In this document: one piece after another, positions 1 to 64,000 of the stretch | Layout: every line of letters begins with the position of its first letter | Numbering within the stretch: position 1 is the stretch's first letter | Assembly (NCBI GenBank): GCA_030827125.1 | Contig: JAURFD010000003.1 | Coordinates: forward strand, 193,607 to 257,606 | Direction: 5' to 3' | DNA from: Candidatus Nanopelagicales bacterium | Lineage (GTDB): Bacteria > Actinomycetota > Actinomycetes > S36-B12 | Length of the DNA stretch: 64,000 bases | Program-made: the position numbers and the translations under genes | Notes under the pieces: generated by a model | Told to the model about the DNA's origin: nothing | What the model saw: only the letters and a program-made list of their open reading frames with translations | The model's database searches: none

Positions 1-6
1 GCTGCG

Positions 7-1044
7 TCACTCCGCGACGCGGACGATCACCTTCATCGCGGCGGGATCTTCACGCGAGTAGGTCAGGGCGGCTTCCACGTGATCGAGACCGAAGGTCTTC
101 GACACCAGTGCGTCGAGATCTACGGCGCCGGACGCCACCAGCGCGACCGCCTTCGGATAGGTGTGCGCATAGCGGAAGGTGCCGGTGAGCCATAGTTCGC
201 GACTCTGGATGACACCCACCGGCAGTTCGACCATGGCGTTCGGGGACATACCGACCAGCACGACCTTGCCTGCGGGAACGACACAACGAATCCCGTCGGC
301 AATGGCCGATGGAGCACCGCTGCACTCGAGCAGGACATCGGCGTCAACGATCCCCGGGAGCGACTCGTCCGCCGCGTTGATCACCGTGAATCCCAACTCG
401 GCAGCACGGGCAAGGCGCTGCGGATTGACATCGCTGATGGTCACCTCGGTGGCGCCGTTTGCTCGCGCGACGAGGCCGGCCATGACTCCGACCGGGCCCG
501 CGCCGGTGATGAGGACTCGCGTGCCGAGTCGCACGTCGCCCTTTTCGCAGGCCCACACGCCAACGGAGAGCGGCTCGAGGAGCGCGGCCGCGTCGAAAGA
601 CACGTGATCGGGGACGGGATGGACGAAGGCACTCGGCAACGTGACGTATTCGGCAAAGGCGCCATCGACCGGCGGAGTAGCGAAGAACTGCACATCGGGG
701 CAGAGGTTGTAGCGACCGAGGCGGCATTGCTCGCATGCGCCGCATGGCACGCCCGGCTCCATCGCCACCCGATCACCCACCGCGATGCCAGTAACGCCTT
801 CGCCGAGGGCCACGACCTCGCCGGAGGCCTCATGGCCGAGCACAAGCGGAGACTCGACGATGAAGTCCGCGATGCGGCCGTGTTCGAAGTAGTGGATGTC
901 GCTGCCGCATACGCCGACCGACCGCACGCGGACGAGCACCTCCCCCGGACCGGGCTCGGGGACGGGCCGTTCCTCGACGCGGAGCGTCAACTCCGTGTCG
1001 AGGACGCTGACGCGCTGGGCGGACGGACGATCATGACCACTCAC
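7..1044 (-). CDS. Zn-dependent NAD(P) alcohol/polyol dehydrogenase (MDR family, sorbitol/L-idonate dehydrogenase-like)
   Basis: 345-aa ORF. Catalytic-Zn motifs GVCGSDIHY and GHEASGEV, structural-Zn cluster CGACEQCRLGRYNLC, Rossmann ITGAGPVG. GTG start overlaps the upstream stop by 14 nt. Confidence 0.85.
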   Translation of the reverse strand: MSGHDRPSAQRVSVLDTELTLRVEERPVPEPGPGEVLVRVRSVGVCGSDIHYFEHGRIADFIVESPLVLGHEASGEVVALGEGVTGIAVGDRVAMEPGVPCGACEQCRLGRYNLCPDVQFFATPPVDGAFAEYVTLPSAFVHPVPDHVSFDAAALLEPLSVGVWACEKGDVRLGTRVLITGAGPVGVMAGLVARANGATEVTISDVNPQRLARAAELGFTVINAADESLPGIVDADVLLECSGAPSAIADGIRCVVPAGKVVLVGMSPNAMVELPVGVIQSRELWLTGTFRYAHTYPKAVALVASGAVDLDALVSKTFGLDHVEAALTYSREDPAAMKVIVRVAE

Positions 1045-1975
1045 GGTGGCTCCTCTCCGCGTGGGCCGGGCCAGCGGATCGTGGCCGGTGCCCCGTCAGT
1101 ATGCCGACTCCTGGTCGAAGGCTCTGCGCCAGAGCCGTGAGCGTGGCGATCACGCGCCCACGCAGCGGCGCGGTGTCTTCCATGAGCAGCCGCTGCTCAT
1201 GCGCATACTCCTGCCGCCCCTCGGGTGTCTCGACGCGAATGGCGGTCAGCCCAAAGCGCGTCACGTCATACGGAGAGGACCGCATGTCGAGTTCCCGCGC
1301 GCGTGCCGCGTTGGCGAAGCAGTCGACGACGAGATCCGATGGGACCAGCGGCGAGAACCAGAAGGCGTACTTGTACAGATCCATCGCCGCGTGTATACAG
1401 CCGGGCTGTTCGTGGTCTACCTGCGTGTCCCGCGTCGGTGTCACGGTATTGAGGGGCACCGCGGGAGCCGTGAAGAATCTGTAGGCGTCAAGATGTGTGC
1501 AACGCAGCCCGAGATTCTCGATGGTCTCGCCGATGACCTCGGGCGAGACACGCAAAGGCAGGGCGGAGTGACGCAACTCCTCCTGGGTCAGGCGGTACGT
1601 CATGGCCCACTCGTGTAGTGCGAAGCACCCTCGCACCGGCGGGCGAGTTGCCGTGGCGCGAAGTATGGCGATCGCCTGCTCAAGTCGCTCACGGCGTCGC
1701 GCCAGCCACGCGATGTCGGCGGTCACCCCGTCGCCTTCGGCTCGATAGCCTGACAGAGCGAGATACTGGCGCGCCTGCGTCCCTTCGAGGATGACGCCGT
1801 ATCCCGGATGCCAGGTGGACAGTTTGCCCGGCGAATACGGGTAGTAGTCGAAGAGGAAGTCCTCGACCGCGTTCTTGTCACCGCGGGGTTGGCGTTCGAG
1901 TCGGCCCGAGACCCACGGCTCGACCCGCTCGCGATGCGCCTGCGCCAGCGGCAACCACTCCGAAGGGTGCATCAC
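1031..1975 (-). CDS. Conserved actinobacterial protein of unknown function (from memory, a family often auto-annotated as 3-methyladenine DNA glycosylase; not verifiable here)
   Basis: 314-aa ORF with coding-like composition. Motifs FLFDYYPYSPG and HEWAM. Start abuts the sulfotransferase stop with no gap. Confidence 0.55.
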   Translation of the reverse strand: MMHPSEWLPLAQAHRERVEPWVSGRLERQPRGDKNAVEDFLFDYYPYSPGKLSTWHPGYGVILEGTQARQYLALSGYRAEGDGVTADIAWLARRRERLEQAIAILRATATRPPVRGCFALHEWAMTYRLTQEELRHSALPLRVSPEVIGETIENLGLRCTHLDAYRFFTAPAVPLNTVTPTRDTQVDHEQPGCIHAAMDLYKYAFWFSPLVPSDLVVDCFANAARARELDMRSSPYDVTRFGLTAIRVETPEGRQEYAHEQRLLMEDTAPLRGRVIATLTALAQSLRPGVGILTGHRPRSAGPAHAERSHREWS

Positions 1976-2860
1976 TCAGGCGGGACGCGGCACGCCTGCA
2001 GCGTCGAGTTCGGCGAGGATCTCCTCATAGCGCCGATCGATGCGCTGAGCCGTGGCGTCGTCGTAGTCGCGTCGCCACCGACCCACGTGGGCCTGCTCGG
2101 GCACCACCTTGGCGTCGAACCACTCACGCATACGCCGATCCTCGCGCAGTTCCAGGCCGGTGCAGATGCGCTCGAGGGTCCCCTCGCGGTCAGTCACCGC
2201 AAGTTCATGCAAATCCACGCGGATCACCGAGCCCGGCGGGCAGGCCTGCTCGGCGCGGTGCGCCTCGATCATGCGCTCACGCCAGGCCTCGAGCGCTTCA
2301 AAGACATCGGCCGGCCCGAACGGCTTGGAGACAAAGGAGGCGGCGACATCGCGCCCGTCACGCATCATGTGCACGACCTTGCCCTCCGGGAATAGCGCGA
2401 GGACGCGATCGGCAGCTCGAGCGTTCGCCGGTGTCGTGTCGACCCATCGACCCTCCGGATCACGGCGCACGTGCGAGGACACGATCGTCTCGACGAACCT
2501 GCGTGACGCGATGAACGGGTCCCCGGTGAACTCCCCCAGATAGACGTCACATACCTGTTGCATCGCTGTGCGATCGAAGCGACGGAAAAGCCCCGAGGTG
2601 GCGCCGGAGGGCTTGGTGCGGATGTACCAGTGATCCCACAGATTGGTGACGACCTGCTGCGGGGAGACAAGTCCGGCGTAGGCGTCTGCCACACCCCCGG
2701 TCGACGCCACAAAGCGCAACTCACGGGGATTCGTCGAACCTACATCCCGGTGGTGGCCGAGAAGTCGCCCGGCAATCGTGGTCCCACTGCGCCCGGTCCC
2801 CCCGACGAAGATCGGCAGGTAGGGGGCGTCCCGAACGACGACCTCGCTGAGATCCTTCAC
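1976..2860 (-). CDS. Sulfotransferase family protein (PAPS-dependent type)
   Basis: 294 aa. 5'-phosphosulfate-binding loop GGTGRSGTT near the N-terminus and 3'-phosphate motif [14 protein letters not shown] start overlaps the secA TGA (GTGA). Confidence 0.7.
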
Positions 2861-5649
2861 TGCCGCTTGCGGTTGGCTCGCTGGGCACGACGACGTTCGG
2901 CGCGGCTGGCGTTCGGATCGATCTCGATTTCCTCCCCATCGCTCGCCAATTCCTCGCGGGTAACACCGCCGCCCTCCGACGGAGCGGAGTACTCCAGTCG
3001 CTGCGGCCGCTGCGGCCCTAGGCCGGGCGCGGTGACCTTCGGGGCCACCTTCGGAGCCGCTTGCGCGGCGGCGGCGATCGACTGCACCGCGGCGGACGTG
3101 GTGGCGTCCTGCACGGACTCCGCCACCTCGGCAGCATCCTCGGACACGGGAGCGGGCGACTGCACCTCAACGTGGAAGAGGAAGCCGACGGTCTCCTCCT
3201 TGATGCCGTCCATCATCGCGTTGAAGAGTTCGTAACCCTCGCGCTGGTACTCGATGAGTGGATCACGCTGGGCCATGGCGCGCAGGCCAATGCCGTCGCG
3301 CAGGTAGTCCATCTCGTAGAGGTGCTCGCGCCACTTGCGATCCAGCACAGACAAGATGACGCGGCGCTCAAGTTCACGCGTCACCTCGACGCCCAGCTCG
3401 GCTTCCCGCTGGTCGTAGGCGAGATGGATGTCGTTGGTGAGTTCGTCGACGAGGAACTCACCCGTCAGCCCCGCGCGACCGCCGCCGGATTGCTCCTCGA
3501 GTTCTTCAATGGTGACCTCGACCGGGTAGAGCTGGCTGAGAGCCGTCCACAGTTGCTCCAGATCCCAACTTTCTGGGTAGCCCTCCGCTGTGGCGGCCCG
3601 CACATATCCGGTGACGACGTCATCCATGAAGGTGCGGACCTGCTCGTGGATGTCCTCGCCCTCGAGCACGCGGCGGCGCTCGTCGTATACCACGAGCCGC
3701 TGACGGTTGAGGACGTCGTCGTACTTCAGGACGTCCTTGCGGATCTCGAAGTTCTGGGCCTCGACATTGGTCTGCGCCGAGCGAATGGCGTTGGTGACCA
3801 TCTTGGCCTCGATCGGCACATCGTCAGGGACGTTGAACCGGCGCAGGAAGGCGTCCACCATGTCGGCCTTGAACAGGCGCATGAGGTCGTCCTCGAGCGA
3901 GAGATAGAAACGGGTCTCACCAGGATCACCCTGGCGACCCGAGCGGCCGCGCAACTGGTTGTCGATGCGGCGGGACTCATGTCGCTCGGTGCCCAGGACA
4001 TACAGTCCGCCGAGTTCGACCACCTCATCGTGCTCGGCGCGCACGGATTCCTCTGCCGCCTTCAGGGCTTCGGGCCACGCAGCTTCGTAGGCCTCCGGCT
4101 CCTCCACCGGATCGAGTCCGCGACGCTCGAGCTCCTGCGCGGCACGGAACTCGGTGTTGCCGCCGAGCATGATGTCGGTTCCACGACCGGCCATGTTGGT
4201 GGCCACCACGACAGCGCCCTTGCGACCCGCTTCGGCAACGATGGCCGCCTCGCGCTCGTTGTTCTTGGCGTTGAGGACCTCGTGCCGCACGCCGCGCTTC
4301 TTGAGCTCATTCGAGATGATCTCGCTCTTCTGCACGCTGGTCGTGCCCACGAGAACCGGCTGCCCGAGTTCGTGGCGCTCCTCGATGTCGTCGATCACGG
4401 CGGAGTACTTGGCCGCCTCGGTGCGGTAGACCAAGTCGGGTTCGTCTAGGCGCACCATGGGCCGGTTCGTGGGAATGGGCACCACGCCGAGCGTGTAGAT
4501 CTGGTGGAACTCGGCCGCTTCGGTCATCGCGGTACCGGTCATGCCGGAGAGCTTGTCGTACAGACGAAAATAGTTTTGCAGCGTGACCGTGGCCAGCGTC
4601 TGGTTCTCCGCTTTGATCTCCACGCCCTCTTTGGCCTCGATGGCCTGATGAAGACCCTCGTTGTAGCGGCGGCCCTTTAAGAGGCGGCCGGTGTGTTCGT
4701 CGACGATGAGGATCTCGCCTTCGAGGATGACGTAGTCGCGGTCGCGCTTGAACAGTTCCTTGGCGCGGATGGCGTTGTTGAGGAAGCCCACGAGCGGGGT
4801 GTTGACCGTGTCGTACAGGTTGTCGATCCCGAGTTGGTCCTCGACCTTGTCGATCGCCGCCTCGAGGACACCGATGGTCTTCTTCTTCTCGTCAACCTCG
4901 TAGTCCTCGTCCTTCTTCAGCAGACGAGCGATGCGGGCGAACTCGGCGTACCACTTTGTGGGCTGGTCGGCCGGCCCGCTGATGATCAACGGTGTGCGGG
5001 CTTCGTCGATGAGGATGGAGTCGACCTCGTCGACCACCGCGAAGTTGTGGCCGCGCTGGACCATCTCTTCCGTCGACCAGGCCATGTTGTCGCGCAGATA
5101 GTCGAAGCCGAATTCGTTGTTGGTGCCGTAGGTGATGTCTGCGGCATAGGCCACCCGACGTTCGGCCGGCGTCATGTGCGCGAGGATGACCCCCACTTCG
5201 AGGCCGAGGAAGCGATGAATGCGCCCCATCCACTCCGAGTCGCGCTCAGCGAGGTAGTCGTTGACCGTGACGACGTGTACGCCGTTGCCGGTCAAGGCAT
5301 TGAGGTAGGACGGAAGCGTCGCGACCAGGGTCTTGCCCTCGCCGGTGCGCATCTCAGCGATATTGCCGAGGTGAAGTGCCGCTCCACCCATGATCTGGAC
5401 GTCGTAGTGGCGCTGGCCCAGGGTGCGGCGCGCCGCCTCCCGGACGGTGGCGAAGGCCTCGGGCAGCAGCTCGTCCAAGGACTCGCCCTCCGCGATGCGC
5501 TTCTTGTATTCACCCGTGAGGGCACGCAACTCCTCGTCGCTCATGGCGACGAAGTCGTCCTCGATGGCGTTCACCTGCCGAGCGATTCCATCGAGGGTGC
5601 GGAGGGTCTTGCCCTCACCGGCGCGGAGGATCTTGTCCAAAATGCCCAC
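2857..5649 (-). CDS. secA: Preprotein translocase ATPase SecA
   Basis: 930 aa. Canonical N-terminus [18 protein letters not shown]-like motor motifs MRTGEGKTL and [20 protein letters not shown], and a basic C-terminal tail. Confidence 0.97.
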
Positions 5650-5658
5650 CGGGTCATC

Positions 5659-6315
5659 CTACGGGGCGGCTCCAGCGGAAGCGTCGTGGTCACCCATGGA
5701 GACAATCCCCTCACGAGCACCGCGGACAACGGCCTCGGTGCGGGATCGGACGCCGAGTTTTTCGAACAGCCGACGTACATGGTTCTTGACGGTGTTTTCG
5801 CTGATCACGAGTTCATCGGCAATTGCCCGGTTGGTGAGCCCACGAGCGAGCGCCTGGAGCACCTGTTGCTCGCGACGCGTGAGTTCCGGTACCGGCGATC
5901 GGGCGCTTGATGTCATCGCTCGCCACAGGCCGCCGCGATGGTCGGCGAGGAGGACGGGGTTGCCGGCACGAACGGTTCGCACGGCCTCCACCAGCCCCAT
6001 CTCCTCGACGTCGCGATCGATGACACCGGTCGCACCCGCGGCAAGGACGGCCATGACATCGACCATCGAGCCGGGTCCTGCCACCACGAGGAACGACCAC
6101 GTAGGTCGTTGACCGACCCACCGCGTGAGCGCCGCGAGATCGGCCGGGTCCGTCGCGAGTCCCCAGAGGCACACCAATTGCTCGGAGTCGGGGAAGCGCG
6201 CGAGGTGCTGCTCATCCGGAACCGATACGACACGGACACCCGTCTCGGCGAGGATCGCCTGGACGCCGCGCCGGAAGACCGGCGAGGAGTCGAAGACCAG
6301 AACACTTGCCCGCAC
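5659..6315 (-). CDS. LuxR/NarL-family regulator with an atypical (pseudo-)receiver domain
   Basis: 218 aa. C-terminal HTH LTRREQQVLQALARGLTNRAIADELVISENTVKNHVRRLFEKLG. The N-terminal receiver-like fold has W-G (LVCLWGL) where the phospho-acceptor Asp is expected. Confidence 0.8.
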   Translation of the reverse strand: MRASVLVFDSSPVFRRGVQAILAETGVRVVSVPDEQHLARFPDSEQLVCLWGLATDPADLAALTRWVGQRPTWSFLVVAGPGSMVDVMAVLAAGATGVIDRDVEEMGLVEAVRTVRAGNPVLLADHRGGLWRAMTSSARSPVPELTRREQQVLQALARGLTNRAIADELVISENTVKNHVRRLFEKLGVRSRTEAVVRGAREGIVSMGDHDASAGAAP

Positions 6316-6374
6316 AGGACCACGTTCTCATTCACTCGCTCACCGCCGCGGGGTTCTGCAGGATCTGTTCAGGC

Positions 6375-7112
6375 TTAGTCGCGGCGGCGCTGTGTGGCCG
6401 CGATCGTGGCAGCAGCCGCCACCTCGGCACCCGCATCCCGCAGCGCTCGGGCTGACTCCGCCAGAGTCGCCCCCGTCGTCACCACATCGTCCACGAGAAT
6501 CACCGGTGTCCCGGGAGCGGGAGCTCGCACACACCTCAAAGCGTGATCCATGTTGCCACGCCGTTCGCGGGCGTTCAGCCCCGACTGATCGCGCGGAATT
6601 CGCTCATGGCTGAGCACGCCAAGCACCAGCGCCCGCGCGCTGAGATCCCTCGGAAGCACCCGGACCGCCAGGTGCGCCACCCGGAGCAGGACATCTTCTC
6701 CGCGACGCCGACGCGACGCCTGGCTCGACGGCACGGGCACCACCGCGATGGTGCGGTCCGACGGGATCTCCTCGAAAGCCTGGACGAGGGAGATGGCCAG
6801 CGCCTGGGCGAGCGGAAGGGCCACATCACGTCGGCCGTGGTCCTTCCACGCCACGATGGCCGCACGCGCCGGGCCGGCGTACCGAGCCGTCGACCGAATC
6901 AGGGGTAGACCGTCTGGAGCGGGCCGCGGCTGGTGCGCGAACGCCGGACCGGCGAGGTGTGCGGTGCACTCGGCACACCAGGCCTCATCAGGACGGCCAC
7001 ATCCGGCGCACAACCACGGCGTGGCAAGGCCGATCAGGTGCCGGGCTGCCACGGGGAGGCCGAGTCGCCATGGTTGCTGTCGGGGCTGCTGTTGCGGCGT
7101 TCGGGCGCGCAT
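6375..7112 (-). CDS. comF: ComF-family phosphoribosyltransferase-domain protein
   Basis: N-terminal Zn-finger CAGCGRPDEAWCAEC and PRPP-binding loop VILVDDVVTTGATL. The track ORF runs to 7262; I chose the internal ATG at 7112 by typical family length. Confidence 0.75.
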   Translation of the reverse strand: MRARTPQQQPRQQPWRLGLPVAARHLIGLATPWLCAGCGRPDEAWCAECTAHLAGPAFAHQPRPAPDGLPLIRSTARYAGPARAAIVAWKDHGRRDVALPLAQALAISLVQAFEEIPSDRTIAVVPVPSSQASRRRRGEDVLLRVAHLAVRVLPRDLSARALVLGVLSHERIPRDQSGLNARERRGNMDHALRCVRAPAPGTPVILVDDVVTTGATLAESARALRDAGAEVAAAATIAATQRRRD

Positions 7113-7318
7113 GGACCGAGCCCATCCGGGCGACGCATCACACGGAAGGGCCCGAGCGGTCGCTGGGGACGACCGGGGCGTGCTGCTCCTGGGGACGACG
7201 ATGTCCCGTTCGGCGGTTGTGCCGGTTGGCCGGTAGGGTGTGACCCACGCCCGGATGGCCATCGAAGCCTCGTGCCGCCGCCCGGCCCACCCGTTTGATC
7301 CTTTCGAGGTGCACAGTT

Positions 7319-8758
7319 ATGCCCACTCCCGATTTCAAGGTCGCTGACCTTTCCCTGGCCCGACTCGGGCGCGATGAGATCCGTTTGGCCGAGCATGAGA
7401 TGCCCGGCCTTATGGCCATGCGTGAGGAGTTCGGCCCGACAAAGCCGCTGAAGGGCGCCCGGATCACCGGCTCCCTGCACATGACGGTGCAGACGGCTGT
7501 TCTCATTGAGACCCTGGTGGAACTCGGCGCTGAGGTGCGCTGGGCCTCCTGCAACATCTTCTCGACCCAAGACCAGGCCGCTGCCGCCGTGGTCGTCGGT
7601 CCCGACGGCACCATCGACGACCCGCGTGGTGTCCCGGTCTACGCCTGGAAGGGCGAGACGCTCGAGGAGTACTGGTGGTGCACCGAGCAGGTGCTGCAGT
7701 GGCCCGATGGCGCCGGCCCCAACATGATCCTGGACGACGGCGGCGACGCCACGCTCCTGGTCCACAAGGGCGTCGAGTTCGAAGCCGCGGGCGTCGTGCC
7801 CAGCACCGATCCCACGGACTCTGAGGAGTACGCCGTCATCTTGGAGACGCTGCGTCGCAGCCTGGCCGCGGATCCGCAGCGCTGGACGACGATCGCCGCC
7901 GGCATTCGCGGTGTGACGGAGGAGACTACGACCGGTGTCCACCGCCTCTACGAGATGCTCAAGGAAGGCCGCCTGCTCTTCCCCGCCATCAACGTCAACG
8001 ACGCGGTGACGAAGTCGAAGTTCGACAACAAGTACGGCTGCCGGCACTCCCTCGTGGATGGCATCAACCGCGCCACCGACGTCCTCATCGGCGGCAAGGT
8101 TGCGGTGATCTGTGGCTACGGCGACGTGGGCAAGGGCAGCGCCGACTCATTGCGCGGTCAGGGCGCTCGCGTCATCGTCACCGAGATCGACCCCATCTGC
8201 GCGCTGCAGGCCGCGATGGACGGCTACCAGGTGGCGCGTATCGAGGATGTGCTCGATACGGCCGACATCTTCATCACGGCGACCGGCTGCAAGGACGTCA
8301 TCACGGCTGAGCACATGGGTCAGATGAAGCACCAGGCGATCGTCGGCAACATCGGGCACTTCGACAACGAGATCGACATGGCCGGGCTCGCCCAACTGTC
8401 CGGTGTCGAGCGCCGCACGATCAAGCCCCAGGTGGATGAGTTCGTGTTCCCGGACGGGCACTCGATCATCATCTTGTCCGAGGGTCGACTGCTCAACCTC
8501 GGCAATGCCACGGGGCATCCGTCGTTCGTCATGTCGAACTCCTTCACCAATCAGGTGCTCGCGCAGATCGAACTCTTCACCCGCCCGGATGAGTACCCCC
8601 TTGGGGTCTACATCCTGCCCAAGCACCTCGACGAGAAGGTCGCGCGCCTGCACCTCGATGCCCTGGGCGCCCGCCTCACCGAGCTTTCCAAGCAGCAGGC
8701 GGAATACATGGGCGTCGACGTTGCGGGGCCGTTCAAGCCCGAGCACTACCGCTACTGA
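7319..8758 (+). CDS. ahcY: Adenosylhomocysteinase (S-adenosyl-L-homocysteine hydrolase)
   Basis: N-terminus [30 protein letters not shown] and NAD site [13 protein letters not shown] at 7319 is preceded by GAGGTG; the track ORF starts 24 nt earlier at a TTG. Confidence 0.95.
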
Positions 8759-8774
8759 TCGACTGATTGACTGA

Positions 8775-9542
8775 TTGACGGTGACCTCCCTGGTGCCACG
8801 GGCCCGACCACCGGCCGACTATCGCGGCTGCCCCATCACGGTGGATCGGGCCCTGGCCCGGGGAGTTATTCTGCGCCCCCCGCGGTGGGGCATCCCTGAC
8901 GCGATCGTCGCCCTGCTCGGCTTCGTCGTGCTCTCGGTCATCGTGGCCGTGGTCGCCGGGCTGATCGGTCTGCCGTTCTGGGTCACCCTCCTGCTCGGTG
9001 TGTTTATCCCCTGGCTCGCCCTAGGTGGCTGGCCGCTCCTCACCACCGCCTTCCAGGGCAACGGTCCCATCATCGACTTGGGCATCATCGTGCGCTGGAA
9101 AGACGTCGGCTGGGGCCTCCTCGGCGGGGTCGCCGCACTTGTCGCGGGAAGTGTCGTGGCCCTCATCGTCCAGGCTGTCGCCGGGGATGTGAGTTCCGCG
9201 GCGGCCGACCTCGGCCAAGACCTACGCAGCGAAGCCGGCCTGATTCCCGTCCTCATCTTCGCCCTTGCCGTGGGCTTCGGCGCACCCATCGTGGAGGAGT
9301 TGGCCTTCCGCGGATTGGGCTACAACGCCCTCGTCAAGCGCGGTCTGCCCACCTACGCGGTCATCATCATCACGACGGTGGCCTTCTCGCTGTTCCACCT
9401 CGAGCCGGTCCGCATCCCCATCCTGCTGGCCAGCGGGGCGATCCTCGCGGTTCTGCGCTGGCAGACCCGCGGAGTCGGGGCCCCGATCGTGGCTCACATG
9501 GTCAACAACCTGCCAGGAGCAGCATTCCTGCTCTGGGGATGA
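8775..9542 (+). CDS. CPBP-family intramembrane glutamic endopeptidase (CAAX protease-like)
   Basis: Polytopic hydrophobic ORF carrying the three family motifs EELAFRG, FSLFH and HMVNN. Confidence 0.7.
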   Translation: MTVTSLVPRARPPADYRGCPITVDRALARGVILRPPRWGIPDAIVALLGFVVLSVIVAVVAGLIGLPFWVTLLLGVFIPWLALGGWPLLTTAFQGNGPIIDLGIIVRWKDVGWGLLGGVAALVAGSVVALIVQAVAGDVSSAAADLGQDLRSEAGLIPVLIFALAVGFGAPIVEELAFRGLGYNALVKRGLPTYAVIIITTVAFSLFHLEPVRIPILLASGAILAVLRWQTRGVGAPIVAHMVNNLPGAAFLLWG

Positions 9543-9554
9543 CACCATGGGGGC

Positions 9555-10232
9555 GTGAGAGGTCGAGTCCTAGTCGTCGATGACGACGTCGCATTGGCCG
9601 AGATGCTCGGCATCGTTCTCCGTGGCGAGGGTTTCGAGGCGACCTTCTGCAGCGACGGCGCCCAGGCCGTTCAGGCGTTCCACGACTCCCGCCCGGACAT
9701 CATCCTGCTGGATCTCATGCTGCCGGGGATGGACGGCATCGATGTGTGCCGTGCGATCCGTCAGGAGTCCGGAGTTCCGATCGTCATGCTGACGGCCAAG
9801 AACGACACGGTGGACGTCGTGCTCGGCCTCGAGTCCGGGGCAGACGACTACATCGTCAAGCCCTTCAAGCCCAAAGAACTCGTGGCTCGCCTGCGCGCAC
9901 GCATTCGCCGCAGCGAGGATCCGAGTGCCGGCACGCTCGAGATCGGTGATCTCACTATCGACGTGGCGGGTCACTCCGTCCGCCGCGGTGACGAACTCAT
10001 CGCACTGACACCGCTCGAGTTCGATCTCCTCGTGTGTCTCGCACGACGACCCGGCCAGGTCTTCAGTCGCGAAGCCCTGCTGCAGGAGGTCTGGGGATAC
10101 CGTCACTCCGCAGACACGCGACTGGTCAACGTCCACGTGCAGCGGCTGCGAGCCAAGATCGAGCACGACCCTGAGCATCCGACGATCGTGCTGACCATCC
10201 GCGGCGTCGGCTACAAGGCGGGACCACCATGA
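9555..10232 (+). CDS. mtrA: OmpR-family response regulator MtrA
   Basis: 225 aa. Receiver VLVVDDD...DIILLDLMLPGMDG...KPF plus a winged-helix C-terminus. Directly precedes mtrB-lpqB. Confidence 0.9.
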   Translation: MRGRVLVVDDDVALAEMLGIVLRGEGFEATFCSDGAQAVQAFHDSRPDIILLDLMLPGMDGIDVCRAIRQESGVPIVMLTAKNDTVDVVLGLESGADDYIVKPFKPKELVARLRARIRRSEDPSAGTLEIGDLTIDVAGHSVRRGDELIALTPLEFDLLVCLARRPGQVFSREALLQEVWGYRHSADTRLVNVHVQRLRAKIEHDPEHPTIVLTIRGVGYKAGPP

Positions 10233-10263
10233 CCGGCCGGCGTCGGTCAACCCGAGGCCGCGG

Positions 10264-11859
10264 ATGACGTCGCTGTGGCGACGTTCCCTCCTGGTGCGCA
10301 TCACTGCCACCACCTTGGCACTGTCGCTCGTGGTCATCGGCGTGCTGGTTGTCCTCCTTCTCTCCCGAATCACCAGTGGACTGTTGGAATCGGCGGAGCG
10401 CGCCTCACTGACCGAGGCCAGTGCTGGCCTGATCGACGCCCAACGTATCGCCAGTGTGAGTACCACGGGCACGGCGAGCACCTCGCCCTCGAGCATCGTC
10501 GACACCATCGTCGCCTCGCTCGCCAGCCGCGCCGGCTCTCCACCCCAGTACGACGTTCTGCTCCTCGCCGGTGACATCAGCGGCGCCGCTCCGGAACGCG
10601 GCACGAACCTCGTGACGGACGCCAGCGTGCCCCCGGCGTTGAGCGAGACCATCGCCGCGACCGGAACGCAGGCGTGGACCTATACCGAGATCCGCTACCT
10701 CGACGGTCGCACTGCTCCCGGCCTCGTCGTTGGTGCGCCCCTGACGATTCCCAGCGTCGGCCCCTACGAGCTCTACTACCTCTTTCCTCTTGTGGAGGAA
10801 CAGTCCACGTTGGACCTCGTGCGCAGTGCGGTCGTGGGTACCGGCGTGCTCCTCGTCCTCCTCCTTAGCGCCATCGCCCTCGTTGTCACCCGCCAGGTGG
10901 TGGCACCGGTGCGCTCGGCCGCCCGCGTCGCCGAGCAGTTTTCCGAGGGCCACCTGCGCGAGCGCATGACCGTGCGCGGTGAGGATGACCTGGCTCGACT
11001 CGCGACCTCCTTCAATGACATGGCGGCCAGCCTGGAGGACCAGATTCACCGACTCGAGAACCTCTCGGCCGTGCAGCAGCGCTTCGTCTCGGACGTGTCC
11101 CATGAGCTGCGCACCCCGTTGACCACGATCCGGATGGCGGCCGACCTGCTGTTCGAAGACCGCCGGCACTACGACGCGCCGACTGCGCGAGCGGCCGAAC
11201 TCCTGCAGACGCAACTTGATCGCTTCGAGACCCTCCTCACGGATCTGCTCGAGATCTCGCGCTACGACGCGGGGGCTGCCGCGCTCGACCTCGACACGGT
11301 CGACCTCTCAGCGTTGACTCGACGGGCCGTCGAGGCGATGCAGCCATTGGTGGATGACCACGGGACCGCCGTTCGACTGCACGTCCTCGCCGAGAACTGC
11401 TCGGCAGAGTGCGATCCCCGTCGCGTCGACCGCATCCTGCGCAATCTGTTGGGCAACGCCATCGAGCATGGTGAGTCCGAACCCATTGACGTCACCGTGG
11501 GTGGAGATGACGAAGCCGTAGCCATCACCGTGCGCGACCACGGTGTCGGTCTCAGCGACGAACAGATCACCCACGTCTTTGACCGGTTCTGGCGAGCCGA
11601 TCCGGCACGGGCGCGCACCACAGGAGGCACCGGTCTGGGCCTATCCATCGCCCAGGAGGACACCCGACTGCACGCCGGATGGCTCGAGGTCTGGGGGGTA
11701 CCGGGAGGCGGGGCCTGCTTCCGGCTCACCCTGCCGCGGCGTGCCGACGTCACCTTGACGACGTCACCACTCCCCCTCGTCCCCCCCGATGCTGCCGCGG
11801 AAGACCAGGATCCTGCCGAGGGGTCAGCCGCGCTCGGCGAGCCGCAGGGGGCCTCATGA
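10264..11859 (+). CDS. mtrB: Sensor histidine kinase MtrB
   Basis: Two TM segments and a HAMP domain. H-box FVSDVSHELRTPLT, N-box LLGNAIEHG, G-box GGTGLGLSIA. Confidence 0.9.
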   Translation: MTSLWRRSLLVRITATTLALSLVVIGVLVVLLLSRITSGLLESAERASLTEASAGLIDAQRIASVSTTGTASTSPSSIVDTIVASLASRAGSPPQYDVLLLAGDISGAAPERGTNLVTDASVPPALSETIAATGTQAWTYTEIRYLDGRTAPGLVVGAPLTIPSVGPYELYYLFPLVEEQSTLDLVRSAVVGTGVLLVLLLSAIALVVTRQVVAPVRSAARVAEQFSEGHLRERMTVRGEDDLARLATSFNDMAASLEDQIHRLENLSAVQQRFVSDVSHELRTPLTTIRMAADLLFEDRRHYDAPTARAAELLQTQLDRFETLLTDLLEISRYDAGAAALDLDTVDLSALTRRAVEAMQPLVDDHGTAVRLHVLAENCSAECDPRRVDRILRNLLGNAIEHGESEPIDVTVGGDDEAVAITVRDHGVGLSDEQITHVFDRFWRADPARARTTGGTGLGLSIAQEDTRLHAGWLEVWGVPGGGACFRLTLPRRADVTLTTSPLPLVPPDAAAEDQDPAEGSAALGEPQGAS

Positions 11860-13559
11860 GGCGCCGCAGGCTGACCTGGTCCGCCATGGCCATGGCTCTC
11901 AGCCCCCTCGTCGTCGCGTGCGCCGCGGTTCCCACCAGCGGTCCGATCTATCAGGGTGAGGACGTCGGGGTCGAAGAGCCGAACCAGGTGATTCGTGTCA
12001 TCGCCCGTCCACCACGACCGGGCATGACACCCACCGAAATCGTGTCGGGCTTCATCGAGGCCTCCGCATCGTTCGAAGACGATCACGCCGTCGCACGCCA
12101 GTACCTCACACCGTCCGCGGCTCTGACCTGGGATGCGGCTGCCGGGAGCGTCGTCTACGAGGGTGTTCCCACGGTTGTTCCGGACGGACTCACCACTGTC
12201 GGCCTGACCGCCACCGAGACGGGAAGGATTTCCGTGGACGGTCGCTATCAGGTCGCGGCGACCGGCCGCATCGTCGACCTGTCCTTCACGGTGGAGTTCC
12301 TCAACGGGGAGTGGCGAATCGCCAACCCACCTCCCGGTCTACTCCTGAGCCGCTCCGACGTCGACCGGGCGTACCGGCCCTATGACGTGTTCTTCTTCGA
12401 TCCGACCTACCAGACCCTCGTTCCCGATTCGCGCCTCTTCCCACTGTCCGGGCCCTCGGCGGCCACCGCGCTCGTGCGTGCGCTCGTGGCCGGACCCAGT
12501 GGGTGGCTCGCTCCAGCCGTCCGCAGCAGCCTGCCCGAGGGCACGACCTTGGCCGTGGATGCCGTCCCCGTCATCGAGGGGATCGCACGGGTGGACTTCG
12601 ATCCCGCGGTGCGCCTCGCCGACGATGCCACGCGCCAGGCGATCTCCGCCCAGGTGGTGTGGACGCTGCGCCAGGCTCCCGGGGTCCGCTTCATCGACAT
12701 CAATGCCGGGGGGCAGCCCCTCGACGTTCCGGGTGCGGCGAACCCGCAGCCCATCAACTCCTGGCCCGACGCCGACCCCAACAGCATGCCCGCAGGCGCC
12801 ACGCCGCACGGCGTCGTGTTCGGACGGGCCGTCAAACTTGATGGCACGGCACCGCTTCCGGTGCCCGGCGGTTCAGGCCTGGCGAGCCCACCACTCACCG
12901 GTATTGCCGTCTCTTTGGACACCTCGCTCGTCGCCGGCCTCGATGCGGATGCGCGGCTGTGGATCGCCCCGGTGTCGGCCGGCAGCACCGCGACCCTCGC
13001 CATCGACGAGGTCGGACTATCGCGGCCATCCTTTGGCGGCGGCGAGTCCCCCTGGGTCGTGAACTCCGAAGGGTCGGTGCTGCGCGCCGAGCCGGACGGC
13101 ACGACCTACACCGTGCCGATCGATGGACTCAGCGCAAAAGCCACGGTGGAGTCCATCGCCATCAGCCGCGACGGTACTCGCGCCGCCCTCATCGTGCGGC
13201 GCGGCGAGCGATCCTTTGTCATGGTGGCCGTCATTGCCTTGCGCGAAGGCCAGCCCCGGTTGCAGAGCCCGGTGCGCGTCGACAACCGGCTCAATTCCGT
13301 CACCGATGTGGCGTGGGCGGACTCCGACACCCTGGCGGTTCTCGGCGCGGACGGCGCCGCCACTCCCGCGGTCTATCTCATCGACATGGCGCGCTTGCAG
13401 GTGCGATCCATCGGTGCACCGGCCGAGCCGGTGCGGGTGGGCGCCGCTCCGGGTGCGGCCATCCTGTCAAGCACCGTCGAGGGGTGGATCTACACCTTCA
13501 CCAACGGTCCGTGGCTGCGCGAGGTTCGCGCCACGAGTCCGGCCTATCCGGGCAGCTGA
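11856..13559 (+). CDS. lpqB: Lipoprotein LpqB (MtrAB accessory)
   Basis: ATG at 11856 overlaps the mtrB TGA (ATGA). Signal peptide with lipobox LVVAC. Conserved position after mtrB. The track ORF is extended 177 nt upstream, inside mtrB. Confidence 0.85.
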   Translation: MRRRRLTWSAMAMALSPLVVACAAVPTSGPIYQGEDVGVEEPNQVIRVIARPPRPGMTPTEIVSGFIEASASFEDDHAVARQYLTPSAALTWDAAAGSVVYEGVPTVVPDGLTTVGLTATETGRISVDGRYQVAATGRIVDLSFTVEFLNGEWRIANPPPGLLLSRSDVDRAYRPYDVFFFDPTYQTLVPDSRLFPLSGPSAATALVRALVAGPSGWLAPAVRSSLPEGTTLAVDAVPVIEGIARVDFDPAVRLADDATRQAISAQVVWTLRQAPGVRFIDINAGGQPLDVPGAANPQPINSWPDADPNSMPAGATPHGVVFGRAVKLDGTAPLPVPGGSGLASPPLTGIAVSLDTSLVAGLDADARLWIAPVSAGSTATLAIDEVGLSRPSFGGGESPWVVNSEGSVLRAEPDGTTYTVPIDGLSAKATVESIAISRDGTRAALIVRRGERSFVMVAVIALREGQPRLQSPVRVDNRLNSVTDVAWADSDTLAVLGADGAATPAVYLIDMARLQVRSIGAPAEPVRVGAAPGAAILSSTVEGWIYTFTNGPWLREVRATSPAYPGS

Positions 13560-14146
13560 GACTCGCGATCGAGGTCGGGCTCGAGGAACACGTAGGTGGC
13601 CGTCGGCACGGCAGCGCGCAGCCGCTTCTCCGCATCGTCGATGCCCGCGGCAATCTGGCGGCCCGTGTCCTGATCGCCAATGGCGATCTTGGCCGCGACG
13701 AGCAACTCGTCAGGGCCAACGTGGAGGGTCCGCAGGTGAATGACGCGATCCACGAGCGGGGAGGACTGCAGCGCGGCCCGGATCGCCGCCTCTTCCTCGG
13801 GCAGAGCCGACTCACCCACGAGCATGGCGGCCATCTCGAAGGCGAGGAAGATGGCGATGACTACGAGCAGGGTCCCGACCGCCATCGCGCCGACGCCATC
13901 CCAGCGACCATCACCGGTGATCACCGCGGCTGAGACGCCCAGCAGCGCGAACACCAGCCCGACAACCCCGGCATCCTCGAGCAGGATCACCGGCAACTCC
14001 GGTTGCCGGGAATCGCGCACGAAGCCCAGCAGCGATCTCTTCCCGCGTGATCGGTTGGCCTCCTTCAGCGCCATTCAGAAGGACGAGCCCTCGAGCGCAA
14101 TCGCGATGCCGAGATTGGCGAATAGTGCCGCCAGGACGGCACGCAT
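13544..14146 (-). pseudogene. Decayed cation-diffusion-facilitator (CDF) transporter gene
   Basis: A 23-codon fragment (MRAVLAALFANLGIAIALEGSSF) is followed by an in-frame TGA at 14075-14077, then a 176-aa ORF in the same frame (ALKEANRS..ELPVILLED..C-terminal cytoplasmic domain). The total is about 200 codons against about 300 typical. The N-terminal TM helices are missing. Confidence 0.6.
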
Positions 14147-14160
14147 ACCGCCCTCGGTGC

Positions 14161-15240
14161 TCACACCACGGCCCCGGTCACGATGATCGCCGTTCCCTCC
14201 GGGGCGATCTCGAGATCTGATTCACCCGGGGCGATCACCGCGGCGAGACCCTCGGGCACGTGCCGGACCTCGTCCAGGGTGGCGACTCTCGTCGCGCCGT
14301 GCAGGGAGATCACGACGCGATGCCGACCTGTCGCCGAACGCGTCGGGTGGTCGGCCAGCACCAGATCGAAGGGCATGTCTGCGGGTCGCATGACCTCACC
14401 GGCAAACCCGTGCAGCACGGCCGGTGCGTGATCGGGCCGCAACGCTCCCAAGGCCTCGTCCACGGCGATGGGCTTGCTCGTGAGCCCAAACCGCAGAACG
14501 TTGTCCGACGAGGTCATCACCTCAACGCCGAGCCCATCCACGTACGAATGGATGACTCCCGCGGGCACGGCCATGCCCTGCCCGGGATCGAGCCGACCGT
14601 GATCGAGCAGAACGGTGACCAGCACCCCCGGATCGGCCGGATGGGTGGCCGCAACCCGGGCCAGGGCGGACACGGCCTCGGTCGACCAGCCGGCCGCGGT
14701 TGCCGCCGCAACAAGCCGCCGCTCAATGACGGCGCACTCTGCGACCGGCAACGCCAGGATGAGTCCGATCGCGTCGACGCGATCTCCGCGGGCCGCGGCT
14801 TCCACGATGGCCTCGGGCGCTCCAGCACGACGGAGCACTTCGGCGGCCGCCTGGGCATCTCGCCAGCCGGCATGAACGTCGAAGGTCGTGAGCGCGACGA
14901 GCATCTCGCACTTCTCGGTGGGGTCGGCGTAACGCCGGTCTTCCTCGGGCAGGGCCTGGTCCGCCGCCCAGCCCCGCGCTGCGTGCGCGGCGTCGGGGTG
15001 CACCTGCAGGGAGAGGGGGGTCGACGCGGCGAGAAGTTTGACCAGGGGAACACCGTGGTGCTCAGGAAGCTCATCGAGGCTGCGACCGGCATCGGCACCC
15101 TCGGTGACGATGGCCGCCCCCGCCGGGTGCGTGCCGAACCACAGTTCGGCCTGCGGATTGCCGGTGCGCCCACACCAGCGGGCGAGCCCGTCGACGACAC
15201 CCCAGTCGTATGCCTTGAGTGCTCCGCGAACAACGTGCAC
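14161..15240 (-). CDS. manA: Mannose-6-phosphate isomerase, class I
   Basis: KAYDWG, ELWFGTHP and Zn-ligand region LSLQVHPD. GTG at 15240 lies 1 nt after the upstream TGA. The track ORF extension to 15411 overlaps the Trm112-like gene. Confidence 0.85.
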   Translation of the reverse strand: MHVVRGALKAYDWGVVDGLARWCGRTGNPQAELWFGTHPAGAAIVTEGADAGRSLDELPEHHGVPLVKLLAASTPLSLQVHPDAAHAARGWAADQALPEEDRRYADPTEKCEMLVALTTFDVHAGWRDAQAAAEVLRRAGAPEAIVEAAARGDRVDAIGLILALPVAECAVIERRLVAAATAAGWSTEAVSALARVAATHPADPGVLVTVLLDHGRLDPGQGMAVPAGVIHSYVDGLGVEVMTSSDNVLRFGLTSKPIAVDEALGALRPDHAPAVLHGFAGEVMRPADMPFDLVLADHPTRSATGRHRVVISLHGATRVATLDEVRHVPEGLAAVIAPGESDLEIAPEGTAIIVTGAVV

Positions 15241-15241
15241 G

Positions 15242-15430
15242 TCAGGCGTCCGGCTCGATGGCCTCATCGAGCAGCATGACCGGGATGCCCCCGCGGACCG
15301 GGAAACCCCGACCACAGGCCCGGCACACGAGGAGGCCACGGTCGGCGTCGACATCGAGGGGGGAATGGTCCTCGCTCGGGCAGGCAAGAATTTCCAGCAG
15401 CAGCGGATCAAGGCCCAGGGTGTCGCTCAT
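15242..15430 (-). CDS. Trm112-family small zinc-ribbon protein
   Basis: 62 aa. ILACP...LVCRACGRGFPVRGGIPVMLLDEA is the family signature. Confidence 0.75.
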   Translation of the reverse strand: MSDTLGLDPLLLEILACPSEDHSPLDVDADRGLLVCRACGRGFPVRGGIPVMLLDEAIEPDA

Positions 15431-15435
15431 GGGCC

Positions 15436-16854
15436 CTAAGTCTGCCGTACGAGTCCCAGCACCTCATCGCGGATGGCGGTCATCGTCGCCGCGTCGGACG
15501 CTTCGGCATTCAGGCGCAGCAGCGGCTCGGTATTGCTCGGCCGCAGGTTGAACCACCCGCGAGGCAAGCTCACGGTGAGTCCGTCGAGGTCATCGATGGC
15601 GACCCCGTCCTCGTCGGCATAGGTCGCACGGACCAGGGCCAGCACCGAGGGGACGTCCTGGACGACGGAGTTGATCTCGCCGCTGGCGACATAGCGGTCA
15701 TAGGGCGCGAGCAGCTCCGAGAGTCGCGTCTCCGCCGACGTGCCACCGAGCGCAGCAAGGACGTGCATCGCCGCGAGGAGCCCAGAGTCGGCCCGCCAGA
15801 AATCAGCAAAATAGAAATGCCCCGAGTGCTCACCGCCGAAGATGGCACCGGTGCGGGCCATCTCGGCCTTGATATAGGAGTGGCCCACCCGCGTGCGCAC
15901 GGCCCGTCCCCCGCTCTCGCCGATCACCTCTGGGACGACCCGCGAACAAATGAGGTTGTGCAGGATCGTCGATCCCGGTACCCGGGCAAGTTCCCGCGCC
16001 GCGATGAGCGCGGTGATCACGGACGGTGACACCGGTTCGCCGCGTTCGTCCACGACAAAGCAACGGTCGGCATCGCCATCGAAGGCGAGGCCGAGATCAG
16101 CACCCGTCTCGATCACCGCGGCCTGCAGATCGCGGAGGTTCTCCGGATCGATGGGATTGGCCTCGTGGTGGGGGAAGGAGCCATCGAGTTCGAAATACAT
16201 CTCCTGCAGGGACAGTGGGAGCGCGGGCAGCCCGGCCGCGGTGCCGAGAACCGCGGGAACCGTGAGCCCCGCCATCCCGTTGCCCGCATCGACAACGACG
16301 CGCAGCGGACGAATCCCCTCCAGCGGCACAAGATCGCGGAGGAAACGCGCGTAGTCGGGCAACGCGTCCTCGTGGCGGACCGTCCCCCGCGGGCCGTCAT
16401 AGGGGGGTAGGTCGGACTCGATCAGCGCTCGAATCTGCGCGAGCCCTGTCTCGGTGCCCACCGGGGCTGCTTCAGCTCGGCAGAGCTTGATGCCGTTGTA
16501 TGCGGCTGGATTGTGGCTCGCCGTAAACATGGCCCCCGGCAACTGTCGAGCGCCCGAGGCGAAGTAGAGCTCGTCGGTGCTCGTCTGCCCGAGGGTGATG
16601 ACATCAACCCCGCGTGAGGTGACACCGTCACAGAACGCGCGCACGAGTTCACCTCCGGACTCGCGCATGTCCTGTCCCACGACGCAGGCACCAGGTCCGC
16701 CATCGCTCGCACGGATCTGGAGGACTTCGACGTAGGCGGAACCGATCGCCCGGGCCAGGTCACCATTGAACTGCTCGGGAACGATCCCGCGAATGTCGTA
16801 GGCCTTGATCACCGAATCGAGGAGTGCGGCGTCAAAGGTGTGGCCCGCGGCCAC
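15436..16854 (-). CDS. Phosphomannomutase/phosphoglucomutase
   Basis: Phosphoserine loop FTASHNPAAYNGIK and Mg site AFDGDADRCF. GTG at 16854 lies 4 nt after the DUF3499 stop. The track extension to 17016 overlaps that gene. Confidence 0.9.
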   Translation of the reverse strand: MAAGHTFDAALLDSVIKAYDIRGIVPEQFNGDLARAIGSAYVEVLQIRASDGGPGACVVGQDMRESGGELVRAFCDGVTSRGVDVITLGQTSTDELYFASGARQLPGAMFTASHNPAAYNGIKLCRAEAAPVGTETGLAQIRALIESDLPPYDGPRGTVRHEDALPDYARFLRDLVPLEGIRPLRVVVDAGNGMAGLTVPAVLGTAAGLPALPLSLQEMYFELDGSFPHHEANPIDPENLRDLQAAVIETGADLGLAFDGDADRCFVVDERGEPVSPSVITALIAARELARVPGSTILHNLICSRVVPEVIGESGGRAVRTRVGHSYIKAEMARTGAIFGGEHSGHFYFADFWRADSGLLAAMHVLAALGGTSAETRLSELLAPYDRYVASGEINSVVQDVPSVLALVRATYADEDGVAIDDLDGLTVSLPRGWFNLRPSNTEPLLRLNAEASDAATMTAIRDEVLGLVRQT

Positions 16855-16858
16855 GGAG

Positions 16859-17281
16859 TCAGCCGTCCTGACCGGGCAGCGCGCGAAGATGCCCGCGCCG
16901 CACACCCTCCGAACCCACCGCGGGTCGCTGCTCCACCTCGTCGAACAGCGTCGCGGACGTCGCCGGAGCAGCAGCAGCCTCGCGAACCGCGTTGGCGAGT
17001 GCCTCAAGATCGTCACCCGAAGGTCCGGCCGCGGGATCGGGTTCGAGGTGCATCACCTGCCAGCCACGTGGCGCGGTGAGCCGGTCGGAGTGGATCTCGC
17101 ACAGGTCATAGCTGTGGGGATCCGGCGCCGACGACAGGGGGCCCACCACAGCGGTTGAATCGGCGTAGACGTAGGTCAAGGTCGCGGTCGCGGCGCGTCC
17201 GCAGGTAATGCGCGAGCAGCGGCGTCGGTGTCCCACGAATGCGGACGCTACCGGCCGAAGCGGCGCGTCCGAGGTCGCCAC
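16859..17281 (-). CDS. DUF3499-domain protein
   Basis: 140 aa. CSRITCGRAATATLTYVYADSTAVVGPL...PHSYDLCEIHSDRLTAPRGW matches my memory of the DUF3499 signature. Conserved position beside pmm. Confidence 0.7.
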   Translation of the reverse strand: MATSDAPLRPVASAFVGHRRRCSRITCGRAATATLTYVYADSTAVVGPLSSAPDPHSYDLCEIHSDRLTAPRGWQVMHLEPDPAAGPSGDDLEALANAVREAAAAPATSATLFDEVEQRPAVGSEGVRRGHLRALPGQDG

Positions 17282-17308
17282 GCCGACAGGGGGAAATTGG
17301 ATCGGTCG

Positions 17309-19075
17309 TTAGGGGGCGGCGGGAAGGCCGAGCTGGGGTTCCACCACGGCTCGAGGGACCTCCGCCTGCGTGCGAAGTGGTCGCCAGGGGTAGCCGGTGA
17401 TGAGCGACCCGTTGGCGTTGCGCTTGAGCGCTTCATGGGCGATGACGACCTCGCCTCCCTCCGGCACGGCCTGGAGGGCGTACCAGGCGGCACCTTCCGG
17501 TCGGGGAATCTGTACCTCGACGAGCCGGTCGCGCGGCACGCTCACCACGATGTCCTCGGGTACGGGCAGCGGATTGCCCGACTCGTCCACGGGCAGTACA
17601 CGCAGGGTTACTTGAACCGGCGCAGCTTCTTCGATGTCCTGCGTCGACGTCGGGTCGGGTTCTTCTCCGGGAAGCGGCAGCGGTTCAGAACTGATCGTGC
17701 GTAACTCCCCCGGGGCGGTGATCCACACGGTGACACCGGTCGCCCGCTGCGCTGGAAGGCCTGTGACTGCAGCGACCGAGGTGAGGCGGACAGCTCCGGT
17801 CGCAAAGGAGATCTCGTCGAGGGCATCTTTGGTCGCGTCGATGCCCGGGTGCCGTTGGCGAACGCCGGCGAGGATCGGTTCGTCCGACACCAGATCGACG
17901 GTGACCGCCTGACCTTCGGCGGCCGCGTCGAGATCGACCTGCACGACGGTGCCACCGGGCACGGCCACTTCGCTCAGCGCTGAAGGAACGTAGGAGCCAC
18001 CCGCGGTGATGAGGCGCACCTGCACCCGCGCATCGAGGTCACCGGGGGCATAGACGAGGAGTTGGCGAGCCCCTTCACCCGGGATGACACCCGGCACGAG
18101 GACGCGAGTGGCCGGCTCGGCTGAGGCCGGAATCCAGTCCGCTCCGCGGGGGAAGAAACCGTCTGTCTCCCGGTCGGAGAGTGCGGCCACGATGCGGCCG
18201 GCCCGCACCTGCACATGCCAGGACACGTAGGGCAGGCGGGGCGCCTCACGGGTCAGGCGCACCACGGTGCGGCTGCGTGGCTCGACCACGATGCCGCGCA
18301 GTCGCGGTGTGGTCACCGGGCCCTCCGGTCCGCTGATCTGCACCTCGAGTTCGGCCGGGGTCGCCTCGGGGTTGACGAGCACGAGGTCACTGTCGCGTCC
18401 GGCCACGCTGCCGCCCCCGACGAACCACCAGGAGGTCGCGGGTCCGAGGCACGCGAGACTGGACAGTCCTCGGCCGTCGTTGTAGGAGTCGACGGTGGTC
18501 TGCGTGGCGACGAGCCCGGGAGCCAGCGAACCCTGGGTCCGAATCTCCAGCGGAGGAAGGCGCCGTGACTCCGCCACCACCGTGGCGGCATCGCCCGGTT
18601 GGGCGAGCACCGGCTTGGGGGCCTCCTCACCGGACTCGTCCACGAGGAGCGGATCATCCTCACCGCCGAGGAAGGTGATCTCCGCGCTTCCCTCGCGATC
18701 TTGGCCGGGCAGGTCGGGCAGGACCATCATCGTCGAGGTAGTGCGGGACAGGTCCACCGATCCCGGCTCAGGGCAGACGGCCGTGGAAGAGTCGACCGGC
18801 TCCACAGCCGGTGCGGGGCTCGCGGACTCAGGCGACTGCAGAAGGAGCGAACCCACAACGGCGAGGATCAGGAAGACGCCCACCACGACCGCGAGCGATT
18901 GCCAGCCGCGAGAGTCCGGGGGGATCACCGCGGTCCCGCGTCGGCGGCGTGGTCGTCGCGATTCCGAAGCGGTCTCCTCGGGGGCGGTCTCCTCGGGGGC
19001 GGTCTCCTCGGGGGCGGTCTCCTCGGTGGTGATGTCTTCCGGAGTGGTGTCCTCAGGAGTGTTCTCGTCGCTCAC
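17309..19075 (-). CDS. Membrane-anchored exported protein, DUF5719-like (family assignment from memory)
   Basis: 588 aa. Acidic pentapeptide-repeat N-terminus, a basic patch, one TM helix (WQSLAVVVGVFLILAVVGSLLL) and a large extracytoplasmic domain. GTG start overlaps the GT2 stop (GTGA). Confidence 0.65.
   Translation of the reverse strand: MSDENTPEDTTPEDITTEETAPEETAPEETAPEETASESRRPRRRRGTAVIPPDSRGWQSLAVVVGVFLILAVVGSLLLQSPESASPAPAVEPVDSSTAVCPEPGSVDLSRTTSTMMVLPDLPGQDREGSAEITFLGGEDDPLLVDESGEEAPKPVLAQPGDAATVVAESRRLPPLEIRTQGSLAPGLVATQTTVDSYNDGRGLSSLACLGPATSWWFVGGGSVAGRDSDLVLVNPEATPAELEVQISGPEGPVTTPRLRGIVVEPRSRTVVRLTREAPRLPYVSWHVQVRAGRIVAALSDRETDGFFPRGADWIPASAEPATRVLVPGVIPGEGARQLLVYAPGDLDARVQVRLITAGGSYVPSALSEVAVPGGTVVQVDLDAAAEGQAVTVDLVSDEPILAGVRQRHPGIDATKDALDEISFATGAVRLTSVAAVTGLPAQRATGVTVWITAPGELRTISSEPLPLPGEEPDPTSTQDIEEAAPVQVTLRVLPVDESGNPLPVPEDIVVSVPRDRLVEVQIPRPEGAAWYALQAVPEGGEVVIAHEALKRNANGSLITGYPWRPLRTQAEVPRAVVEPQLGLPAAP
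18971..19075. repeat. 15-bp tandem repeat: 3 perfect and 4 degenerate units
   Basis: ggtctcctcgggggc occurs 3 times exactly (18971-19015), followed by four diverged 15-mers up to the start codon. On the minus strand it encodes MSDEN-TPEDT-TPEDI-TTEET-APEET-APEET-APEET. Confidence 0.85.
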
Positions 19076-22000
19076 GGTGACACCTCCACTCCATCTTCAG
19101 CGAGCACGGCCACATCGTCCTCGTCGATCTCATCATCGGCGACGTCGTCGTCGCGGACATGTCGGCGCCCAGGGAGGGCGAGGACCACGACGACGATCAC
19201 CAGGATGAGTTCACTCCATAGCCACCGGGTGCGTTCCCCGCTGTCCGCCGAAACCACGAGCGCGCCCGATGACTCCGGCGGGAGGGTGAACGACTGCAAC
19301 CCGTCAACTTCCGCCGCCAACTCCGTAGTGACCAGGGTGGCTCGCCACCGAGGGTCAGCTGTTTGAGCGAGGCTCAACGTCCCGCTCTCCTCGACCAGCA
19401 GGCCGCGGGCCAGTGGATCACCGTCGCGATTGACGACCGCCACCGGCGATGTCGCGTCGTCCGAGTCAATGCGCACGCGTGCCGTCGGGAGGACCACTCG
19501 CCAGAGCACTTCACCATCCTGCCCAGCCACGCGTCGAAGGCCGGGGGCCGAATCAAGGGTTCTCGTCACGCTGTCGGCGCGCGGTCCCTCGGTTTGCAGG
19601 ATGACGTAGCGCACCGCGTATTGGGCGAGGCCAACGACCTCGTCACCGCCGCGTCCGGACACCAGGCCGGAGACCAAACGATCCAGGCGTTCCCAATCCT
19701 GGGCCGGAGGTGCCACCGATCCGTCGCCGAGAGTCGGACCGGTGCCGTTGATGAGGGTGTACCCGACGGAGTCGACGTCCGGTGCGAGCAGAAGCGTGCG
19801 CGGCGCCTCGGGTCCGATGACCTCAGCGACGACAAACGGGGGCAGCAGGGCCGGGTCCGCTCGGTGGACAGGTCCGGAAGCCCCGGTCAACCACACCGCC
19901 GCGTAGGCGATGGGGACGAGAACGGCGGCCGCGGTCGCCAGCAGCGATACCGGCTGGCGCCAACTGAACGTCGAACCGGCCATGGACGCGCGCAGGCCAT
20001 CACCGGCGATGGCGACGGCCACGATGAGTGCGGCGCCGAGGAGGGCCACCGCCATGCCCGGCCAGAGTCGGACCGGGTCGGGAACACTGGGAACGGTCAC
20101 CTGAATGCCGGACAGGATGAGCGCCAACAGATAGGCAGCCAACGCCACACCCCACGCGGTGACGATCGCCGCCCGCCGGTGCGGACGCAGGATGGCCAGC
20201 ATGGCGGCCACGACCAGCCCGGCACCGATGAAGGTGAGGCTGACGCCCGGTCCACCGGGATCGAGGAAGGCGAGCTGCACCGCGCCCGCCGAGGGCTCGA
20301 CCAACGCCGGATCGAAGGCACCAAATTCGCCGAGGAAGAGAATCGGGTTCGTGACGAGCCGGAAGGACCACGGCACCAGCAGGGCCAACGGAACGAGCAC
20401 GAGGGCAAAGGCGCGCAGGACGAGTGTCACCGACAGGCTCCGGCGCAGGACGGCGGCGATGAGCGCAGCCACCACAGCGACGACGACCCACAGCCACACG
20501 ACGGGAGCGCCGGCAATCGCCAGGGCCAGCAGAAGCGAGGCAATCCACGGCGTCCGACCGCTCGATGGGGCAAGGTCGGTGGCAACGCCCAGGGAGCGAA
20601 CAACGAAGCGCGCCGCCAACGGCAGCACCACGATGGACAGCAGGACGCCGAGGCGACCAGTGGCCATGCCCGCCGTCAGGGTTGGCAGCAGTGCGTACGT
20701 CGCAGCAGCCCAGAGCCGAACCGGCCGCGAGGAGATCACGCCGAACATCGCGGACCACGCCGACAGACCGGCGAGCGCGGACGCCAGCAGCAGCGATAGG
20801 CCCACCGTCAGTGAGGCCTTGCCCAGGAGGAGGGTGGAGAGGGCGGCGAGGACGGCGATGGCGGGGGCGGCGGGCTCGAACGAACCAGGACCCACGTCAT
20901 GCCAGGGCCGCAAGTAGGTCGACCACAGGTCTGCGGCCCCGTCCGGACTCGGCAGGAGCGCGCCGCCGAAGAGGGAACCCTCACCCCACCACAGGCTGCG
21001 CCCGGCAACCAAGGTCACCAGGACCAGGGCGAGCGTGAGTCCCACGGTGGGCCGGGTGAGCGTGCGACGCAACCAGTTGCCGGCCGGATCATCGAAGAGG
21101 TCGGCATCGTCGGAGACCGGACCTGACTCCAGTGCTCCGGCGCTCGCTCCCGAGCCACGGCCCGAGGCCATGATTCCCCCGAGCGCTTCGATCGCCGCGC
21201 GGGCCTGCGTCGAGGCCCGCGGTCGCAGATCGTGCACGGCCGCATGGGACGACATGACCGACGTCTCGGCGCAGGACCGCCGCGCCGTGCGCAGGCGTCC
21301 CGGATGCGCAATGAGGACCCCGAGTGCCGCGAGTTCGTCACCGGCCCGGCGCAGGTCCTTGCCGAGCAGGTAGAGCAGCGAACGCAGCAGGGTGCCGACC
21401 ACGAGTCGGACGGCGGTGAAAGGCGCACGCCAGGCGGGCGTCTGCACCATGAGGACGTGGAGTGCCGACCGTCGGTCGAGTCGGTGCCCGCGTCCTGGAG
21501 CCGAGGAGCCTTCTCGACGACCGTGGTACGAGGCCTCACGGTGGTGGATCACTGCCTGGGGAACGACACGCACCTCGTAACCGGCGCGCCAGACTCGCCA
21601 ACAGAAGTCCAGGTCATCGCGGTAAAGCGGCAGCGCGGGATCGAACCCGCCGAGCTGGTCCCACACATCGCGTCGGATGAGCATGCCGGCGGAGCCCACC
21701 GCGTGAACGGCGTCGCGATCATCGTGCTGTCCCTGATCGTGCTCTCGCCGTTCCAAGCCCGTGACGCGGCGGCCGGATCCGGTGATGCTGAAGCCCATCT
21801 CGAGCAACAGCCGGCGGTCATGCCAACCTCGCGACTTGGGACCGAGGACGGCCGCGGAGGGGTGGGCCTCGGCGGCGAGGAGCAGTTGTTCGAGACAGTC
21901 CGGGGCCGGAGCGGAGTCGTCGTGCAGCAGCCAGATCCACTCCGTGGTGTCGACATCAAAGGCCTCATCGACATCGCTGCGAAGGACACCCGAACCCAAA

Positions 22001-22179
22001 CCGGCGGCGACGGCCGCACCGAAGCCCACGGGATGGGTGGGATCGAGCGCGGCGACTCGATCGTGCCCAAGGGCCTCGTTCAGAATGGCGGGACTGGCGT
22101 CGGTCGAACCGGCGTCGACCCCGACGATGGCTTGCGGATGCCGAGTCTGCCCCCCGAGGACGGTGAGGACCGCGGGCAA
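19072..22179 (-). CDS. Family-2 glycosyltransferase fused to a large polytopic membrane domain
   Basis: GT-A region with LLHDDSAP (DxD-like) followed by more than 10 predicted TM helices. The first canonical start is TTG at 22179, but the conserved beta1 strand VTAVLVARDG lies in frame upstream (see findings). Confidence 0.85.
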   Translation of the reverse strand: MPAVLTVLGGQTRHPQAIVGVDAGSTDASPAILNEALGHDRVAALDPTHPVGFGAAVAAGLGSGVLRSDVDEAFDVDTTEWIWLLHDDSAPAPDCLEQLLLAAEAHPSAAVLGPKSRGWHDRRLLLEMGFSITGSGRRVTGLERREHDQGQHDDRDAVHAVGSAGMLIRRDVWDQLGGFDPALPLYRDDLDFCWRVWRAGYEVRVVPQAVIHHREASYHGRREGSSAPGRGHRLDRRSALHVLMVQTPAWRAPFTAVRLVVGTLLRSLLYLLGKDLRRAGDELAALGVLIAHPGRLRTARRSCAETSVMSSHAAVHDLRPRASTQARAAIEALGGIMASGRGSGASAGALESGPVSDDADLFDDPAGNWLRRTLTRPTVGLTLALVLVTLVAGRSLWWGEGSLFGGALLPSPDGAADLWSTYLRPWHDVGPGSFEPAAPAIAVLAALSTLLLGKASLTVGLSLLLASALAGLSAWSAMFGVISSRPVRLWAAATYALLPTLTAGMATGRLGVLLSIVVLPLAARFVVRSLGVATDLAPSSGRTPWIASLLLALAIAGAPVVWLWVVVAVVAALIAAVLRRSLSVTLVLRAFALVLVPLALLVPWSFRLVTNPILFLGEFGAFDPALVEPSAGAVQLAFLDPGGPGVSLTFIGAGLVVAAMLAILRPHRRAAIVTAWGVALAAYLLALILSGIQVTVPSVPDPVRLWPGMAVALLGAALIVAVAIAGDGLRASMAGSTFSWRQPVSLLATAAAVLVPIAYAAVWLTGASGPVHRADPALLPPFVVAEVIGPEAPRTLLLAPDVDSVGYTLINGTGPTLGDGSVAPPAQDWERLDRLVSGLVSGRGGDEVVGLAQYAVRYVILQTEGPRADSVTRTLDSAPGLRRVAGQDGEVLWRVVLPTARVRIDSDDATSPVAVVNRDGDPLARGLLVEESGTLSLAQTADPRWRATLVTTELAAEVDGLQSFTLPPESSGALVVSADSGERTRWLWSELILVIVVVVLALPGRRHVRDDDVADDEIDEDDVAVLAEDGVEVSP

Positions 22180-22232
22180 CCAGACCGCGCCATCACGGGC
22201 AACGAGGACTGCAGTGACGCGGTGGTTCCCGG

Positions 22233-22490
22233 TCAGACCGCCTGCTTCTTCAGCCGGCGACGCTCGCGCTCGGACAGGCCGCCCCAGATGCCGAAGCGCT
22301 CGTCATTGGCGAGGGCGTACTCCAGGCAGTCCCCGCGAACGTCGCACGACAGGCAGACCCGCTTGGCCTCTCGCGTGCTGCCGCCCTTCTCAGGGAAGAA
22401 GGCCTCCGGGTCAGTCTGGGCGCACAGGGCGCGCTCCTGCCACTCGGGTGCCTCAGCTTCGGTCAACGGCAGGAGAACAGGTTCACTCAC
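22233..22490 (-). CDS. whiB: WhiB-family [4Fe-4S] transcription factor (WhiB2/WhmD-like by synteny)
   Basis: 85 aa. Four Cys (C..C-x2-C-x5-C: ALCAQ...CLSCDVRGDC), GIWGG turn and basic tail RRRLKKQ. GTG start is preceded by GGGAGGAGGG. Confidence 0.9.
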   Translation of the reverse strand: MSEPVLLPLTEAEAPEWQERALCAQTDPEAFFPEKGGSTREAKRVCLSCDVRGDCLEYALANDERFGIWGGLSERERRRLKKQAV

Positions 22491-22593
22491 TGCCGGCCCT
22501 CCTCCCAGTGACGGACCCGTGGGCCCGGCGAATCACACCGGTGTCATTACATAGGTCATTGAGGCGTCCGTCAAGCCCATGCGATGAATCCGG

Positions 22594-25134
22594 TCAGGTG
22601 CGGGCGGTCAGGACCGGTGCCTGGTACGTCGTCCCGCGCTGCCTCGGCCGGCGTCCCGCCGACCGGATGAGGCCCTCCAAATCGGACACCGTTCGGGCAG
22701 ATCCGTGGCCGGATCCGGCCATCCGGCTGATGGTCTCCTCCATCAGGGTTCCACCCACATCGTCTGCGCCCGCGGCCAGGAGCGCTCGGCAACCGTCATC
22801 TCCCACCTTGACCCAGGAGCACTGCACGTGGTCGATGGCCCCGTGCAGCATGAGCCGCGCCATCGCATGGACGGCGAGGATGTCGCGGAACTCCGGACCC
22901 GGTCGAGCAACCCCGGCGAGATAGATCGGTGACTGGTGATGGACGAAGGGCAGGGGGACGAACTCGGTGAATCCGCCGGTGTCCTCCTGAAGGCCGCGGA
23001 TCGTCCGCAGATGGTCGACCCAGTGATACGGCGCGTCCACGTGGCCGAACATCATCGTGGCCGTTGACGGCAGGCCGACCTGATGGGCCGTGCGGACCAC
23101 ATCGATCCACGTCTGCGTCGACAACTTGCCCTTGGTGAGGATCCAGCGGACTTCATCATCGAGGATCTCGGCTGCCGTCCCCGGGATCGAATCCAACCCG
23201 GCCGCCTTGGCGTGCGTGAGCCACTCCCGGATCGACATATTGGCGCGGGTGGCACCGTTGACGATCTCCATGGGCGAGAAGGCATGGAGGTGCACCGCCG
23301 GCTCTGCTTCTTTCACAGCTCGGGCTAGATCGAAGTACGCCGTCCCGGGCAGGTCCGGATGGATACCGCCCTGCATGCAGATCTCCGTGGCGCCAGCGTC
23401 CACGGCCTCCCGCACTCGCTCGGCGATCTGCTGCGTCGACAGGGTGAAGGCGTCCGCGTCCTTCTCGCGCTGCGCGAACGCACAGAACCGGCAGCCGGTG
23501 TAACAGACGTTCGTGAAGTTGATATTGCGATTGACGACGTAGGTGACCTCGTCGCCCACGACGTCTGCACGAACCGCGTCTGCCAGGCCGGCCAGCGCCG
23601 CCAGGGCCTCGCCCTCCGCGCCCATGAGCGCCACCGCCGCCTGGTGATGCTCCGGCGCCGCCAGGAGTGCCGGATCTCGCTCAGCCAGGGCCAGTGCCGC
23701 CCGGAGGTCGTGATCGAGCCGCTCGGGGGCGCGCACGGCCCGCGCCCGCTCCCCCACCTCCTGCCAATCGCCGTAGACCTCGGCGATATCCGATCGAGTC
23801 TCGGTGCGACGTCCTTCAAGGTCGATATCGAGGTGGAGATCCACCCGGCCGCCAGCCTGCCGCTGGGCGAACTGCGCGTACGCATCCGCATCGGTGCCGG
23901 GCTCCTGCCAGGGCCGGCCCGCCGGTGCGCACGGCTGCCGGAGCAGGCCGTCTGCGTCGGCGAGGGCATCGACATGCTCACGCACCCGCGGGTCAATCCA
24001 GTCCTCGGTGGCGACGTACTCCGGGTGCACGGTCAACCGCGGACGCAGCCGGAAACCGGCGGCGGCAGTTGCCTCGGCCAGAGCGTCCAGATGCGGCCAC
24101 GGACGCTCGGGGTTGACGTGATCAGGTGTTACGGGGCTCACGCCACCCCAGTCATCGACGCCGGCACGCAGCAGATCAGCGAGTTCAGCGACATCGCTCA
24201 GGTTGGGCGGTGCCTGCAGGCGCACCGCGGGACCGAGCAGGATGCGGGCCGTCGCCAAGGTCGCCAGGTAGGACTCGCGGTCAAGGTCGGGCTCGCCGCG
24301 CATCGCCGTGTCGTCCTTGGCGCGGAAGTTCTGGACGATCACCTCCTGCAGGTGCCGGTGTCGTCGGTGGGTGGCCCGCAGCGCCATCAGCGCATCCACG
24401 CGCTCGTCGACGTTCTCACCGATTCCGACGAGGATGCCGGAGGTGAAGGGGACCCGGAGCCGACCGGCATCCTCGAGCACCTGCAACCGCACGCGCGGTT
24501 CCTTGTCCGGGCTCCCGAAGTGCGGCCCGCCGGGCTCGGACCACAGGCGCTCCGCGGTGGTCTCGAGCATCATGCCCATGCTCGGCGCCACCGGACGAAG
24601 TCGGCGCATCTCCTCCCACGACATGACGCCCGGATTGAGATGTGGCAGGAGCCCGGTCTCCTCCAGCACGCGGATCGCCATCGCGCGCACATAGGACAAC
24701 GTGTCGGGATATCCCGCCTCGTCCAACCACTCCCGAGCCGCCGGCCAGCGGTCCTCCGGTCGGTCCCCGAGCGTGAAGAGTGCCTCGGCGCAGCCACGAG
24801 CCGCACCGTCCCGGGCAATGTCGAGGATCTCGTCGGGCGACAGGTACGGCGCCGGCAATCGGTGCGGCACCGTCGCGAAGGTGCAGTAGTGGCATCGGTC
24901 ACGGCACAACCGGGTCACCGGGACGAAGACCTTCGGTGAGTAGGTCACCACTCCGGCGAGCCCACTGTCCCGTCGACCGCGGTCGCGCAGCTCCCCCGCC
25001 ACGTCGAGCAGGTCGGCCAGGGCGGCGCCCCGAGCCTCCGCGAGGGCCACCGCCTCATCATGGTCCAGGGTTTGCCCCTTGCGCGCCCGCGCGAGCGATC
25101 GCCGCAAGGCGTGGTCGTTCGTCGGGCTGCCCAC
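22594..25134 (-). CDS. fbiC: Bifunctional FO synthase (CofG+CofH), F420 chromophore biosynthesis
   Basis: 846 aa with two radical-SAM cluster motifs, [10 protein letters not shown] (N-terminal half) and [10 protein letters not shown] (C-terminal half). Confidence 0.93.
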
Positions 25135-25151
25135 CGTGACACCCTAAGGGA

Positions 25152-26156
25152 ATGAATAGGGGTACACCTCAACGGCTCGTCGTGCCGGCCGGCGGCATCG
25201 GTGGCGCTCGATTCCTGCAGGGCCTGCTCGCTCAGGTGGAGTCCGACACCGAGATCACGGTGATCGGCAACACCGGTGATGACATCTGGCTGCACGGGCT
25301 GCGCGTCTGCCCCGATCTCGACACGGTGATGTACACCCTGGGCGGCGGCATCAGCGTCGAGCGAGGCTGGGGCCGCGAGGGTGAGACCTTCACGGTCAAG
25401 GACGAGTTGGCGGCGTACGGCGTCGAGCCGACCTGGTTCGGCCTCGGCGACCGCGACATCGCCACCCATCTGGTCCGAACGCGCATGCTTCAGGCGGGCT
25501 ACCCCCTGTCCGCGGTCACCGAGGCCCTGTGCACGCGCTGGCAGCCCGGGGTTCGGCTGCTGCCCATGACCGATGACCGAGCGGAGACCCACGTCATCGT
25601 CGATGATCCCGACGGCGCCGTCGCCGACGACGGCAGTCCGCAGCGACGAGCGCTGCACTTCCAGGAGTGGTGGGTGCGCTACCGCGCGTCGCTCCCGGCG
25701 CACGAGATCGTGCTCGTGGGCGGCGACGAAGCCGGCCCCGCACCCGGAGTCCTCGAGGCCATCGCTACGGCCGATGCGATCATCCTGCCGCCATCCAATC
25801 CGGTGGTCTCGATCGGGACGATCCTGCAGGTACGGGGGCTGCGCGACGCGCTGCGCGACAGTGGCGCGCCGGTGGTTGGGGTGTCTCCCATCATTGGCGG
25901 CCGACCCGTGCGGGGTATGGCCGACGCGTGCCTGTCCGCCATCGGCGTCGAGACCAGCGCCCAGGCGGTGGGCGAGCACTACGGCTCTCGGCAGCACGGG
26001 GGCCTGCTGGACGGGTGGCTGGTCGACAGCGTCGACGACGAGGTGGCGATCCCCGATGTCATCGTGGAAGCGCTGCCGCTGCTCATGTCCGACCCCGAAT
26101 CCACCGGCCGCATCGCCGCGGCCGCCCTCCACCTCGCCGAGCGGTTGCGTCCATGA
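25152..26156 (+). CDS. fbiA: 2-phospho-L-lactate transferase (CofD)
   Basis: 334 aa. N-terminal [13 protein letters not shown] and [12 protein letters not shown] motifs. Followed by fbiB through an ATGA overlap. Confidence 0.92.
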
Positions 26157-27508
26157 GCGAAACCGTGACGATCCTGCCCCTGATCGGGATCGCAGAGATC
26201 ACCGAGGGTGCTGACCTGGGCGCGTTAGTCGCCGAGGCGGCGGCCAAAGTGGAGTGGCCCGACGGATCGACGGGTCTCGCCGATGGCGACATCGTCGTGG
26301 TGTCGAGCAAGGTGGTGAGCAAAGCCGAAGGTCGTTGGGTGCCGTCTGCCGACCGTGAACGAGCGATCGACGACGAGGCAATCGCCACGGTTGCCACGAA
26401 GCAAACCCCACACGGCGTCACGCGAATCGTGCGAACACGCACAGGTCTGGTCCTGGCCGCCGCGGGAATCGACGCCAGCGATGTGCCGGGTGATCGGGTG
26501 CTGCTGCTCCCCGTCGACCCCGATGCCTCGGCGCGCAGCATGCGTCAACGCATGTCCACGCTGAGCACCGCGCGCATCGGAGTCGTCATCACCGACACGC
26601 TCGGACGCGCGTGGCGCGATGGCCTCACCGACTGCGCGATCGGTGCGGCCGGGGTGATCCCGCTCATTGATCATCGGGGGCTTCCCGATCGCGAGGGTCG
26701 GATCATGGATGCGACGGTGATCGCGACCGCAGACGAGATTGCCTCCGCCGCCGATCTGGTCAAGGGCAAGGCGCAGGGCGTGCCTGCCGCAATCATCCGC
26801 GGTCTGGGTGCTCTCGTCACCGGCGAGGACGGCCCCGGCGCCGCGGCGATGGTGCGGCCCGAGGCGGAGGATCTGTTCACTCTGGGAACGGCGGAGGCCA
26901 TGACCATTGGTCGACGCGAGGCGGTCGCGGCACGACGTACGGTCCGAAGTTTTGCGGACCGGGACGTGCCCGACGAGATCATCGAAGCGGCGGTCGCCGC
27001 TGCGGTGACAGCGCCCTCACCGCATCACACGACCCCCTGGCACTTCGTCATCATCGACGATGACGACACCCGGACCACACTGCTCGACGCCATGCGTGAT
27101 GCGTGGATCGCCGATCTTCGCGGTCTCGACCAGTTCGACGAGGACGCGATCGCGCGTCGGGTGAAGCGTGGCGATGTGCTCCGTCGATCGCCGGTGCTCG
27201 TCCTTCCCTTCCTCGACCTTGCCGCGGCGATGCACGACTACCCCGATGAACGCCGACGCGGGGCCGAGCGCGATCTGTTCCTGCTCGCGGGTGGCGCGGC
27301 CGTGGAGAACTTCATGGTGGCGTTGGCCGCACATGATGTGGGCAGCGCCTGGATTTCGAGCACGGTCTTCTGTGCTGACACCGTCCAGCGTGTGCTCGAC
27401 CTGCCGGCGTCCTGGCAACCACTAGGGGGGATCGCGGTGGGATTTGCCGACGATCCAGCTGCGCCACGCGAACCCCGCGACCCGACGGGCTTCCTCCACC
27501 GAATCTGA
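26153..27508 (+). CDS. fbiB: F420-0:gamma-glutamyl ligase with C-terminal nitroreductase-like domain (CofE fusion)
   Basis: ATG at 26153 overlaps the fbiA TGA. CofE region ([13 protein letters not shown]) followed by a nitroreductase fold (RRTVRSF). The track ORF is extended 486 nt upstream, inside fbiA. Confidence 0.9.
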
Positions 27509-27528
27509 CGCGGAGTGGTAGCGAGAGC

Positions 27529-28605
27529 CTAGGCGTCGGTGGAGAAGCGGATCGAGGTGTCGGCCAACTCGACATCGGGCCAGATCCGAGCGCCACCGCG
27601 CAGTTCATTGCCCGATCCGATGCGGGCGCGATCCCCGATCACGGCGTCCTCGACGACCGCGGTTGCACCAACCACCGCATCCGCGCCCACCACCGACGAG
27701 ACGACTCGCGCGCCCGACTCGACGCTGGCCCCATCGAGAAGCACCGAGCCCACCACTTCGGCATCGGCGGCCACCGTCGCCCCTCGCCCGATGCACGATC
27801 CGGCGCTGACCCGCGCGGACCCCGCGACACTGCCTCCCTCGAGCACGAGCGCGTCCGCGGGCTCGTGCCCCGGCCAGGGGGCCCTACCGAGCACCAGATC
27901 TGCCGAGCCGCGGACGAAGTCCTGCGGGGTGCCGAGATCGAGCCAGTAGGCGTCATCAACGACGCCACGCACGAGTTCGTCGGCGGCGAGCAACTCCGGG
28001 AAGGTCTCGCGCTCCACCGACACGACACGTCCTGACGGAATGGTGTCGATCACCGAACGCCGGAAGACGTAGCAGCCCGCGTTGATCTGGTCGGTCACGA
28101 TTTCCTCGGGCGTTGTCGGCTTCTCGCGAAACTCCAACACGCGGCCGTGCGGATCGGTCGGCACCAGCCCATACCGCCGCGGGTCATCGACACGGGTGAG
28201 GTGGAGCGTGACCGCCGCATCCGCAGCCACGTGTCCAGCGATGAGAGCGGCATAGTCCACCCCGCTGAGGACATCGCCGTTGAGGACGGCGACGGGGTCG
28301 TCCGGTCCACTCACCAGCAGATCGGCGGCATGCCGGATCGCCCCGCCGGTGCCGAGCGGCTCGTCCTCCACGGCGTAGACGATCTCGACGCCAAGATCCG
28401 ATCCGTCGCCGAGACCCTCGGCGAACACGTCCGCCCGGTACGACGTGCCGAGGATCACGCGATCAATGCCCGCCGAGCGAAGCCGCTCGATCTGGTGCAC
28501 CGTGACCGGCACCCCTGCGACCTTGAGCATGGGCTTGGGAGTGGCGATGGTGAGGGGACGCAAACGTGTGCCCTGTCCGCCCACCAGCAGGATCGCTTCG
28601 CGCAT
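27529..28605 (-). CDS. Mannose-1-phosphate guanylyltransferase / NDP-sugar pyrophosphorylase with C-terminal left-handed beta-helix
   Basis: MREAILLVGGQGTRLRPLT signature with C-terminal hexapeptide repeats. I chose the ATG at 28605 (M11 of the track ORF). Confidence 0.85.
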   Translation of the reverse strand: MREAILLVGGQGTRLRPLTIATPKPMLKVAGVPVTVHQIERLRSAGIDRVILGTSYRADVFAEGLGDGSDLGVEIVYAVEDEPLGTGGAIRHAADLLVSGPDDPVAVLNGDVLSGVDYAALIAGHVAADAAVTLHLTRVDDPRRYGLVPTDPHGRVLEFREKPTTPEEIVTDQINAGCYVFRRSVIDTIPSGRVVSVERETFPELLAADELVRGVVDDAYWLDLGTPQDFVRGSADLVLGRAPWPGHEPADALVLEGGSVAGSARVSAGSCIGRGATVAADAEVVGSVLLDGASVESGARVVSSVVGADAVVGATAVVEDAVIGDRARIGSGNELRGGARIWPDVELADTSIRFSTDA

Positions 28606-28639
28606 GGCCCCATCCCACCACGGCGGGCCACACAAGACG

Positions 28640-28669
28640 GTGGGGCCCGGCCAATTGGCCGGGCCCCAC
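28640..28669 (-). terminator. Perfect GC-rich palindrome, likely terminator of the betaine operon
   Basis: GGGGCCCGGCC-AATT-GGCCGGGCCCC (28642-28667), extendable by flanking pairs. It lies 24 nt downstream of the opuAC stop on the minus strand. No U-tail. Confidence 0.5.
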
Positions 28670-28692
28670 TGGTTAGTGCGGGTGAGCGTCGA

Positions 28693-29727
28693 TCAGGACG
28701 CGCCGGTCCCTTCGAGCCACTTGGCAACGACATCAGGATGCGCGGCGATCCACTCCGCGGCCGCCTCCTCCGGAGTCATGCCACCTTCAATGTTGGCGGC
28801 AACCTGGTTCTGATCCTCGTTGGTCCACTCGAAGTTCTGGACCAGGACCGCGAACGGGCTGCCCGAATCCATCAGGGACAGCGTGGCGAGCTTGACCAGC
28901 GGCGTCTCCGGGTAGTCGGTCAGGCCGCTCGCCTCAGCAGCATCGGTCCAGTCATTGGCCGGGAAGTTGATGCGGCAAAGGGGGACCTGTGCCAGGAAGT
29001 TCTGCGGCTCGTAGAAGTAGCCGAGCACCGCAGTCTTATCCTCACTGCCCTTCGTGAAGACATCGATGAGGGCAGCCTCAGAACCGGTGTTGATGACCTT
29101 GAAGTTCAGGTCGTAGGCCTCGATGATCTTCTCGCCAATGGTGGTGTATCCGGGCGGGCCCTCGTACCAGGCACCCTTGTCGCCGCTCTCCGGCGTGACG
29201 AAGAGCTCGGCGTACTCGTTGAGCTTCGTGCCGTCGGTGATGTCCGGGTATTCGTCGCACATCCACTGCGGGACGAACATGCCAATGAGGCCGATGTTGC
29301 CGTTGTAGCCGACCTCGACGATGGCGCCGCGGTCAACCCACTCCTGCCAGCGACCACCGCCCCAGTCCTCGATGATGACGTCGACCGAGCCGGCCTCCAT
29401 GGCGTCATAGGTGACGCTGGCTTCGTCAAGCTGGGTCTGCGTGATGTCGCAGCCCAACTTCTCGCGCGCAACATCACTGAGAACCTGAGCGGAAGCGGTA
29501 TAGCCGACCCACGCGTGCATCGCAACACCCCAGGATCCGCAGTCGACCGGGGCGGCCTCCGATGAGGATTCCGAAGAACTTTCCGATGCTGACGAACTTG
29601 AACTCTCCGACGCCGAAGACGACGACGAGCCCGCATCCGAATTGACACCGCCGCCGCAGGCCGCGAGGGCCAGTCCGGCAGTGGCGAGCGCGACCATGAG
29701 GCCAGCACCCTTACCTACTCGTTTCAT
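28693..29727 (-). CDS. opuAC: Glycine betaine/choline-type ABC transporter substrate-binding lipoprotein
   Basis: Lipobox LALAAC and a Ser/Glu-rich linker (SSSSSASESSSSSASESSSESSSE), followed by a ProX/OpuAC-like domain with aromatic box residues (W..W..Y). Confidence 0.85.
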   Translation of the reverse strand: MKRVGKGAGLMVALATAGLALAACGGGVNSDAGSSSSSASESSSSSASESSSESSSEAAPVDCGSWGVAMHAWVGYTASAQVLSDVAREKLGCDITQTQLDEASVTYDAMEAGSVDVIIEDWGGGRWQEWVDRGAIVEVGYNGNIGLIGMFVPQWMCDEYPDITDGTKLNEYAELFVTPESGDKGAWYEGPPGYTTIGEKIIEAYDLNFKVINTGSEAALIDVFTKGSEDKTAVLGYFYEPQNFLAQVPLCRINFPANDWTDAAEASGLTDYPETPLVKLATLSLMDSGSPFAVLVQNFEWTNEDQNQVAANIEGGMTPEEAAAEWIAAHPDVVAKWLEGTGAS

Positions 29728-29864
29728 TGATCCTCCCCAGAGGCCACGATCGGTGATGGACCTCGATTGTTGTTGGAATCGTATGGACTTACCTTGGTCG
29801 TTGTCCCGGTCTCCCGGTAACGGATGCGTATCGACGACGATCCTGAGCTCCCACGATGCGGGAA

Positions 29865-31823
29865 TCAGTGCACTCCCTGCCGGCTCTTCTGCGGCCTCCC
29901 CTGGGCGATGCGGTCCAAAATCACGCCGAGCAGCACGATTGCGATGCCCGCGGCAAGGCCCTTGCCCGCCAGTTCGGGCTTGGACTGGCCGACGATCACG
30001 AGGTAGCCGAGGCCACCCGCGCCAACGAATCCTCCGATCACGACAACGGCGAGAACGAAGATGAGGCCCTGGTTGACGCCGAGCAGGATGGACCGCCTCG
30101 AAATCGGAAGTTGCACCTTGGTGATGACCTGCAGGTTCGTCGAGCCCGAAGCAACCGCCGCCTCGACCGTCTCTCTGGGCACTTTGCGAACCCCATCCGC
30201 GACGACACGGATGACGAACGGGGAGGCGTAGACGACACCGAGGACGATGGCGGCGAACCGTGTCGGGCCAAAGAGTGCGAGGACAGGGACGAGATACACG
30301 AAGGCGGGCATTGTCTGCCCCGCGTCCAGGAACGGCTTGAGGAACAGTTCCACGCGCCTACTGCGTCCGGCCCAGACCCCTAGGACGATGCCGATGAGGA
30401 CCACGAATCCGGTAGCAATGAGGATCATCGTGAGGGTCAGCATGGTGTCGTTCCATAGGCCCGTGCCCATGACGAGCGCGAGCAGAATGAACACCAGGAT
30501 GCCTACCGTGCGTCCGGCCAGGATGAAGGCCAGGGCAGTAATGGCGATGAGAGTCAGCCACCAGGGTGAATTGGCGAGGACGTTTTGGAGCGGGTTAAGG
30601 ACGAACAACGTGAACTGTTCACTTCCCGTGACCGTCAGGAATCCGAAGGTGTCCGTAATCCACTCCGAAAGCGCATTGGCCGCATTCGCTATTGGCTCGC
30701 GGAAGTCGAGGCTTTCGGGGAAGACCGCGAACCACAACACAAACCGAGACAGGTAGATAGCGATGACGGTAAACACGGCGAAAATCGCCAGCCCGATGCG
30801 ACGACGAACTTTGACCGCTTCGGCCGCGGCGTAGCCGGACTTGTCTCGGTTGACGGCTGCCGCGGTGGATCGGTCCAGCATGATCGCGAGGAAGACGACC
30901 GCCAGACCGGCCACAACACCGTCGCCCACGTTGCGGATCGTCAGCGCCTCGATCACCGGCTTGCCAAGTCCGGGAGCGCCAATCAAGGCCGCGATCACCA
31001 CGAAGGAAAGAGCGGCCAGTGTGGTCTGGTTGATCGCGAGGATGATGGTGCTCTTGGCCATGGGCAATTGCACCTTGGTGAGCACTTGCCAGCGGGTGGA
31101 GCCGGCCGACTGCGCCGCCTCAATTGGTCCGTCACGCAAAGACTTGATGGCGTGAGCCGTGATACGGATGCAGATGGGGATCGAGTAGATCATCGTGGCG
31201 ATCGTCGCCGAGGCGATACCAATGAGGAAAACCAGCGCGAGCGGCGCAAGATAGACCAGGGTCGGCAGCACCTGCGCCAGGTCAAGCCAGGGCCGCAGGA
31301 CGGACATGACCCGATCGCTTAATCCGGCCCACACCCCAAGAGGCAAGGCGACCGCCAGGGAGAGAACAACGGCACCGATCGTCATGGCCAGCGTCTCCAT
31401 GGTGAGGAGCCACATGCCCAGCATCCCGCACAGCAGGAGCATGAACATGCTGAACAGCGCCATCCGCAGCGTCGAGGTCGCGTAGACGATAAGACCGATC
31501 ACCGCCATCGCACCGAACCAGCCGAGCATGGGGATCACATCGCCCTTGGCGGGGACGGCGATGACACCCATGAAGATCTCGATGAATCCCGAGATGAAGG
31601 CTCGGATCGGATTCAAGAAGTAGAGAAAGATCGGGCTGTCGGCGCGATTGCCGCGAATAGTTGAGGCGACCTCACGCAGGAAAGCCGTGAAGGGCGAGTC
31701 GGACGCCGTCGAAAGTTCCTGAGTCTGCACGCCCTTGAGCACGGTAGCAGTGGCAAACCACACCACGAGGACGATGACGGCCTGGACCCACCGTCGATGC
31801 AAGGCCTCGGCAATTTTCACCAT
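29865..31823 (-). CDS. opuAB: Betaine ABC transporter permease, tandem-fused double permease
   Basis: 652 aa with two ProW-like halves. Each half carries an EAA loop: IEAAQSAGSTRWQVLTKVQLPMA and VEAAVASGSTNLQVITKVQLPIS. Confidence 0.85.
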   Translation of the reverse strand: MVKIAEALHRRWVQAVIVLVVWFATATVLKGVQTQELSTASDSPFTAFLREVASTIRGNRADSPIFLYFLNPIRAFISGFIEIFMGVIAVPAKGDVIPMLGWFGAMAVIGLIVYATSTLRMALFSMFMLLLCGMLGMWLLTMETLAMTIGAVVLSLAVALPLGVWAGLSDRVMSVLRPWLDLAQVLPTLVYLAPLALVFLIGIASATIATMIYSIPICIRITAHAIKSLRDGPIEAAQSAGSTRWQVLTKVQLPMAKSTIILAINQTTLAALSFVVIAALIGAPGLGKPVIEALTIRNVGDGVVAGLAVVFLAIMLDRSTAAAVNRDKSGYAAAEAVKVRRRIGLAIFAVFTVIAIYLSRFVLWFAVFPESLDFREPIANAANALSEWITDTFGFLTVTGSEQFTLFVLNPLQNVLANSPWWLTLIAITALAFILAGRTVGILVFILLALVMGTGLWNDTMLTLTMILIATGFVVLIGIVLGVWAGRSRRVELFLKPFLDAGQTMPAFVYLVPVLALFGPTRFAAIVLGVVYASPFVIRVVADGVRKVPRETVEAAVASGSTNLQVITKVQLPISRRSILLGVNQGLIFVLAVVVIGGFVGAGGLGYLVIVGQSKPELAGKGLAAGIAIVLLGVILDRIAQGRPQKSRQGVH

Positions 31824-31838
31824 CGGTCGCCCCTCAGA

Positions 31839-32912
31839 TCAATCGCCAAGTTCCGGCGAGCGCTCGCCCGCGATCAGAGCAAGGACGTCATCGCTCGACA
31901 CATAGCCCACCATCGTGCCCTTCTTCACGACGCGGATCGGCGGGACCGACGAAATGATGACCGGAGTCGCCTCCTTGATGATCATTGCCGCCTCAAGGGT
32001 CGGCCCGTCATCGGCTTCTCCCTCTCGCAGGGGTCGCGCAATCACCTCCAACGTAAGGACGTGACTCTTGGGAATATCGCGCAGGAAGTCGGCAACGTAG
32101 TCATCGACCGGGTTGAGCACGAGATCCATGGCCGTGCCCATCTGGACAATCGCGCCATCGCGCATGATCGCAATGCGATCACCGAGTTTCATCGCCTCAG
32201 CGAGATCGTGAGTGATGAACACCATGGTCTTTCCGAGTTCTTGGTGCAGGCGTTTTACCTCTGCCTGCATGTCGCGTCGAATCAGGGGGTCCAGTGCGCT
32301 GAACGGCTCATCAAGGAACATCACATCGGGATCCACCGCGAGAGCTCGAGCAAGGCCAACACGCTGCTGCATGCCGCCGGACAGCTGCTCAGGGTAGGAG
32401 GATCCGTACCCGGCCAGTCCAACGAGTTGGATGACCTCCTCGGCGCGGGCATAGCGGACATCCTTCTTGACGCCCTGGATCTCCAGTGGGTACGCGATGT
32501 TGTCGATGACCTTGCGGTGCGGCAGCAGCCCGAAGTGCTGGAAGACCATGGAGAACTCGGTGCGGCGCAAGTGCCGCAACTGCTTCTCATTGGCAGCGAG
32601 GATGTCGTCACCCTCGATGAGCACCTCACCTGAGGTGGATTCGATGAGCCGAGTCAGGCAGCGTACAAGGGTCGACTTGCCCGAGCCCGACAGACCCATC
32701 ACGACGAAGACCTCACCATTGTCGACATCGAAGGTGACGTCCCGGACGGCGGCGGTACAGCCAGTTTCGGCGAGGAGCTCGTCCCGGCTGAGATTTGCCA
32801 GCGGTGTGCCCACCACCTTGTCCGCCTGCGGCCCGAAGACCTTCCACAGATTGCGGACGGAAATGGCGGGGCCCGCCCCGGTCGTGGACTCACTCACCAG
32901 GTCCTCCTTCAA
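31839..32912 (-). CDS. opuAA: Betaine/proline ABC transporter ATP-binding protein
   Basis: Walker [10 protein letters not shown], signature LSGGMQQR, Walker [12 protein letters not shown], and a C-terminal regulatory extension. Confidence 0.9.
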
Positions 32913-34398
32913 ACCAGCCGCTGGGAGCAGCGTTCAGGCGTCGATAGACGTGCTTGGCTTCGAGGTACTCGTGGAAGCCTGTGGGTCCGAGTTCGCGGCC
33001 GACCCCGGACTGCTTGAAGCCACCCCATTCAGCCTGCGGGAGATAGGGGTGGAAGTCGTTGATCCAGATGGTTCCGTGGCGCAGCGAAGCGGCCACTCGC
33101 TCGGCCTTGCCCGCGTCATTCGTCCACACCGCGCCGGCAAGTCCATACATGGTGTCGTTGCCCAGAGCGATCGCCTCATCCTCGGTCCTGAACGTCTCCA
33201 CGGTGAGCACCGGCCCGAATGACTCGTCTTGGACGCAGGTCATCTCGGTGCGGCATCCGTCAAGCACGGTGGGACGGTAGTAGTGCCCGTCGGCGAGCGC
33301 GGGGAATTCGATCGAATTGGGACGTTCACCACCGCACCGAAGAACCGCGCCCTCGGCGAGTGCGGACGCCACGTAGGCCTCGATCTTCGCCAGATGCTGC
33401 GCTGAGATGAGCGGACCGGTCTCCGCGGCCTCATCGAACGGGCCGCCCAGTCGGATGCGCTGTGCTCGCCGCACGACCTCATCGACGACGACGTCGTGCA
33501 CCGACTCCTCCACGAGGAGTCGAGCTCCCGCCGAACACACCTGACCGCTATGGAGGAACACGGCCGTGAGCGCGTTGTCGATGGCCGCATCAAGATCGGC
33601 GTCGGCGAAGACGATGTTGGGATTCTTGCCACCGAGTTCGAGTGCGACCTTCTTCACCGTAGCGGCCGCATCGGCCATGATGCGGCGGCCTGTGAGGAGC
33701 CCTCCCGTGAACGACACCATGTCGACATCCGGGTGAGTCGCGAGCGGGGCACCTGCCGTGACGCCCGCCCCGAGGACGAGGTTGCCGACCCCCGGAGGAA
33801 GCCCGGCCTCGGCCAGCAGTGTGACCAGATGGATGGTCGTGCTCGGGGTGAGTTCGCTGGGCTTGAGCACGAAGGTCGTGCCCGCAGCAAGAGCCGGCGC
33901 CACCTTCCAGGCTGCCTGGAGCAGTGGGTAGTTCCAGGGCGTAATCAGGCCACAGACACCGACCGGCGAGTACTCAATCCGCGATCGCACTCCGGGGTCC
34001 GCCACATCCACGACGCGGCCGCCCACGGCATCGCCGCAGGCCAAGCCGGCGAAGTAGCGGAAACAACTCGCGACGTCGGCCACGTCGTAGCGAGACTCGA
34101 CGATGCGCTTGCCCGTGTCGAGCGACTCAAGCCGTGCGATCTCTTCGGTGTCACGCTCCAGCAGATCTGCCACCCGCGCTAGGAGCTGACCACGCTCGGA
34201 GAGCGGGACGGACGACCAGCGGCCGTCGTCAAAGGCCCGGCGGGCTGCCTCGATGGCACGCACCGTGTCGACGCTGGTGGCCTCGTCGACCACGCGGACA
34301 AGGTCGCCGTTGGCCGGGCAACGAATCTCGCGGGTGCCGCCCTCTGCAGCGGTCACCCACTCGCCATCAATGAACAGGTCAGGCATGCGTGTCAGCAT
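32890..34398 (-). CDS. betB: Betaine-aldehyde dehydrogenase (ALDH family)
   Basis: Catalytic Glu LELGGKNP and catalytic Cys GQVCSAG. Overlaps betA at its start and opuAA at its end. Confidence 0.85.
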
Positions 34399-36058
34399 TC
34401 TCGCGACGGCGCCGATAGAACGGCACGTGTTCGGCGGGTAGCGGCGTGTTGCCCTTGATGATGTCGGCCGCCTTCTCCGCCATCATCATCACCGGCGCAT
34501 AGATATTGCCGTTGGTCACATAGGGCATGACGGAGGCGTCGACGACACGCAGACCCGCCGTGCCATGCACCCGCATCGTGAGGGGATCCACGACGGCCAT
34601 GTCATCGATGCCCATCTTGGCCGTGCAGGAAGGGTGATATGCCGTCTCGCCGTCGCGGCGGACCCACTCGAGGATCTCCTCGTCAGAACTCACCTCGTGC
34701 CCTGGTGAGATCTCTCCACCGCTGTACGGTGCGAAGGCGGGCTGCTCAAGAATCTCCCGCGTCTTGCGAATCGCCTCGACCCACTCGCGCCGATCCTGCT
34801 CGGTCGAGAGGTAGTTGAACGTGAAGGCGGGCTCGGCGAAGGGGTCCGGGCTGGTGATCCGCAACGAGCCGCGGGCGTCGGAATACATCGGCCCGACATG
34901 CACCTGGTAGCCGTGTCCCTCCGCGATGGAGGTGCCGTCGTACCGCACCGCGATCGGCAGGAAGTGGTACATGAGGTTGGGGTACTCCACGTCCTCGTTG
35001 CTCCGGATGAAGCCGCCCGCCTCGAAGTGGTTGGACGCGCCCGGACCGGATCGCAGGAACAGCCACTGCGCGCCGATAAAGGGTCGCCGCCAGAACTGCA
35101 GGTTGGGATTCAGCGACACCGGCTGGGTGCAGGCGTGCTGAACATAAACCTCGAGGTGGTCTTGGAGGTTCTCCCCCACTCCCGGCAGGTCGTGGATCGG
35201 ATCGACGCCGACAGCGCGGAGATCATCGGCCGGTCCGATGCCGGACAGTTGCAGGAGCATGGGCGAGTTGAAGGCACCACCGCACAGGATCACCTCGGAA
35301 CCACGTACGGCGATCGGGCGCTTGCCGCCGAGGGCAACTTCGACGCCGCGGGCGGTCGGAGTGCCGCTCGAGGTGTCCATGATGATGCGCGTGACATGCG
35401 CCCGCGTCTTGACGGTGAGGTTGGGCCGCGACATGGCCGGCCTGAGGTATGCCTTGGCGGCTGAGTAGCGACGACCGTTGTGCAAGGTGCCGTCGAAGGC
35501 CGCAAAGCCTTCCTGCTTGTAGCCATTGACGTCGGCCGTGAGTTCATGACCGGCTTCCTGCACGGCTTCAAAGAACGCGGAGAAGAGGGGATTCTCCACC
35601 TTGCCGCGCTCGAGGATCAGCGGACCGTCCTTGCCGCGCCACTCGTCAGCCCCGGCGCGACAGTCCTCCATCTTCTTGAAGTAGGGCAGGCAGTTCGCGT
35701 AGCTCCACGAATCCATGCCCGGGTCAGCGGCCCAGCGTTCGTAGTCCAGCGGATTGCCCCGCTGGAAGATCATCCCGTTGATGCTGCTCGAACCCCCGAG
35801 AACCTTGCCACGGCCGTGATAGACGCGGCGACCGTTCATGAACGGCTCGGGCTGGGACGAGTACATCCAGTCGTAGTACTTGTTGCCGATGGGGAACGTC
35901 AGCGCCGCCGGCATATGGATGTAGACATCAAAGGGATAGTCCGGTCGTCCCGCCTCCAGGACCAAAACCGTGGTGCCCGGGTCCTCTGTGAGCCTCGCGG
36001 CGAGCGCCGAGCCGGCTGAGCCGCCCCCGACAATGATGTAGTCGTATCCCTTCGGCAT
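34379..36058 (-). CDS. betA: Choline dehydrogenase (GMC flavoprotein)
   Basis: [22 protein letters not shown] fold, [18 protein letters not shown], and C-terminal GMC signature with the active-site His region. Confidence 0.88.
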
Positions 36059-36086
36059 CCCGCAACCCTAGTAAGACCGTGGTCCG

Positions 36087-37526
36087 TCAGTCCCCGAGTT
36101 CCGCACGCCGGCGTACGACGTACTCGTGCAACTCCTCGCGGATCGCCTCATCGAGAGGCGGGGGCTCGTACTCCTCGAGTCGCTTCTCGTAGATCTCGCG
36201 AGCTCGCTCCTCGGTATCGCGTGCCCCGAGTCGAGTCCAGCGCTCAAAGTTGTCGCAGTTCCACAGCCAGGGCCGATAGAAGCAAGTGCGGAACCGCTCC
36301 ATCGTGTGTTCGGCGCCGAGGAAGTGCCCGCCGGAGCCCACCTCCTCATGCGCGCCGAAGGCAAGCTCCTCATCGCTGAAATGCACCGGAGTGAATTCAT
36401 GCTGGAGGGACTCAAGCGCCTGGGTGTCCATGACGTACTTCTCGAAGGAGGAGACGAGTCCACCCTCGAGCCATCCAGCCGCATGCATGACGACATTCGT
36501 GCCAGCGAGGAATGTCGGCAAGAGCGTCATCAGGGTCTCGAATGCCGCCTGCGCGTCGGGCACCTGAGCCGAGTTCATGCCCCCGCCGGTGCGGAACGGC
36601 AGCCCGAAGTGCCGAGCAATCTGGCCGGTGCAGAGCAAGCCGATCGCGGACTCCGGGGTGCCGAACTGCGGAGCCCCTGACTGCATGTCGATATTGGACA
36701 GGAAGGAGCCGAAGACCACCGGCGCACCCGGATTGATCAGTTGCGTCAGAGCGATGCCGGTGAGGGTCTCCGCAATCTGTTGCGCCAGGGTGGCGGGGAT
36801 GGAGACCGGCGACATGGCACCCATGAGGAGGAACGGCGACAAGATGACGGGCTGGCGAGCCCGGGCGTAGGCGAACTGCGCCTCAAGCATGCGGTCGTCC
36901 CAGCGCAGCGGCGAATTGCAGTTGATGAGGGAAATGCAGACCGGGGTCTCCTCGATCGCCTCTCGCCCGCCGAAGAGAATTTCGCTCATGCGAATCGTGT
37001 CTTCTGCGCGTTCCCCGCTGACAACATTTCCCATGTAGAACTTGTCGGTAAGGGTCATGGCGGCATAGAGCATGTCGAGGTGGCGTGAATCCAGCGGCGC
37101 ATCGTTGGGCTCACACACGACGCCGCCCACGCTGTCCATCACGTCGAAGGACTGAGCGAGCTTCGCGAAGTCGCGGAAGTCCTCCATCGTGCCGTCGGCT
37201 CGCCGGTCTCCACGCCGGACGAACGGAGGGCCGTAAACGCTCGAGAACACCATGCTGTCGCCACCGACATGCACACTGCGCTCCGGGTTGCGCGCCTGGA
37301 GGTCGAATTCGCGCGGAGCCTTCGCGACCTGCTCAAGGACGAACTCAGGATCGAAGAAGACCTTGTCGCCGTCAGTGCGCATTCCCGCAGCGGCAAAAAT
37401 TTGCACCGCCTCCGGTGCCATGAACTCGACGCCGAGTTCGGACACAATGCGTCGCCATCCACGATCGAGGACAGCCATGGAGTCCTCGGAGAGGATCTCG
37501 TAGCGGGGCATGGTGTTCCGGAACAT
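36087..37526 (-). CDS. MttB-superfamily (trimethylamine methyltransferase family) substrate:corrinoid methyltransferase, non-pyrrolysine, MtgB-like
   Basis: Uninterrupted 479-aa ORF with no in-frame TAG. Family-typical length and sequence blocks (LINCNSPLRWD, GAMSPVS, GWLEGGL). GAGGAG RBS 7 nt upstream. First gene of the bet/opu operon. Confidence 0.88.
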   Translation of the reverse strand: MFRNTMPRYEILSEDSMAVLDRGWRRIVSELGVEFMAPEAVQIFAAAGMRTDGDKVFFDPEFVLEQVAKAPREFDLQARNPERSVHVGGDSMVFSSVYGPPFVRRGDRRADGTMEDFRDFAKLAQSFDVMDSVGGVVCEPNDAPLDSRHLDMLYAAMTLTDKFYMGNVVSGERAEDTIRMSEILFGGREAIEETPVCISLINCNSPLRWDDRMLEAQFAYARARQPVILSPFLLMGAMSPVSIPATLAQQIAETLTGIALTQLINPGAPVVFGSFLSNIDMQSGAPQFGTPESAIGLLCTGQIARHFGLPFRTGGGMNSAQVPDAQAAFETLMTLLPTFLAGTNVVMHAAGWLEGGLVSSFEKYVMDTQALESLQHEFTPVHFSDEELAFGAHEEVGSGGHFLGAEHTMERFRTCFYRPWLWNCDNFERWTRLGARDTEERAREIYEKRLEEYEPPPLDEAIREELHEYVVRRRAELGD

Positions 37527-37584
37527 GGCAACTCCTCGAAACGGGCCTCTTGACCGACTTGTCGCGCGATCCTACACTCGACTT

Positions 37585-37602
37585 ATGGAATACTGCTTCC
37601 AT
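37585..37602. promoter_or_regulatory. Candidate operator: perfect inverted repeat ATGGAA-N6-TTCCAT
   Basis: Sits centrally in the 130-bp divergent mttB/iclR intergenic region, the most AT-rich stretch I noticed in the window. It overlaps TANNNT-type -10 candidates on both strands. Confidence 0.4.
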
Positions 37603-37656
37603 ATTGTGAAACATTTTTTGGCCGGAATCTCGGACGACTGAATCGGGAGTCATCAG

Positions 37657-38442
37657 GTGGCAAGCCCCACGGGTACGCAGGCGGTCGATCGGGCCGGTTC
37701 GCTGCTCGTCTACGTGCTCGCGGCCAGCGAGCCCGTGCCGTTCGGCGAACTCGTCATCGCCACCGAGTTGCCCAAGAGCACCCTGTCTCGGCTGCTGTCG
37801 AGTCTGGAGCGCAACGGGCTCGTACAACGGACGACCACCGGTGCCGTTCAGCCCGGTCCACGTATCACCGACTACGCGCTCTCCGTGCGACCCGAGGACG
37901 ATCTCATCCGAATCGCGCAGCCCTACCTCGACGAGCTTGGCGCGCTGACCGGTGAGACCGTCAACCTCGCCGTCGCGGTCGGCAGCGAGGTGCGTCAGAT
38001 CGCCCAGGTTGACTCGACGTACCTACTCGGTGCCGTGAACTGGATGGATCGGCCCGTCCCCTTCCACTGCAGCGCGCTCGGACGGGCTCTCATTGCCTTC
38101 GGCGGCACCCTGCCGCGCGGTCGGCTCAAGGCCTTCACCGATACCACCATCACATCGCGGCGGATGCTGGATACCGAACTTGAGCGAGTACGCCGGACAC
38201 GGATCTCGATCGTCGACTCCGAGCTCGAGCCAGGCCTGGTGGCGGTCGCCGCACCGATTCTCAACGGAGAGCGCATCGCGATCGCTGCGGTCAGCGTCTC
38301 CGGTCCCAGCGTGCGCATGACGCCGGAGCAGATAGCCTCCGTCGCTGACGCGGTCACGCTCACTGCCCAGGGCATCAGCGATGCCGTTCGCCTGAACACT
38401 CGCCCCTCGTCACCCCTTCCCGGAAAGGCTGGAGCCGCATGA
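37657..38442 (+). CDS. IclR-family transcriptional regulator
   Basis: 261 aa. N-terminal wHTH (AVDRAGSLLVYV...FGELVIATELPKSTLSRLLSSLERNGLV) plus a C-terminal effector domain. Its stop overlaps the next ATG (ATGA). Confidence 0.85.
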   Translation: MASPTGTQAVDRAGSLLVYVLAASEPVPFGELVIATELPKSTLSRLLSSLERNGLVQRTTTGAVQPGPRITDYALSVRPEDDLIRIAQPYLDELGALTGETVNLAVAVGSEVRQIAQVDSTYLLGAVNWMDRPVPFHCSALGRALIAFGGTLPRGRLKAFTDTTITSRRMLDTELERVRRTRISIVDSELEPGLVAVAAPILNGERIAIAAVSVSGPSVRMTPEQIASVADAVTLTAQGISDAVRLNTRPSSPLPGKAGAA

Positions 38443-39095
38443 CCAACGACGAGATCCTCAAGGGCCTCTACGACGAGACCATGGTCGGCAACAAGCCGGC
38501 CGTGGTCGAGTTGACCCAGCAAGGTCTTGACTCAGGCCTCACTCCCGAGCAGCTGCTCTTCGAGGCTCTCATCCCATCACTGGAAGAGGTGGGGGCTCGC
38601 TTCGAGCGCGGGGACTGGTTCGTGCCGGAGATGCTCATCGCCGGCAAGGCGATGTCGGCCGCGCTGGATCTGCTCCGGCCGCTGCTGGCGCAGACCGGTG
38701 TGGAGAGCGTCGGCACCTTCCTCATGGGCACCGTGAAGGGTGATGTGCACGACATCGGCAAGAACCTCGTCAACATCATGCTCGAGGGCGCGGGCTTCAC
38801 GGTCATCGACCTCGGAGTCCAGGTGCCGCCGGAGAAGTTCGTCGCGGCGATCGAGGAGCACAAGCCCGACATTGTCGGGATGTCCGCGTTCCTCACCACG
38901 ACGATGCCGATGTTCAAGGCGAACATCAACGCGATCGAGAAAGCCGGACTACGTGACTCCGTTGTCATCATGGTCGGTGGGGCGCCCGTCACCCAGGAGT
39001 ACGCCGACGTCTGCGGCGCCGATGGCTACGCCGCAGATGCCGCGACCGCCGTCCGAAAGGCCAAGGAGTTCGTCGTCGCGAAGCGAGCTGGCTAG
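38439..39095 (+). CDS. Cobalamin-binding corrinoid protein (B12-binding cap plus Rossmann domain)
   Basis: 218 aa. DxHxxG = DVHDIGKN, SxL = SAFL, GG = VGGAPV. Confidence 0.9.
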   Translation: MTNDEILKGLYDETMVGNKPAVVELTQQGLDSGLTPEQLLFEALIPSLEEVGARFERGDWFVPEMLIAGKAMSAALDLLRPLLAQTGVESVGTFLMGTVKGDVHDIGKNLVNIMLEGAGFTVIDLGVQVPPEKFVAAIEEHKPDIVGMSAFLTTTMPMFKANINAIEKAGLRDSVVIMVGGAPVTQEYADVCGADGYAADAATAVRKAKEFVVAKRAG

Positions 39096-39098
39096 CTC

Positions 39099-39551
39099 AT
39101 GAAGCGCCTCATCCCCCTCTTCGAGCACGCGGTCAAAAAGCCCGTGTGGGACTGCCGCATGTGTGGCCAGTGCGTTCTGCACTCGACGGGGATGACGTGC
39201 CCAATGACGTGCCCCAAGACCTTGCGCAACGGGCCCTGCGGCGGAGTACGCGAGGACGGTGGCTGTGAGGTCAAGCCGGAGATGACGTGCGTATGGCTCA
39301 AGGCCGAGCGCCGCAGCCACTCCCCGATCAATCCCGGCCGCTGGGAGGCGGAACTCAATCACCTGCGCCCTCCGGTCAACAATCAGCTCAAGGACACCTC
39401 CTCCTGGATCAACCTCCTCTCCGGGGCCGACCGTCGCGCACCCGCGGGTTGGACCGGGGAGATTGTCGAAGACTCCGCGGACCTCCTCGTAGGAGCAGCG
39501 CTCGTCGAGATCGACGATCCATCGTCCCTCCCGGAAGGCTTCCATTCATGA
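39099..39551 (+). CDS. MTHFR C-terminal-domain protein (MetV-like Cys-rich small subunit)
   Basis: 150 aa with 8 Cys in the first ~75 residues (CRMCGQCV...CPMTCPKTLRNGPCGG...CEVKPEMTC). Its stop overlaps the metF ATG (ATGA). Confidence 0.7.
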   Translation: MKRLIPLFEHAVKKPVWDCRMCGQCVLHSTGMTCPMTCPKTLRNGPCGGVREDGGCEVKPEMTCVWLKAERRSHSPINPGRWEAELNHLRPPVNNQLKDTSSWINLLSGADRRAPAGWTGEIVEDSADLLVGAALVEIDDPSSLPEGFHS

Positions 39552-40495
39552 GCCGCCTATCCGAGTTGCTCGCCAGCGGTACACGTCCGGTGGTCACCGC
39601 CGAGTTCCCGAGCATCGACGGTGGTGGCCTCGCCGCTGTCGAGCGGGCCGTCGCCGACCTCAAGCCGTATGTGGATGCGGTCAACGCCACGGACAACCCG
39701 GCGGCGCATGCGCATGCGTCGAATACGTCGATCGCCATTGCTATGCATCAGTTCGGCCTCGAACCGGTCCTGCAGGTGGTCTGCCGAGACAAGAACCGCC
39801 TCGCGATGCAGGCCGACATCATGGGCGCGGCCCTGCACGGCGTGGAGAACGTTGCCCTACTGACCGGAGACGATGTCACCGCCGGCGACGAGCCGGAGGC
39901 TCGGCGAGTATTCGATCTCGACAGCATCCAGATGGTCAAGGTCGCCGGCGGTCTCGCCGAAGGGCACTACCTCTCAGGAAGGGCCATCAAGGAGCCCCCC
40001 ACACTCTTTATCGGCGCCGTTGAGAATCCGTTCGCGCCGCCCCTGGGCTATCGGGTCGAGCGGGCGAAGAAGAAGGCCGACGCAGGGGCCCGATTCCTCC
40101 AATTGCAGATCGGCTACCACCCCGACCGCCTCGAAGACTTCGTGCGCGGCTGCGTGGAGATGGGCGTCGCCGAGACGACCGCGCTACTCCCGACCATCGT
40201 TCTCACCAAGACCGGACGAGCCCTGTCCTTTATGAACGACTCTGTCCCGGGCATATCTATCCCGCAAGCCACCATCGATCGCGTGGCCGGCGCCGGTGAC
40301 AAGGAAGCGGTCGCGGAGGCCTCCTACGAGGTGACTGTCGAACTCGCCCAGCACGCCCTATCCCTGCCTGGCGTCTCCGGGCTGCACATCACTGACTTCC
40401 GCCATGACGGCAGCCTCGCTCGACTCGTTGAGGACCTGCGCATCGGCCCATCACAGATCAAGGAGCAGCATGCACACCGTCCTCAGCTCGTCTAG
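39548..40495 (+). CDS. metF: Methylenetetrahydrofolate reductase (MetF family)
   Basis: 315 aa, TIM-barrel MTHFR blocks (VNATDNP, VCRDKNR, LLTGDD, GAVENPF, FLQLQIGY). The track ORF is extended 261 nt upstream. Confidence 0.85.
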   Translation: MSRLSELLASGTRPVVTAEFPSIDGGGLAAVERAVADLKPYVDAVNATDNPAAHAHASNTSIAIAMHQFGLEPVLQVVCRDKNRLAMQADIMGAALHGVENVALLTGDDVTAGDEPEARRVFDLDSIQMVKVAGGLAEGHYLSGRAIKEPPTLFIGAVENPFAPPLGYRVERAKKKADAGARFLQLQIGYHPDRLEDFVRGCVEMGVAETTALLPTIVLTKTGRALSFMNDSVPGISIPQATIDRVAGAGDKEAVAEASYEVTVELAQHALSLPGVSGLHITDFRHDGSLARLVEDLRIGPSQIKEQHAHRPQLV

Positions 40496-41333
40496 CGCGT
40501 CCATAACGATCGGCCCCGATCAGCCGTTCTGCATCATCGGCGAGCGCATCAACCCCACCGGGCGCAAGAAGTTCCAGGAGGAACTTCGCGCCAACGACCT
40601 GAGTTCGGTCGAGGTCGACGTGGCCCAGCAGATCGCCGGAGGTGCCATGATGCTCGACGTCAACATGGGCGCCCCGCTCGTCGACGAGGCCAGGCTCCTC
40701 GGCGAAGCCGTGACGCTGGTGCAGTCGCTCACCGATGTGCCCCTGTGCATTGACTCCTCCGTCGTCGAAGCCCTCGAGGCCGGCCTCGCTGCCTACCAGG
40801 GCAAGGCGCTCGTGAACTCGGTCACCATGGAGCGCGAGCGCATCGACCTCATCCTGCCGCTGGTCAAGCGGTACGGCGCCGCGGTGATCGCCCTGCCCAA
40901 CGACGAGGAGGCCATCCCGGAGGATCCGCATCGCCGCCTCGAGTTGGCGAAGCAACTCGTCGGCATCGCCACGGATGAATTCGGTATTCCCATCGAAGAC
41001 ATCGTGGTCGATCCACTAGCGATGCCCGTGGGTGCTGATCACACTCTTGCCCTGAAGACGATGGAGGCCATCCACCTCATCTCCACGGAGATCGGCGTCA
41101 ACACGACGCTCGGCGCCTCCAATGTGTCCTTCGGCATGCCGGACCGCCACACGCTCAATGCCGTGTTCCTCCCCATGGCCATTCAGGCGGGCCTCACGTC
41201 CGCCATTATGGACGCGCGCACAGACCAGATCGTGACAGCGGTGAAGGGGGCCGACCTCATGCGCGGCAATGACGAATGGGGGGCCACCTGGATCTCGCGC
41301 CACCGGGCGAAGCAGGCGGCCGCCGGCGGATGA
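40470..41333 (+). CDS. Methyl-THF:corrinoid methyltransferase (pterin-binding domain, MtgA/AcsE/MetH-like)
   Basis: IIGERINPTGRKKF, LDVNMG, LCIDSS, ALVNSV and GASNVSFG blocks. ATG at 40470 is preceded by AAGGAG and overlaps the metF end by 26 nt. Confidence 0.85.
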   Translation: MHTVLSSSSASITIGPDQPFCIIGERINPTGRKKFQEELRANDLSSVEVDVAQQIAGGAMMLDVNMGAPLVDEARLLGEAVTLVQSLTDVPLCIDSSVVEALEAGLAAYQGKALVNSVTMERERIDLILPLVKRYGAAVIALPNDEEAIPEDPHRRLELAKQLVGIATDEFGIPIEDIVVDPLAMPVGADHTLALKTMEAIHLISTEIGVNTTLGASNVSFGMPDRHTLNAVFLPMAIQAGLTSAIMDARTDQIVTAVKGADLMRGNDEWGATWISRHRAKQAAAGG

Positions 41334-43186
41334 CAGCTTCGCATCACGACGACCTACCCGCCCGGATCACGCTGCGCTACGAACCGGCGGGCAAGTCGGT
41401 TCGTGTCCCCAACGGCGTTAGCGTCTTCGACGCGGCACTGTGGAATGGCGTCGCGGTGGACTCCACCTGCGGTGGGCACGGAACCTGCCGCAAGTGCAAG
41501 GTACGGATCGTCGATTCCGAGACGCCTGTCGCTGCGGCCGACGAGCGCGCCTTCACCCCCGAGCAGTTGGCTGACGGTTGGCGGCTGGCCTGTCTGACCA
41601 CCGCGCATCACGATCTCGTCATTGACGTCCCTGAACTCACCACTCGGCCCAAGGCAGCCACCGTCGGCGTCGGCCGACAGGTCATCCTGCGGCCCGCCGT
41701 ACAAAAGCGCTTCCTCGAGTTGGACGAGCCCACGCTCGCCGATCAACGCACCGACATCCAACGCGTGCGCGACGCCATGGACGACCTCGAGCTCGCCGTC
41801 GATATCGAGGTGTTGCGAACGCTCGGTCGAGATCTGCGCGCGGCGAATTGGGCAGTCACCGCCGTCGTCGTCGGGACGCACCTCGTCGCCCTGGAGGCCG
41901 GCGACACCACCGACCGGCGGTTCGGCGTCGCCATCGACCTTGGCACCACCACGGCCGTAGCGACTCTCATGGATCTGTCCACCGGGGCACCCGTGGCCGT
42001 GTCATCGATGCTCAACCGCCAGCAGCCGTTCGGAGCCGACGTCATCAGTCGCATCAGTGCCACCATGCTCGATCCCGAAGCCCTCGGCCGGCTTCGCGAC
42101 CTCGCGCAGTCGACACTGGCCGATCTCACGGTCGACGTCCTCGTCGAGGCGCGCGTCACCCCCGACGAGGTGTACGAGGTGGCGCTCGCTGGCAACGCCA
42201 CCATGATGCAACTGCTCCTCGGGATCGATCCTGAGCCGCTGGGCGTGGCCCCTTTCATCCTGGCCAGCGCCCACTTCGAAGGCCTGCGGGCCGCAGACCT
42301 CGGCGTACCGATTCATCCGCGGGCGCGAGCAACGGTCTTCCCTGCGCTGGGCGCCTACGTGGGAGGCGACATCGTCGCCGGGGCACTCGCCGCAGGGATG
42401 GATCGCGACAAGCGACTGCGCCTGTTCATCGACATCGGGACGAACTGCGAAATCATCCTCGCCGACGGTGAGCGCCTCGTGTGCACGGCGGCGCCGGCCG
42501 GACCGGCGTTCGAGGCCGCATCCATCTCCAGCGGCATGCGCGCTGCGCCCGGTGCTATCGAGGTCGTGACGATCGACGACGAGGGACTGCATCTCGAGGT
42601 CATCGGTGGCGAGGCACCCGTCGGCCTATGCGGATCGGGCCTGGTCGACGTGGTCGCCGAGCTCGCGCGCGTCGGCTGCATCGATCCCTCCGGGCGCTTC
42701 CTCAGCGATGAGCGGCTCGCCGAGGTGCATCCGGCCCTTGCTCCGCGCTTCATCAATCGTGACGGCGAACGCGTCTTCGTTCTCGCCACAGCTGAGGAGT
42801 CCGGCGACGGCAGTCAAGTGGTCCTGAGTCAGCGGGACGTGCGGGAACTGCAGTTTGCCAAGGCCGCGATCTCCACCGGTTGGCGCTTGCTCGCAGAGGA
42901 AATTGGCGTTGAGGCCAACGACATCCAGCAGGTACTCCTGGCCGGATCCTTCGGCACGTACCTCTCGGCCAAGAGTGCGATCACCATCGGCCTGGTGCCC
43001 AAGATCCCGGCAGCGCGCATCGTCAGCGCGGGGAATGTCGCCGGCGAGGGCGCGAAGATGGCGTTGCTGTCCGAACCGGAGCGGCACGGTGCGCTCGCTC
43101 TCATCGACGAGATCGACTACGTCGAGTTATCTGACCGCACCGACTTCAACGATCGGTTCGTCGATGAGCTCGCCTTCCCCGTCTGA
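41330..43186 (+). CDS. Corrinoid reductive activase (N-terminal 2Fe-2S ferredoxin plus ASKHA ATPase, RamA/RACo-like)
   Basis: CGGHGTCRKCKV..C ferredoxin motif followed by a ~500-aa ASKHA-type domain (DLGTTT, DIGTNCE). ATG overlaps the preceding TGA. Confidence 0.85.
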   Translation: MTASHHDDLPARITLRYEPAGKSVRVPNGVSVFDAALWNGVAVDSTCGGHGTCRKCKVRIVDSETPVAAADERAFTPEQLADGWRLACLTTAHHDLVIDVPELTTRPKAATVGVGRQVILRPAVQKRFLELDEPTLADQRTDIQRVRDAMDDLELAVDIEVLRTLGRDLRAANWAVTAVVVGTHLVALEAGDTTDRRFGVAIDLGTTTAVATLMDLSTGAPVAVSSMLNRQQPFGADVISRISATMLDPEALGRLRDLAQSTLADLTVDVLVEARVTPDEVYEVALAGNATMMQLLLGIDPEPLGVAPFILASAHFEGLRAADLGVPIHPRARATVFPALGAYVGGDIVAGALAAGMDRDKRLRLFIDIGTNCEIILADGERLVCTAAPAGPAFEAASISSGMRAAPGAIEVVTIDDEGLHLEVIGGEAPVGLCGSGLVDVVAELARVGCIDPSGRFLSDERLAEVHPALAPRFINRDGERVFVLATAEESGDGSQVVLSQRDVRELQFAKAAISTGWRLLAEEIGVEANDIQQVLLAGSFGTYLSAKSAITIGLVPKIPAARIVSAGNVAGEGAKMALLSEPERHGALALIDEIDYVELSDRTDFNDRFVDELAFPV

Positions 43187-43778
43187 GAGCCGACCGCGAG
43201 CGCACGCGTCGCGCGCCATCATCACCTGCGGCGCCATCGGGCGCGAGGCCCTGGACTGGGCAGCGGGTCAGGACGTTGCGGTTTATCCACTCCCCCCGGT
43301 CATGCACAACCATCCCGAACAGATCGCGCCCGCCGTCGAGGCCGAGATCATCCGACTGCGCGACCTACATGACGAGATCGCTATCGCGTACGCCGACTGC
43401 GGAACCTACGGCGCCCTCGATGAGGTGTGCACTCGGCACGGAATCACGCGCCTACCCGAACGGCACTGCTACGACCTGCTGTCGACACCCGACGCGCTGG
43501 ACGCGCAGTGGGCCGCCGAGCCCGGCACCTTCGTGCTCATCGACTTCACCGTGGTGGCCTTCGACCGGATGATTTGGCGCGAACTCGGACTTGATCGCCA
43601 TCCGGAACTTCGCGACGACTACTTCGGCCACTTCACCAAGGTCGTCTGGCTGGCGGGTCGGCGTACCCCCGAGATGGAGCGGGCAGCCCACCGGGCGGCG
43701 GAGCGCCTCGAACTCCCGCTGGAGATCTGGCCGGTCGGGGCCGCCCTGGACAACCACCTGACCGAGTTGTTCACCTGA
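43164..43778 (+). CDS. DUF1638-domain protein (function unknown; family assignment from memory)
   Basis: About 204 aa. Last gene of the corrinoid operon, overlapping the activase end by 23 nt. Start choice is uncertain. Confidence 0.65.
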   Translation: MSSPSPSESRPRAHASRAIITCGAIGREALDWAAGQDVAVYPLPPVMHNHPEQIAPAVEAEIIRLRDLHDEIAIAYADCGTYGALDEVCTRHGITRLPERHCYDLLSTPDALDAQWAAEPGTFVLIDFTVVAFDRMIWRELGLDRHPELRDDYFGHFTKVVWLAGRRTPEMERAAHRAAERLELPLEIWPVGAALDNHLTELFT

Positions 43779-43816
43779 CGCTTATTCCTCCGATCCGAAT
43801 CTCCCGCTCGGCGGGA

Positions 43817-43836
43817 CACATGGGACAGACCATGTG
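43817..43836. promoter_or_regulatory. Inverted repeat CACATGG-N6-CCATGTG upstream of gntR
   Basis: Perfect 7-bp arms, 40 nt upstream of the gntR ATG, in a relatively AT-rich 97-bp spacer. Confidence 0.3.
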
Positions 43837-43875
43837 GGAATCTGATGTACAAAGCCCGACATAACTGATATATCT

Positions 43876-44550
43876 ATGTCCGTGACGGCCATTCCCCTCG
43901 TTCAACCCGACCTCGCCGAAGGGGCCTCCCAGGCGGATCGGGCCTACCAGGAGATCCGCGCGCTCATCGTCACCGGCGAACTCGGCCCCGGCTCGTTGAT
44001 CAGCGAACCGGACCTCCAAGGGCAACTTGGTCTGGGCCGCACCCCGATTCGCGAGGCCCTGCGCACCCTCGCGCATGAGCGACTCGTCGAGGTCTACCCC
44101 CGCCGCGGCATGTTCGTTGCCGCACTCGATCCGCGCGACCTTTCGGCCCTGTCCGAGGTCCGTGAGGAGAGTGAGCCCTTCGCGGCCCGCCTCGCCGCCG
44201 AACGACGCACCGAGGAAGACCTAGCCGAGATCGAGCAACTCCTGCTCACCATCGACGTCATGGCGTCCGCGCCCGACGCGCGCGGTCTCATCGAACTTGA
44301 CCAGCGCATCCACCATCAGGTCTACCGGTGGGCGCACAACGACTTCCTGCAAGCCGTATGCGCCCAGCACTACATGCACGCACTGCGCATTTGGTTCCTC
44401 GCGCTCGACCGCGTGCCCAATCTCAACGAGGCGGTCACCGAACATCGCGACCTCCTCCTTGCCATCCGCGACGGCGACCCCGAAGTCGCCGCCGAAGTCA
44501 TGTCCCGCCACGTGCGCGGATTCGAAGCAGAGATCCGCCGCGCCATCTGA
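43876..44550 (+). CDS. GntR-family regulator (FadR/FCD subfamily)
   Basis: wHTH SEPDLQGQLGLGRTPIREALRTLAHERLV plus an all-helical C-terminal FCD-like domain. Confidence 0.85.
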   Translation: MSVTAIPLVQPDLAEGASQADRAYQEIRALIVTGELGPGSLISEPDLQGQLGLGRTPIREALRTLAHERLVEVYPRRGMFVAALDPRDLSALSEVREESEPFAARLAAERRTEEDLAEIEQLLLTIDVMASAPDARGLIELDQRIHHQVYRWAHNDFLQAVCAQHYMHALRIWFLALDRVPNLNEAVTEHRDLLLAIRDGDPEVAAEVMSRHVRGFEAEIRRAI

Positions 44551-44589
44551 AACCACCGCACAACCCGAGTGACAACGAAAGAGGAAGCA

Positions 44590-47097
44590 ATGAGCAGTCT
44601 CCCGAGCAAAGCCAAGTGCGTCGTCATCGGCGCCGGCATTGTGGGCAACTCGATGGTCTACCACCTGGCGCGTCTGGGCTGGACCGACATCGTCCAGATC
44701 GACAAGGGTCCGCTGCCCAACCCGGGCGGCTCCACCGGTCACGCGTCGAACTTCATCTTCCTCGTCGATCACAACAAGGAGATGGCCCAGCTCACCCTGG
44801 ACAGCCTTCGCCAATACATCGAACTCGACACCTTCTTCGAGTCCGGTGGCATTGAGGTGGCCCGCACCGCCGAGCGCATGCAGGAGTTGAACCGCCGCGT
44901 GACCTCCGGCAAGTCCTGGGGCGTCGATGGCATGGCCATTTTGACCCCCGATGAGGTCAAGGGGATGGTGCCCTTCATCGATGAAAGCGTCATCCTGGGC
45001 GGCTTCTACACCAAGGGTGTCGGAGTCTGCGATTCATTGCGCGCAGGCACGCTCATGCGAGAGAAGGCCATTGAGATGGGGGCCCTGCAGTCCTTCGCGA
45101 ATGTCGAGGTCAAGGACCTCACGGTCGAAGATGGCCACATCAAGGCCGTGGTCACCGATCAGGGCACCATCGAGGCCGACTACGTCGTCATCGCGACCGG
45201 CTGCTGGAGCCGCCAACTTGCCGCCATGGCCGGGGCCAACATCCCGCTCACCCCTGCCGTTCACCAGATGAAGGACATCGGACCCGTAGCGATGTTCGCC
45301 GACGCCAAGGGTGACCTCGAATACCCGATCGTCCGCGACATGGACACCAACATGTACGAGCGTCAGCACGGCACCGGCCTGGAGATCGGCTCCTACGCCC
45401 ACCGACCGATCCTGTACGACGCCGAGGAGATCCCTTCGAACGCCGAGGCTGCCCTCTCCCCCACCGAGTTCCCGTTCACCCCCGACGACTTCGCCGACCA
45501 GGACGAGCACGCCCTTGAGCTCATGCCCGAAATCGTCGGCGACGAGGGCGCCCAGGAGAAGTACGCCATCAACGGCCTGCTCTCCCTCACCCCGGACGGC
45601 ATGCCGATCCTTGGCGAGACCCCGGAGGTCAAGGGTCTGTGGTCCGCCGCCGCCGTGTGGGTCAAGGAGGGCCCGGGTGTCGGTCGTGCGCTGGCGGAGT
45701 GGATGGTCCTCGGTGAGCCCGAGATCGACCTGCACGCCTCCGATATCGCCCGCTTCTACCCCGAGCAGACCACGACCAAGCACATCAAGGATCGTGCGAA
45801 CGAGGGCTTCAACAAGACCTACGGCATCGTCCACCCGGCCGAGCAGTGGTCCTCGAACCGTGGCGTGCGCAAATCGCCGTACTACGACCGCGAGGCCGAC
45901 CTCGGCGCTGTCTTCTACGAGACCGTGCTGTGGGAGCGTCCTTTCTGGTATGCGTCCAACGCCGGCCTAGTGGAGAAGTACGGCGACGCCGTGATGCCAC
46001 GCACCGCCGAGTGGGAGTCGCGCTGGTGGTCGCCGATCATCAACGCCGAGCACCTGCAGATGCGCGAGACGGCCGGTTTGGTCGACCTCACGGCCTTCGC
46101 CCTCTTCGACATCACCGGCCCCGGCGCCCTGGCGACCGTCCAAGGCGTGTGCATGCGGCAGATGGATGTCGCCGTCGGCAAGGTCGTTTACACCCCCGTC
46201 CTGCTGCCCAGCGGCGGGTGGCGCTCTGACCTCACCGTCATGCGGTTGGGCGAAGACCACTTCCGCGTCGTCACCGGTGGCGCGCACGGCATGTCGGACT
46301 TCAAGTGGTTCAAGGACCACGCGGCCGAGGGCGCGACGTTCACCAACCTCACCGACGACATCTCCACCCTCGGTGTCTGGGGCCCGAACGCCCGCGCCAT
46401 CGTGTCCGCGGTGACCGACGCCGACATGAGCAACGAAGGCTTCCCCTTCGGCACCTGCCGCGAGATCACCATCGCTGGCAAATCCGTCCTCGCCTCGCGC
46501 ATCTCCTACGTCGGTGACCTCGGTTGGGAGCTCTACGTCTCCATGGCCGACGGTCCGGCGGTGTGGGACGCCATCTGGGCGGCGGGTCAAGAGCACGGCC
46601 TCATCCCCGTCGGCATCGGCGTGTACGGCACGACCGGTCGCCTGGAGAAGGCCTACCGCGCGTACGGACCCGAACTCGAGGGCGACTTCAACGTCATCGA
46701 GGCTGGCATGGCCACCAAGAAGGTCAAGGACGCCGACTTCGTCGGCAAGGAGTCCTACCTGCGTCACCGCGAAGAGGAGCCCGCAGCGACGCTGTGCGTT
46801 CTCACCGTCGATGACCACACCTCCTCGACAGGCGAGAAGCGCTACATGATGGGTGGTGAGCCGATCCTCACGCTCGAGGGCGAGTCGATCGTCGATCCGC
46901 ATGGCCGTATCTCGTACGTCACCTCCGCTGGCTCGGCCCCATCGGTCGGCAAGCACATCCTGATGACGTACCTCCCTGCCGAATACTCCACACCCGGCAC
47001 CAAGTTGGCTGTGGAGTACCTCGGCGAGCAGTACCCGGTGACCGTAACCGGCTCCGGCGCACTCTTCGACCCGAACAACGAACGGATCTTGTCGTAA
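44590..47097 (+). CDS. Dimethylglycine/sarcosine dehydrogenase-family enzyme (FAD oxidoreductase fused to a GcvT-like folate-binding domain)
   Basis: VVIGAGIVGNS FAD fold and GGSTGHA (covalent-FAD His region). C-terminal aminomethyltransferase-type domain. ATG at 44590 follows GAAAGAGGAAG. Confidence 0.88.
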   Translation: MSSLPSKAKCVVIGAGIVGNSMVYHLARLGWTDIVQIDKGPLPNPGGSTGHASNFIFLVDHNKEMAQLTLDSLRQYIELDTFFESGGIEVARTAERMQELNRRVTSGKSWGVDGMAILTPDEVKGMVPFIDESVILGGFYTKGVGVCDSLRAGTLMREKAIEMGALQSFANVEVKDLTVEDGHIKAVVTDQGTIEADYVVIATGCWSRQLAAMAGANIPLTPAVHQMKDIGPVAMFADAKGDLEYPIVRDMDTNMYERQHGTGLEIGSYAHRPILYDAEEIPSNAEAALSPTEFPFTPDDFADQDEHALELMPEIVGDEGAQEKYAINGLLSLTPDGMPILGETPEVKGLWSAAAVWVKEGPGVGRALAEWMVLGEPEIDLHASDIARFYPEQTTTKHIKDRANEGFNKTYGIVHPAEQWSSNRGVRKSPYYDREADLGAVFYETVLWERPFWYASNAGLVEKYGDAVMPRTAEWESRWWSPIINAEHLQMRETAGLVDLTAFALFDITGPGALATVQGVCMRQMDVAVGKVVYTPVLLPSGGWRSDLTVMRLGEDHFRVVTGGAHGMSDFKWFKDHAAEGATFTNLTDDISTLGVWGPNARAIVSAVTDADMSNEGFPFGTCREITIAGKSVLASRISYVGDLGWELYVSMADGPAVWDAIWAAGQEHGLIPVGIGVYGTTGRLEKAYRAYGPELEGDFNVIEAGMATKKVKDADFVGKESYLRHREEEPAATLCVLTVDDHTSSTGEKRYMMGGEPILTLEGESIVDPHGRISYVTSAGSAPSVGKHILMTYLPAEYSTPGTKLAVEYLGEQYPVTVTGSGALFDPNNERILS

Positions 47098-47861
47098 TGG
47101 ATATCGCTGTCTGCATCAAGCGCGTACCCCTATCGCCGGGGCGGTGGACCCTCACCGCCGACGGCACCGAGATCGATACCAGCAGCAGTGCGATGGGCTG
47201 GACACTCAGCCCGCACGAGGAATGCGCCACAGAGGCCGCCGTCCAGCTCAAGGAGACGGACGGTGGCACCGTGACGGCATTCACTCTCGGCACACCGGAG
47301 TCCAGCGAGCAGATCCGCGAACTTATGGCGGTCGGCGTGGACCGCGGCGTACTGCTCGAGACCGACGGCGCCGAGTGGGATGCCCAGGCCACGGCCGCGG
47401 CACTCGCCGAGGCGATCCGCGCCGACGAGACCGACTTCTCGGCTGTCATCTTGGGCACTGAGTCGGCCGACGTCTCTGGCTATCAGGTGGGTGTGCGACT
47501 CGCCCACGCGCTTGGCTGGCCCATCGTCACCAACGTCAAGGGCCTGTCGGTGAGCAACGGCGTCGCTCGATGCGAGCGCGTCGTCGGCTCCGAGCGCGAG
47601 GTCTACGAGGTCTCCCTGCCCGCGGTCATCGCGGTCAAGGACGGCGTCAACATCCCGCGTTATCCGTCGGTGCCGGGCCGCATCAAGGCGCGCAAGAAGC
47701 CCATCGACACCGCGAACCCGACCCGCTCGGATCCACGCGTGGAGAAGGTGAGCCTGGCCCTCCCGCCGCAGGAGGCGGGCACCGCCGAGATCATCGGCAA
47801 CGGTCCGGACGCGGCTCCCCGCGTCGTGGAAATTCTCAAAGAGATCGGAGTGCTCGCATGA
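47097..47861 (+). CDS. etfB: Electron transfer flavoprotein beta subunit
   Basis: MDIAVCIKRVP start. ATG overlaps the dehydrogenase TAA by 1 nt (TAATG). Confidence 0.9.
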   Translation: MDIAVCIKRVPLSPGRWTLTADGTEIDTSSSAMGWTLSPHEECATEAAVQLKETDGGTVTAFTLGTPESSEQIRELMAVGVDRGVLLETDGAEWDAQATAAALAEAIRADETDFSAVILGTESADVSGYQVGVRLAHALGWPIVTNVKGLSVSNGVARCERVVGSEREVYEVSLPAVIAVKDGVNIPRYPSVPGRIKARKKPIDTANPTRSDPRVEKVSLALPPQEAGTAEIIGNGPDAAPRVVEILKEIGVLA

Positions 47862-48817
47862 TCCTCGTTTACGTCGACCACGATCGAGGCACTCTCGACG
47901 AACTCTCCCTGCAGGCGATCACCGCGGCCCGCGGGCTGGACTCCGACGTCCAGGCCGTCATGGTCGGGGCGGATGCCGTGGCCCTGGCACCGCGACTCGG
48001 TGAGTTCGGTGTAGGCACCGTGCACGTGGCCGTGGATCCGAGGATCACCGACTACACGCCCATGGCCTGCGGTCGAGCCCTGGCGAGTGTCGCGCAGCAA
48101 TTCCACCCGGCAGCCGTCCTGGCAGTGGGTTCCCCGCGCGGCAACGAGGTGCTCGCGCACGCGGCGGCCATCCTCGACGAGCCCTTCGCGGCCGAGTGCA
48201 CCGAGATCTCCCTTGGTGGCGACGTCGCCACGGTGACGCGCAATCGCTGGGCCGGCAACGTCCTCGAGACGGCCCGAGTGCATGCGTCGATGCTCATCGC
48301 CTCCGTCACCGCCCATGCCTTCGCAGCGGAGAGCATCCCGGGCGCGGCGCCAGCGGCTGTCGTGGAGTTCTCCCCCGAGCTCACCGAGGCTGATCTGGCC
48401 GTACGCGTTATCGATCGCGTCGGCAGCGGTGGTGGTGGGGTGAGCCTCGCTGAGGCCAAGGTGGTCGTCAGTGGCGGCCGCGGGGTCGGCGAAGGCGGCT
48501 TTGGCCCGCTGGAGGAACTCGCCGAACTACTCGGTGGCACCGTCGGCTGCTCGCGAGTCGTCACCTCGGCTGGTTGGCGCCCGCATGCCGAGCAGGTGGG
48601 GCAGACCGGCACCAAGGTCGCCCCCGAGCTCTACTTCGCGATCGGCATCAGCGGTGCGACACAGCACATTGCCGGCTGCAAGAACGCAAAGACGATGATC
48701 GCGATCAACACCGATCCTGAGGCGACGATCATGTCGTACGCCGACTACGCCATCGTCGGCGACGCCGGGCAGATCATGCCCGCGATCGTTGACGCCGTAC
48801 GCGCCGCGAAAGGCTAG
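47858..48817 (+). CDS. etfA: Electron transfer flavoprotein alpha subunit
   Basis: ATGA overlap with etfB. C-terminal FAD signature [34 protein letters not shown]. The track ORF is extended 288 nt upstream. Confidence 0.9.
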
Positions 48818-48819
48818 AC

Positions 48820-50487
48820 ATGCCCTCTGATATCGAGATCGCACAAGCGACCACCATGGACCCGATCATCGCGGTCGCTGCCGGACTCGGGATCCCCGAT
48901 TCAGCGTTGGAACCGTACGGTCACTACAAGGCCAAGGTGTCCAACTCCTACCTTGATGGGTTGCCCGAACGGCCTGAGGTGAAGTTGATCCTCGTGACCG
49001 CCATCAGCCCCACCCCTGCCGGTGAGGGCAAGACGACCACCACAGTCGGTCTTGGTGATGGCCTTCGCCAGATCGGCAAGAACGCGATGATCTGCCTGCG
49101 CGAGCCGTCGTTGGGCCCCGTCTTCGGCATGAAGGGCGGAGCCGCCGGTGGGGGCTACGCGCAGGTCGTCCCGATGGAGGACATCAACCTGCACTTCACC
49201 GGGGACTTCGGGGCGATCGGGCTGGCCAACAATCTGCTAGCGGCACTGATCGACAATCACATCCACCACGGCAACGCTCTCGGGATCGACGTGCGGCGGG
49301 TGACGTGGAAGCGTGTCGTCGACATGAACGACCGCGCGCTGCGCGACATCGTCGTCGGCCTCGGCGGTCCAGGCAATGGCTACCCGCGCGAGGATGGCTT
49401 CGACATCGTCGTAGCGTCCGAAGTCATGGCGATCTTCTGCCTGGCCACCTCGCTGGAGGATCTCCAGCAGCGCCTCGGCGACATCGTCGTCGCCTACGAC
49501 CGCGACAAGCAGCCGATCCGTGCACGTGACCTCGACGCCGACGGCGCCATGACGGTCCTGCTCAAGGACGCCTTCGCACCGAACCTCGTGCAGACCCTTG
49601 AGCACACTCCGGCGTTCGTCCACGGTGGCCCCTTCGCCAATATCGCGCACGGCTGCAACACGGTCGTCGCTACGCGCGGCGCGCTGAAGTTGGCCGAATA
49701 CGTCGTGACGGAGGCTGGCTTCGGCGCCGACCTCGGCGCGGAGAAGTTCGTCGACATCAAGTGCCGCAAGTCCGGCCTGCGTCCCTCGGCCGCGGTGATC
49801 GTGGCCACCATTCGGGCACTGAAATACCACGGTGGTGCCGATCTGAAGACGATCACCGAGGAAGACCTCGGCGCCCTGGAGAAGGGCATGGTTAACCTTC
49901 GCCGTCATATCGAGAACGTTCGCGATGTCTACGGCATCCCCTGTGTGGTGTCGATCAACCAGTTCGTGTCCGACACCGACGCCGAGATCGATCTCCTCCG
50001 CCGCCTTACGGCTGAGGCGGGTGCTGAAGTCGTGCTCGCGAGCCACTGGGCCAACGGTGGAGCAGGCGCGACCGACCTGGCGCACAAGGTGGTCGAGTTG
50101 TGTGAGCAGCCCAGCGAGGTCACCTTCGTCTACCCCGACGATCTCTCCCTGTGGGAGAAGGTCGAGGCGGTTGCCAAGCGCGTCTATCGTGCGAGCGAGG
50201 TCACGGCCAACGCCAAGGTCCGCGCACGACTGCGCGAGTTGCAGGACGAGGGCTACGGCAATCTGCCGGTCTGCATTGCCAAGACGCAGTACTCCTTCTC
50301 CACCGACGCGGCCCTACGCGGTGCGCCCGAGGGGCACGTGCTCGACATCCGCGAGGTGCGACTGTCGGCCGGCGCCGAGTTCGTCGTCGTCGTGTGTGGC
50401 GACATCATGACGATGCCCGGTCTGCCGAAAGCTCCGGCCGCGCAGAAGATCAACCTCGTCGACGGAGCGGTGGTCGGCCTCTTCTAG
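48820..50487 (+). CDS. fhs: Formate--tetrahydrofolate ligase
   Basis: 555 aa. P-loop [15 protein letters not shown] and family blocks throughout. Starts 2 nt after the etfA stop. Confidence 0.95.
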
Positions 50488-50502
50488 CGCACGGCCAACC
50501 GA

Positions 50503-50555
50503 CCGTTTTTTGGGCAGATCTGGGGTCTAAGCCCCTTGATCTGCCCAAAGAACGG
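50503..50555. terminator. Long hairpin: 18-bp stem plus an inner GGGG/CCCC stem
   Basis: CCGTTTTTTGGGCAGATC (50503-50520) pairs with GATCTGCCCAAAGAACGG (50538-50555) with a single G.U position. The loop tGGGGtctaagCCCCtt can extend the stem. It lies 16 nt after the fhs stop. No 3' U-tail. Confidence 0.5.
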
Positions 50556-50613
50556 CCGGCGGTCCCGTCGTAGCGGCACCGCGGCCCAGCGATAACCTGT
50601 GGTCTCGCACGTT

Positions 50614-50685
50614 GCCCCTGTAGCTCAGTGGTAGAGCAACCGCCTTGTAAGCGGTAGGTCGTCAGTTCAATCCTGACCGGGGGCT
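50614..50685 (+). tRNA. tRNA-Thr (anticodon UGU)
   Basis: Hand-folded cloverleaf: acceptor GCCCCTG/CGGGGGC, D-arm GCTC-AGTGGTA-GAGC, anticodon arm ACCGC-CTTGTAA-GCGGT, T-arm GTCAG-TTCAATC-CTGAC, discriminator T. CCA is not encoded. Confidence 0.9.
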
Positions 50686-50687
50686 CT

Positions 50688-50699
50688 GTTTCATGAAAC
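50688..50699. promoter_or_regulatory. Perfect 12-bp palindrome GTTTCATGAAAC, candidate LacI-type operator
   Basis: Lies 3 nt after the tRNA 3' end and 38 nt upstream of the LacI-family gene. It is followed by the imperfect repeat GAAACGG-N7-CCGTTCC. Confidence 0.35.
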
Positions 50700-50736
50700 G
50701 GTTGCAGGCCGTTCCACGGGCAGCCACAATTCCCCC

Positions 50737-51759
50737 ATGACGATCACCATTCGCGATGTCGCTTCCGCCGCGGGCGTGTCCCCGGCCACCGTCTCGCGAG
50801 CCCTGCGCGGGCTGCCCAATGTCGATAACGCCACCCGCGCGCGCGTCCAGAAGGTCGCCGCCGACCTCGACTACGTCGTGAGCCCCAGCGCCTCGCGCCT
50901 CGCCTCTGGACGCACCGGCTCAATCGCGGTCCTCACCCCCTACATCTCCCGCTGGTACTTCTCCACCGTTCTCTCCGGGGTCGAGAGCGTGATCCAGGCC
51001 TCGGGGATGGATCTGCTGCTGCAGTGCGTCGATGACCACATCCCCGGGCACTTCCGTTCGACGCCGGCGAGTCGACTGCGGCGACGCGTGGATGGTGTTC
51101 TCGTCATTGCGATGCCCCCGGAGAGCGAGCAGTTGCTCGAGGTGATCGACCTCGGAATGCCCACAGCGCTGATCAGCGTCAACGTCGGCGACACGCCCAG
51201 CGTCACCATCGACGATACCGAGGCGGCGCGTCAGGCAACCCGCCACCTGGTCAACCTCGGGCACACCCGGATCGGCCTGATCAACGGCGATCCCGCGATC
51301 AACGCCTTCACCGCGGAATTCAACCGGGAGGCCGGATACAGCTCGGTGATCGAGGAGTACTCCCTGGATGATGATCCGCTGCTCCGGGCCTCCGGCTACT
51401 ACACGATTTCCGGAGGTGAGCAGGCCATGACGGCGCTGCTCACCCAGCGAAACCCACCCACCGCGGTGTTCTGCATGAGCGACGAGATGGCCTTTGGAGC
51501 CTTACGTTCCCTCGCTCGGCATGGGCTGACGCCCGGCAAGGACATCTCGATCGTGGGGATCGACGGACACGATATGAGCGAGCACCTGGACCTCACGACG
51601 ATCGAGCAACCGGTCTACGATCTCGGACGCATCGCCGCCGAATCGCTCCTGGCGCAGATCAATCCGCTGCCTGAGGCTGAGCCGATGCCGACCAGCGTGC
51701 GGGTGCCCACACGCCTGGTCGTGCGGGGATCGACTCGCCCGCTCAGCCACGATCGATAG
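50737..51759 (+). CDS. LacI-family transcriptional regulator
   Basis: HTH MTITIRDVASAAGVSPATVSRALRG plus a periplasmic-binding-protein-like effector domain. Confidence 0.88.
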   Translation: MTITIRDVASAAGVSPATVSRALRGLPNVDNATRARVQKVAADLDYVVSPSASRLASGRTGSIAVLTPYISRWYFSTVLSGVESVIQASGMDLLLQCVDDHIPGHFRSTPASRLRRRVDGVLVIAMPPESEQLLEVIDLGMPTALISVNVGDTPSVTIDDTEAARQATRHLVNLGHTRIGLINGDPAINAFTAEFNREAGYSSVIEEYSLDDDPLLRASGYYTISGGEQAMTALLTQRNPPTAVFCMSDEMAFGALRSLARHGLTPGKDISIVGIDGHDMSEHLDLTTIEQPVYDLGRIAAESLLAQINPLPEAEPMPTSVRVPTRLVVRGSTRPLSHDR

Positions 51760-51771
51760 ACGCGTGACCCA

Positions 51772-52845
51772 TCAGCCCAGTCGGAGCTGATCCCCTTCGG
51801 TATCGAAGATGTAGTGGAGTTCTGGGGCGACGCGAATCTCCGCGCCCGGGCGAATCCCCGAGCCCGGGCCGGTCCTCGCCACCATGTCGGTCGCCCCGGA
51901 CGGCAGGGCGACAGTGCCATGGATATACGTGTCCGCACCGAGATCCTCCACGAGGGTCACCGACATCGCCGCTCCGATGTCACCGACCCGCAACGCCTCC
52001 GGACGCACTCCCAAGATGACCTCCGACCCCGATGACTTGGCAAGGACATCACGCTCCACCGGCACGTGGTGGCCGCCGAAATCGACGCCGCCATCGGTGA
52101 TCGGAACGCGGGCGAGGTTCATCGACGGAGAGCCGATGAATGTGGCGACGAATGCGTTGACCGGCTCCTCATACAGCGTGCCCGGTGCCGCCACCTGCTG
52201 CAGGATGCCCTCCTTGAGCACCGCGACGCGGTCACCCATCGTCATCGCTTCCACTTGGTCGTGCGTCACATAGACCGTCGTGGTGCCCAGGCGACGCTGC
52301 AGTGCGGCAATCTGCGTGCGTGTCTGCACACGCAACTTGGCGTCGAGGTTCGACAGCGGCTCATCCATGAGGAAGACCTGGGGCTCGCGAACGATCGCGC
52401 GCCCCATGGCCACACGCTGGCGCTGGCCACCGGACAGTGCCTTGGGCTTGCGTTCGAGGTACTGCTCCAGGTCGAGCAGTGTCGCGGCTTCATTGACACG
52501 TCGGGTGATCTCATCCTTGGACACCTTCGCGATCTTCAGCGCGAAGCCCATGTTCTCCGCCACCGTCATATGCGGGTAGAGCGCGTAGTTCTGGAAGACC
52601 ATGGCGATATCCCGATCCTTGGCGGGGACATTCGTGACGTCGCGATCTCCGATGCGGATCCGGCCGCTGGTGATGGGCTCGAGGCCGGCGAGCATCCGCA
52701 AGGTCGTGGACTTGCCACACCCGGAGGGGCCGACGAGGACGAGGAATTCACCCTGAGCAATTTCCAGATTGATCGAATTGACCGCCGGGCGCGTCATACC
52801 GGGGTAGACGAGGGTCGCGTCTTGATAGGTGACGGGCTGAGACAT
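51772..52845 (-). CDS. Carbohydrate ABC transporter ATP-binding protein (MsiK/UgpC/MalK-like), with no adjacent permease or binding-protein genes
   Basis: Walker A GPSGCGKST, signature LSGGQRQRVAMGRA, Walker B FLMDEPLSNLD, and a C-terminal TOBE-like domain. Confidence 0.9.
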   Translation of the reverse strand: MSQPVTYQDATLVYPGMTRPAVNSINLEIAQGEFLVLVGPSGCGKSTTLRMLAGLEPITSGRIRIGDRDVTNVPAKDRDIAMVFQNYALYPHMTVAENMGFALKIAKVSKDEITRRVNEAATLLDLEQYLERKPKALSGGQRQRVAMGRAIVREPQVFLMDEPLSNLDAKLRVQTRTQIAALQRRLGTTTVYVTHDQVEAMTMGDRVAVLKEGILQQVAAPGTLYEEPVNAFVATFIGSPSMNLARVPITDGGVDFGGHHVPVERDVLAKSSGSEVILGVRPEALRVGDIGAAMSVTLVEDLGADTYIHGTVALPSGATDMVARTGPGSGIRPGAEIRVAPELHYIFDTEGDQLRLG

Positions 52846-52943
52846 GCTAAATCGATCCTCCCACCGGCAGGTACGTGCCGGACGATCCGTAGTAGGTGGT
52901 GACGCGACCGTCGGTCGCTGGTGTCGAGGCTAGCGAAGGAACC

Positions 52944-52964
52944 GGCGGGGCGGTAGGCCCCGCC
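52944..52964 (-). terminator. GC hairpin GGCGGGGC-GGTAG-GCCCCGCC
   Basis: 8-bp perfect stem, 34 nt downstream (minus strand) of the acidic-protein stop and upstream of the ABC ATPase gene. No U-tail. Confidence 0.35.
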
Positions 52965-52997
52965 TCACGGCAATCAGCCCAGCCTCACCAAACCGGA

Positions 52998-53249
52998 CTA
53001 GCCCTCAATGATTTGGGTGCCGGCCTCAGCGATCAGGTTGCCGTCAGCGTCGTAGATGTCCACGACTTCCTCCTCAGCGACGAGGTTGCCCTCGGCGTCG
53101 AAGACGTCGATCGTCTCATCGACGATGCTGCCCGTTTCGCCGGTCACCACGACGACGTCGTCGACAACAGTGCCCAGGACGGCTCCCGACTCGTCTACGA
53201 GTTCGGTGATCGCGATGTCCTCGCCGATCTCGATGTCGTCGTCTGCCAT
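52998..53249 (-). CDS. Hyper-acidic 83-aa protein of unknown function with internal repeats
   Basis: ATG at 53249 is preceded by GAGGAG with a 5-nt spacer. 13 Asp and 12 Glu, no Lys/Arg/His. Repeated [VI][FY]DA[ED]GNL[VI]AE units. The track ORF (99 aa) starts 48 nt further upstream. Confidence 0.5.
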   Translation of the reverse strand: MADDDIEIGEDIAITELVDESGAVLGTVVDDVVVVTGETGSIVDETIDVFDAEGNLVAEEEVVDIYDADGNLIAEAGTQIIEG

Positions 53250-53329
53250 GAATTCTCCTCGTTTGGGGCACCGATGGATCGGCTGCCGGGTGCTCATCTA
53301 ATCCTGTTGTCGCTCTGGGCGCTAGTAGT

Positions 53330-54085
53330 TCACTCCAGCACACGATGAACTTTGTGCTGCGCCGACTGCGCGACGGGACGCATGACCATGAGGTCGATGT
53401 CGACGTGAGACGGCAGTGTGGCCACCCAGCCGACTGCCTCGGCGATGTCCTCGGCCACGAGGGGCTCAGCGACCCCCTCGTAGACCTTCGCCGCCTTGGC
53501 CGCATCTCCAAACCGGTTCACCGCAAACTCGTCGGTGCGCACCATGCCCGGTGCGATCTCGGTCACCCGCACGGGCTGACCACACAGTTCCAAGCGCAGC
53601 GTGCCGGCGAGGGCGTGCTCGGCGTGCTTGGCCGCGGTGTAGCTGCCGCCGCTTTCGTAGACGACCTGGCCGGCGGTGGAGCCCATCAGAACGATGAGTC
53701 CGCGGCCGGACCTCACTAACTGCGGGAGCAGGGCGCGGATGACACGGACCGAACCCACCACGTTGATCTCGAAGGTGCGCTGCCAACTCTCGATGTCGGC
53801 GGCTGCCACGGTGGTGGCGTCAAATGCGCCGCCCGCGTTCGACACAACAGTGGTGAGATCGACGTCCTTGAGGTGCTCAGCCAGGGCTTCCACACTGCTC
53901 TGGTCGGTGACGTCAAGCACCCATGGACGGATTCGCTCATCCTCGACCGCCAACGCCTCCAGGCGATCCTGGCGCCGCGCCGCCGCAACCACCTCGAAGC
54001 CTGCAGCCGCGAGGCGCCGAGCAGTGGCAGCACCGATACCTGAACTTGCCCCGGTGACGAGAGCGGTGCCTCGACTCACCGTCAC
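53330..54085 (-). CDS. Short-chain dehydrogenase/reductase
   Basis: TGASSGIGAATA cofactor motif and catalytic YTAAK. GTG at 54085 overlaps the fdsD TGA (GTGA). Confidence 0.85.
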   Translation of the reverse strand: MTVSRGTALVTGASSGIGAATARRLAAAGFEVVAAARRQDRLEALAVEDERIRPWVLDVTDQSSVEALAEHLKDVDLTTVVSNAGGAFDATTVAAADIESWQRTFEINVVGSVRVIRALLPQLVRSGRGLIVLMGSTAGQVVYESGGSYTAAKHAEHALAGTLRLELCGQPVRVTEIAPGMVRTDEFAVNRFGDAAKAAKVYEGVAEPLVAEDIAEAVGWVATLPSHVDIDLMVMRPVAQSAQHKVHRVLE

Positions 54086-54282
54086 GACTCCAGTGCCGCG
54101 CGAACCACCGGATCGACGGCGTCCGGGTGTTCGGTGACGTACGCCGTGAAATCCCGACGCATGGCCGGGGTCCAAAACGATCGCAAGTGGTCAGCGACCC
54201 GACGAGTGGCCTCATCCTCGGGGAAAACCCCGTTGTTGACCGCGATCTCCTGCGCCATGCGCGTGAGGGTTTCGATCCGCAC
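54082..54282 (-). CDS. fdsD: Formate dehydrogenase delta subunit (FdsD-like)
   Basis: 66 aa, LTRMAQEIAVNN...ADHLRSFWTPAMRRDF. GTG at 54282 lies 2 nt after the fdsA TAG. The track ORF extension overlaps fdsA. Confidence 0.7.
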   Translation of the reverse strand: MRIETLTRMAQEIAVNNGVFPEDEATRRVADHLRSFWTPAMRRDFTAYVTEHPDAVDPVVRAALES

Positions 54283-54284
54283 GC

Positions 54285-57092
54285 CTACCTCATGACCGCG
54301 GCCGGTGACGACGACGCCCAGTCGGGAGCGGCGAGCGTCGGAGACACCTCTACCGCCGTGACCTTGTACTCGGGGCAATTCGTGGCCCAGTCGGAGTATT
54401 CGGTCGTCACAACATTGGCGCCGCTCTCCGGGTAATGGAAGGTCGTGTAGACGACACCCGGCGGCACGCGATCGGTGATGCGCGCGCGCATCACTGTGGA
54501 CCCGACCCGGCTCGCGAGGGTCACCCATGAACCGTCCGTGATGCCCCGCATCTCGGCGTCGGACTCGTGGATGTCGATGACATCCTCGTCATGCCACGTC
54601 ACATTGGCCGTTCTGCGCGTCTGCGCCCCTACGTTGTATTGGCTGAGGATGCGCCCGGTGGTGAGCAACAGCGGGAACCGTCGAGTGCTGCGCTCCTCGG
54701 TCGGCACGAACGGCGTCACCTGGAAGGCCCCCATGCCACGGACGAAGCCATCCACATGCATGATCGGCGTGCCGAGAGGGTGGTCGGCGTTGCACGGCCA
54801 CTGGACACTCCCCACCTGATCAAGGAGGTCGAAGGAGACCCCCGCGAAGGTCGGCGTGAGCTCGGCGATCTCATCCATGATCTGACTGGCCGAGTCATAG
54901 TGCATCGGATAGCCGAGAGCGGTGGCCAGATCACACACGACCTCCCACTCGGCTTTGCCCGTGCGCGACGACATGACCGGCCGGACACGATTGATTCGCC
55001 GTTCGGCGTTGGTGAAGGTGCCGTCCTTCTCCAGGAAGGACGTGCCGGGTAGGAACACGTGCGCAAAACGGGCCGTCTCGTTGAGGAAGAGATCTTGCAC
55101 AATGACCAGATCCATCGCCGAGAGCGCCGCCTCGACGTGCCGCGTATTGGGGTCCGACTGGGCGATGTCCTCACCCTGGATGAACAGTGCGCGGAATTCC
55201 CCAGTGACCGCGGCATCGAGCATGTTCGGGATGCGCAGACCGGGCTCTTGCTGGATGGTCACGCCCCACAGCGCCTCGAACTGCTCACGCACAACATCGT
55301 CGGAGACATGCCGATAGCCGGGCAATTCGTGGGGGAAGGAACCCATGTCGCAGGATCCCTGAACATTGTTCTGTCCGCGCAGAGGGTTTACGCCCACGCC
55401 GTCGCGACCAATATTGCCCGTTGCCATCGCGAGGTTGGCCATGGCCATCACCATGGTGGATCCCTGACTGTGCTCGGTCACGCCGAGGCCGTAGTAGATC
55501 GCCGAGTTGGGGCCGGCGGCGTAGAGGCGTGCAGCGGCCCGAATCTCCCCGGCCGGCACTCCGCTGGAGCGCTCCGCAGCCTCGGGGGAATTCTCCTCGC
55601 CTCGAATGAACTCCTCCCACGCGGCGAAACTCACCGGATCGCAGCGCTCGGAAACGAACTCACGGTCGATCAGACCCTCGGTCGCCACAACGTGCCCCAT
55701 GGCGTTGATCACCGCGACGTTGGTGCCGGGCTGCAGCGGGAGGTGGTAGTCAGCCTCGATATGGGGTGAGCGAACCAGATCGGTCTTGCGGGGGTCGACG
55801 ACGATGAGATGCGCGCCCTCGCGCAGGCGTCGCTTCATACGCGATCCGAACACCGGATGGGCATCGGTGGGGTTGGCACCGATCACCATGATGACGTCGG
55901 ACTCAGCCACCGACTTGAAGTCCTGGGTGCCCGCTGACGTGCCGAAGGTCTGCTTCAGTCCGTACCCGGTGGGCGAGTGGCACACGCGCGCGCACGTGTC
56001 GACGTTGTTGGTGCCGAAGGCCGCACGGACCATCTTCTGGACGACGAACACCTCTTCATTGGTGCACCGCGAGGAGGTGATACCCCCGATGCTGTCCACG
56101 CCGTGCCGAGCCTGGACATCGCGCAGCCGTTCGGCCGCGTAGGTGAGCGCTTCCTCCCAGCTCGCCTCACGCCACGGATCGTCGATGGACTCACGAACCA
56201 TGGGCACCGTGACGCGGTCGGCATGGGTTGCGTAGCCCCAGGCGAAACGGCCCTTGACGCATGAGTGGCCCTCGTTGGCGCCGCCCGCCTTCTCCGGGAC
56301 CATGCGCACGAGTTCGTCTCCGCGCAGTTCGGCCTTGAAGGAGCAGCCCACTCCGCAGTAGGCGCAGGTGGTGAGCACGGTGCGGGTGGGCATCCCCAGG
56401 TCGATGACCGACTTCTCTTCCAAGGTCGACGTGGGGCATGCCTGGACACAGGCCCCACACGAGACGCACTCGCTGGAGAGGAAATCACGGCCGCCGGGGC
56501 TCACCTTGGAATCGAAGCCTCGACCTTCGATCGTGAGCGCCAGCGTGCCCTGGACTTCATCACAGGCGCGCACACAACGACTGCAGACGATGCACTTGGA
56601 GCCGTCGAAGGAGAAGTACGGATTGGACGCATCCGTCGGCTCATCGAGGTGATTCGCACCGTCGCTGCCGAAGCGAACGTCGCGCAGGCCGACGACACCG
56701 GCCATGTCCTGCAACTCGCAGTCGCCGTTCGCCGGGCAGGTCAGACAGTCCAGTGGGTGATCGGAGATGTAGAGCTCCATCACTCCGCGACGCAACTTCT
56801 CCAGCCGGGGAGTCTGCGTGCGAACTGACATGCCCGGCTCGCACGGTGTCGTGCAGGAAGCGGGCGTGCCCTTCTTGCCGTCGATCTCGACGAGGCACAG
56901 GCGACACGATCCGAAGGGCTGGAGGGAGTCGGTGGCGCACAGTTTGGGGACCGTCATGCCGGCTTCCGCCGCGGCGCGCATCACCGACGTGCCTGCCGGC
57001 ACCTGGACCGCGACCCCGTCGATGAGGACCTCGACCGACTCCGCCGACCTGCTGGCCGGGGTCCCGAAATCTGGTTCGTGCAAGAGCGTCAT
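54285..57092 (-). CDS. fdsA: NAD-dependent formate dehydrogenase alpha subunit (molybdopterin, Cys type)
   Basis: N-terminal 2Fe-2S and 4Fe-4S Cys clusters, and a MopB domain with DTCARVCHSPTG (Cys ligand, no in-frame TGA). ATG at 57092 overlaps the fdsB TGA. Confidence 0.93.
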   Translation of the reverse strand: MTLLHEPDFGTPASRSAESVEVLIDGVAVQVPAGTSVMRAAAEAGMTVPKLCATDSLQPFGSCRLCLVEIDGKKGTPASCTTPCEPGMSVRTQTPRLEKLRRGVMELYISDHPLDCLTCPANGDCELQDMAGVVGLRDVRFGSDGANHLDEPTDASNPYFSFDGSKCIVCSRCVRACDEVQGTLALTIEGRGFDSKVSPGGRDFLSSECVSCGACVQACPTSTLEEKSVIDLGMPTRTVLTTCAYCGVGCSFKAELRGDELVRMVPEKAGGANEGHSCVKGRFAWGYATHADRVTVPMVRESIDDPWREASWEEALTYAAERLRDVQARHGVDSIGGITSSRCTNEEVFVVQKMVRAAFGTNNVDTCARVCHSPTGYGLKQTFGTSAGTQDFKSVAESDVIMVIGANPTDAHPVFGSRMKRRLREGAHLIVVDPRKTDLVRSPHIEADYHLPLQPGTNVAVINAMGHVVATEGLIDREFVSERCDPVSFAAWEEFIRGEENSPEAAERSSGVPAGEIRAAARLYAAGPNSAIYYGLGVTEHSQGSTMVMAMANLAMATGNIGRDGVGVNPLRGQNNVQGSCDMGSFPHELPGYRHVSDDVVREQFEALWGVTIQQEPGLRIPNMLDAAVTGEFRALFIQGEDIAQSDPNTRHVEAALSAMDLVIVQDLFLNETARFAHVFLPGTSFLEKDGTFTNAERRINRVRPVMSSRTGKAEWEVVCDLATALGYPMHYDSASQIMDEIAELTPTFAGVSFDLLDQVGSVQWPCNADHPLGTPIMHVDGFVRGMGAFQVTPFVPTEERSTRRFPLLLTTGRILSQYNVGAQTRRTANVTWHDEDVIDIHESDAEMRGITDGSWVTLASRVGSTVMRARITDRVPPGVVYTTFHYPESGANVVTTEYSDWATNCPEYKVTAVEVSPTLAAPDWASSSPAAVMR

Positions 57093-58636
57093 GACGACAC
57101 CTCCGCGTTGCGATGGAAGTCCTCCGTGAAGTGGTTCAGTGCGCTGCGGACGGGGAGCGGAGTCAGTCCACCCATCGCGCACAACGATCCGTCCGTCATC
57201 GTGTCGCACAAGTCCTCGAGGAGTTCGAGGTTGTCCTGCCGGTCGACTCCGGCCACGATGCGGTCGATGACCTCCACCCCGCGGACCGATCCGATCCGGC
57301 AGGGCGTGCACTTGCCGCAGGATTCGGCGGCGCAAAAGGCCATCGCGAATCTCGCTTGCGCGGCCATGTCGACCGTGTCGTCGAACACCACAACTCCGCC
57401 GTGGCCGAGCATGCCGCCGACCTCCACGAGGGACTCGTAGTCGAGTGAGACATCCATCGCGGTCTCGGGCAGGTAGGCCCCGAGCGGTCCGCCCACCTGC
57501 ACGGCCCGCACGGGTCGACCACTCCGTGTCCCGCCGCCGTACTCCTCGACGAGTTCCCGCAGCGTGAGCCCGAAGCCGCGCTCCACGATGCCACCATGCG
57601 CGACGTTGCCCGCAAGTTGGAATACCTGGGTGCCGCGGGAACGATCAACGCCGAGAGCCTGGTAGTGGCCGGCGCCCTCAGCGAGGATGCCCGGAACGGC
57701 CGCCATCGTGAGGACGTTGTGGACGAGCGTGGGCCGACCGAAAAGTCCGGCGAGCGCAGGGATGGGCGGCTTGGCGCGCACCATGCCGCGCTTGCCCTCC
57801 AAACTCTCCAGCATCGCGGTCTCTTCGCCGCAGACATAGGAGCCCGCTCCCACGGCGACCCGGACATCAAAGGCGAGCCCGGATCCGAGTACATCGGCAC
57901 CGAGCCAGCCATCGAGACGTGCGATGTCGATCGCGGTCCGCATTGTGGCAATGGCATCGGGATATTCCGAGCGGATGTAGACGATGCCCTCGGACGCGCC
58001 CACGGTGACTCCGGCGATGACCATGCCCTCGAGCAAGGTGAAGGGATCGCCCTCCATGAGCATGCGATCGGCGAAGGTTCCGCTATCTCCCTCATCGGCG
58101 TTGACGACGACGTACTTCGTCGCGTCTGACGCCTCGAGAACCGTGCGCCACTTGATGCCGGCGGGGAAGCCGGCGCCGCCGCGGCCACGCAGGCCGGACG
58201 CGAGAACTTCGGCGACCGCCTGATCTCCGCCGAGTTCAAGAGCGCGGGTCAGGCCGCGCAGGCCGCCGGTTGCCCGGTAGGACTCGAGGTCGAGGGGGTC
58301 GAACAGGCCCATCCGGGCGAACGTGACGCGCTGCTGGCTGGCCAACCAGGGCAGGTCATCGACAAAGCCGACCCGAAGCGGGTGGTCACCGCCATTGAAG
58401 AAATCCGCTGCGATCAGGCCGGGTACGTCATCAACCGTGACCGGGCCATAGCCGATCCGTCCCTGTGGTGTCTGCACCTCGACGAGCGGCTCCAGCCACA
58501 GCGCGCCGCGCGAACCGTTGCGCACCAATTCAAGGTCGACGTGCTCGGCGACCGCCCATTCCGCAATGCGGTGGGCCACCTCATCGGCACCCACCGAGCG
58601 GGCAGCGCTGTCGCGCGGGACATAGATGGTGATCAT
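57089..58636 (-). CDS. fdsB: Formate dehydrogenase beta subunit (NuoF-like, FMN/NAD-binding)
   Basis: GRGGAGFPAGIKW and the 4Fe-4S motif ESCGKCTPCR. Confidence 0.9.
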   Translation of the reverse strand: MITIYVPRDSAARSVGADEVAHRIAEWAVAEHVDLELVRNGSRGALWLEPLVEVQTPQGRIGYGPVTVDDVPGLIAADFFNGGDHPLRVGFVDDLPWLASQQRVTFARMGLFDPLDLESYRATGGLRGLTRALELGGDQAVAEVLASGLRGRGGAGFPAGIKWRTVLEASDATKYVVVNADEGDSGTFADRMLMEGDPFTLLEGMVIAGVTVGASEGIVYIRSEYPDAIATMRTAIDIARLDGWLGADVLGSGLAFDVRVAVGAGSYVCGEETAMLESLEGKRGMVRAKPPIPALAGLFGRPTLVHNVLTMAAVPGILAEGAGHYQALGVDRSRGTQVFQLAGNVAHGGIVERGFGLTLRELVEEYGGGTRSGRPVRAVQVGGPLGAYLPETAMDVSLDYESLVEVGGMLGHGGVVVFDDTVDMAAQARFAMAFCAAESCGKCTPCRIGSVRGVEVIDRIVAGVDRQDNLELLEDLCDTMTDGSLCAMGGLTPLPVRSALNHFTEDFHRNAEVSS

Positions 58637-59169
58637 GCGCTCACCGCCGCTCGCACCGAGTCAACCGTGCATCGACCGCGCAACCGTCCATTGATCATCG
58701 CTGCCGGACCGAGCGCGCAGTCACCAAGACAGAACACCTCACTGATTTCGACGTCGCCGTTCGTTTCCCCCATGCGTACGCCGTATGCGTCCTCGACCGC
58801 GGCGACCAACTCGCGCGAACCCTGCGCCTGACACGCTTCTGCCACGCACAGCGCGATCACGGTCTGCGGGGGCGGGGTACGCCGGAGGTCGTGATAGTAG
58901 GTGAGGACTCCATAGACCTCAGCGCGAGTCACGTTCAACGTGTCCGCGATGAGGTCGAGCGACTCGTCGGGGACATAGCCGAACGTCTCTTGCAGGACTT
59001 GAAGAGCGGGGAGCACCAGGCGTTGGTGGGGCGCGAGCGCTGTGAGCACGACCTGCGCCTGCGATGCCGACCAGGGGGCGTGACCGGACACGGGCACTGC
59101 TCCTTCGCGAAGACGGCGGATGGCATCAGCAACTGCTGCGATGTCCTCTAAGGGTAGGCGACACGGCAC
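58633..59169 (-). CDS. fdsG: Formate dehydrogenase gamma subunit (NuoE-like 2Fe-2S)
   Basis: CVAEACQAQG...CLGDCALGPA cluster motif. I chose the GTG at 59169; the track ORF extension to 59445 overlaps the fdhD region. Confidence 0.78.
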   Translation of the reverse strand: MPCRLPLEDIAAVADAIRRLREGAVPVSGHAPWSASQAQVVLTALAPHQRLVLPALQVLQETFGYVPDESLDLIADTLNVTRAEVYGVLTYYHDLRRTPPPQTVIALCVAEACQAQGSRELVAAVEDAYGVRMGETNGDVEISEVFCLGDCALGPAAMINGRLRGRCTVDSVRAAVSA

Positions 59170-59227
59170 GCGCGGGAAAGGGGGTACGCCCCCTAGGCTG
59201 GCAGCGAATACCGAAGGGAGAGTCCGC

Positions 59228-60052
59228 ATGGGATCCACACAGCGCCGGCGCGTCGTGCACGTGCGCGAGGGCGCTGCCCACGCCGCTCCCGACGCGCTCG
59301 CCCTGGAGGAACCCCTAGAAATCGAGGTCGATGGGGCCACCGCCTCGACAACGATGCGCACACCGGACCACGATGTGGAACTTGCGCTCGGTTGGTTGGT
59401 CTCCGAGGGGGTTATCGCCCATCGCGACGACATCGCCGAGGCCAAGGAATGCTTCGATCGCGCCGGGGACTCAGACGAGGACGAGGTACGCCGGATCGTC
59501 CAGGTCCGTGGCCGCCTCCCCCTTCAGGTAACGCCTCGATTGCATGCCACGTCCAGCGCGTGCGGAATCTGCGGCTCTGACCTCATCGATCTCACCCAAC
59601 GGACACGACGCTGGCCACTTGACACCGACGACACACGCTTCACGCTTGAAGCTGTGCTCGCTCAGCCGGAGGCACTCCTGGCCGCCCAACGCGGCTTCAC
59701 TGCCTCCGGTGGTCTGCACGCGGCTGGGCTCTTCGACCTCGACGGCGAACTCGTCTGCGCGCGCGAAGACGTCGGGCGTCACAATGCCGTCGACAAGGTC
59801 ATCGGATGGGCGCTCCTCGAAGACCGCCTGCCACTGCGGGGACACTCTCTGCAGGTCAGTGGACGCGCATCGGCGGAGCTGGTCCACAAGGCCGTCGTTG
59901 CGGGAATCCCTCTGCTGGCCTCGGTGTCGGCGCCGACGACCCTCGCAGTCGACCTCGCACGCGAAACCGGTCTGACCCTGGTCGGCTTCGTCCGAAACGG
60001 CAACCTCAACGTGTACTCGGGCGGGCAGCGACTCGGGATCGCCGCCGACTAG
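59228..60052 (+). CDS. fdhD: Formate dehydrogenase accessory sulfurtransferase FdhD
   Basis: SSACGICG catalytic Cys loop and GRHNAVDKVIG. ATG at 59228. Divergent from fdsG with a 58-nt spacer. Confidence 0.88.
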   Translation: MGSTQRRRVVHVREGAAHAAPDALALEEPLEIEVDGATASTTMRTPDHDVELALGWLVSEGVIAHRDDIAEAKECFDRAGDSDEDEVRRIVQVRGRLPLQVTPRLHATSSACGICGSDLIDLTQRTRRWPLDTDDTRFTLEAVLAQPEALLAAQRGFTASGGLHAAGLFDLDGELVCAREDVGRHNAVDKVIGWALLEDRLPLRGHSLQVSGRASAELVHKAVVAGIPLLASVSAPTTLAVDLARETGLTLVGFVRNGNLNVYSGGQRLGIAAD

Positions 60053-60080
60053 TCAACGGGCGATGTCGTCACCCGTTGAC
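60052..60080. terminator. Hairpin between convergent genes
   Basis: GTCAACGGG-N11-CCCGTTGAC, a 9-bp perfect stem filling the 32-nt gap between the fdhD stop and the 60085 ORF stop. Confidence 0.45.
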
Positions 60081-60084
60081 GTCG

Positions 60085-60480
60085 TCACTCGTCGATGTCC
60101 CGCAGCTCAGCCAAGAGGTCGAGTCGCACATTCGATTGCGCCGCCTCGTGCGACACACGCGCGGGCGGCGCCGGACGTGAATCCAGTTCCTGTGTCGCCA
60201 CCGATCCCTCTGACTCACTCAACTCTGGCGCGTACATCCTGATGAGATCGAGGTCAGCGTCTGCCTGCTCGGGATGGACCCGAAGTTCCGGAGCGATGTC
60301 ATCGAGAGAGGAGGCATGGCCAGCTGCCGCCGCGAACCAGTCCGGGGTGCTCGACCGCAGGATCGGGAAGTGTCGATCACCGGCTCCGGTCGCGATTTGG
60401 TCGAGGGGAATGCCCTGGCGCAGCGCGACGAGCGCAAACGCCGACTGTGTCATGGCCGCATAGACCGTCCCGGCCTCCAC
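60085..60480 (-). CDS. Hypothetical protein, last gene of the ParA-like operon
   Basis: 131 aa. GTG start overlaps the ParA-like TAG by 1 nt. Acidic, with the C-terminal amphipathic tail LDLLAELRDIDE. I recognise no family. Confidence 0.45.
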   Translation of the reverse strand: MEAGTVYAAMTQSAFALVALRQGIPLDQIATGAGDRHFPILRSSTPDWFAAAAGHASSLDDIAPELRVHPEQADADLDLIRMYAPELSESEGSVATQELDSRPAPPARVSHEAAQSNVRLDLLAELRDIDE

Positions 60481-61991
60481 TAGTTGCCCCAGCGGAAGAG
60501 CCCGCGCTTGCGTGCCGCCTCACCACCGGGATCGGTGGGCAGCGTCGGGGCCGCCGGCACTTCACCGTCATCGCTGTCGACGTACGACTCGGCAAGTTCG
60601 GCCTGGGGCAGACACGCGCGAGCAAGTTGGTTGTAGGCCGGACCGAGGAGCGGGTGGTTCACCAACTCGTGCATACGGTGAAGATTCATGGCGGTAAGGA
60701 CGTCCTTCGTCGCCAGCGGGATCACACCGACAACCGGCACACCGAGACCCGCCGCGAGGATCTGCTCGCGCTCCATGCCGACGTTGGCGAGGGACTGGTT
60801 GACGATGATGCCGATCTTGTCGCGCGGGATTCCGAGGCCAGACTCGTCGACGGGTGCGGTGATCTCGCGAAGAGCACGCGCCATGCCTTGCACCGCGGTC
60901 GAGGCAAGTGTCGTGACGAAGAGGATCTCGTCGGCCTCCTTGAGCGCCACATCCGCGATGAGTGGATCGAGGTACTGCACCGAAGTGTCGATGACGACCA
61001 CGTCGTACATCCGCTGCAGGCTCCGGACGATGGCGCGGTAGAACTCAGGGCCCACCGTGTCCGCCGTGCGCGGACGGATCGGCGCGAGGAGGGTGTCGAT
61101 CCCAATGTCCTCGGCGGGCACGAGATTGCGCCGAATGCGCTCCTCATCCCAGACCGGCTGGACCCGGATATTCAACGCGGTCGGCATGAAGCGGCCAATG
61201 AGGGAGGCCACCTGGCCGTCACGGGTGTCGAGGTCGACCAGGCAAACCGATAGAGGGTTGCCGGCTTCGCGGGAGGCTCGCGCGATGGTCGCCGCGAGCA
61301 GCATGGACGCCGTCGACTTGCCCGATCCACCCTTGCTGGACGTGACGGTAATGGTGACCTGACCGGGCAAGCGCGGCCGGCTCAGTAGGTCCATGCTCGC
61401 CGCTGCCGGGTAGCCCGAGTCGGTGACGACGTCACCCTGGGGGTCGGGCTCAGGCATGCCCGTGATGGGTGGCAGCGATGGCACGTTGGATCCGGGGGCT
61501 TGCACGCTGGCCCGCCGCTCCTGCAGCAGGTCGACATCGCACTCCGGTGGCCAGTCCTCCGGGAAATCGACAAACTCATTCGTCTGCGCGCGCACCGCAT
61601 CAAGGAAGAGGCGACCACCCTGCTGCGCGGGCAGCAGGTGATAGGTGAGGTCGCTCTCCGACAATCCCTGCGCCGAGGCTGCTGCCGCGATGGCATCCCG
61701 CAAGGCATCAATGTCTTCGGGTTTCCATACCACAACGAAGACCGACGCACCCGCATTGGCCATGGCGACGATGGCTCGTGCTGTCTGCGCGCGCTCGTCG
61801 GACCGGTCGTCGCCGAGGGCGTCGGAGAAGACCAGGATGCGTGACTTGACGTCGAGCTGGCCGGTGGAGAGTGCCTGCCACATCGACGCGACATTGGGCT
61901 GGCGATCCTGCACATTCCACTGCGCGCCAGAGGAGCGGAGAACTTCGTGGATGACCGGTTCGGCGACCACGATCACACCGGGGGCGGTCAC
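60480..61991 (-). CDS. ParA/MinD-superfamily ATPase with an N-terminal receiver-like domain (CpaE/TadZ-like architecture)
   Basis: 503 aa. An alpha/beta N-terminal region of about 200 aa, a Pro-rich linker, deviant Walker A SSKGGSGKST, and Walker B-like VVVIDT. Confidence 0.8.
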   Translation of the reverse strand: MTAPGVIVVAEPVIHEVLRSSGAQWNVQDRQPNVASMWQALSTGQLDVKSRILVFSDALGDDRSDERAQTARAIVAMANAGASVFVVVWKPEDIDALRDAIAAAASAQGLSESDLTYHLLPAQQGGRLFLDAVRAQTNEFVDFPEDWPPECDVDLLQERRASVQAPGSNVPSLPPITGMPEPDPQGDVVTDSGYPAAASMDLLSRPRLPGQVTITVTSSKGGSGKSTASMLLAATIARASREAGNPLSVCLVDLDTRDGQVASLIGRFMPTALNIRVQPVWDEERIRRNLVPAEDIGIDTLLAPIRPRTADTVGPEFYRAIVRSLQRMYDVVVIDTSVQYLDPLIADVALKEADEILFVTTLASTAVQGMARALREITAPVDESGLGIPRDKIGIIVNQSLANVGMEREQILAAGLGVPVVGVIPLATKDVLTAMNLHRMHELVNHPLLGPAYNQLARACLPQAELAESYVDSDDGEVPAAPTLPTDPGGEAARKRGLFRWGN

Positions 61992-62212
61992 CGCGTTGCT
62001 CCAATGCCGGCGGGCCCGTACAACACGAATTCCTTGCGGGCTGCGGGCGACTCATCGGCGAGTCCCGGGGGGCCGTCCGTGTGGGTGTCGTCCACGACGG
62101 GGTCGGCCGCGAAGAAGTTGGATTCGACCGGATCCTCGTTTACGAGATCAAGATTGGCCAGGATGGCCTGCTGATCAACCTGTCCGAATGCCGAGCGCTT
62201 CGCTTCAGGCAT
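61988..62212 (-). CDS. Small hypothetical protein (about 74 aa)
   Basis: The ATG at 62212 overlaps the upstream gene end by 8 nt, and its TGA overlaps the ParA-like GTG (GTGA). Acidic, with no hydrophobic segment. Confidence 0.35.
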   Translation of the reverse strand: MPEAKRSAFGQVDQQAILANLDLVNEDPVESNFFAADPVVDDTHTDGPPGLADESPAARKEFVLYGPAGIGATR

Positions 62213-62636
62213 CGAGCGCCTCGGTCGATTCGAGGAGCGGGGCCGCCTCGTCGACCGCGGCAAATGCCACGAGCGTGCTGTGCGTGTCTACGCGCAGGTC
62301 CAAGGCTTCCAACGGGATATCCGCTGGGATGCCCTCATGGCGATGCCACTCCATGGACCAGTCCACCATCTGTCCGGTGGATTCCGCCGACCGCACGTCC
62401 GTGAGGTAGGGGTGGCCGGAGGGGATTCGCGCCTGGACAGTCGTGCGTAGGGAAGCAGACCAGTGAGGGGGCAGCTCGCAGAGGATCTCCACGAGGAATT
62501 GACCGTCACCGACCGGGGCCACGGCGCTGACTCGACCGCGGCCCTCGCGTACCAGGAACTGCCGACCGGCCTGGTCGACATCCACCCAGGAGCGCAACGG
62601 GACGTCCTTCCTCGCAGCATGCGGCAGCCGCCTCAT
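62205..62636 (-). CDS. Hypothetical protein (143 aa)
   Basis: ATG start in the same-strand operon context. I recognise no family. Confidence 0.45.
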   Translation of the reverse strand: MRRLPHAARKDVPLRSWVDVDQAGRQFLVREGRGRVSAVAPVGDGQFLVEILCELPPHWSASLRTTVQARIPSGHPYLTDVRSAESTGQMVDWSMEWHRHEGIPADIPLEALDLRVDTHSTLVAFAAVDEAAPLLESTEALDA

Positions 62637-62694
62637 GCTTCCGCTTAGGGTATCGGCTCAGCTCGCCTCACGCCGCCCCCTGAGCGCAGGTGGA

Positions 62695-63141
62695 TTATCG
62701 AGCGTTCGGGGCACCGAGGACCGGGCTCGTGGCCACGTGGCCCGGAGCCTCGTCAGTGGCGAGCAGCCAGGCACCCTCGACTCGGCGCAGGAGGGAATCC
62801 ACACCCTCACCCGGCTGCAGCAGGGCCACGCCGGCATTGGGCTGGGGCTCCGCCAGTCCCGAGACCAAACGCCGTACGACATCTGCCGCCGTGGGTAGAT
62901 CGCCCACACCGGTCAGCAGCAGCACGACGCGGTCAGGGCTCCCCCGCCAGATCCAGATCCGGTCTCCATCGCGCAGGACGGCACTCAGTGACTGGGCATC
63001 GACCTCGGCACTCCACGCGCCGTGACCGGCCAGAAGGGCGAGCCCATGCCGTTCGCCCCGACGCTGGGCACGCTCGAGCCACACCGATAGCTCCGGTCGA
63101 GGATCGAAGTCGGCGATGGGCGGTAGTGGCGCGTCACTCAC
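62695..63141 (-). CDS. Hypothetical protein (148 aa), possibly a degenerate GGDEF-like fold
   Basis: GTG start 27 nt after the prepilin peptidase stop. The segment LRDGDRIWIWRGSPDRVVLLL...NAGVALL...LLRRVEGAWLLA follows the spacing of the GGDEF core but lacks GG[DE]EF. Confidence 0.45.
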   Translation of the reverse strand: MSDAPLPPIADFDPRPELSVWLERAQRRGERHGLALLAGHGAWSAEVDAQSLSAVLRDGDRIWIWRGSPDRVVLLLTGVGDLPTAADVVRRLVSGLAEPQPNAGVALLQPGEGVDSLLRRVEGAWLLATDEAPGHVATSPVLGAPNAR

Positions 63142-63168
63142 GGGACCCCCAGCATCTCGGCATCTGCG

Positions 63169-63975
63169 TCATCCGACGACTCCGCCCCAGTATGCCGCGG
63201 CGATGGGCTCACCGACGAGAACCCCGATCAGCGTGCCGAGCAGAAGGAACGGCCCGAAGGCGATCCGAGAGCCGCGCCCAGCCCGATGCGCAATCATCAG
63301 CGCGATCCCCGCGAGGGCACCGACAATGAAGGCGGCCAGGAGACCGACGACCGCGCTGCCGAGGCTGATCCACCCCAGCAGGGCGCCCAGGGAGGGCGCA
63401 AGTTTGACGTCACCGAGGCCCATTCCTCGCCCGCGGCTCAGGGCCCACAAACCGCCCACCACCCCGAGCCAGATCACGACCCCCCAGGCCGCCGCCAGCC
63501 AACTGCCCGGATCGCCGAGGAGTTGAGCAAGAAGCAGGCCGCCCGCGGTCACGGCGAGCATGGGCAGCGTCAACGCGTCGGGCAGTCGATGGTGGTCGAC
63601 GTCGATCATGGCCAAGCACAGTCCGACCAGTCCCCAGGCCAGCAGCAAGGGCAACAGACCGAGCCGATCGGCCTGCCAGGCCCACCACCCGAGGGCGACG
63701 AAGAGGATTCCAGCGGTGAGTTCCACGAGCGGGTAGCGAGCGGAGATGTGCGCACCGCACGCGCGACAACGGGCGCGCAGGAGCAGCCAGGAGATCACCG
63801 GGATGTTGTCGCGGCCGAGGATCTGGGCACCGCACGACGGGCATGCCGAGCGAGGGCGGACGACGGATCGACTCTCGGGCACGCGGGCGATGACGACGTT
63901 GCCGAAGGAACCGAAGATGAGACCCAACCCGAAGAGCAGAACGGCGGCAAAGGCCAGGGTTGCCGCGTCACTCAC
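63169..63975 (-). CDS. Prepilin peptidase (A24 family aspartic protease)
   Basis: N-terminal Zn-knuckle CPSCGAQI...CRACGAHI. Catalytic Asp regions MIDVDHHRLPD and GMGLGDVKL. Polytopic membrane protein. Confidence 0.85.
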   Translation of the reverse strand: MSDAATLAFAAVLLFGLGLIFGSFGNVVIARVPESRSVVRPRSACPSCGAQILGRDNIPVISWLLLRARCRACGAHISARYPLVELTAGILFVALGWWAWQADRLGLLPLLLAWGLVGLCLAMIDVDHHRLPDALTLPMLAVTAGGLLLAQLLGDPGSWLAAAWGVVIWLGVVGGLWALSRGRGMGLGDVKLAPSLGALLGWISLGSAVVGLLAAFIVGALAGIALMIAHRAGRGSRIAFGPFLLLGTLIGVLVGEPIAAAYWGGVVG

Positions 63976-64000
63976 TTGCGCGACTCATTGATCTGCTCCG

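Follow-up and report, generated by a model that had tools for sequence, protein, structure and literature searches.

It has been reported that glycine betaine can be demethylated aerobically in a B12-dependent manner: the Ruegeria demethylase, comprising MtgB, MtgC, MtgD, RamA and a DUF1638 protein, was shown genetically (Mausz et al., PNAS 2025, PMC12478193), and the pathway's genes are frequently co-located with those for dimethylglycine/sarcosine demethylation and C1 oxidation (PMC12478193). For MtgB of D. hafniense, mutagenesis and a betaine-bound structure show that four residues, F356 among them, are needed; in MttB-family enzymes that act on other substrates, R312 is retained and H348 often is too, whereas the aromatic pair is not (PMC13080624). 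In SAR11, metF, folD, fhs and an NAD-dependent formate dehydrogenase (FDH) oxidise betaine methyl groups to CO2, yielding ATP and reductant; this was demonstrated with methyl-14C-labelled betaine and by assaying ATP (Sun et al., PLoS One 2011, PMC3160333).

Our study covers a stretch of 64,000 nucleotides (the window) from an uncultured freshwater actinobacterium ("Ca. Nanopelagicales"-type), whose freshwater lineage is taken from record names. The 22-kb block at 28,693-50,487 of the window is likely a catabolic choline/glycine-betaine cluster that would pass methyl groups via tetrahydrofolate (THF) to formate and CO2. Of the readings considered, this choline-to-formate route, put forward in a first-pass annotation, has the strongest support from domain content, from the translational coupling of the genes and from comparative genomics.

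Organization of the block

Gene families were assigned with Pfam and NCBIfam profiles, and bit scores were set against the NCBI curated cut-offs. All the genes listed by the first-pass annotation are present as it had placed them. It had also described a single contiguous line, but the block is not one operon: it comprises three or more transcription units, distributed over both strands, and has two dedicated regulators. The first unit (minus strand) comprises six genes, mtgB-betA-betB-ABC importer, with mtgB transcribed first; the second (plus strand) is iclR-mtgC-metV-metF-mtgD-ramA-DUF1638; and the third (plus strand) is gntR, then dmgdh-etfB-etfA-fhs. Its boundaries and control elements are the following:

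28640..28669, minus strand: hairpin terminator of the minus-strand operon, 13-bp stem, 12 of its pairs being G-C, then a T-rich tail
37550..37615, no strand assigned: divergent control region, promoter-like TTGACC-17-TACACT, then palindrome TGGAA-N6-TTCCA and a third half-site
37657..38442, plus strand: IclR-family regulator (PF09339 and PF01614)
43876..44550, plus strand: GntR/FCD-family regulator upstream of dmgdh (PF00392 and PF07729)
50499..50559, plus strand: strong hairpin terminator of the plus-strand unit (-46.5 kcal/mol, z = -8.5 against shuffles)
50614..50686, plus strand: tRNA-Thr(TGT), the right-hand block boundary (ARAGORN and Rfam)

The minus-strand terminator coincides with inverted repeat I5; a second copy of the tRNA-Thr 3' end was sought within the window and not found. 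The operator-like palindrome of the mtgB/iclR spacer has no other perfect copy in the window. Conservation of this motif extends to 12 related intergenic regions, Nocardioides among them. The iclR gene overlaps mtgC by 4 nt, and its product probably controls both divergent operons. The gntR gene stays beside dmgdh in L008, L012, L062, L067 and L077, and its product is the probable regulator of dmgdh-etfBA-fhs. With two different regulators at work, induction of one sub-operon need not go along with that of the others.

Choline oxidation and the substrate of the MttB-family enzyme

The minus-strand operon encodes the following proteins:

28693..29727, minus strand: substrate-binding lipoprotein, OpuAC family, of a betaine/choline ABC importer (PF04069, 103 bits)
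29865..31823, minus strand: fused double permease, 652 aa (two BPD_transp_1 stretches)
31839..32897, minus strand: ABC ATPase, betaine/proline/choline (ProV) family (TIGR01186, 341.8 bits; cut-off 326.6)
32890..34386, minus strand: BADH-like aldehyde dehydrogenase, betB (PF00171, 542 bits)
34379..36058, minus strand: choline dehydrogenase BetA (TIGR01810, 845 bits; cut-off 732)
36087..37526, minus strand: non-pyrrolysine MttB-superfamily methyltransferase, MtgB-like, the operon's first gene (PF06253, 639 bits)

Choline or betaine would be imported by this OpuA/ChoXWV-like ABC system, and glycine betaine would be made by BetA and the BADH-like dehydrogenase. The binding protein carries an N-terminal LAAC lipobox and reaches only 43 bits against the choline-specific TIGR03414; the top NCBIfam matches of the permease and the betB product are choline permease TIGR03416 (346 bits, cut-off 363) and BADH TIGR01804 (599 bits, cut-off 668.6). 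It is important to note that the BADH, MtgC, permease and binding-protein scores all lie under the NCBI curated cut-offs. The ATPase gene starts with GTG, preceded by GAAGGAGGA, and overlaps betB by 8 nt, as betB does betA. Since mtgB heads this operon with its 8-nt overlaps, the betaine-making enzymes and the proposed betaine-consuming enzyme would be co-expressed.

The uninterrupted mtgB ORF encodes 479 aa. Against the PDB, its product matches 4yyc with 457 bits and D. hafniense MtgB (2qne/9yce) with 401-403 bits, and Pyl-type MttB with only 140 bits; compared with MttB homologues of proteobacteria, it reaches no more than 45-48% amino-acid identity. Y98, R312 and H348 are kept, and position 356 is Gly, as in all 120 close homologues and one Paracoccus homologue; the motif reads HAAGWLEGGL. 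Because one of the four D. hafniense betaine-binding residues is not conserved, betaine is assigned as the substrate from context. The corrinoid module might instead demethylate another quaternary amine (proline betaine, carnitine, gamma-butyrobetaine or a choline derivative), with betAB only loosely related. The replacement of F356 by Gly is compatible with such a substrate, as are the retention of R312 and often H348, without the aromatic pair, in MttB enzymes acting on different substrates (PMC13080624), the carnitine 3-dehydrogenase gene adjoining the Paracoccus homologue, which has this motif too, and the presence in aerobes of as many as seven MttB paralogues whose specificities are not known (PMC12478193). 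We nevertheless consider it unlikely: in all relatives mtgB shares a tightly spaced operon with betA/betB, the next enzyme of the proposed route is of the dimethylglycine type, Y98, R312 and H348 are invariant, and W352, also invariant, could stand in as the second aromatic ring.

Corrinoid module and methyl-group oxidation

The plus-strand units of the block and the FDH region to its right contain the following genes:

38439..39095, plus strand: corrinoid (B12-binding) protein MtgC (PF02607 and PF02310)
39099..39551, plus strand: MetV, cysteine-rich small subunit of a MetVF-type methylene-THF reductase (PF12225, 83 bits)
39548..40495, plus strand: MetF, MTHFR catalytic subunit, MetVF type (PF02219, 81 bits)
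40470..41333, plus strand: pterin-binding methylcorrinoid:THF methyltransferase, mtgD (PF00809; NF005719, 311 bits, cut-off 259)
41330..43186, plus strand: RACo/RamA-type reductive activator of corrinoid protein (Fer2, RACo_linker, Raco_middle and RACo_C_ter)
43164..43778, plus strand: DUF1638 protein, 204 aa, start revised (PF07796)
44590..47097, plus strand: dimethylglycine dehydrogenase/oxidase-family FAD and folate enzyme, dmgdh (DAO, FAO_M, GCV_T and GCV_T_C)
47097..47861, plus strand: electron transfer flavoprotein beta subunit, etfB (PF01012)
47858..48817, plus strand: electron transfer flavoprotein alpha subunit, etfA (PF01012 and PF00766)
48820..50487, plus strand: formate-tetrahydrofolate ligase, fhs (NF010030, 895 bits; cut-off 652)
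54285..59097, minus strand: NAD-type molybdenum formate dehydrogenase, fdhG-fdhB-fdhA (FdhA TIGR01591, 906 bits; cut-off 666)
59228..60052, plus strand: FdhD sulfurtransferase, FDH maturation (NF001943, 285 bits; cut-off 269)

What the first pass had called a corrinoid module is a full, translationally coupled set of MtgB/MtgC/MtgD, RamA and DUF1638, with an MTHFR included, but IclR, the pterin-binding methyltransferase, RACo/RamA, DUF1638 and GntR had gone unnamed there. MtgC, whose top NCBIfam match is MtgC NF047996 (201 bits, under the cut-off), has DVHDIG as its DxHxxG motif (residues 102-107) and is 93-99% identical among relatives. MetV contains eight Cys; metF overlaps metV by 4 nt and is called as 315 aa on identical metagenome contigs. 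An AAGGAG ribosome-binding site precedes mtgD, which overlaps metF by 26 nt; its product is named MtgD in Ruegeria and MtgA in D. hafniense. The top NCBIfam match of RamA is AcsV (424 bits), and the conserved N-terminal CGAI motif of the DUF1638 protein lies upstream of the public ATG call at 43302. In the proposed pathway, the MtgB-like enzyme would transfer one methyl group to MtgC, with its corrinoid in the Co(I) state, from which the pterin-binding methyltransferase would pass it on to THF, RamA and DUF1638 would hold the corrinoid in its active state, and MetVF would convert methyl-THF to methylene-THF.

A DMGDH step fits the block because betaine demethylation yields dimethylglycine, the substrate of such an enzyme. 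The DMGDH-type enzyme matches Arthrobacter dimethylglycine oxidase 1pj5 with 499 bits, and its His51 aligns with the covalent-FAD His48. The dmgdh/etfB overlap of 1 nt (TAATG) and the etfA-to-fhs gap of 2 nt are both exactly as first described, and etfA overlaps etfB by 4 nt. The 1-nt overlap points to a dehydrogenase with ETF as acceptor, which would bring the second methyl to methylene-THF and pass electrons to the co-translated EtfBA. Formyl-THF would come from a FolD encoded elsewhere; Fhs would then gain ATP as it releases formate, which the nearby NAD-type FDH would oxidise to CO2. FolD, sarcosine oxidase/dehydrogenase and glycine cleavage had been named as missing links, correctly for the window: folD, soxBDAG and gcvPTH were sought there and not found, no unannotated gap reaches 1.2 kb, and the remaining ORFs match other families or none.

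The FDH operon, with its NuoF-like beta subunit (fdhB) and a gamma subunit (fdhG) whose top match is NF004638, does lie near fhs as had been pointed out, but it is not contiguous here: tRNA-Thr, lacI, msiK with an RNA leader and an SDR gene separate the two, and FDH is on the opposite strand. In other contigs, fdhG-fdhB(-fdhA) (L077 and L142) or fdhD-fdhGBA (L097 and L121) follows directly 3' of fhs, with 60-72% identity in the beta/alpha subunits and 43-51% in gamma, and in lower-GC actinomycete contigs dmgdh-etfBA-fhs-fdhGB(A) forms a single string. FDH is thus likely the terminal pathway step, even though not contiguous with the block. The earlier proposal that Fhs runs in reverse is favoured by the orthologous Nocardioides cluster, where purU, which is hydrolytic and formate-releasing, stands in the place of fhs.

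BetAB and OpuA-type importers are classical osmoprotection genes. Their presence in the block would also suit a role in osmoprotection and C1 supply, in which betaine is an osmolyte, methyl-THF goes to methionine and Fhs, a reversible enzyme, fixes formate for purine/C1 needs; moreover, Ruegeria cannot make methionine without MtgC and MtgD (PMC12478193). This role appears improbable, given that the same conserved block embeds MetVF, DMGDH-ETF and Fhs, that fhs is joined to FDH genes in relatives, that purU only releases formate, that the record names indicate a freshwater lineage, and that no homocysteine-binding module (mtgE/BHMT) was found within the block.

Conservation among relatives

Some 20 MAG contigs of related "Ca. 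Nanopelagicales"/Actinomycetota share both the gene order and the chromosomal site. The order holds at about 15 species-level MAG loci and on three more contigs at the same site, and contigs of the identical strain show it in four independent sets of metagenome data (ENA x2, JGI, Logan). Every close relative keeps the block order as far as contigs extend, and the block is missing from the same site in two more distant relatives. Its presence or absence as a unit, raised in the first pass, is thus borne out at this site.

The sub-clusters could be neighbours through history alone rather than parts of one pathway, as their division among at least three units, with two strands and two local regulators, might suggest. 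In Nocardioides the Mtg/Bet/Opu part occurs with no dmgdh-etf-fhs within 10 kb, and L077 has dmgdh-etfBA-fhs-fdh and a BHMT-like gene with no Mtg genes. We regard this explanation as very improbable: each module's product is the next module's substrate, the block is all-or-none at its chromosomal site, and the joined arrangement persists across lineages, down to 50-86% amino-acid identity in L062, where bins of 300 nt are about 63-83% identical at the nucleotide level.

Comparison with known systems

The R. pomeroyi pathway is alike in its PF06253 methyltransferase, separate corrinoid protein, pterin-binding methyltransferase, RACo/RamA and DUF1638, and in a dedicated MTHFR (MetF2 there) feeding THF-linked C1 oxidation; the HAAGWLEGGL motif is common to our MttB-family protein and alphaproteobacterial homologues (4yyc, Paracoccus). 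In contrast to R. pomeroyi, betAB, the ABC importer and all else are in one block here, the MTHFR is a two-subunit MetVF sited between mtgC and mtgD, translational coupling links dmgdh to etfBA and fhs, and mtgE is absent from the block. The host phylum, Actinomycetota, appears in that work only as 5% of TARA mtgC reads (PMC12478193).

With the D. hafniense MtgB/MtgC/MtgA system (2qne, 9yce; Picking et al., JBC 2026, PMC13080624), the block shares a non-pyrrolysine TIM-barrel methyltransferase that aligns over its full length at the scores given above, with conserved equivalents of Y97, R312 and H348, together with a cognate corrinoid protein and a methyl-THF-forming methyltransferase. The differences are the Gly at the F356 equivalent, an apparently aerobic host, and linkage to betAB, DMGDH and ETF instead of anaerobic energy metabolism. 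SAR11 follows the same logic as the THF-linked methyl oxidation proposed here, but it is proposed to use BHMT-type betaine demethylation without a corrinoid system (PMC12478193), and its genes are scattered over several loci. The Arthrobacter globiformis enzyme 1pj5 is alike in its four-domain architecture, full-length match and covalent-flavin His, but is an oxidase using O2, whereas ours is probably ETF-linked.

In Nocardioides sp. LMS-CY (CP076104.1, L066), mtgB is likewise divergent from iclR-mtgC-mtgD-ramA-DUF1638, betB-betA-ABC importer adjoins, MttB is 75% identical and the operator-like palindrome is the same; unlike our block, it has no metVF between mtgC and mtgD, purU replaces fhs, a second IclR and a BCCT transporter are present, and neither dmgdh-etfBA nor fhs lies within 10 kb. 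Because a pathway of this design had already been described in marine bacteria in 2025, the block represents a new host, not a new mechanism.

Organization of the block

Sequence and comparative evidence support a choline-to-formate methyl oxidation line, proposed in the first-pass annotation, as the best reading of the block at 28,693-50,487; we infer every biochemical step of it. All the genes that the annotation had listed there are present according to domain and family profile scores, and five more, which it had left unnamed, encode IclR, a pterin-binding methyltransferase, RamA, DUF1638 and GntR. The window has a GC content of ~66% and carries actinobacterial landmark genes (mtrA/mtrB/lpqB, whiB, DUF5719, DUF3499 and the F420 genes fbiC/fbiA/fbiB). 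A Tad-type pilus locus is suggested at its right end (60480-63975) by genes for a prepilin peptidase (A24) and a TadZ/CpaE-like ATPase, with several ORFs lacking a Pfam match between them. The block itself consists of three parts, a minus-strand operon, a divergent plus-strand operon and a gntR-dmgdh-etfB-etfA-fhs unit.

Features of the block and its edges
37526..36087 and leftwards, minus strand: operon of the mtgB-like gene, betA, betB, ABC ATPase, fused double permease and binding lipoprotein genes, in this order
28669..28640, minus strand: G+C-rich hairpin of 13 bp at the end of the minus-strand operon
Plus strand: divergent operon of iclR, mtgC, metV, metF, the pterin-binding methyltransferase gene (mtgD), ramA and the DUF1638 gene
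Plus strand: third part, gntR and then dmgdh-etfB-etfA-fhs, with a closing hairpin (-46.5 kcal/mol, z = -8.5)
50614-50686: tRNA-Thr(TGT), 127 nt past fhs, the right edge of the block

The two junctions quoted in the first-pass annotation are exact: dmgdh and etfB overlap by 1 nt, the stop of the former and the start of the latter having one base in common (TAATG at 47097), and a 2-nt gap separates etfA from fhs. Its layout had missed the leftward transcription of the six left genes, with the methyltransferase first. The other junctions are 8-nt overlaps in the minus-strand operon (at betB and at the ABC ATPase gene), overlaps of 4 nt (iclR/mtgC), 4 nt (metV/metF), 26 nt (metF/mtgD), 4 nt (mtgD/ramA) and 23 nt (ramA/DUF1638) and a 3-nt gap (mtgC to metV) on the plus strand, and a 4-nt overlap between etfB and etfA. 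In public metagenome gene calls, the DUF1638 product has 158 aa and starts at the ATG at 43302. Since the N-terminal CGAI motif common to the proteins of Nocardioides and of another comparison locus (L067) lies upstream of this ATG, the comparison places the start at 43164, so that the gene is 43164-43778 (204 aa, with the 23-nt overlap with ramA) and the public call is too short.

The corrinoid module and its putative substrate

The mtgB-like product is encoded by an uninterrupted ORF of 479 aa, matches PF06253 with 639 bits and aligns end to end with 2qne, while the pyrrolysine-type model TIGR02369 gives 283 bits, under its cut-off of 525. Among PDB entries, its scores are 457 bits for 4yyc, 401-403 for D. 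hafniense MtgB (2qne, 9yce) and 140 for the pyrrolysine enzyme. By these profile and structure matches, it is a non-pyrrolysine member of the MttB superfamily. The remaining components are also present: a separate corrinoid protein (PF02607 and PF02310) with the DxHxxG cobalamin-binding motif as DVHDIG at residues 102-107, whose top NCBIfam match is MtgC, yet under its cut-off; a pterin-binding methylcorrinoid:THF methyltransferase (NF005719, 311 bits, above the cut-off of 259); a RamA/RACo activase with all four RACo Pfam domains; and its partner DUF1638 (PF07796).

In D. hafniense MtgB, mutagenesis and a betaine-bound structure identify Y97, R312, H348 and F356 as the betaine contacts (Picking et al., JBC 2026, PMC13080624). 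The window protein has three of these four residues (Y98, R312 and H348) and so departs from the strict motif, with Gly at position 356. Residues 348-357 read HAAGWLEGGL in the window protein versus HTAGILQYFM in D. hafniense MtgB, and HAAGWLEGGL, with W352 and G355-G356 invariant, occurs in 120 of 120 close homologues and in the two alphaproteobacterial homologues compared, a Paracoccus plasmid copy and 4yyc. Because it is kept throughout this set, the Gly356 motif is, on the alignment, characteristic of the clade rather than a sign of damage. W352 may stand in for the missing F356, and HAAGWLEGGL may serve as a marker of an 'aerobic-type' MtgB subfamily. The assignment of betaine as the putative substrate rests on context, namely co-transcription with betA/betB and the dimethylglycine-type enzyme encoded downstream.

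Predicted import, choline oxidation and second demethylation

The importer comprises a ProV-type ATPase (342 bits, cut-off 327), a ProW/ChoW-type permease (346 bits, slightly under the cut-off of 363) and a binding protein (PF04069), the composition of a predicted OpuA/ChoXWV-type compatible-solute ABC importer. BetA reaches the equivalog level (845 bits versus a cut-off of 732), and the top match of BetB is BADH, with 599 bits, short of the 668.6 cut-off. The DMGDH-type protein has DAO, FAO_M, GCV_T and GCV_T_C domains, its His51 aligns with the covalent-FAD His48 of DMGO, and its closest match is Arthrobacter dimethylglycine oxidase (499 bits). The 1-nt dmgdh/etfB overlap argues for ETF as the predicted electron acceptor of this enzyme. 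EtfA is slightly closer to bifurcating ETFs (6fah, 5ol2), and EtfB is slightly closer to the non-bifurcating Paracoccus ETF.

MetVF is of the two-subunit, acetogen type familiar from anaerobes, and MetV contains eight Cys. The idea that it is unique to this lineage was rejected: in Paracoccus, a plasmid-borne version of the corrinoid module also includes metV-metF, with 48% and 35% identity. In a comparison with three related loci (L005, L006 and L012), the conservation of metV, metF (together 39099-40495) and iclR is far below that of the adjoining genes; in L012, MtgC and MtgD are 99% and 95% identical to the window proteins, and MetV and MetF 72% and 76%. Nucleotide identity in L012 is also mosaic, at 92-98% over the importer genes and betB and 80-88% over mtgB-mtgC. 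These patterns would fit recombination within the block or a weak constraint on MetVF. Over metV, metF and iclR the dip in nucleotide identity is only moderate, so faster protein evolution would account for their low conservation as well as replacement of metVF by recombination would.

We also considered that EtfBA may take the electrons of methyl-THF oxidation from MetVF, with an ETF/quinone sink for the first and second methyls and one DMGDH-like enzyme demethylating both dimethylglycine and sarcosine, a scheme that we judge improbable. If true, this sink would get round the unfavourable methyl-THF/NAD+ step in an oxic setting, and the block plus a housekeeping FolD would form a self-contained three-methyl oxidation line.

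Predicted oxidation of C1 units to formate and beyond

The THF-linked C1 oxidation genes of the window are those for MetVF, Fhs and an NAD-type formate dehydrogenase (FDH; fdhG-fdhB-fdhA, 54285-59097, minus strand), and both Fhs and FdhA score above the equivalog thresholds of their families. The genes that the first-pass annotation had named as missing links, for FolD, sarcosine oxidase and glycine cleavage, were likewise not found in the 64-kb window. Between fhs and the FDH genes lie tRNA-Thr, lacI, msiK (preceded by an msiK leader recognized by Rfam) and an SDR gene. The leader (58 bits, 52849-52907) is upstream of a MalK-type ATPase gene (51772-52845), which is for this reason assigned as msiK, putatively unrelated to C1 metabolism; msiK encodes the shared sugar-ABC ATPase of actinobacteria.

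A metagenome scan with Fhs returned mostly unrelated phyla because this protein is highly conserved, and only five loci (L077, L085, L097, L121 and L142) were informative. The fdhG gene of L077 begins one base past the fhs stop; L142 has fhs-fdhG-fdhB-fdhA, its beta and alpha subunits being 67-70% identical to those of the window FDH; and in L097 and L121 fhs is followed by fdhD-fdhGBA. These fhs-fdh strings, along with purU in a Nocardioides cluster, support formate release as the predicted direction of Fhs, followed by FDH. The same Fhs/FDH scheme has been demonstrated in SAR11 by 14C-methyl betaine and ATP assays (PMC3160333).

Conservation and chromosomal site

A MetF scan over one genome per species gave 17 close loci, all of them in MAGs of freshwater Actinomycetota or "Ca. 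Nanopelagicales". Gene order is unchanged in 17 of 17, as far as each contig extends, and four loci (L008, L012, L018 and L062) jointly cover the stretch from the permease gene through fhs. At least 23 metagenome contigs carry the exact MttB-family protein of the window, flanked by identical genes.

The flanking GMPP gene was used as an anchor for comparing the chromosomal site. Relatives with 72-83% GMPP identity have the block at the same site, beside GMPP-fbiB-fbiA/fbiC-whiB, and two Nanopelagicales contigs (L152 and L153) with 66-68% GMPP identity lack both the block and the fbi genes, the order there being GMPP-whiB-GT2-DUF5719. Given this distribution, the block is, as judged from these contigs, all-or-none at the GMPP site. 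Whole-block presence or absence in relatives, proposed in the first-pass annotation as a check, thus came out in favour of a unit with its order kept. The genes fbiC, fbiA and fbiB (22594-27508) separate GMPP from whiB in block-carrying lineages alone.

A recent mobile island at tRNA-Thr is not supported, the site being the same in relatives whose GMPP identity is as low as 72%. The window contains no second copy (att-like repeat) of the tRNA-Thr 3' end and no integrase or transposase gene, and long direct repeats flanking the block were not found.

Regulation

The mtgB/iclR spacer contains a conserved promoter-like TTGACC-17-TACACT and, immediately past it at 37586-37615, the AT-rich palindrome TGGAATACTGCTTCCA (TGGAA-N6-TTCCA) with a third half-site. 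Palindrome and half-site are kept in 12 related loci, that of Nocardioides among them, and occur once in the window; they are probably an IclR operator serving both divergent operons. A common operator for all units was rejected, as the IclR-type palindrome is absent upstream of dmgdh and FDH. Since dmgdh-etfBA-fhs has a separate GntR/FCD regulator, joint induction of all the parts cannot be taken for granted. At Rfam gathering scores, the window matches only tRNA-Thr and the msiK leader, with no cobalamin, THF or glycine riboswitch.

Significance and comparison with known systems

If this reading is correct, B12-dependent demethylation of glycine betaine and choline, a route that was not shown until 2025, in marine Proteobacteria, would extend to freshwater Actinomycetota, choline and betaine would plausibly provide energy ("methylovory") in lakes and rivers, and a cobalamin demand would be added to these organisms. 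The compact, conserved gene set (importer, BetAB, MtgB/C/D, RamA, DUF1638, MetVF, DMGDH, EtfBA and Fhs) suits heterologous reconstitution.

In the aerobe R. pomeroyi, MtgB, MtgC, MtgD, RamA, DUF1638 and MetF2 demethylate glycine betaine and feed H4F-linked C1 oxidation, according to proteomics and knock-outs (Mausz et al., PNAS 2025, PMC12478193), and the corrinoid module of the window has the same component list. In other Proteobacteria, Mtg genes are often co-located with genes for later demethylation and C1 oxidation; Actinomycetota appear in that study only as 5% of TARA mtgC reads (PMC12478193). Our literature search found nothing specific on this system in Nanopelagicales or Actinobacteria.

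In Nocardioides sp. LMS-CY, mtgB is divergent from iclR-mtgC-mtgD-ramA-DUF1638, and purU, betBA and an importer are also present; unlike the window, this cluster lacks metVF and has no dmgdh-etf-fhs within 10 kb. In a lower-GC actinomycete (L077, 3811-12567), a homocysteine S-methyltransferase (BHMT-like) gene is divergent from gntR-dmgdh-etfB-etfA-fhs-fdhG-fdhB and there are no Mtg genes, so the DMG/ETF/Fhs/FDH module is here joined to a different predicted first demethylase; the L077 DMGDH is present on 162 contigs. On plasmid p1 of the aerobic alphaproteobacterium Paracoccus methylovorus (L148, 361.8-391.2 kb), an mttB-family gene is divergent from genes for a B12-binding protein, DUF1638, metV, metF, a methyltransferase and RACo, and the module adjoins carnitine 3-dehydrogenase and an ABC transporter; it may represent a form of this module linked to carnitine. 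By gene content, the block is modular across wider taxa (Nocardioides and L077). In these taxa its modules occur separately, and in close relatives they are joined. The block is an unusually compact actinobacterial form of a pathway known from other phyla, and its mechanism is not new.

Follow-up and report, generated by a model that had tools for sequence, protein, structure and literature searches.

The gene cluster analyzed here probably encodes the actinobacterial counterpart of MtgBCD, the glycine betaine demethylase that depends on cobalamin, located inside a choline-to-glycine catabolic island and, judging from its genes, most likely lets an oxygen-respiring actinobacterium remove a methyl group from glycine betaine via vitamin B12. 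The cluster is real and complete: every gene listed by the original prediction was found in its place in the 64-kb window (the whole stretch of Candidatus Nanopelagicales bacterium DNA that was studied). In agreement with that prediction, the domains point to a complete substrate:corrinoid:tetrahydrofolate (THF) methyl-transfer kit, i.e., every component of the three-component system plus its ATP-dependent repair enzyme (activase), built on a non-pyrrolysine (non-Pyl) MttB homologue and physically linked to choline oxidation. The range proposed for it, 36087-43778, does hold these genes, but the functional island extends from ~28693 to 50487, and some plus-strand starts were corrected. Chance is ruled out as the cause of the arrangement by the domain E-values (1e-17 to 1e-192) and by the gene order kept across dozens of genomes.

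Organization of the island

The minus-strand operon mttB-betA-betB-opuAA-opuAB-opuAC was recovered, as predicted, through Pfam and NCBIfam matches:

36087-37526, minus strand: MtgB-like non-Pyl MttB-superfamily methyltransferase, 479 aa (PF06253), proposed glycine betaine:Co(I)-corrinoid methyltransferase
34379-36058, minus strand: BetA choline dehydrogenase, GMC family (GMC_oxred_N, GMC_oxred_C)
32890-34398, minus strand: BetB-like betaine-aldehyde dehydrogenase (Aldedh, 542 bits)
28693-32912, minus strand: OpuA-type ABC importer (ATPase, permease and OpuAC lipoprotein)
31839-32912, minus strand: importer ATPase (ABC_tran)
29865-31823, minus strand: importer permease, 652 aa (two matched BPD_transp_1 stretches)
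28693-29727, minus strand: OpuAC lipoprotein, the binding protein (OpuAC; lipobox LALAAC)

BetA clears the curated equivalog cut-off (TIGR01810, 845 bits vs. 732); the top NCBIfam model of the BetB-like protein, BADH TIGR01804, scores 599 bits, under its cut-off of 668. The BetB-like product is 498 aa long in metagenome gene calls, suggesting a start slightly downstream.

The Pfam domains likewise bear out the divergent seven-gene operon:

37657-38442, plus strand: IclR-family regulator, the operon's first gene (HTH_IclR, IclR_C)
38439-39095, plus strand: MtgC-like corrinoid protein, 218 aa, methyl carrier (B12-binding_2, B12-binding; motif GDVHDIG)
39099-39551, plus strand: MetV-like Cys-rich subunit of a MetVF-type methylene-THF reductase (PF12225 DUF5981, 83 bits)
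39548-40495, plus strand: MetF, 315 aa (PF02219), proposed to oxidize methyl-THF to methylene-THF
40470-41333, plus strand: MtgD-like pterin-binding methylcorrinoid:THF methyltransferase, 287 aa (Pterin_bind)
41330-43186, plus strand: RACo/RamA-like reductive activase, [2Fe-2S] and ASKHA ATPase (Fer2, RACo_linker, Raco_middle, RACo_C_ter)
43164-43778, plus strand: DUF1638 protein, putative activase partner (PF07796)

From the corrected starts (metF 39548, pterin methyltransferase 40470, RACo 41330, DUF1638 43164), the product lengths match independent gene calls on metagenome contigs encoding an identical MttB protein. The genes had been described as joined throughout by ATGA or longer overlaps, which holds for most junctions (ATGA at iclR/corrinoid, metV/metF and pterin/RACo; longer overlaps of 26 and 23 nt) but not for corrinoid/metV, where a 3-nt spacer is found.

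The top NCBIfam model of the corrinoid protein is MtgC_2 (201 bits, under the 370 cut-off), and its closest PDB entries are 1y80 and MttC 7xcn. The pterin methyltransferase exceeds the NF005719 cut-off (311 bits vs. 259) and is closest to MeTr/AcsE 2yck (9e-45) and the MetH folate modules; Desulfitobacterium hafniense MtgA is absent from its PDB sequence matches. For the activase, AcsV is the top NCBIfam model (424 bits, under cut-off). A sequence search for a solved homologue of the DUF1638 protein found none, nor did its confident AF2 model (pLDDT 87.7) yield a significant fold neighbour in the PDB.

Beyond the range of the original prediction (43876-50487), the island continues with genes for dimethylglycine (DMG) and C1 metabolism:

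43876-44550, plus strand: GntR/FCD regulator ahead of the downstream operon (GntR, FCD)
44569-47097, plus strand: DMG oxidase/dehydrogenase homologue (DAO, FAO_M, GCV_T, GCV_T_C)
47097-48817, plus strand: electron-transfer flavoprotein (ETF), beta 47097-47861 and alpha 47858-48817 (ETF, ETF_alpha; ATGA overlap)
48820-50487, plus strand: formate-THF ligase (PF01268 FTHFS, 876 bits), proposed C1 exit as formate

The DMG enzyme, whose probable start is the ATG at 44590, preceded by a Shine-Dalgarno sequence, matches Arthrobacter N,N-dimethylglycine oxidase 1pj5 over its full length (2e-148). The ligase gene starts 3 nt past the etfA stop, and a molybdenum formate dehydrogenase is encoded 4 kb beyond the operon.

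The two divergent operons are separated by a candidate control region:

37550-37611, no strand assigned: divergent control region, candidate IclR operator
37550-37578, plus strand: promoter-like TTGACC-17-TACACT (promoter scan)
37582-37593: half-site
37597-37611: palindrome TTCCATATTGTGAAA, candidate IclR operator (alignment of 20 upstream regions)

The palindrome is the sole site at one mismatch or fewer within the window. The exact pattern TTCCAYNWTRTGGAA was found in 45 of 85 loci, once in most; wherever its position was checked, it lies ~40-190 nt ahead of the mttB start. Probably, the IclR regulator controls both divergent promoters through this one conserved palindrome.

Conservation in Actinomycetota

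In the related actinobacterial loci that have 7 kb or more of DNA on both sides, 45 in number, the core arrangement is kept throughout, including those of cultured Nocardioides and Phycicoccus. The genes for IclR, the corrinoid protein and the pterin methyltransferase are each present in 45/45, RACo in 42/45 and DUF1638 in 36/45. In 43/45 loci, betA/betB or the DMG enzyme adjoins mttB, the DMG enzyme and ETF replacing betAB in some (e.g., L037 and L045). Thus, the step from glycine betaine to dimethylglycine is bracketed from both sides by the neighbours of mttB. Orthologous clusters also occur in MAGs with names that hint at lake water.

The MttB homologue and its likely substrate

As predicted, the mttB frame is uninterrupted and free of in-frame TAG, the terminal TGA being its sole in-frame stop. 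The product matches PF06253 MTTB with 638 bits over profile positions 25-500 of 500, and remains below the cut-off of the curated Pyl-MttB equivalog model (283 bits vs. 525). Its PDB sequence matches include Sinorhizobium meliloti MtgB (4yyc, 5e-136), D. hafniense MtgB (2qne/9yce, ~1e-119, full length, 40% identity) and Pyl-dependent MttB (7xcl, 5e-40). The position aligned to Pyl, singled out for checking by the original prediction, is occupied by Met317 (ATG codon), consistent with a non-Pyl enzyme.

In D. hafniense MtgB, experiments have defined four residues that bind glycine betaine: Y97, R312, H348 and F356 (PMC13080624). The counterparts of the first three, Tyr98, Arg312 and His348, are invariant across 120 actinobacterial homologues; the fourth is Gly356 here. 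Four residues upstream of it, as in S. meliloti MtgB, lies an invariant Trp352, which is proposed to stand in for F356 and would probably bind trimethylammonium. Together with the gene context in 43/45 loci and the downstream DMG oxidase homologue, the three conserved ligands suggest glycine betaine, the substrate originally proposed, as the best-supported one.

It is unlikely, but deserves weighing, that the same machinery serves a different quaternary amine bearing a carboxylate, such as proline betaine, carnitine, gamma-butyrobetaine or trigonelline, the glycine betaine made by BetAB being handled elsewhere or retained as an osmolyte. The replacement of F356 by Gly356 makes the pocket different from the only liganded structure, and the superfamily paralogues MtyB and MtcB are 53% identical yet differ in substrate preference, a caveat for a protein only 40% identical to proven MtgB; furthermore, marine aerobes have up to seven paralogues, presumed active on other methylated compounds (PMC12478193). 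Against this, mttB heads the betA-betB-opuA operon, the DMG oxidase homologue comes after the kit, and betAB or the DMG enzyme is the conserved neighbour of mttB. The W352/G355/G356 pocket signature is common with S. meliloti MtgB encoded beside mtgC, and a small carboxylate substrate fits Arg312 and His348.

Comparison with known systems and relation to oxygen

The statement that the characterized examples come from strict anaerobes only has been superseded. Genetics showed that the aerobe Ruegeria pomeroyi DSS-3 needs cobalamin-dependent MtgBCD to grow on glycine betaine (Mausz et al., PNAS 2025, PMC12478193), and the system was also shown genetically in Phaeobacter inhibens, which has both this route and GbcAB and whose mtgB1 gbcAB double mutant does not grow on glycine betaine (bioRxiv 10.64898/2025.12.19.695462). 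The replacement of GbcAB or BHMT by this chemistry, put forward in the original prediction, does not follow from a single window. Actinomycetota account for 5% of marine mtgC reads (PMC12478193).

Like the present cluster, the aerobic systems (R. pomeroyi, P. inhibens, S. meliloti) comprise a methyltransferase of family PF06253, a stand-alone B12-binding protein, a pterin methyltransferase of the MetH/MeTr type, a paralogue of MetF (joined by MetV in S. meliloti), an activase resembling RamA/RACo, and DUF1638. The divergent mtgB/mtgC layout and co-located betaine catabolic genes are shared as well. The S. meliloti cluster mtgB-mtgC-DUF1638 / metV-metF-mtgD-RACo holds counterparts of all seven kit proteins at 33-51% identity, e.g., the cobalamin-binding protein beside mtgB (46%), the “MTHFR C-terminal domain” protein matching MetV (51%), MetF (34%), MtgD (48%), the ASKHA protein (33%) and DUF1638 (39%). 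The differences are the phylum, here Actinomycetota; the absence of the MtgE homocysteine module nearby, so that a dual role in methionine synthesis is not evident; and the grouping of the kit into one tight IclR-led operon, in a single island with betAB-opuA, the DMG enzyme, etfBA and fhs.

MtgABC of D. hafniense Y51, reportedly described by Ticak et al. in 2014, likewise comprises a non-Pyl MttB-family enzyme and a cognate DxHxxG corrinoid protein, with the methyl ending on THF. However, its host is anaerobic and the pathway serves energy conservation there; the methylcorrinoid:THF methyltransferase is MeTr/MetH-like here, whereas MtgA is described as sharing no sequence identity with any known structure (PMC7154762). 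MtcB, MtpB, MtyB and MthB of Eubacterium limosum, operating with MtqC and MtqA, display the same three-component logic, a shared corrinoid protein, an ATP-dependent activase and R312 conserved throughout, but they act on carnitine, proline betaine, gamma-butyrobetaine and phosphocholine, do not conserve the aromatic pair, belong to a strict anaerobe and have no bet/DMG gene context described. Methanosarcina barkeri MttB (7xcl), although it belongs to the same Pfam family and is homologous in its TIM barrel, is distant and bears Pyl at the position of Met317 and Tyr at that of the carboxylate-binding Arg312.

The host is supported as a respiratory actinobacterium, in line with the original reading, by BetA, ETF, the molybdenum formate dehydrogenase with its Nuo51-like subunit, F420 genes and actinobacterial core synteny in the window, along with the orthologous clusters of Nocardioides and Phycicoccus. 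Two observations weigh against the proposed pathway: the 64-kb window contains neither a cobalamin riboswitch nor genes for making or importing cobalamin, and the corrinoid protein and the activase score under the cut-offs of their nearest named models. That the cluster encodes a genuine glycine betaine demethylase active only under anoxic or micro-oxic conditions, hence no aerobic route, appears improbable. Co(I) is sensitive to oxygen, the characterized MetVF-type reductases all come from strict anaerobes, and peat transcripts of actinobacterial non-Pyl mttB were read as anaerobic methylotrophy; yet Proteobacteria grow aerobically on glycine betaine by means of the homologous system, the linked GMC choline dehydrogenase and ETF-coupled dehydrogenase presumably require a high-potential acceptor, and the system occurs in Nocardioides, a genus described as strictly aerobic.

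Very improbable is a primary role of the corrinoid protein, pterin methyltransferase, activase and DUF1638 as a split methionine synthase, as in P. inhibens (MtgCDE), with a secondary link to mttB: beside DUF1638, two Phycicoccus loci do encode a homologue of homocysteine methyltransferase with 39-41% identity to S. meliloti bmt, but neither the window nor the other actinobacterial loci examined yielded a homocysteine-binding module, and the operon, transcribed away from mttB, shares a candidate operator with it and has solely catabolic flanks (bet, opu, DMG enzyme, etf, fhs).

Proposed pathway and its significance

In the glycine betaine demethylase pathway favoured here, choline or betaine would be imported by the OpuA-type importer, and BetA and BetB would convert choline into glycine betaine. 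The MttB homologue would hold the latter by its carboxylate (Arg312 and His348) and its trimethylammonium group (Tyr98, probably also Trp352), while Co(I) of the corrinoid protein would accept one methyl, giving methyl-Co(III) and dimethylglycine. The MetH/MeTr-type enzyme would then move the methyl to THF, and MetVF, operating in the oxidative direction, would turn methyl-THF into methylene-THF. Cobalt oxidized to Co(II), supposedly a frequent event in air, would be returned to Co(I) by the [2Fe-2S]/ASKHA activase and DUF1638 at the expense of ATP. Dimethylglycine would be processed by the DMG oxidase/dehydrogenase homologue of the adjacent operon, feeding ETF, and C1 units may leave as formate via formate-THF ligase, with formate dehydrogenase encoded further along.

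Since work from 2025 demonstrated the same kind of system in Proteobacteria living aerobically in the sea and in soil, the pathway itself is not new; rather, the cluster would widen its known range to include another phylum, Actinomycetota.

Organization and Putative Control of the Gene Island

According to matches with Pfam and curated models, all genes of the original prediction, a glycine betaine demethylation system built around a non-pyrrolysine MttB homolog and linked to choline oxidation, are located where they had been placed. They form part of an island of ca. 22 kb (28693-50487) extending from choline uptake to C1 disposal.

Features of the island and of the adjacent formate dehydrogenase region (window positions)
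Minus strand: importer comprising an ABC ATPase, a 652-aa permease (two matched BPD_transp_1 stretches) and an OpuAC lipoprotein
Minus strand, after betA: aldehyde dehydrogenase; best model betaine-aldehyde dehydrogenase, 599 bits, below the cut-off of 668
Minus strand, after mttB: GMC oxidoreductase, BetA; TIGR01810, 845 bits, above the cut-off of 732
36087-37526, minus strand: MttB homolog, 479 aa; Pfam PF06253, 638 bits
Plus strand, first gene, starting 130 nt from mttB: IclR regulator
38439-39095, plus strand: corrinoid protein with the motif GDVHDIG
Plus strand: MetV-like Cys-rich protein (DUF5981)
Start refined to 39548, plus strand: MetF
Start refined to 40470, plus strand: pterin-binding methyltransferase
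Start refined to 41330, plus strand: activase (Fer2 and RACo)
Start refined to 43164, plus strand: DUF1638 protein
43876-50487, plus strand: GntR/FCD regulator, dimethylglycine (DMG) enzyme, etfB, etfA and formate-THF ligase
54285-58636, minus strand: molybdenum formate dehydrogenase, comprising a formate-dehydrogenase-like alpha subunit (Fer2_4, NADH-G and Molybdopterin) and a Nuo51-like FMN subunit

The product lengths were the same in independent gene calls made on metagenome contigs carrying an identical MttB protein. The seven plus-strand genes had been described as joined throughout by ATGA or longer overlaps; this holds for their junctions with the exception of that between the corrinoid protein gene and metV, which is a 3-nt spacer. 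A terminator scan of the window revealed no terminator-like site in the intergenic gaps, with fewer sites than in shuffled controls, so the operon ends were judged by spacing alone.

The genes for the GntR/FCD regulator, the DMG enzyme, both ETF subunits and formate-THF ligase were omitted from the original account. The DMG enzyme (842 aa, probable gene start at 44590) gives a full-length match to the N,N-dimethylglycine oxidase of Arthrobacter (1pj5, 2e-148), and the formate-THF ligase gene begins 3 nt past the etfA stop. Judging by such matches, this group of genes would complete a choline-to-glycine/C1 island. The formate dehydrogenase is situated 4 kb past the island and represents a plausible last step, from formate to CO2.

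The region between the divergent operons harbors a conserved palindrome, TTCCAYNWTRTGGAA. The window copy (37597-37611) carries one mismatch and is adjoined by a half-site, all within 37550-37611, and it lies between a promoter-like TTGACC-17-TACACT element and the iclR start. The exact palindrome is present, mostly as a single copy, in 45 of the 85 related loci fetched, and it precedes the mttB start by ca. 40-190 nt in those checked. It is a likely candidate for an IclR operator common to both divergent operons, which would place them under coordinated control. No cobalamin riboswitch was found in the window, where the Rfam matches were limited to one tRNA and the msiK RNA motif. The latter (RF01747, 58 bits, 52849-52907, minus strand) is directly upstream of a gene for an MsiK-type ABC ATPase (51772-52845), which neighbors a LacI regulator and the tRNA (50614-50685) and is unrelated to the demethylation genes.

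The gene content of the window, which also encodes SecA, SahH, MtrB/LpqB, phosphomannomutase, FbiC and CofD, fits a high-GC actinobacterial host. The F420 genes (22594-26156), i.e., those for an FbiC-like fused CofG/CofH radical-SAM protein (846 aa, minus strand) and CofD, lie shortly before the island, in an arrangement typical of actinobacterial core synteny. The G+C content over the opu-bet-mttB operon (28000-38000) is 0.615-0.65 vs. 0.67-0.70 in the 10-28 kb flank; this mild dip could mark an acquired island.

The MttB Homolog and Its Putative Betaine Pocket

The PF06253 match of the MttB homolog aligns its residues 3-478 with profile positions 25-500 of 500. As predicted, the reading frame is uninterrupted: its sole in-frame stop is the terminal TGA, and no in-frame UAG is present. 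The pyrrolysine (X) of 7xcl aligns with an ordinary methionine, Met317, encoded by ATG. The score against TIGR02369, the equivalog model of pyrrolysine-dependent MttB, amounts to 282.8 bits, below the cut-off of 525. A pyrrolysine-dependent MttB using trimethylamine was ruled out by the methionine at the pyrrolysine position, the sub-cut-off score and the presence of Arg312.

The closest solved structures are 4yyc (5e-136) and the MtgB of Desulfitobacterium hafniense (2qne/9yce, ca. 1e-119), with pyrrolysine-dependent MttB reaching only 5e-40. Over the aligned stretch compared, the sequence of 4yyc is that of the mtgB product extracted from Sinorhizobium meliloti. Pairwise identity of the window protein is 40.4% to the D. 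hafniense MtgB and 46.7% to that of S. meliloti. Identity alone cannot fix the substrate, since MtyB and MtcB share 53% of their residues but prefer different substrates.

For D. hafniense MtgB, the residues binding glycine betaine have been established from mutants and from a crystal structure of the liganded enzyme: cation-pi contacts are provided by Y97 and F356, and the carboxylate is held by R312 and H348 (JBC 2026, PMC13080624). Three of these four positions are kept. Y97 (Tyr98 in the window protein), R312 and H348 occur without exception in this protein and the 120 close homologs aligned with it. The departing position is F356, replaced by Gly356 in all 120 homologs as well as in S. 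meliloti MtgB. Four residues upstream, Trp352 is likewise invariant in the 120 homologs and is the same in the S. meliloti protein. Based on this alignment, Trp352 may stand in for Phe356 in betaine binding.

Distribution and Gene Neighborhoods

A protein search for MttB homologs returned at least 8000 matches; the close homologs number in the thousands and come from MAGs labeled Nanopelagicales, from Nocardioides and from related groups. A scan of species-representative genomes revealed at least 579 relatives. Among the best 80, identities range from 71 to 94% and the record titles are mostly those of Actinomycetota, with the best species-level relative being 94% identical. The carriers among these include cultured Nocardioides (URHA0032, Root1257, N. 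mangrovi, N. aquiterrae and N. islandensis), Phycicoccus and many MAGs labeled Nanopelagicales. In public metagenome collections, contigs from 27 blocks encode an identical MttB protein; taken with the 94% identity of the best species-level relative, this points to an uncultured high-GC actinobacterium as the source. A tblastn search of a plasmid collection returned only proteobacterial homologs with at most 48% identity, and none from actinobacterial plasmids.

Gene content of the 45 related loci whose two flanks each span at least 7 kb
iclR: 45 of 45
Corrinoid protein: 45 of 45
Pterin-binding methyltransferase: 45 of 45
RACo-type activase: 42 of 45
DUF1638: 36 of 45
betA or betB: 38 of 45
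DMG enzyme: 12 of 45
betA/betB or DMG enzyme: 43 of 45
metV and metF: 13 of 45

In some of the related loci (e.g., L037 and L045), the DMG enzyme and ETF replace betAB beside mttB. That mttB is repeatedly located next to enzymes making glycine betaine or consuming DMG argues more strongly than anything else for glycine betaine being the substrate. In the Nocardioides-type clusters (L024-L080), which lack metV and metF, the corrinoid protein gene is directly followed by that of the pterin-binding methyltransferase; hence, the oxidation of methyl-THF is either encoded elsewhere or done differently there.

The Companion Proteins and the Proposed Pathway

The counterparts of MtgB, MtgC and MtgD are encoded by separate genes. 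The MtgC-like protein comprises a B12 cap and a B12 domain; its DxHxxG motif is spaced as in MetH, 41 residues ahead of the Ser, and its S-x-L motif reads S-A-F (S-A-L in the S. meliloti counterpart). The MtgD-like protein is pterin-binding and, by its sequence matches, MeTr/MetH-like; the MtgA of D. hafniense is absent from these matches. Between the genes for these two proteins, metV and metF are inserted; the characterized MetVF enzymes come only from acetogens. The RACo-type activase and DUF1638 are encoded in the same operon as the corrinoid protein. For DUF1638, no solved homolog was found by sequence, and its confident predicted model (pLDDT 87.7) had no significant fold neighbor; Price et al. 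2018 made no specific proposal for it.

In the proposed pathway, uptake by the importer would be followed by the formation of glycine betaine by BetA and BetB. A methyl group of glycine betaine would then be transferred to the Co(I) corrinoid, leaving DMG, and further from the corrinoid to THF, and MetVF would oxidize the methyl-THF to methylene-THF. The next methyl group would be taken off by the DMG enzyme coupled to ETF, with the C1 units disposed of by formate-THF ligase and formate dehydrogenase. The corrinoid, once in the Co(II) state, would be repaired by RACo and DUF1638 at the expense of ATP. The protein domains, the three retained ligand positions and the neighbors seen in 43 of the 45 loci favor this reading of the genes as a betaine demethylation kit. 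We infer that the pathway would run in this direction, from glycine betaine, and would tolerate oxygen; the host is probably aerobic, to judge from the respiratory-type enzymes of the island and its cultured relatives.

Relation to Known Systems

The original prediction considered only examples from anaerobes, a view which is out of date. In the study of Mausz et al. (PNAS 2025, PMC12478193), the aerobic bacterium Ruegeria pomeroyi needed MtgC and MtgD for growth on glycine betaine and showed induction of MtgB homologs, MetF2, a RamA-like protein and DUF1638; the genes are co-located in S. meliloti and many marine bacteria, and Actinomycetota account for 5% of marine mtgC reads. A double mutant of Phaeobacter inhibens in mtgB1 and gbcAB does not grow on glycine betaine (bioRxiv 10.64898/2025.12.19.695462). 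The pathway itself is already known, and the novelty assumed for it is not upheld.

In S. meliloti, mtgB is divergent from the corrinoid protein gene and DUF1638; metV, metF, mtgD and an ASKHA activase are close by, with bmt (MtgE) 6 kb off. All seven proteins of the window kit are matched in this cluster at 33-51% identity (MtgB 47%, MtgC 46%, MtgD 48%, activase 33% and DUF1638 39%). As in the aerobic MtgBCD system, a MetF paralog, an activase and DUF1638 are linked in the window; the pterin-binding methyltransferase has no sequence match to the D. hafniense MtgA. As far as homology can tell, the complete set of S. meliloti matches and the missing MtgA match mark the cluster as the equivalent, in Actinomycetota, of the aerobic MtgBCD rather than of the D. 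hafniense MtgABC.

Unlike the proteobacterial system, the window kit forms a single tight IclR-led operon, and the dual role in methionine synthesis known from Rhodobacteraceae is not evident in the window. Searches for a homocysteine module (PF02574; tblastn with S. meliloti bmt) gave no match in the 64-kb window, so a split methionine synthase of the P. inhibens type (MtgCDE) was rejected as the main role. A Bhmt/MtgE-like homolog is also missing from the fetched actinobacterial loci, except for two from Phycicoccus (L045, 4078-5016, and L064, 4101-4961), where a homocysteine S-methyltransferase 39-41% identical to S. meliloti bmt adjoins DUF1638; this hints at a methionine-synthesis link in some Actinobacteria.

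Overall, it is conceivable, if somewhat short of probable, that the kit of Actinomycetota has become a catabolic module of its own, governed by IclR via the operator and detached from methionine synthesis; its betaine pocket would be a distinct one (Trp352 for Phe356), and one sub-lineage would employ an iron-sulfur MetVF of the acetogen type running oxidatively in air.

Significance for Actinomycetota

The published evidence for the aerobic cobalamin-dependent glycine betaine route concerns Proteobacteria only; our literature search found no experimental work on such a system from Actinobacteria, which is not proof of absence. The present analysis offers a first detailed view of the pathway in Actinomycetota, in which an orthologous and more tightly organized version is common, culturable strains included. 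Thus, Nocardioides and Phycicoccus are cultivable Gram-positive test systems for it. The genes are a likely marker set with which metagenomes of lakes and soils could be screened for betaine/choline turnover and B12 demand, and anaerobic methylotrophy should not be automatically assumed from actinobacterial transcripts of non-pyrrolysine mttB. In oxic fresh waters and soils, the pathway, if active, would constitute a large unrecognized B12-dependent sink of choline and glycine betaine and would create a demand for cobalamin in the communities there.

Follow-up and report, generated by a model that had tools for sequence, protein, structure and literature searches.

A minimal MetVF-type methylenetetrahydrofolate reductase in a probable betaine-demethylation operon of an actinobacterium: probable direction and candidate electron acceptors

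Glycine betaine is a major osmolyte and a source of carbon and nitrogen; that aerobes demethylate it by a corrinoid-dependent route has been known only since 2025. Each methyl group that follows this route lands on tetrahydrofolate (THF) and needs oxidation, and the enzyme proposed here for that step is an iron-sulphur (Fe-S) methylenetetrahydrofolate reductase (MTHFR) of the acetogen type, a class for which the physiological electron partner has been in dispute for decades. What does such an enzyme do in a betaine operon of an aerobic-type actinobacterium, in which direction would it run, and where would its electrons go? These questions are raised by a pair of genes, metV and metF, in a 64-kb stretch of actinobacterial DNA, the whole of which was analysed and is referred to as the window. 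The reading favoured here, with a probability of roughly 0.65, is that the pair encodes a MetVF-type MTHFR, a fixed module of the corrinoid-dependent glycine betaine demethylation operon in aerobic bacteria, which would oxidise methyl-THF (CH3-THF) and deliver the electrons via MetV to an external acceptor.

The operon lies on the plus strand and begins with a gene for an IclR-family regulator (37657-38442), coupled by an ATGA overlap to that for a corrinoid (B12-binding) protein (38439-39095; PF02607 and PF02310), which resembles MtgC: among NCBIfam models it scores best, though below the cutoff, with that for MtgC, the corrinoid protein specific to glycine betaine. There follow metV (39099-39551), metF (39548-40495) and the gene for an MtgA/MtgD-like, pterin-binding methyl-THF:corrinoid methyltransferase (40470-41333; PF00809), which shares its first 26 nt with metF and whose product scores 311 bits against NF005719 (cutoff 259). 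Another ATGA overlap joins the methyltransferase gene to that for a RACo/RamA-like ATP-dependent corrinoid reductive activase (41330-43186; PF00111, PF17650, PF17651 and PF14574) with an N-terminal [2Fe-2S] domain. The last gene encodes a DUF1638 protein (43302-43778; PF07796), with its start placed as in the gene call of an identical contig and an alternative start at 43164; DUF1638 has a genetic link to B12 reactivation in Phaeobacter (Price 2018, PMC5764234). The original prediction had assigned the pair to a methyl-donor catabolic operon, and it does lie in one, immediately flanked by the corrinoid protein gene on one side and the methyl-THF:corrinoid methyltransferase gene on the other.

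Divergent from this operon, on the minus strand, is mttB (36087-37526), which encodes a non-pyrrolysine MttB-family methyltransferase (PF06253, E 5.6e-192) resembling MtgB, the glycine betaine:corrinoid methyltransferase; it matches D. hafniense MtgB at E 1e-119 and Pyl-MttB at 5e-40. At the four betaine-binding positions of MtgB (Y97, R312, H348 and F356; PMC13080624) the window protein keeps Y98, R312 and H348 and has glycine in place of F356, as does the S. meliloti homologue 4yyc. The window thus holds a non-Pyl MttB, a corrinoid protein, a pterin-binding methyltransferase, a RamA-like activase and DUF1638 all together. The mttB/iclR intergenic region contains a palindrome, ATGGAA-N6-TTCCAT (37585-37602), which is probably an operator; 8 further loci have the exact motif, correspondingly placed. 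On the other side of mttB are genes for betaine/choline uptake and choline-to-betaine conversion (28693-36058, minus strand: OpuAC, permease, ATPase, the aldehyde dehydrogenase BetB and the GMC oxidoreductase BetA). Downstream of the operon is a plus-strand unit (43876-50487) with a GntR regulator, a dimethylglycine dehydrogenase-like protein (DAO and GCV_T), EtfB, EtfA and formate-THF ligase (FTHFS), and beyond it is an NAD-type formate dehydrogenase region (54285-60052), which would form the end of the C1 oxidation route: the alpha subunit (54285-57335), a NuoF-like subunit (57089-58636) and a NuoE-like subunit (58633-59445) on the minus strand and FdhD (59120-60052) on the plus strand. This context, namely OpuA, BetAB and dimethylglycine dehydrogenase, favours glycine betaine as the methyl donor.

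Judged by its sequence, MetF (315 aa) is the catalytic, presumably flavin-containing TIM-barrel subunit of an MTHFR, of the acetogen clade and not of the E. coli clade. Its Pfam match is PF02219 (MTHFR; E 6.5e-23), it shares 32% identity (E 3e-41) with the MetF from the acetogen Wood-Ljungdahl cluster of Acetoanaerobium, and a BLASTP comparison with E. coli MetF gave no significant similarity (E 0.03). The catalytic residues E19, D108, K176, Q187 and H280 are conserved; the first four align with E. coli E28, D120, K172 and Q183 and are invariant over 8 diverse sequences, the Glu and Asp being catalytic in MTHFRs and the Lys and Gln belonging to the flavin/folate site. Residues N46, D49, Q76, T106 and D123 are shared with the acetogen type, and K176 and A179-G180-A181 are also present in the FMN-binding acetogen MetF. 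The AlphaFold model of MetF (pLDDT 89.8, pTM 0.89) gave Foldseek matches in the PDB of which all 50 listed are MTHFRs, with TM scores of 0.62-0.75. A supposed loss of the Phe that stacks on NADH and folate (E. coli F223) was considered as evidence against NADH and dropped, since F228 aligns within one position. Annotation pipelines label MetF proteins of this type as NAD(P)H reductases; the label ‘methylenetetrahydrofolate reductase (NADPH)’ is probably wrong in both cofactor and direction.

The partner of MetF had been described as a 150-aa protein with eight Cys, translationally coupled to it, and the reading frames, motifs and Pfam matches all agree with that description: the metV TGA (39549-39551) overlaps the metF ATG (39548-39550) in an ATGA. 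The small protein matches PF12225/DUF5981 (‘MTHFR C-terminal’; E 9.5e-24) and is made up of an 8-Cys PF12225 core (residues ~8-118) and a lineage-specific C-terminal tail. The cysteines are at positions 19, 22, 25, 34, 38, 47, 56 and 64 of the translation, within the motifs CRMCGQCV, CPMTCP, NGPCGG and CEV..TC; the only one that varies across 64 homologues is C34, with at least 90% conservation, and all eight are invariant in an alignment spanning Actinomycetota, Alpha- and Gammaproteobacteria and one acetogen. With more than 7,900 homologues in the database (a saturated search) and a confirmed relative in at least 585 species genomes, this motif set is far beyond chance. The literature covered contained nothing on MetV, PF12225 or DUF5981 in aerobes.

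The window protein is a minimal MetV. It is 39% identical (E 6e-13) to the C-terminal core of an acetogen MetV and begins at that core, whereas the acetogen protein continues towards its N-terminus for another ~130 residues, 5 of them Cys; a full-length MetV, of ~200-225 aa including the N-terminal Cys-containing domain, it is not. It is presumed to be the Fe-S electron-transfer subunit of the MTHFR, and the 8-Cys core would suffice for two [4Fe-4S] clusters, with Zn possibly bound by some of the cysteines; flavin and Fe-S are predicted for the pair by extrapolation from acetogens, in which MetV is larger and has 13 Cys. AlphaFold models MetV at low confidence (mean pLDDT 62, and below 50 at residues 34-46 inside the Cys-rich stretch), and single-sequence and profile searches for a solved MetV structure returned chance matches only (rubredoxin, ATP synthase b).

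By homology, then, the two proteins are a two-subunit MetVF-type MTHFR whose Cys-rich MetV is in minimal form, and the MetV/MetF assignment of the original prediction is borne out by PF12225 alongside PF02219, the acetogen-clade MetF and the conserved cysteines. A physical partnership of the two is supported by the ATGA coupling and by fusions: single-chain MetV-MetF fusions account for all ten long representatives of 442-482 aa, and a MetF-MetV fusion is found on an Acinetobacter plasmid. Of the 20 long MetV-containing representatives, the MetV domain stands alone in 3 and is accompanied by a MetF match, weak or better, in 17; FG-GAP repeats are also present in one of the 20.

The arrangement is not peculiar to the window, as a conserved cassette is found in hundreds of genomes from two phyla. 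MttB with the IclR-CorP-MetV-MetF-MtgA-RACo-DUF1638 set recurs at ~70 of 80 related Actinomycetota loci (the IclR gene is kept in 70 of the 80), and an equivalent gene set is present in S. meliloti and Paracoccus aminovorans; the minimal MetVF core is built into the betaine operon of at least several hundred aerobic Actinomycetota species genomes, as well as in Rhizobiales and Paracoccus. In 5-8 other loci the formate dehydrogenase trio follows downstream of the cassette. Three loci, from Nocardiopsis, Lipingzhangella and one MAG, have MetV-MetF without corrinoid genes, beside a DmdA-like demethylase of the GcvT family; the family that this demethylase matches best yields CH3-THF. At one of the three (the MAG) purU is also adjacent. 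Five related genomes keep MetV between the corrinoid protein and the methyltransferase, with MetF, RACo and DUF1638 absent within 10 kb, so that MetV may act beyond MetF, or MetF may sit elsewhere in these genomes.

How might the pair function in such an operon? MtgB would demethylate betaine with the corrinoid protein as methyl acceptor, and the pterin-binding methyltransferase would pass the methyl group on to THF; MetVF would then convert CH3-THF to CH2-THF, and the C1 unit would proceed through formyl-THF to formate (FTHFS) and CO2 (formate dehydrogenase), or enter biosynthesis. Genes along this route are likewise in the window, from betaine uptake and BetAB to dimethylglycine dehydrogenase, FTHFS and formate dehydrogenase. 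The electrons would run from the flavin of MetF to the clusters of MetV and on to an external, probably one-electron, acceptor, which has no dedicated gene in the cassette.

That the pair oxidises methyl-THF is probable, a reading drawn from gene context, which includes the betaine and C1 genes of the window and the three loci where MetV-MetF adjoins a DmdA-like demethylase. In Ruegeria pomeroyi, MetF2 is the protein most strongly induced on betaine while the canonical MetF falls, and oxidation of methyl-H4F by MetF2 has already been proposed there (Mausz et al. 2025, PMC12478193). That paper names MetF2 only, with 0 occurrences each of ‘MetV’ and ‘electron’; from synteny and induction, Ruegeria SPO1861 would be the MetV. 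The oxidative MTHFR of the original prediction thus stands as the most sensible reading of the context, in line with the proposal for MetF2, with a direction that gene neighbourhood suggests rather than fixes. The converse would be an anabolic, reductive role in which MetVF supplies CH3-THF for methionine synthesis through this corrinoid protein and methyltransferase, in the manner of a split methionine synthase. Such a role is kept in play by Ruegeria, where the corrinoid and methyltransferase components are bidirectional, neither methionine synthesis nor betaine demethylation proceeding without the corrinoid protein and MtgD (PMC12478193); the pipeline annotation of MetF as an NAD(P)H reductase is also in keeping with such a role. 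However, no homocysteine methyltransferase (MtgE/PF02574) was found among the operon genes or the larger window ORFs scanned, the operon is embedded in betaine catabolism, and betaine demethylation would flood the cell with CH3-THF, so that a sink is needed. The opposite responses of canonical MetF and MetF2 in Ruegeria point the same way, and a reductive role is considered improbable.

This leads to the fate of the electrons. The argument that NAD+ is a thermodynamically awkward acceptor for CH3-THF oxidation is sound, and the absence of a NAD(P)H-binding, Hdr/Mvh or RnfC-like gene from the operon (37657-43778), part of the same prediction, was confirmed and extends through the downstream unit to 50487. 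Neither RnfC2 nor HdrABC/MvhD lies beside metVF here or in the 80 related loci, unbiased clustering of neighbouring ORFs gave no conserved redox neighbour besides the formate dehydrogenase trio, and a motif scan of the 64-kb window gave no stand-alone ferredoxin gene. Two candidate partners from the alphaproteobacterial clusters were set aside: neither the window nor the 80 actinobacterial loci contain a homologue of the 234-aa ‘ferredoxin’ that S. meliloti and Paracoccus encode beside mttB, and the ‘Virulence_fact’ protein coupled to S. meliloti MetV has no redox-capable cysteines and occurs in 3 actinobacterial loci only.

The nearest acceptor candidate had been taken to be ETF, and the positions given for the EtfB/EtfA pair (47097-48817, plus strand, 6.6 kb downstream of metVF) and for the F420 genes proved correct on re-check. 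In such a scheme MetV would reduce EtfAB, which would feed the respiratory chain. The transfer would be thermodynamically favourable, the CH2/CH3-THF couple lying at about -200 mV and ETF much higher, and ETF is present in 17 of the 80 related loci. Nevertheless, the ETF genes directly follow the dimethylglycine dehydrogenase gene in 16 of the 16 loci with room and never occur without that gene; they are found in only 9 of the 31 MetVF loci with ~10 kb on both sides, and not near the three Nocardiopsis-type MetVF loci or the three proteobacterial regions. Dimethylglycine dehydrogenases classically hand their electrons to ETF, and this accounts fully for its presence. ETF thus travels with dimethylglycine dehydrogenase and not with MetVF, its proximity is no evidence for a link to MetVF, and it is an unlikely acceptor.

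NAD+ itself could take the electrons, with or without the help of a NuoF/NuoE-type diaphorase module recruited from the formate dehydrogenase nearby; downstream C1 oxidation would then provide the pull. The NuoF- and NuoE-like genes are in the window, the formate dehydrogenase trio is near the cassette in the other loci mentioned above, and RnfC2, the NADH module of the type III enzymes, is an analogous NADH-binding module containing FMN and Fe-S. Moreover, the Acetobacterium woodii enzyme oxidises methyl-THF with NAD+ when methylene-THF dehydrogenase pulls (PMC8760232). Against this, the simplest view of the NuoF/NuoE-like subunits (57089-59445) is that they are beta and gamma of an NAD-dependent formate dehydrogenase with its own FdhD, outside the operon and 14 kb downstream; NAD(P)H is used by no purified type II MetVF (PMC8760232); and none of the 20 long MetV representatives checked is fused to an NADH-binding domain. 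NAD+ is accordingly an unlikely acceptor too.

The presence of fbiC, cofD and fbiB (22594-27508) shows that the organism makes F420, which had been put forward as a more speculative partner. These genes are a separate housekeeping unit ~12 kb away, divided from the betaine island by unrelated genes, and the MetVF cassette is also found in Alphaproteobacteria, which are not generally known to have F420. The F420-dependent reductase Mer belongs to a different family, with nothing Mer-like among the 50 listed Foldseek matches, and MetF keeps the acetogen-type flavin-site signature. A role for F420 is thus very improbable.

The remaining alternative is that MetVF serves the corrinoid system itself, with CH3-THF electrons passing through MetV to the [2Fe-2S] domain of RACo, assisted by DUF1638, and keeping the corrinoid as Co(I). 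This would suit an oxic cell without a dedicated low-potential donor, and at about -200 mV the RACo cluster nearly matches the methyl/methylene-THF couple in potential. Apart from MetVF, the operon encodes no redox protein but RACo; the genes for MetV-MetF, RACo and DUF1638 share a transcription unit in both phyla, and MetV is found beside the corrinoid protein without MetF in the five genomes noted above. On the other hand, reactivation is only occasional, whereas two electrons per methyl group need disposal, and MetVF also accompanies the DmdA-like demethylase where there are no corrinoid or RACo genes. Apparent corrinoid-MetV (P0122) and RACo-MetV (P0261) fusions contain truncated domains and stretches that look out of frame, and frameshifts in the gene calls most likely account for them. 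Feeding of RACo is decidedly improbable as the function of the pair.

Beyond the favoured reading, in which MetVF oxidises CH3-THF and delivers electrons via MetV to an external acceptor, it may tentatively be suggested that the minimal MetVF of aerobes is a methyl-THF dehydrogenase feeding the respiratory chain through a higher-potential carrier (ETF, menaquinone or a small protein). If true, methyl groups from osmolytes would enter respiration at a point not recognised before. In either form, MetVF would supply a missing piece in the energetics of aerobic betaine use, and Sinorhizobium, Paracoccus and Nocardiopsis offer genetically tractable hosts for a partner search.

Oxidative use of an MTHFR in aerobic methyl catabolism has precedents in E. 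coli-type (type I) MetF, such as ligM-metF of Sphingobium and cmu-metF2 of Methylobacterium. There, as here, an MTHFR gene beside a CH3-THF-producing demethylase in an aerobe is read as oxidative, but those enzymes are single-subunit FAD proteins without MetV, and the window MetF has no significant BLASTP similarity to the E. coli enzyme. Mfr, the flavin-independent mycobacterial enzyme, and F420-dependent Mer are likewise actinobacterial or TIM-barrel methylene-pterin reductases (PMC11094777). However, neither was matched in a PDB sequence search at E<1 or among the 50 listed Foldseek matches, and the window MetF keeps residues, K176 and A179-G180-A181 among them, that it shares with the FMN-binding acetogen MetF.

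A close relative in function would be the aerobic MtgBCD system of Ruegeria pomeroyi (SPO1862) and Sinorhizobium meliloti, which shares the non-Pyl MttB, corrinoid protein, RamA-like activase and DUF1638 of the window and in which MetF is likewise beside the pterin-binding methyltransferase and methyl-H4F oxidation has been proposed (PMC12478193). As in the window, S. meliloti and Paracoccus have a MetV homologue coupled to MetF. Alphaproteobacterial MetV is extended at the N-terminus by 75 aa without Cys, whereas the actinobacterial form has its C-terminal tail and a different gene order; in S. meliloti the ‘Virulence_fact’ protein is also coupled to MetV, with none annotated in Paracoccus. 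Oxidation by MetF2 was already on record for Ruegeria in 2025; what is added here is the minimal MetV subunit and the question of the electron path.

Among the acetogens, the type III RnfC2-MetVF of A. woodii has the same MetVF core and runs oxidatively on methyl donors, from methyl-THF to methylene-THF, pulled by the next enzyme (PMC8760232). It differs in having the NADH-binding RnfC2 beside metVF; a dedicated NADH-oxidising subunit, as in type III or the type IV Hdr-MetFV, is absent from the window operon and related loci. Extra subunits had been thought necessary for all acetogen MetFV enzymes, which is not the case, as those of type II, from Clostridium ljungdahlii, C. formicoaceticum, Eubacterium callanderi and Thermoanaerobacter kivui, are plain MetVF heterodimers with FMN in MetF and about two [4Fe-4S] in MetV; they ignore NAD(P)H, are active with reduced ferredoxin or viologens in vitro, and have a physiological partner that is unknown (PMC8760232). 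The window pair resembles type II in its adjacent metV and metF, the lack of an rnfC2 or hdr/mvhD neighbour, its MetF clade and the 8-Cys PF12225 core. It departs from type II in that its MetV is without the ~130-aa N-terminal domain (5 further Cys), its host is an aerobic-type actinobacterium, its genes lie in a probable betaine-demethylation operon and not in a Wood-Ljungdahl cluster, and its direction would be oxidative. Since the enzyme core is the same, a partner found in the tractable aerobes would also answer the question of the type II MetVF partner in acetogens.

The product of 39548-40495, a MetF of 315 residues, matches PF02219 (MTHFR; Pfam E 6.5e-23), and that of 39099-39551 (+ strand) is assigned to PF12225/DUF5981 ('MTHFR C-terminal', the MetV domain; E 9.5e-24). 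Together with their similarity to acetogen MetV and MetF, these matches bear out the identity assigned in the original prediction: the two proteins are indeed an MTHFR of the MetVF type. Translation of 39099-39551 likewise returns exactly the described protein of 150 residues, with the quoted motifs (such as CRMCGQCV, CPMTCP and NGPCGG) and eight cysteines (positions 19, 22, 25, 34, 38, 47, 56 and 64), its stop codon overlapping the MetF start codon in an ATGA arrangement. It is the C-terminal half of acetogen MetV that matches this protein (39% identity, E 6e-13), with all eight of its cysteines conserved, whereas the acetogen protein has in addition an N-terminal domain of about 130 residues with five more cysteines. 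Since the core aligns with its eight cysteines kept and the N-terminal domain is missing, the small protein is, by sequence comparison, a minimal MetV. Searches of structure databases found no solved MetV structure, and the AlphaFold model of the window protein is poor, most of all in the cysteine-rich stretch. Poor models are frequent for cofactor-dependent folds, and for this reason Fe-S cluster binding by MetV is still something that we infer. Residues ~120-150 (window 39400-39548) form a C-terminal tail with the motif (S/A)L-x-E-x-DD-x3-L-x2-GFH, which is kept only in the ~150-aa subgroup nearest the window and is missing in forms of 120-130 aa.

The catalytic subunit shares 32% identity over 274 residues (E 3e-41) with the Wood-Ljungdahl MetF of the acetogen Acetoanaerobium noterae, where the cluster order is fhs, fchA, metV, metF, lpdA, whereas its BLASTP similarity to E. 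coli MetF is not significant (E 0.03). A multiple alignment shows that the universal catalytic and flavin/folate-site residues E19, D108, K176, Q187 and H280 are conserved, corresponding to E28, D120, K172, Q183 and H273 of E. coli; where E. coli MetF contacts FAD, the window MetF carries the acetogen and alphaproteobacterial residues (N46, D49, Q76, T106, D123). Its AlphaFold model, built with 48 homologues, is confident (pLDDT 89.8, pTM 0.89), and all 50 Foldseek PDB matches listed for it are flavin MTHFRs, with neither Mer nor the flavin-independent mycobacterial enzyme among them.

The pair lies within a seven-gene operon (37657-43778) in which start and stop codons overlap or nearly abut, and which encodes, in order, an IclR regulator, a B12-binding corrinoid protein, MetV, MetF, a pterin-binding methyl-THF:corrinoid methyltransferase, a RACo/RamA-type reductive activase with a [2Fe-2S] domain, and a DUF1638 protein. 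Divergent from the operon is an uninterrupted gene for an MttB-family protein of 479 aa, which resembles the glycine-betaine methyltransferase MtgB (E 1e-119) much more than it does MttB with pyrrolysine (E 5e-40) and keeps three of the four crystallographically defined betaine-binding residues (PMC13080624). The intergenic region between mttB and iclR contains a perfect palindrome, ATGGAATACTGCTTCCAT, at 37585-37602, adjoined by a promoter-like site (37550-37578); eight other loci have the exact motif ATGGAA-N6-TTCCAT as well, some 1.5 kb upstream of MetV, and the palindrome is probably an IclR operator. Upstream of the MttB gene are betaine/choline ABC-transporter genes and BetA/BetB, and downstream of the operon follow a GntR regulator, a dimethylglycine-dehydrogenase-like protein, EtfB/EtfA and formate-THF ligase. 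At 54285-60052 lie FdhD and the three subunits of an NAD-type formate dehydrogenase (molybdopterin alpha, NuoF-like beta, and a NuoE-like gamma that is much extended at its N terminus); the trio also follows the betaine cassette, at a distance of a few kb, in 5-8 other actinobacterial loci, in several of which it adjoins formate-THF ligase. The genes for betaine uptake, BetA/BetB, dimethylglycine dehydrogenase, formate-THF ligase and formate dehydrogenase thus place most steps of a choline/betaine-to-CO2 route in the window, where no FolD was seen, and MetV/MetF occupies the sole step able to link CH3-THF with the rest of C1 metabolism.

This arrangement is no local curiosity, as MetVF is a conserved part of the cassette for corrinoid-dependent betaine demethylation in aerobes. 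A saturated search returned more than 7,900 matches to MetV, most from uncultured Actinomycetota, and a confirmed relative is present in at least 585 species-representative genomes. When the window genes were mapped onto the 80 best loci, the numbers of loci with each companion of MetV were 75 for the corrinoid protein, 72 for MetF, 70 for IclR, 69 for the methyltransferase and 64 for MttB; those for RACo (54) and DUF1638 (44) were limited by contig ends. The gene order was identical throughout. Sinorhizobium meliloti and Paracoccus aminovorans share the gene set, including translational coupling of MetV to MetF, and the MetV family of Alphaproteobacteria is just as large. Single-chain MetV-MetF fusions account for 10 of 10 long database representatives (442-482 aa), and the reverse fusion (MetF-MetV, 464 aa) occurs on mobilizable Acinetobacter plasmids (7906-9300 in the A. 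lwoffii locus L083), next to queH, with a methionine synthase gene close by, a context unrelated to betaine. Fusion in both orders argues strongly that the minimal MetV core acts in physical association with MetF. A protein of about 100 aa annotated 'Virulence_fact' (PF13769), which has no redox cysteines, precedes MetV with translational coupling in S. meliloti (L081, 8481-8783), is fused to MetV in database protein P0291, and has a homologue directly after RACo in a Thermoleophilia locus (L045, ~14055-14345).

In five related genomes of one subclade (L012, L014, L015, L017, L018), MetV is kept between the corrinoid protein and the methyltransferase (at ~10001-10459 in L012, L015 and L017), followed by GntR, dimethylglycine dehydrogenase and ETF, with no MetF, RACo or DUF1638 within 10 kb. 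Relocation of these genes is one explanation; the other is a MetV function apart from MetF.

Three observations favour oxidation of CH3-THF as the direction in which MetVF would work. Firstly, the operon context is catabolic, and betaine demethylation would trap THF as CH3-THF if the latter were not oxidized. Secondly, MetV-MetF is found free of any corrinoid genes in Nocardiopsis rhodophaea (L048, 5651-11408), Lipingzhangella rawalii (L069) and one MAG (L071), where it adjoins, divergently, a DmdA-like GcvT-family protein whose best match is the DMSP demethylase model (334-337 bits, below the cutoff of 410). DMSP demethylase belongs to an enzyme family that yields CH3-THF, and these loci show the MTHFR module in another setting, one that lacks corrinoid genes; all three also carry a dimethylglycine-dehydrogenase-like gene and, judged by ORF size and weak similarity only, apparent sarcosine-oxidase-type genes, with purU in the MAG. 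Thirdly, in Ruegeria pomeroyi the homologous MetF2, encoded beside MtgD, shows the strongest induction of all proteins on betaine, choline and carnitine, with a fall in the canonical MetF, and methyl-H4F oxidation was proposed for MetF2 by the authors (PMC12478193).

The argument that this oxidation is thermodynamically awkward with NAD+ is valid, the reaction being uphill. The accompanying premise that acetogen MetFV enzymes need extra subunits does not hold for type II MetVF, which has none, does not use NAD(P)H and accepts reduced ferredoxin in vitro (PMC8760232); the window enzyme resembles this type. ETF, the nearest candidate acceptor in the original prediction, is still thermodynamically attractive, but the specific genomic link to MetVF fell away: ETF lies directly 3' of dimethylglycine dehydrogenase in all 16 related loci with room for it, is never found without that enzyme, and is seen in only 9 of the 31 MetVF loci whose flanks are complete, so that its presence is explained by this classical client. 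F420, proposed more speculatively, found no support, as its biosynthesis genes (22594-27508; a fused CofG/H-type FbiC, CofD, and FbiB with a nitroreductase domain) form a separate unit apart from the betaine island, and the cassette also occurs in Alphaproteobacteria. Unbiased clustering of neighbouring ORFs revealed no further conserved redox gene near MetVF except the formate dehydrogenase trio, and the window contains no stand-alone ferredoxin gene. In view of these findings, the candidate acceptors are a carrier whose gene lies elsewhere in the genome, ETF, menaquinone, NAD+ through a NuoF-type module and, for a minor share of the electrons, the [2Fe-2S] domain of RACo. Downstream of mttB in S. 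meliloti (L081, 1624-2328, minus strand) and Paracoccus (L082, 4545-5252, minus strand) lies an annotated 'ferredoxin' of 234 aa (51% identical between the two), with a C-terminal 2x[4Fe-4S]-like cysteine pattern and no Pfam match; it may serve the betaine system of Proteobacteria as an electron carrier, and no homologue was present in any actinobacterial locus compared.

A respiratory lifestyle would fit BetA, dimethylglycine dehydrogenase/ETF and the NAD-type formate dehydrogenase. The window has a G+C content of 66%, and the genomes nearest to it belong to uncultured Actinomycetota, several of which come, by their record titles, from lakes or rivers. A 100% identical MetF in the same gene order on 49.7-kb crustacean metagenome contigs (ERZ922563, ERZ922591; PRJNA309119) suggests that the source organism is crustacean-associated. 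The literature searched gave no earlier description of a minimal, putative Fe-S MetV subunit of MTHFR in these aerobes, or of the MetV-bearing enzyme across Actinomycetota. The finding is chiefly of value because a long-standing question on MetVF enzymes can now be approached in tractable aerobes. The pathway-level idea of an oxidative MetF2 is already published for Proteobacteria; the R. pomeroyi study makes no mention of MetV or of electrons (PMC12478193). The uncharacterised SPO1861, which lies just upstream of MetF2 and is likewise induced, is, judged from synteny only, probably the MetV homologue of that system.
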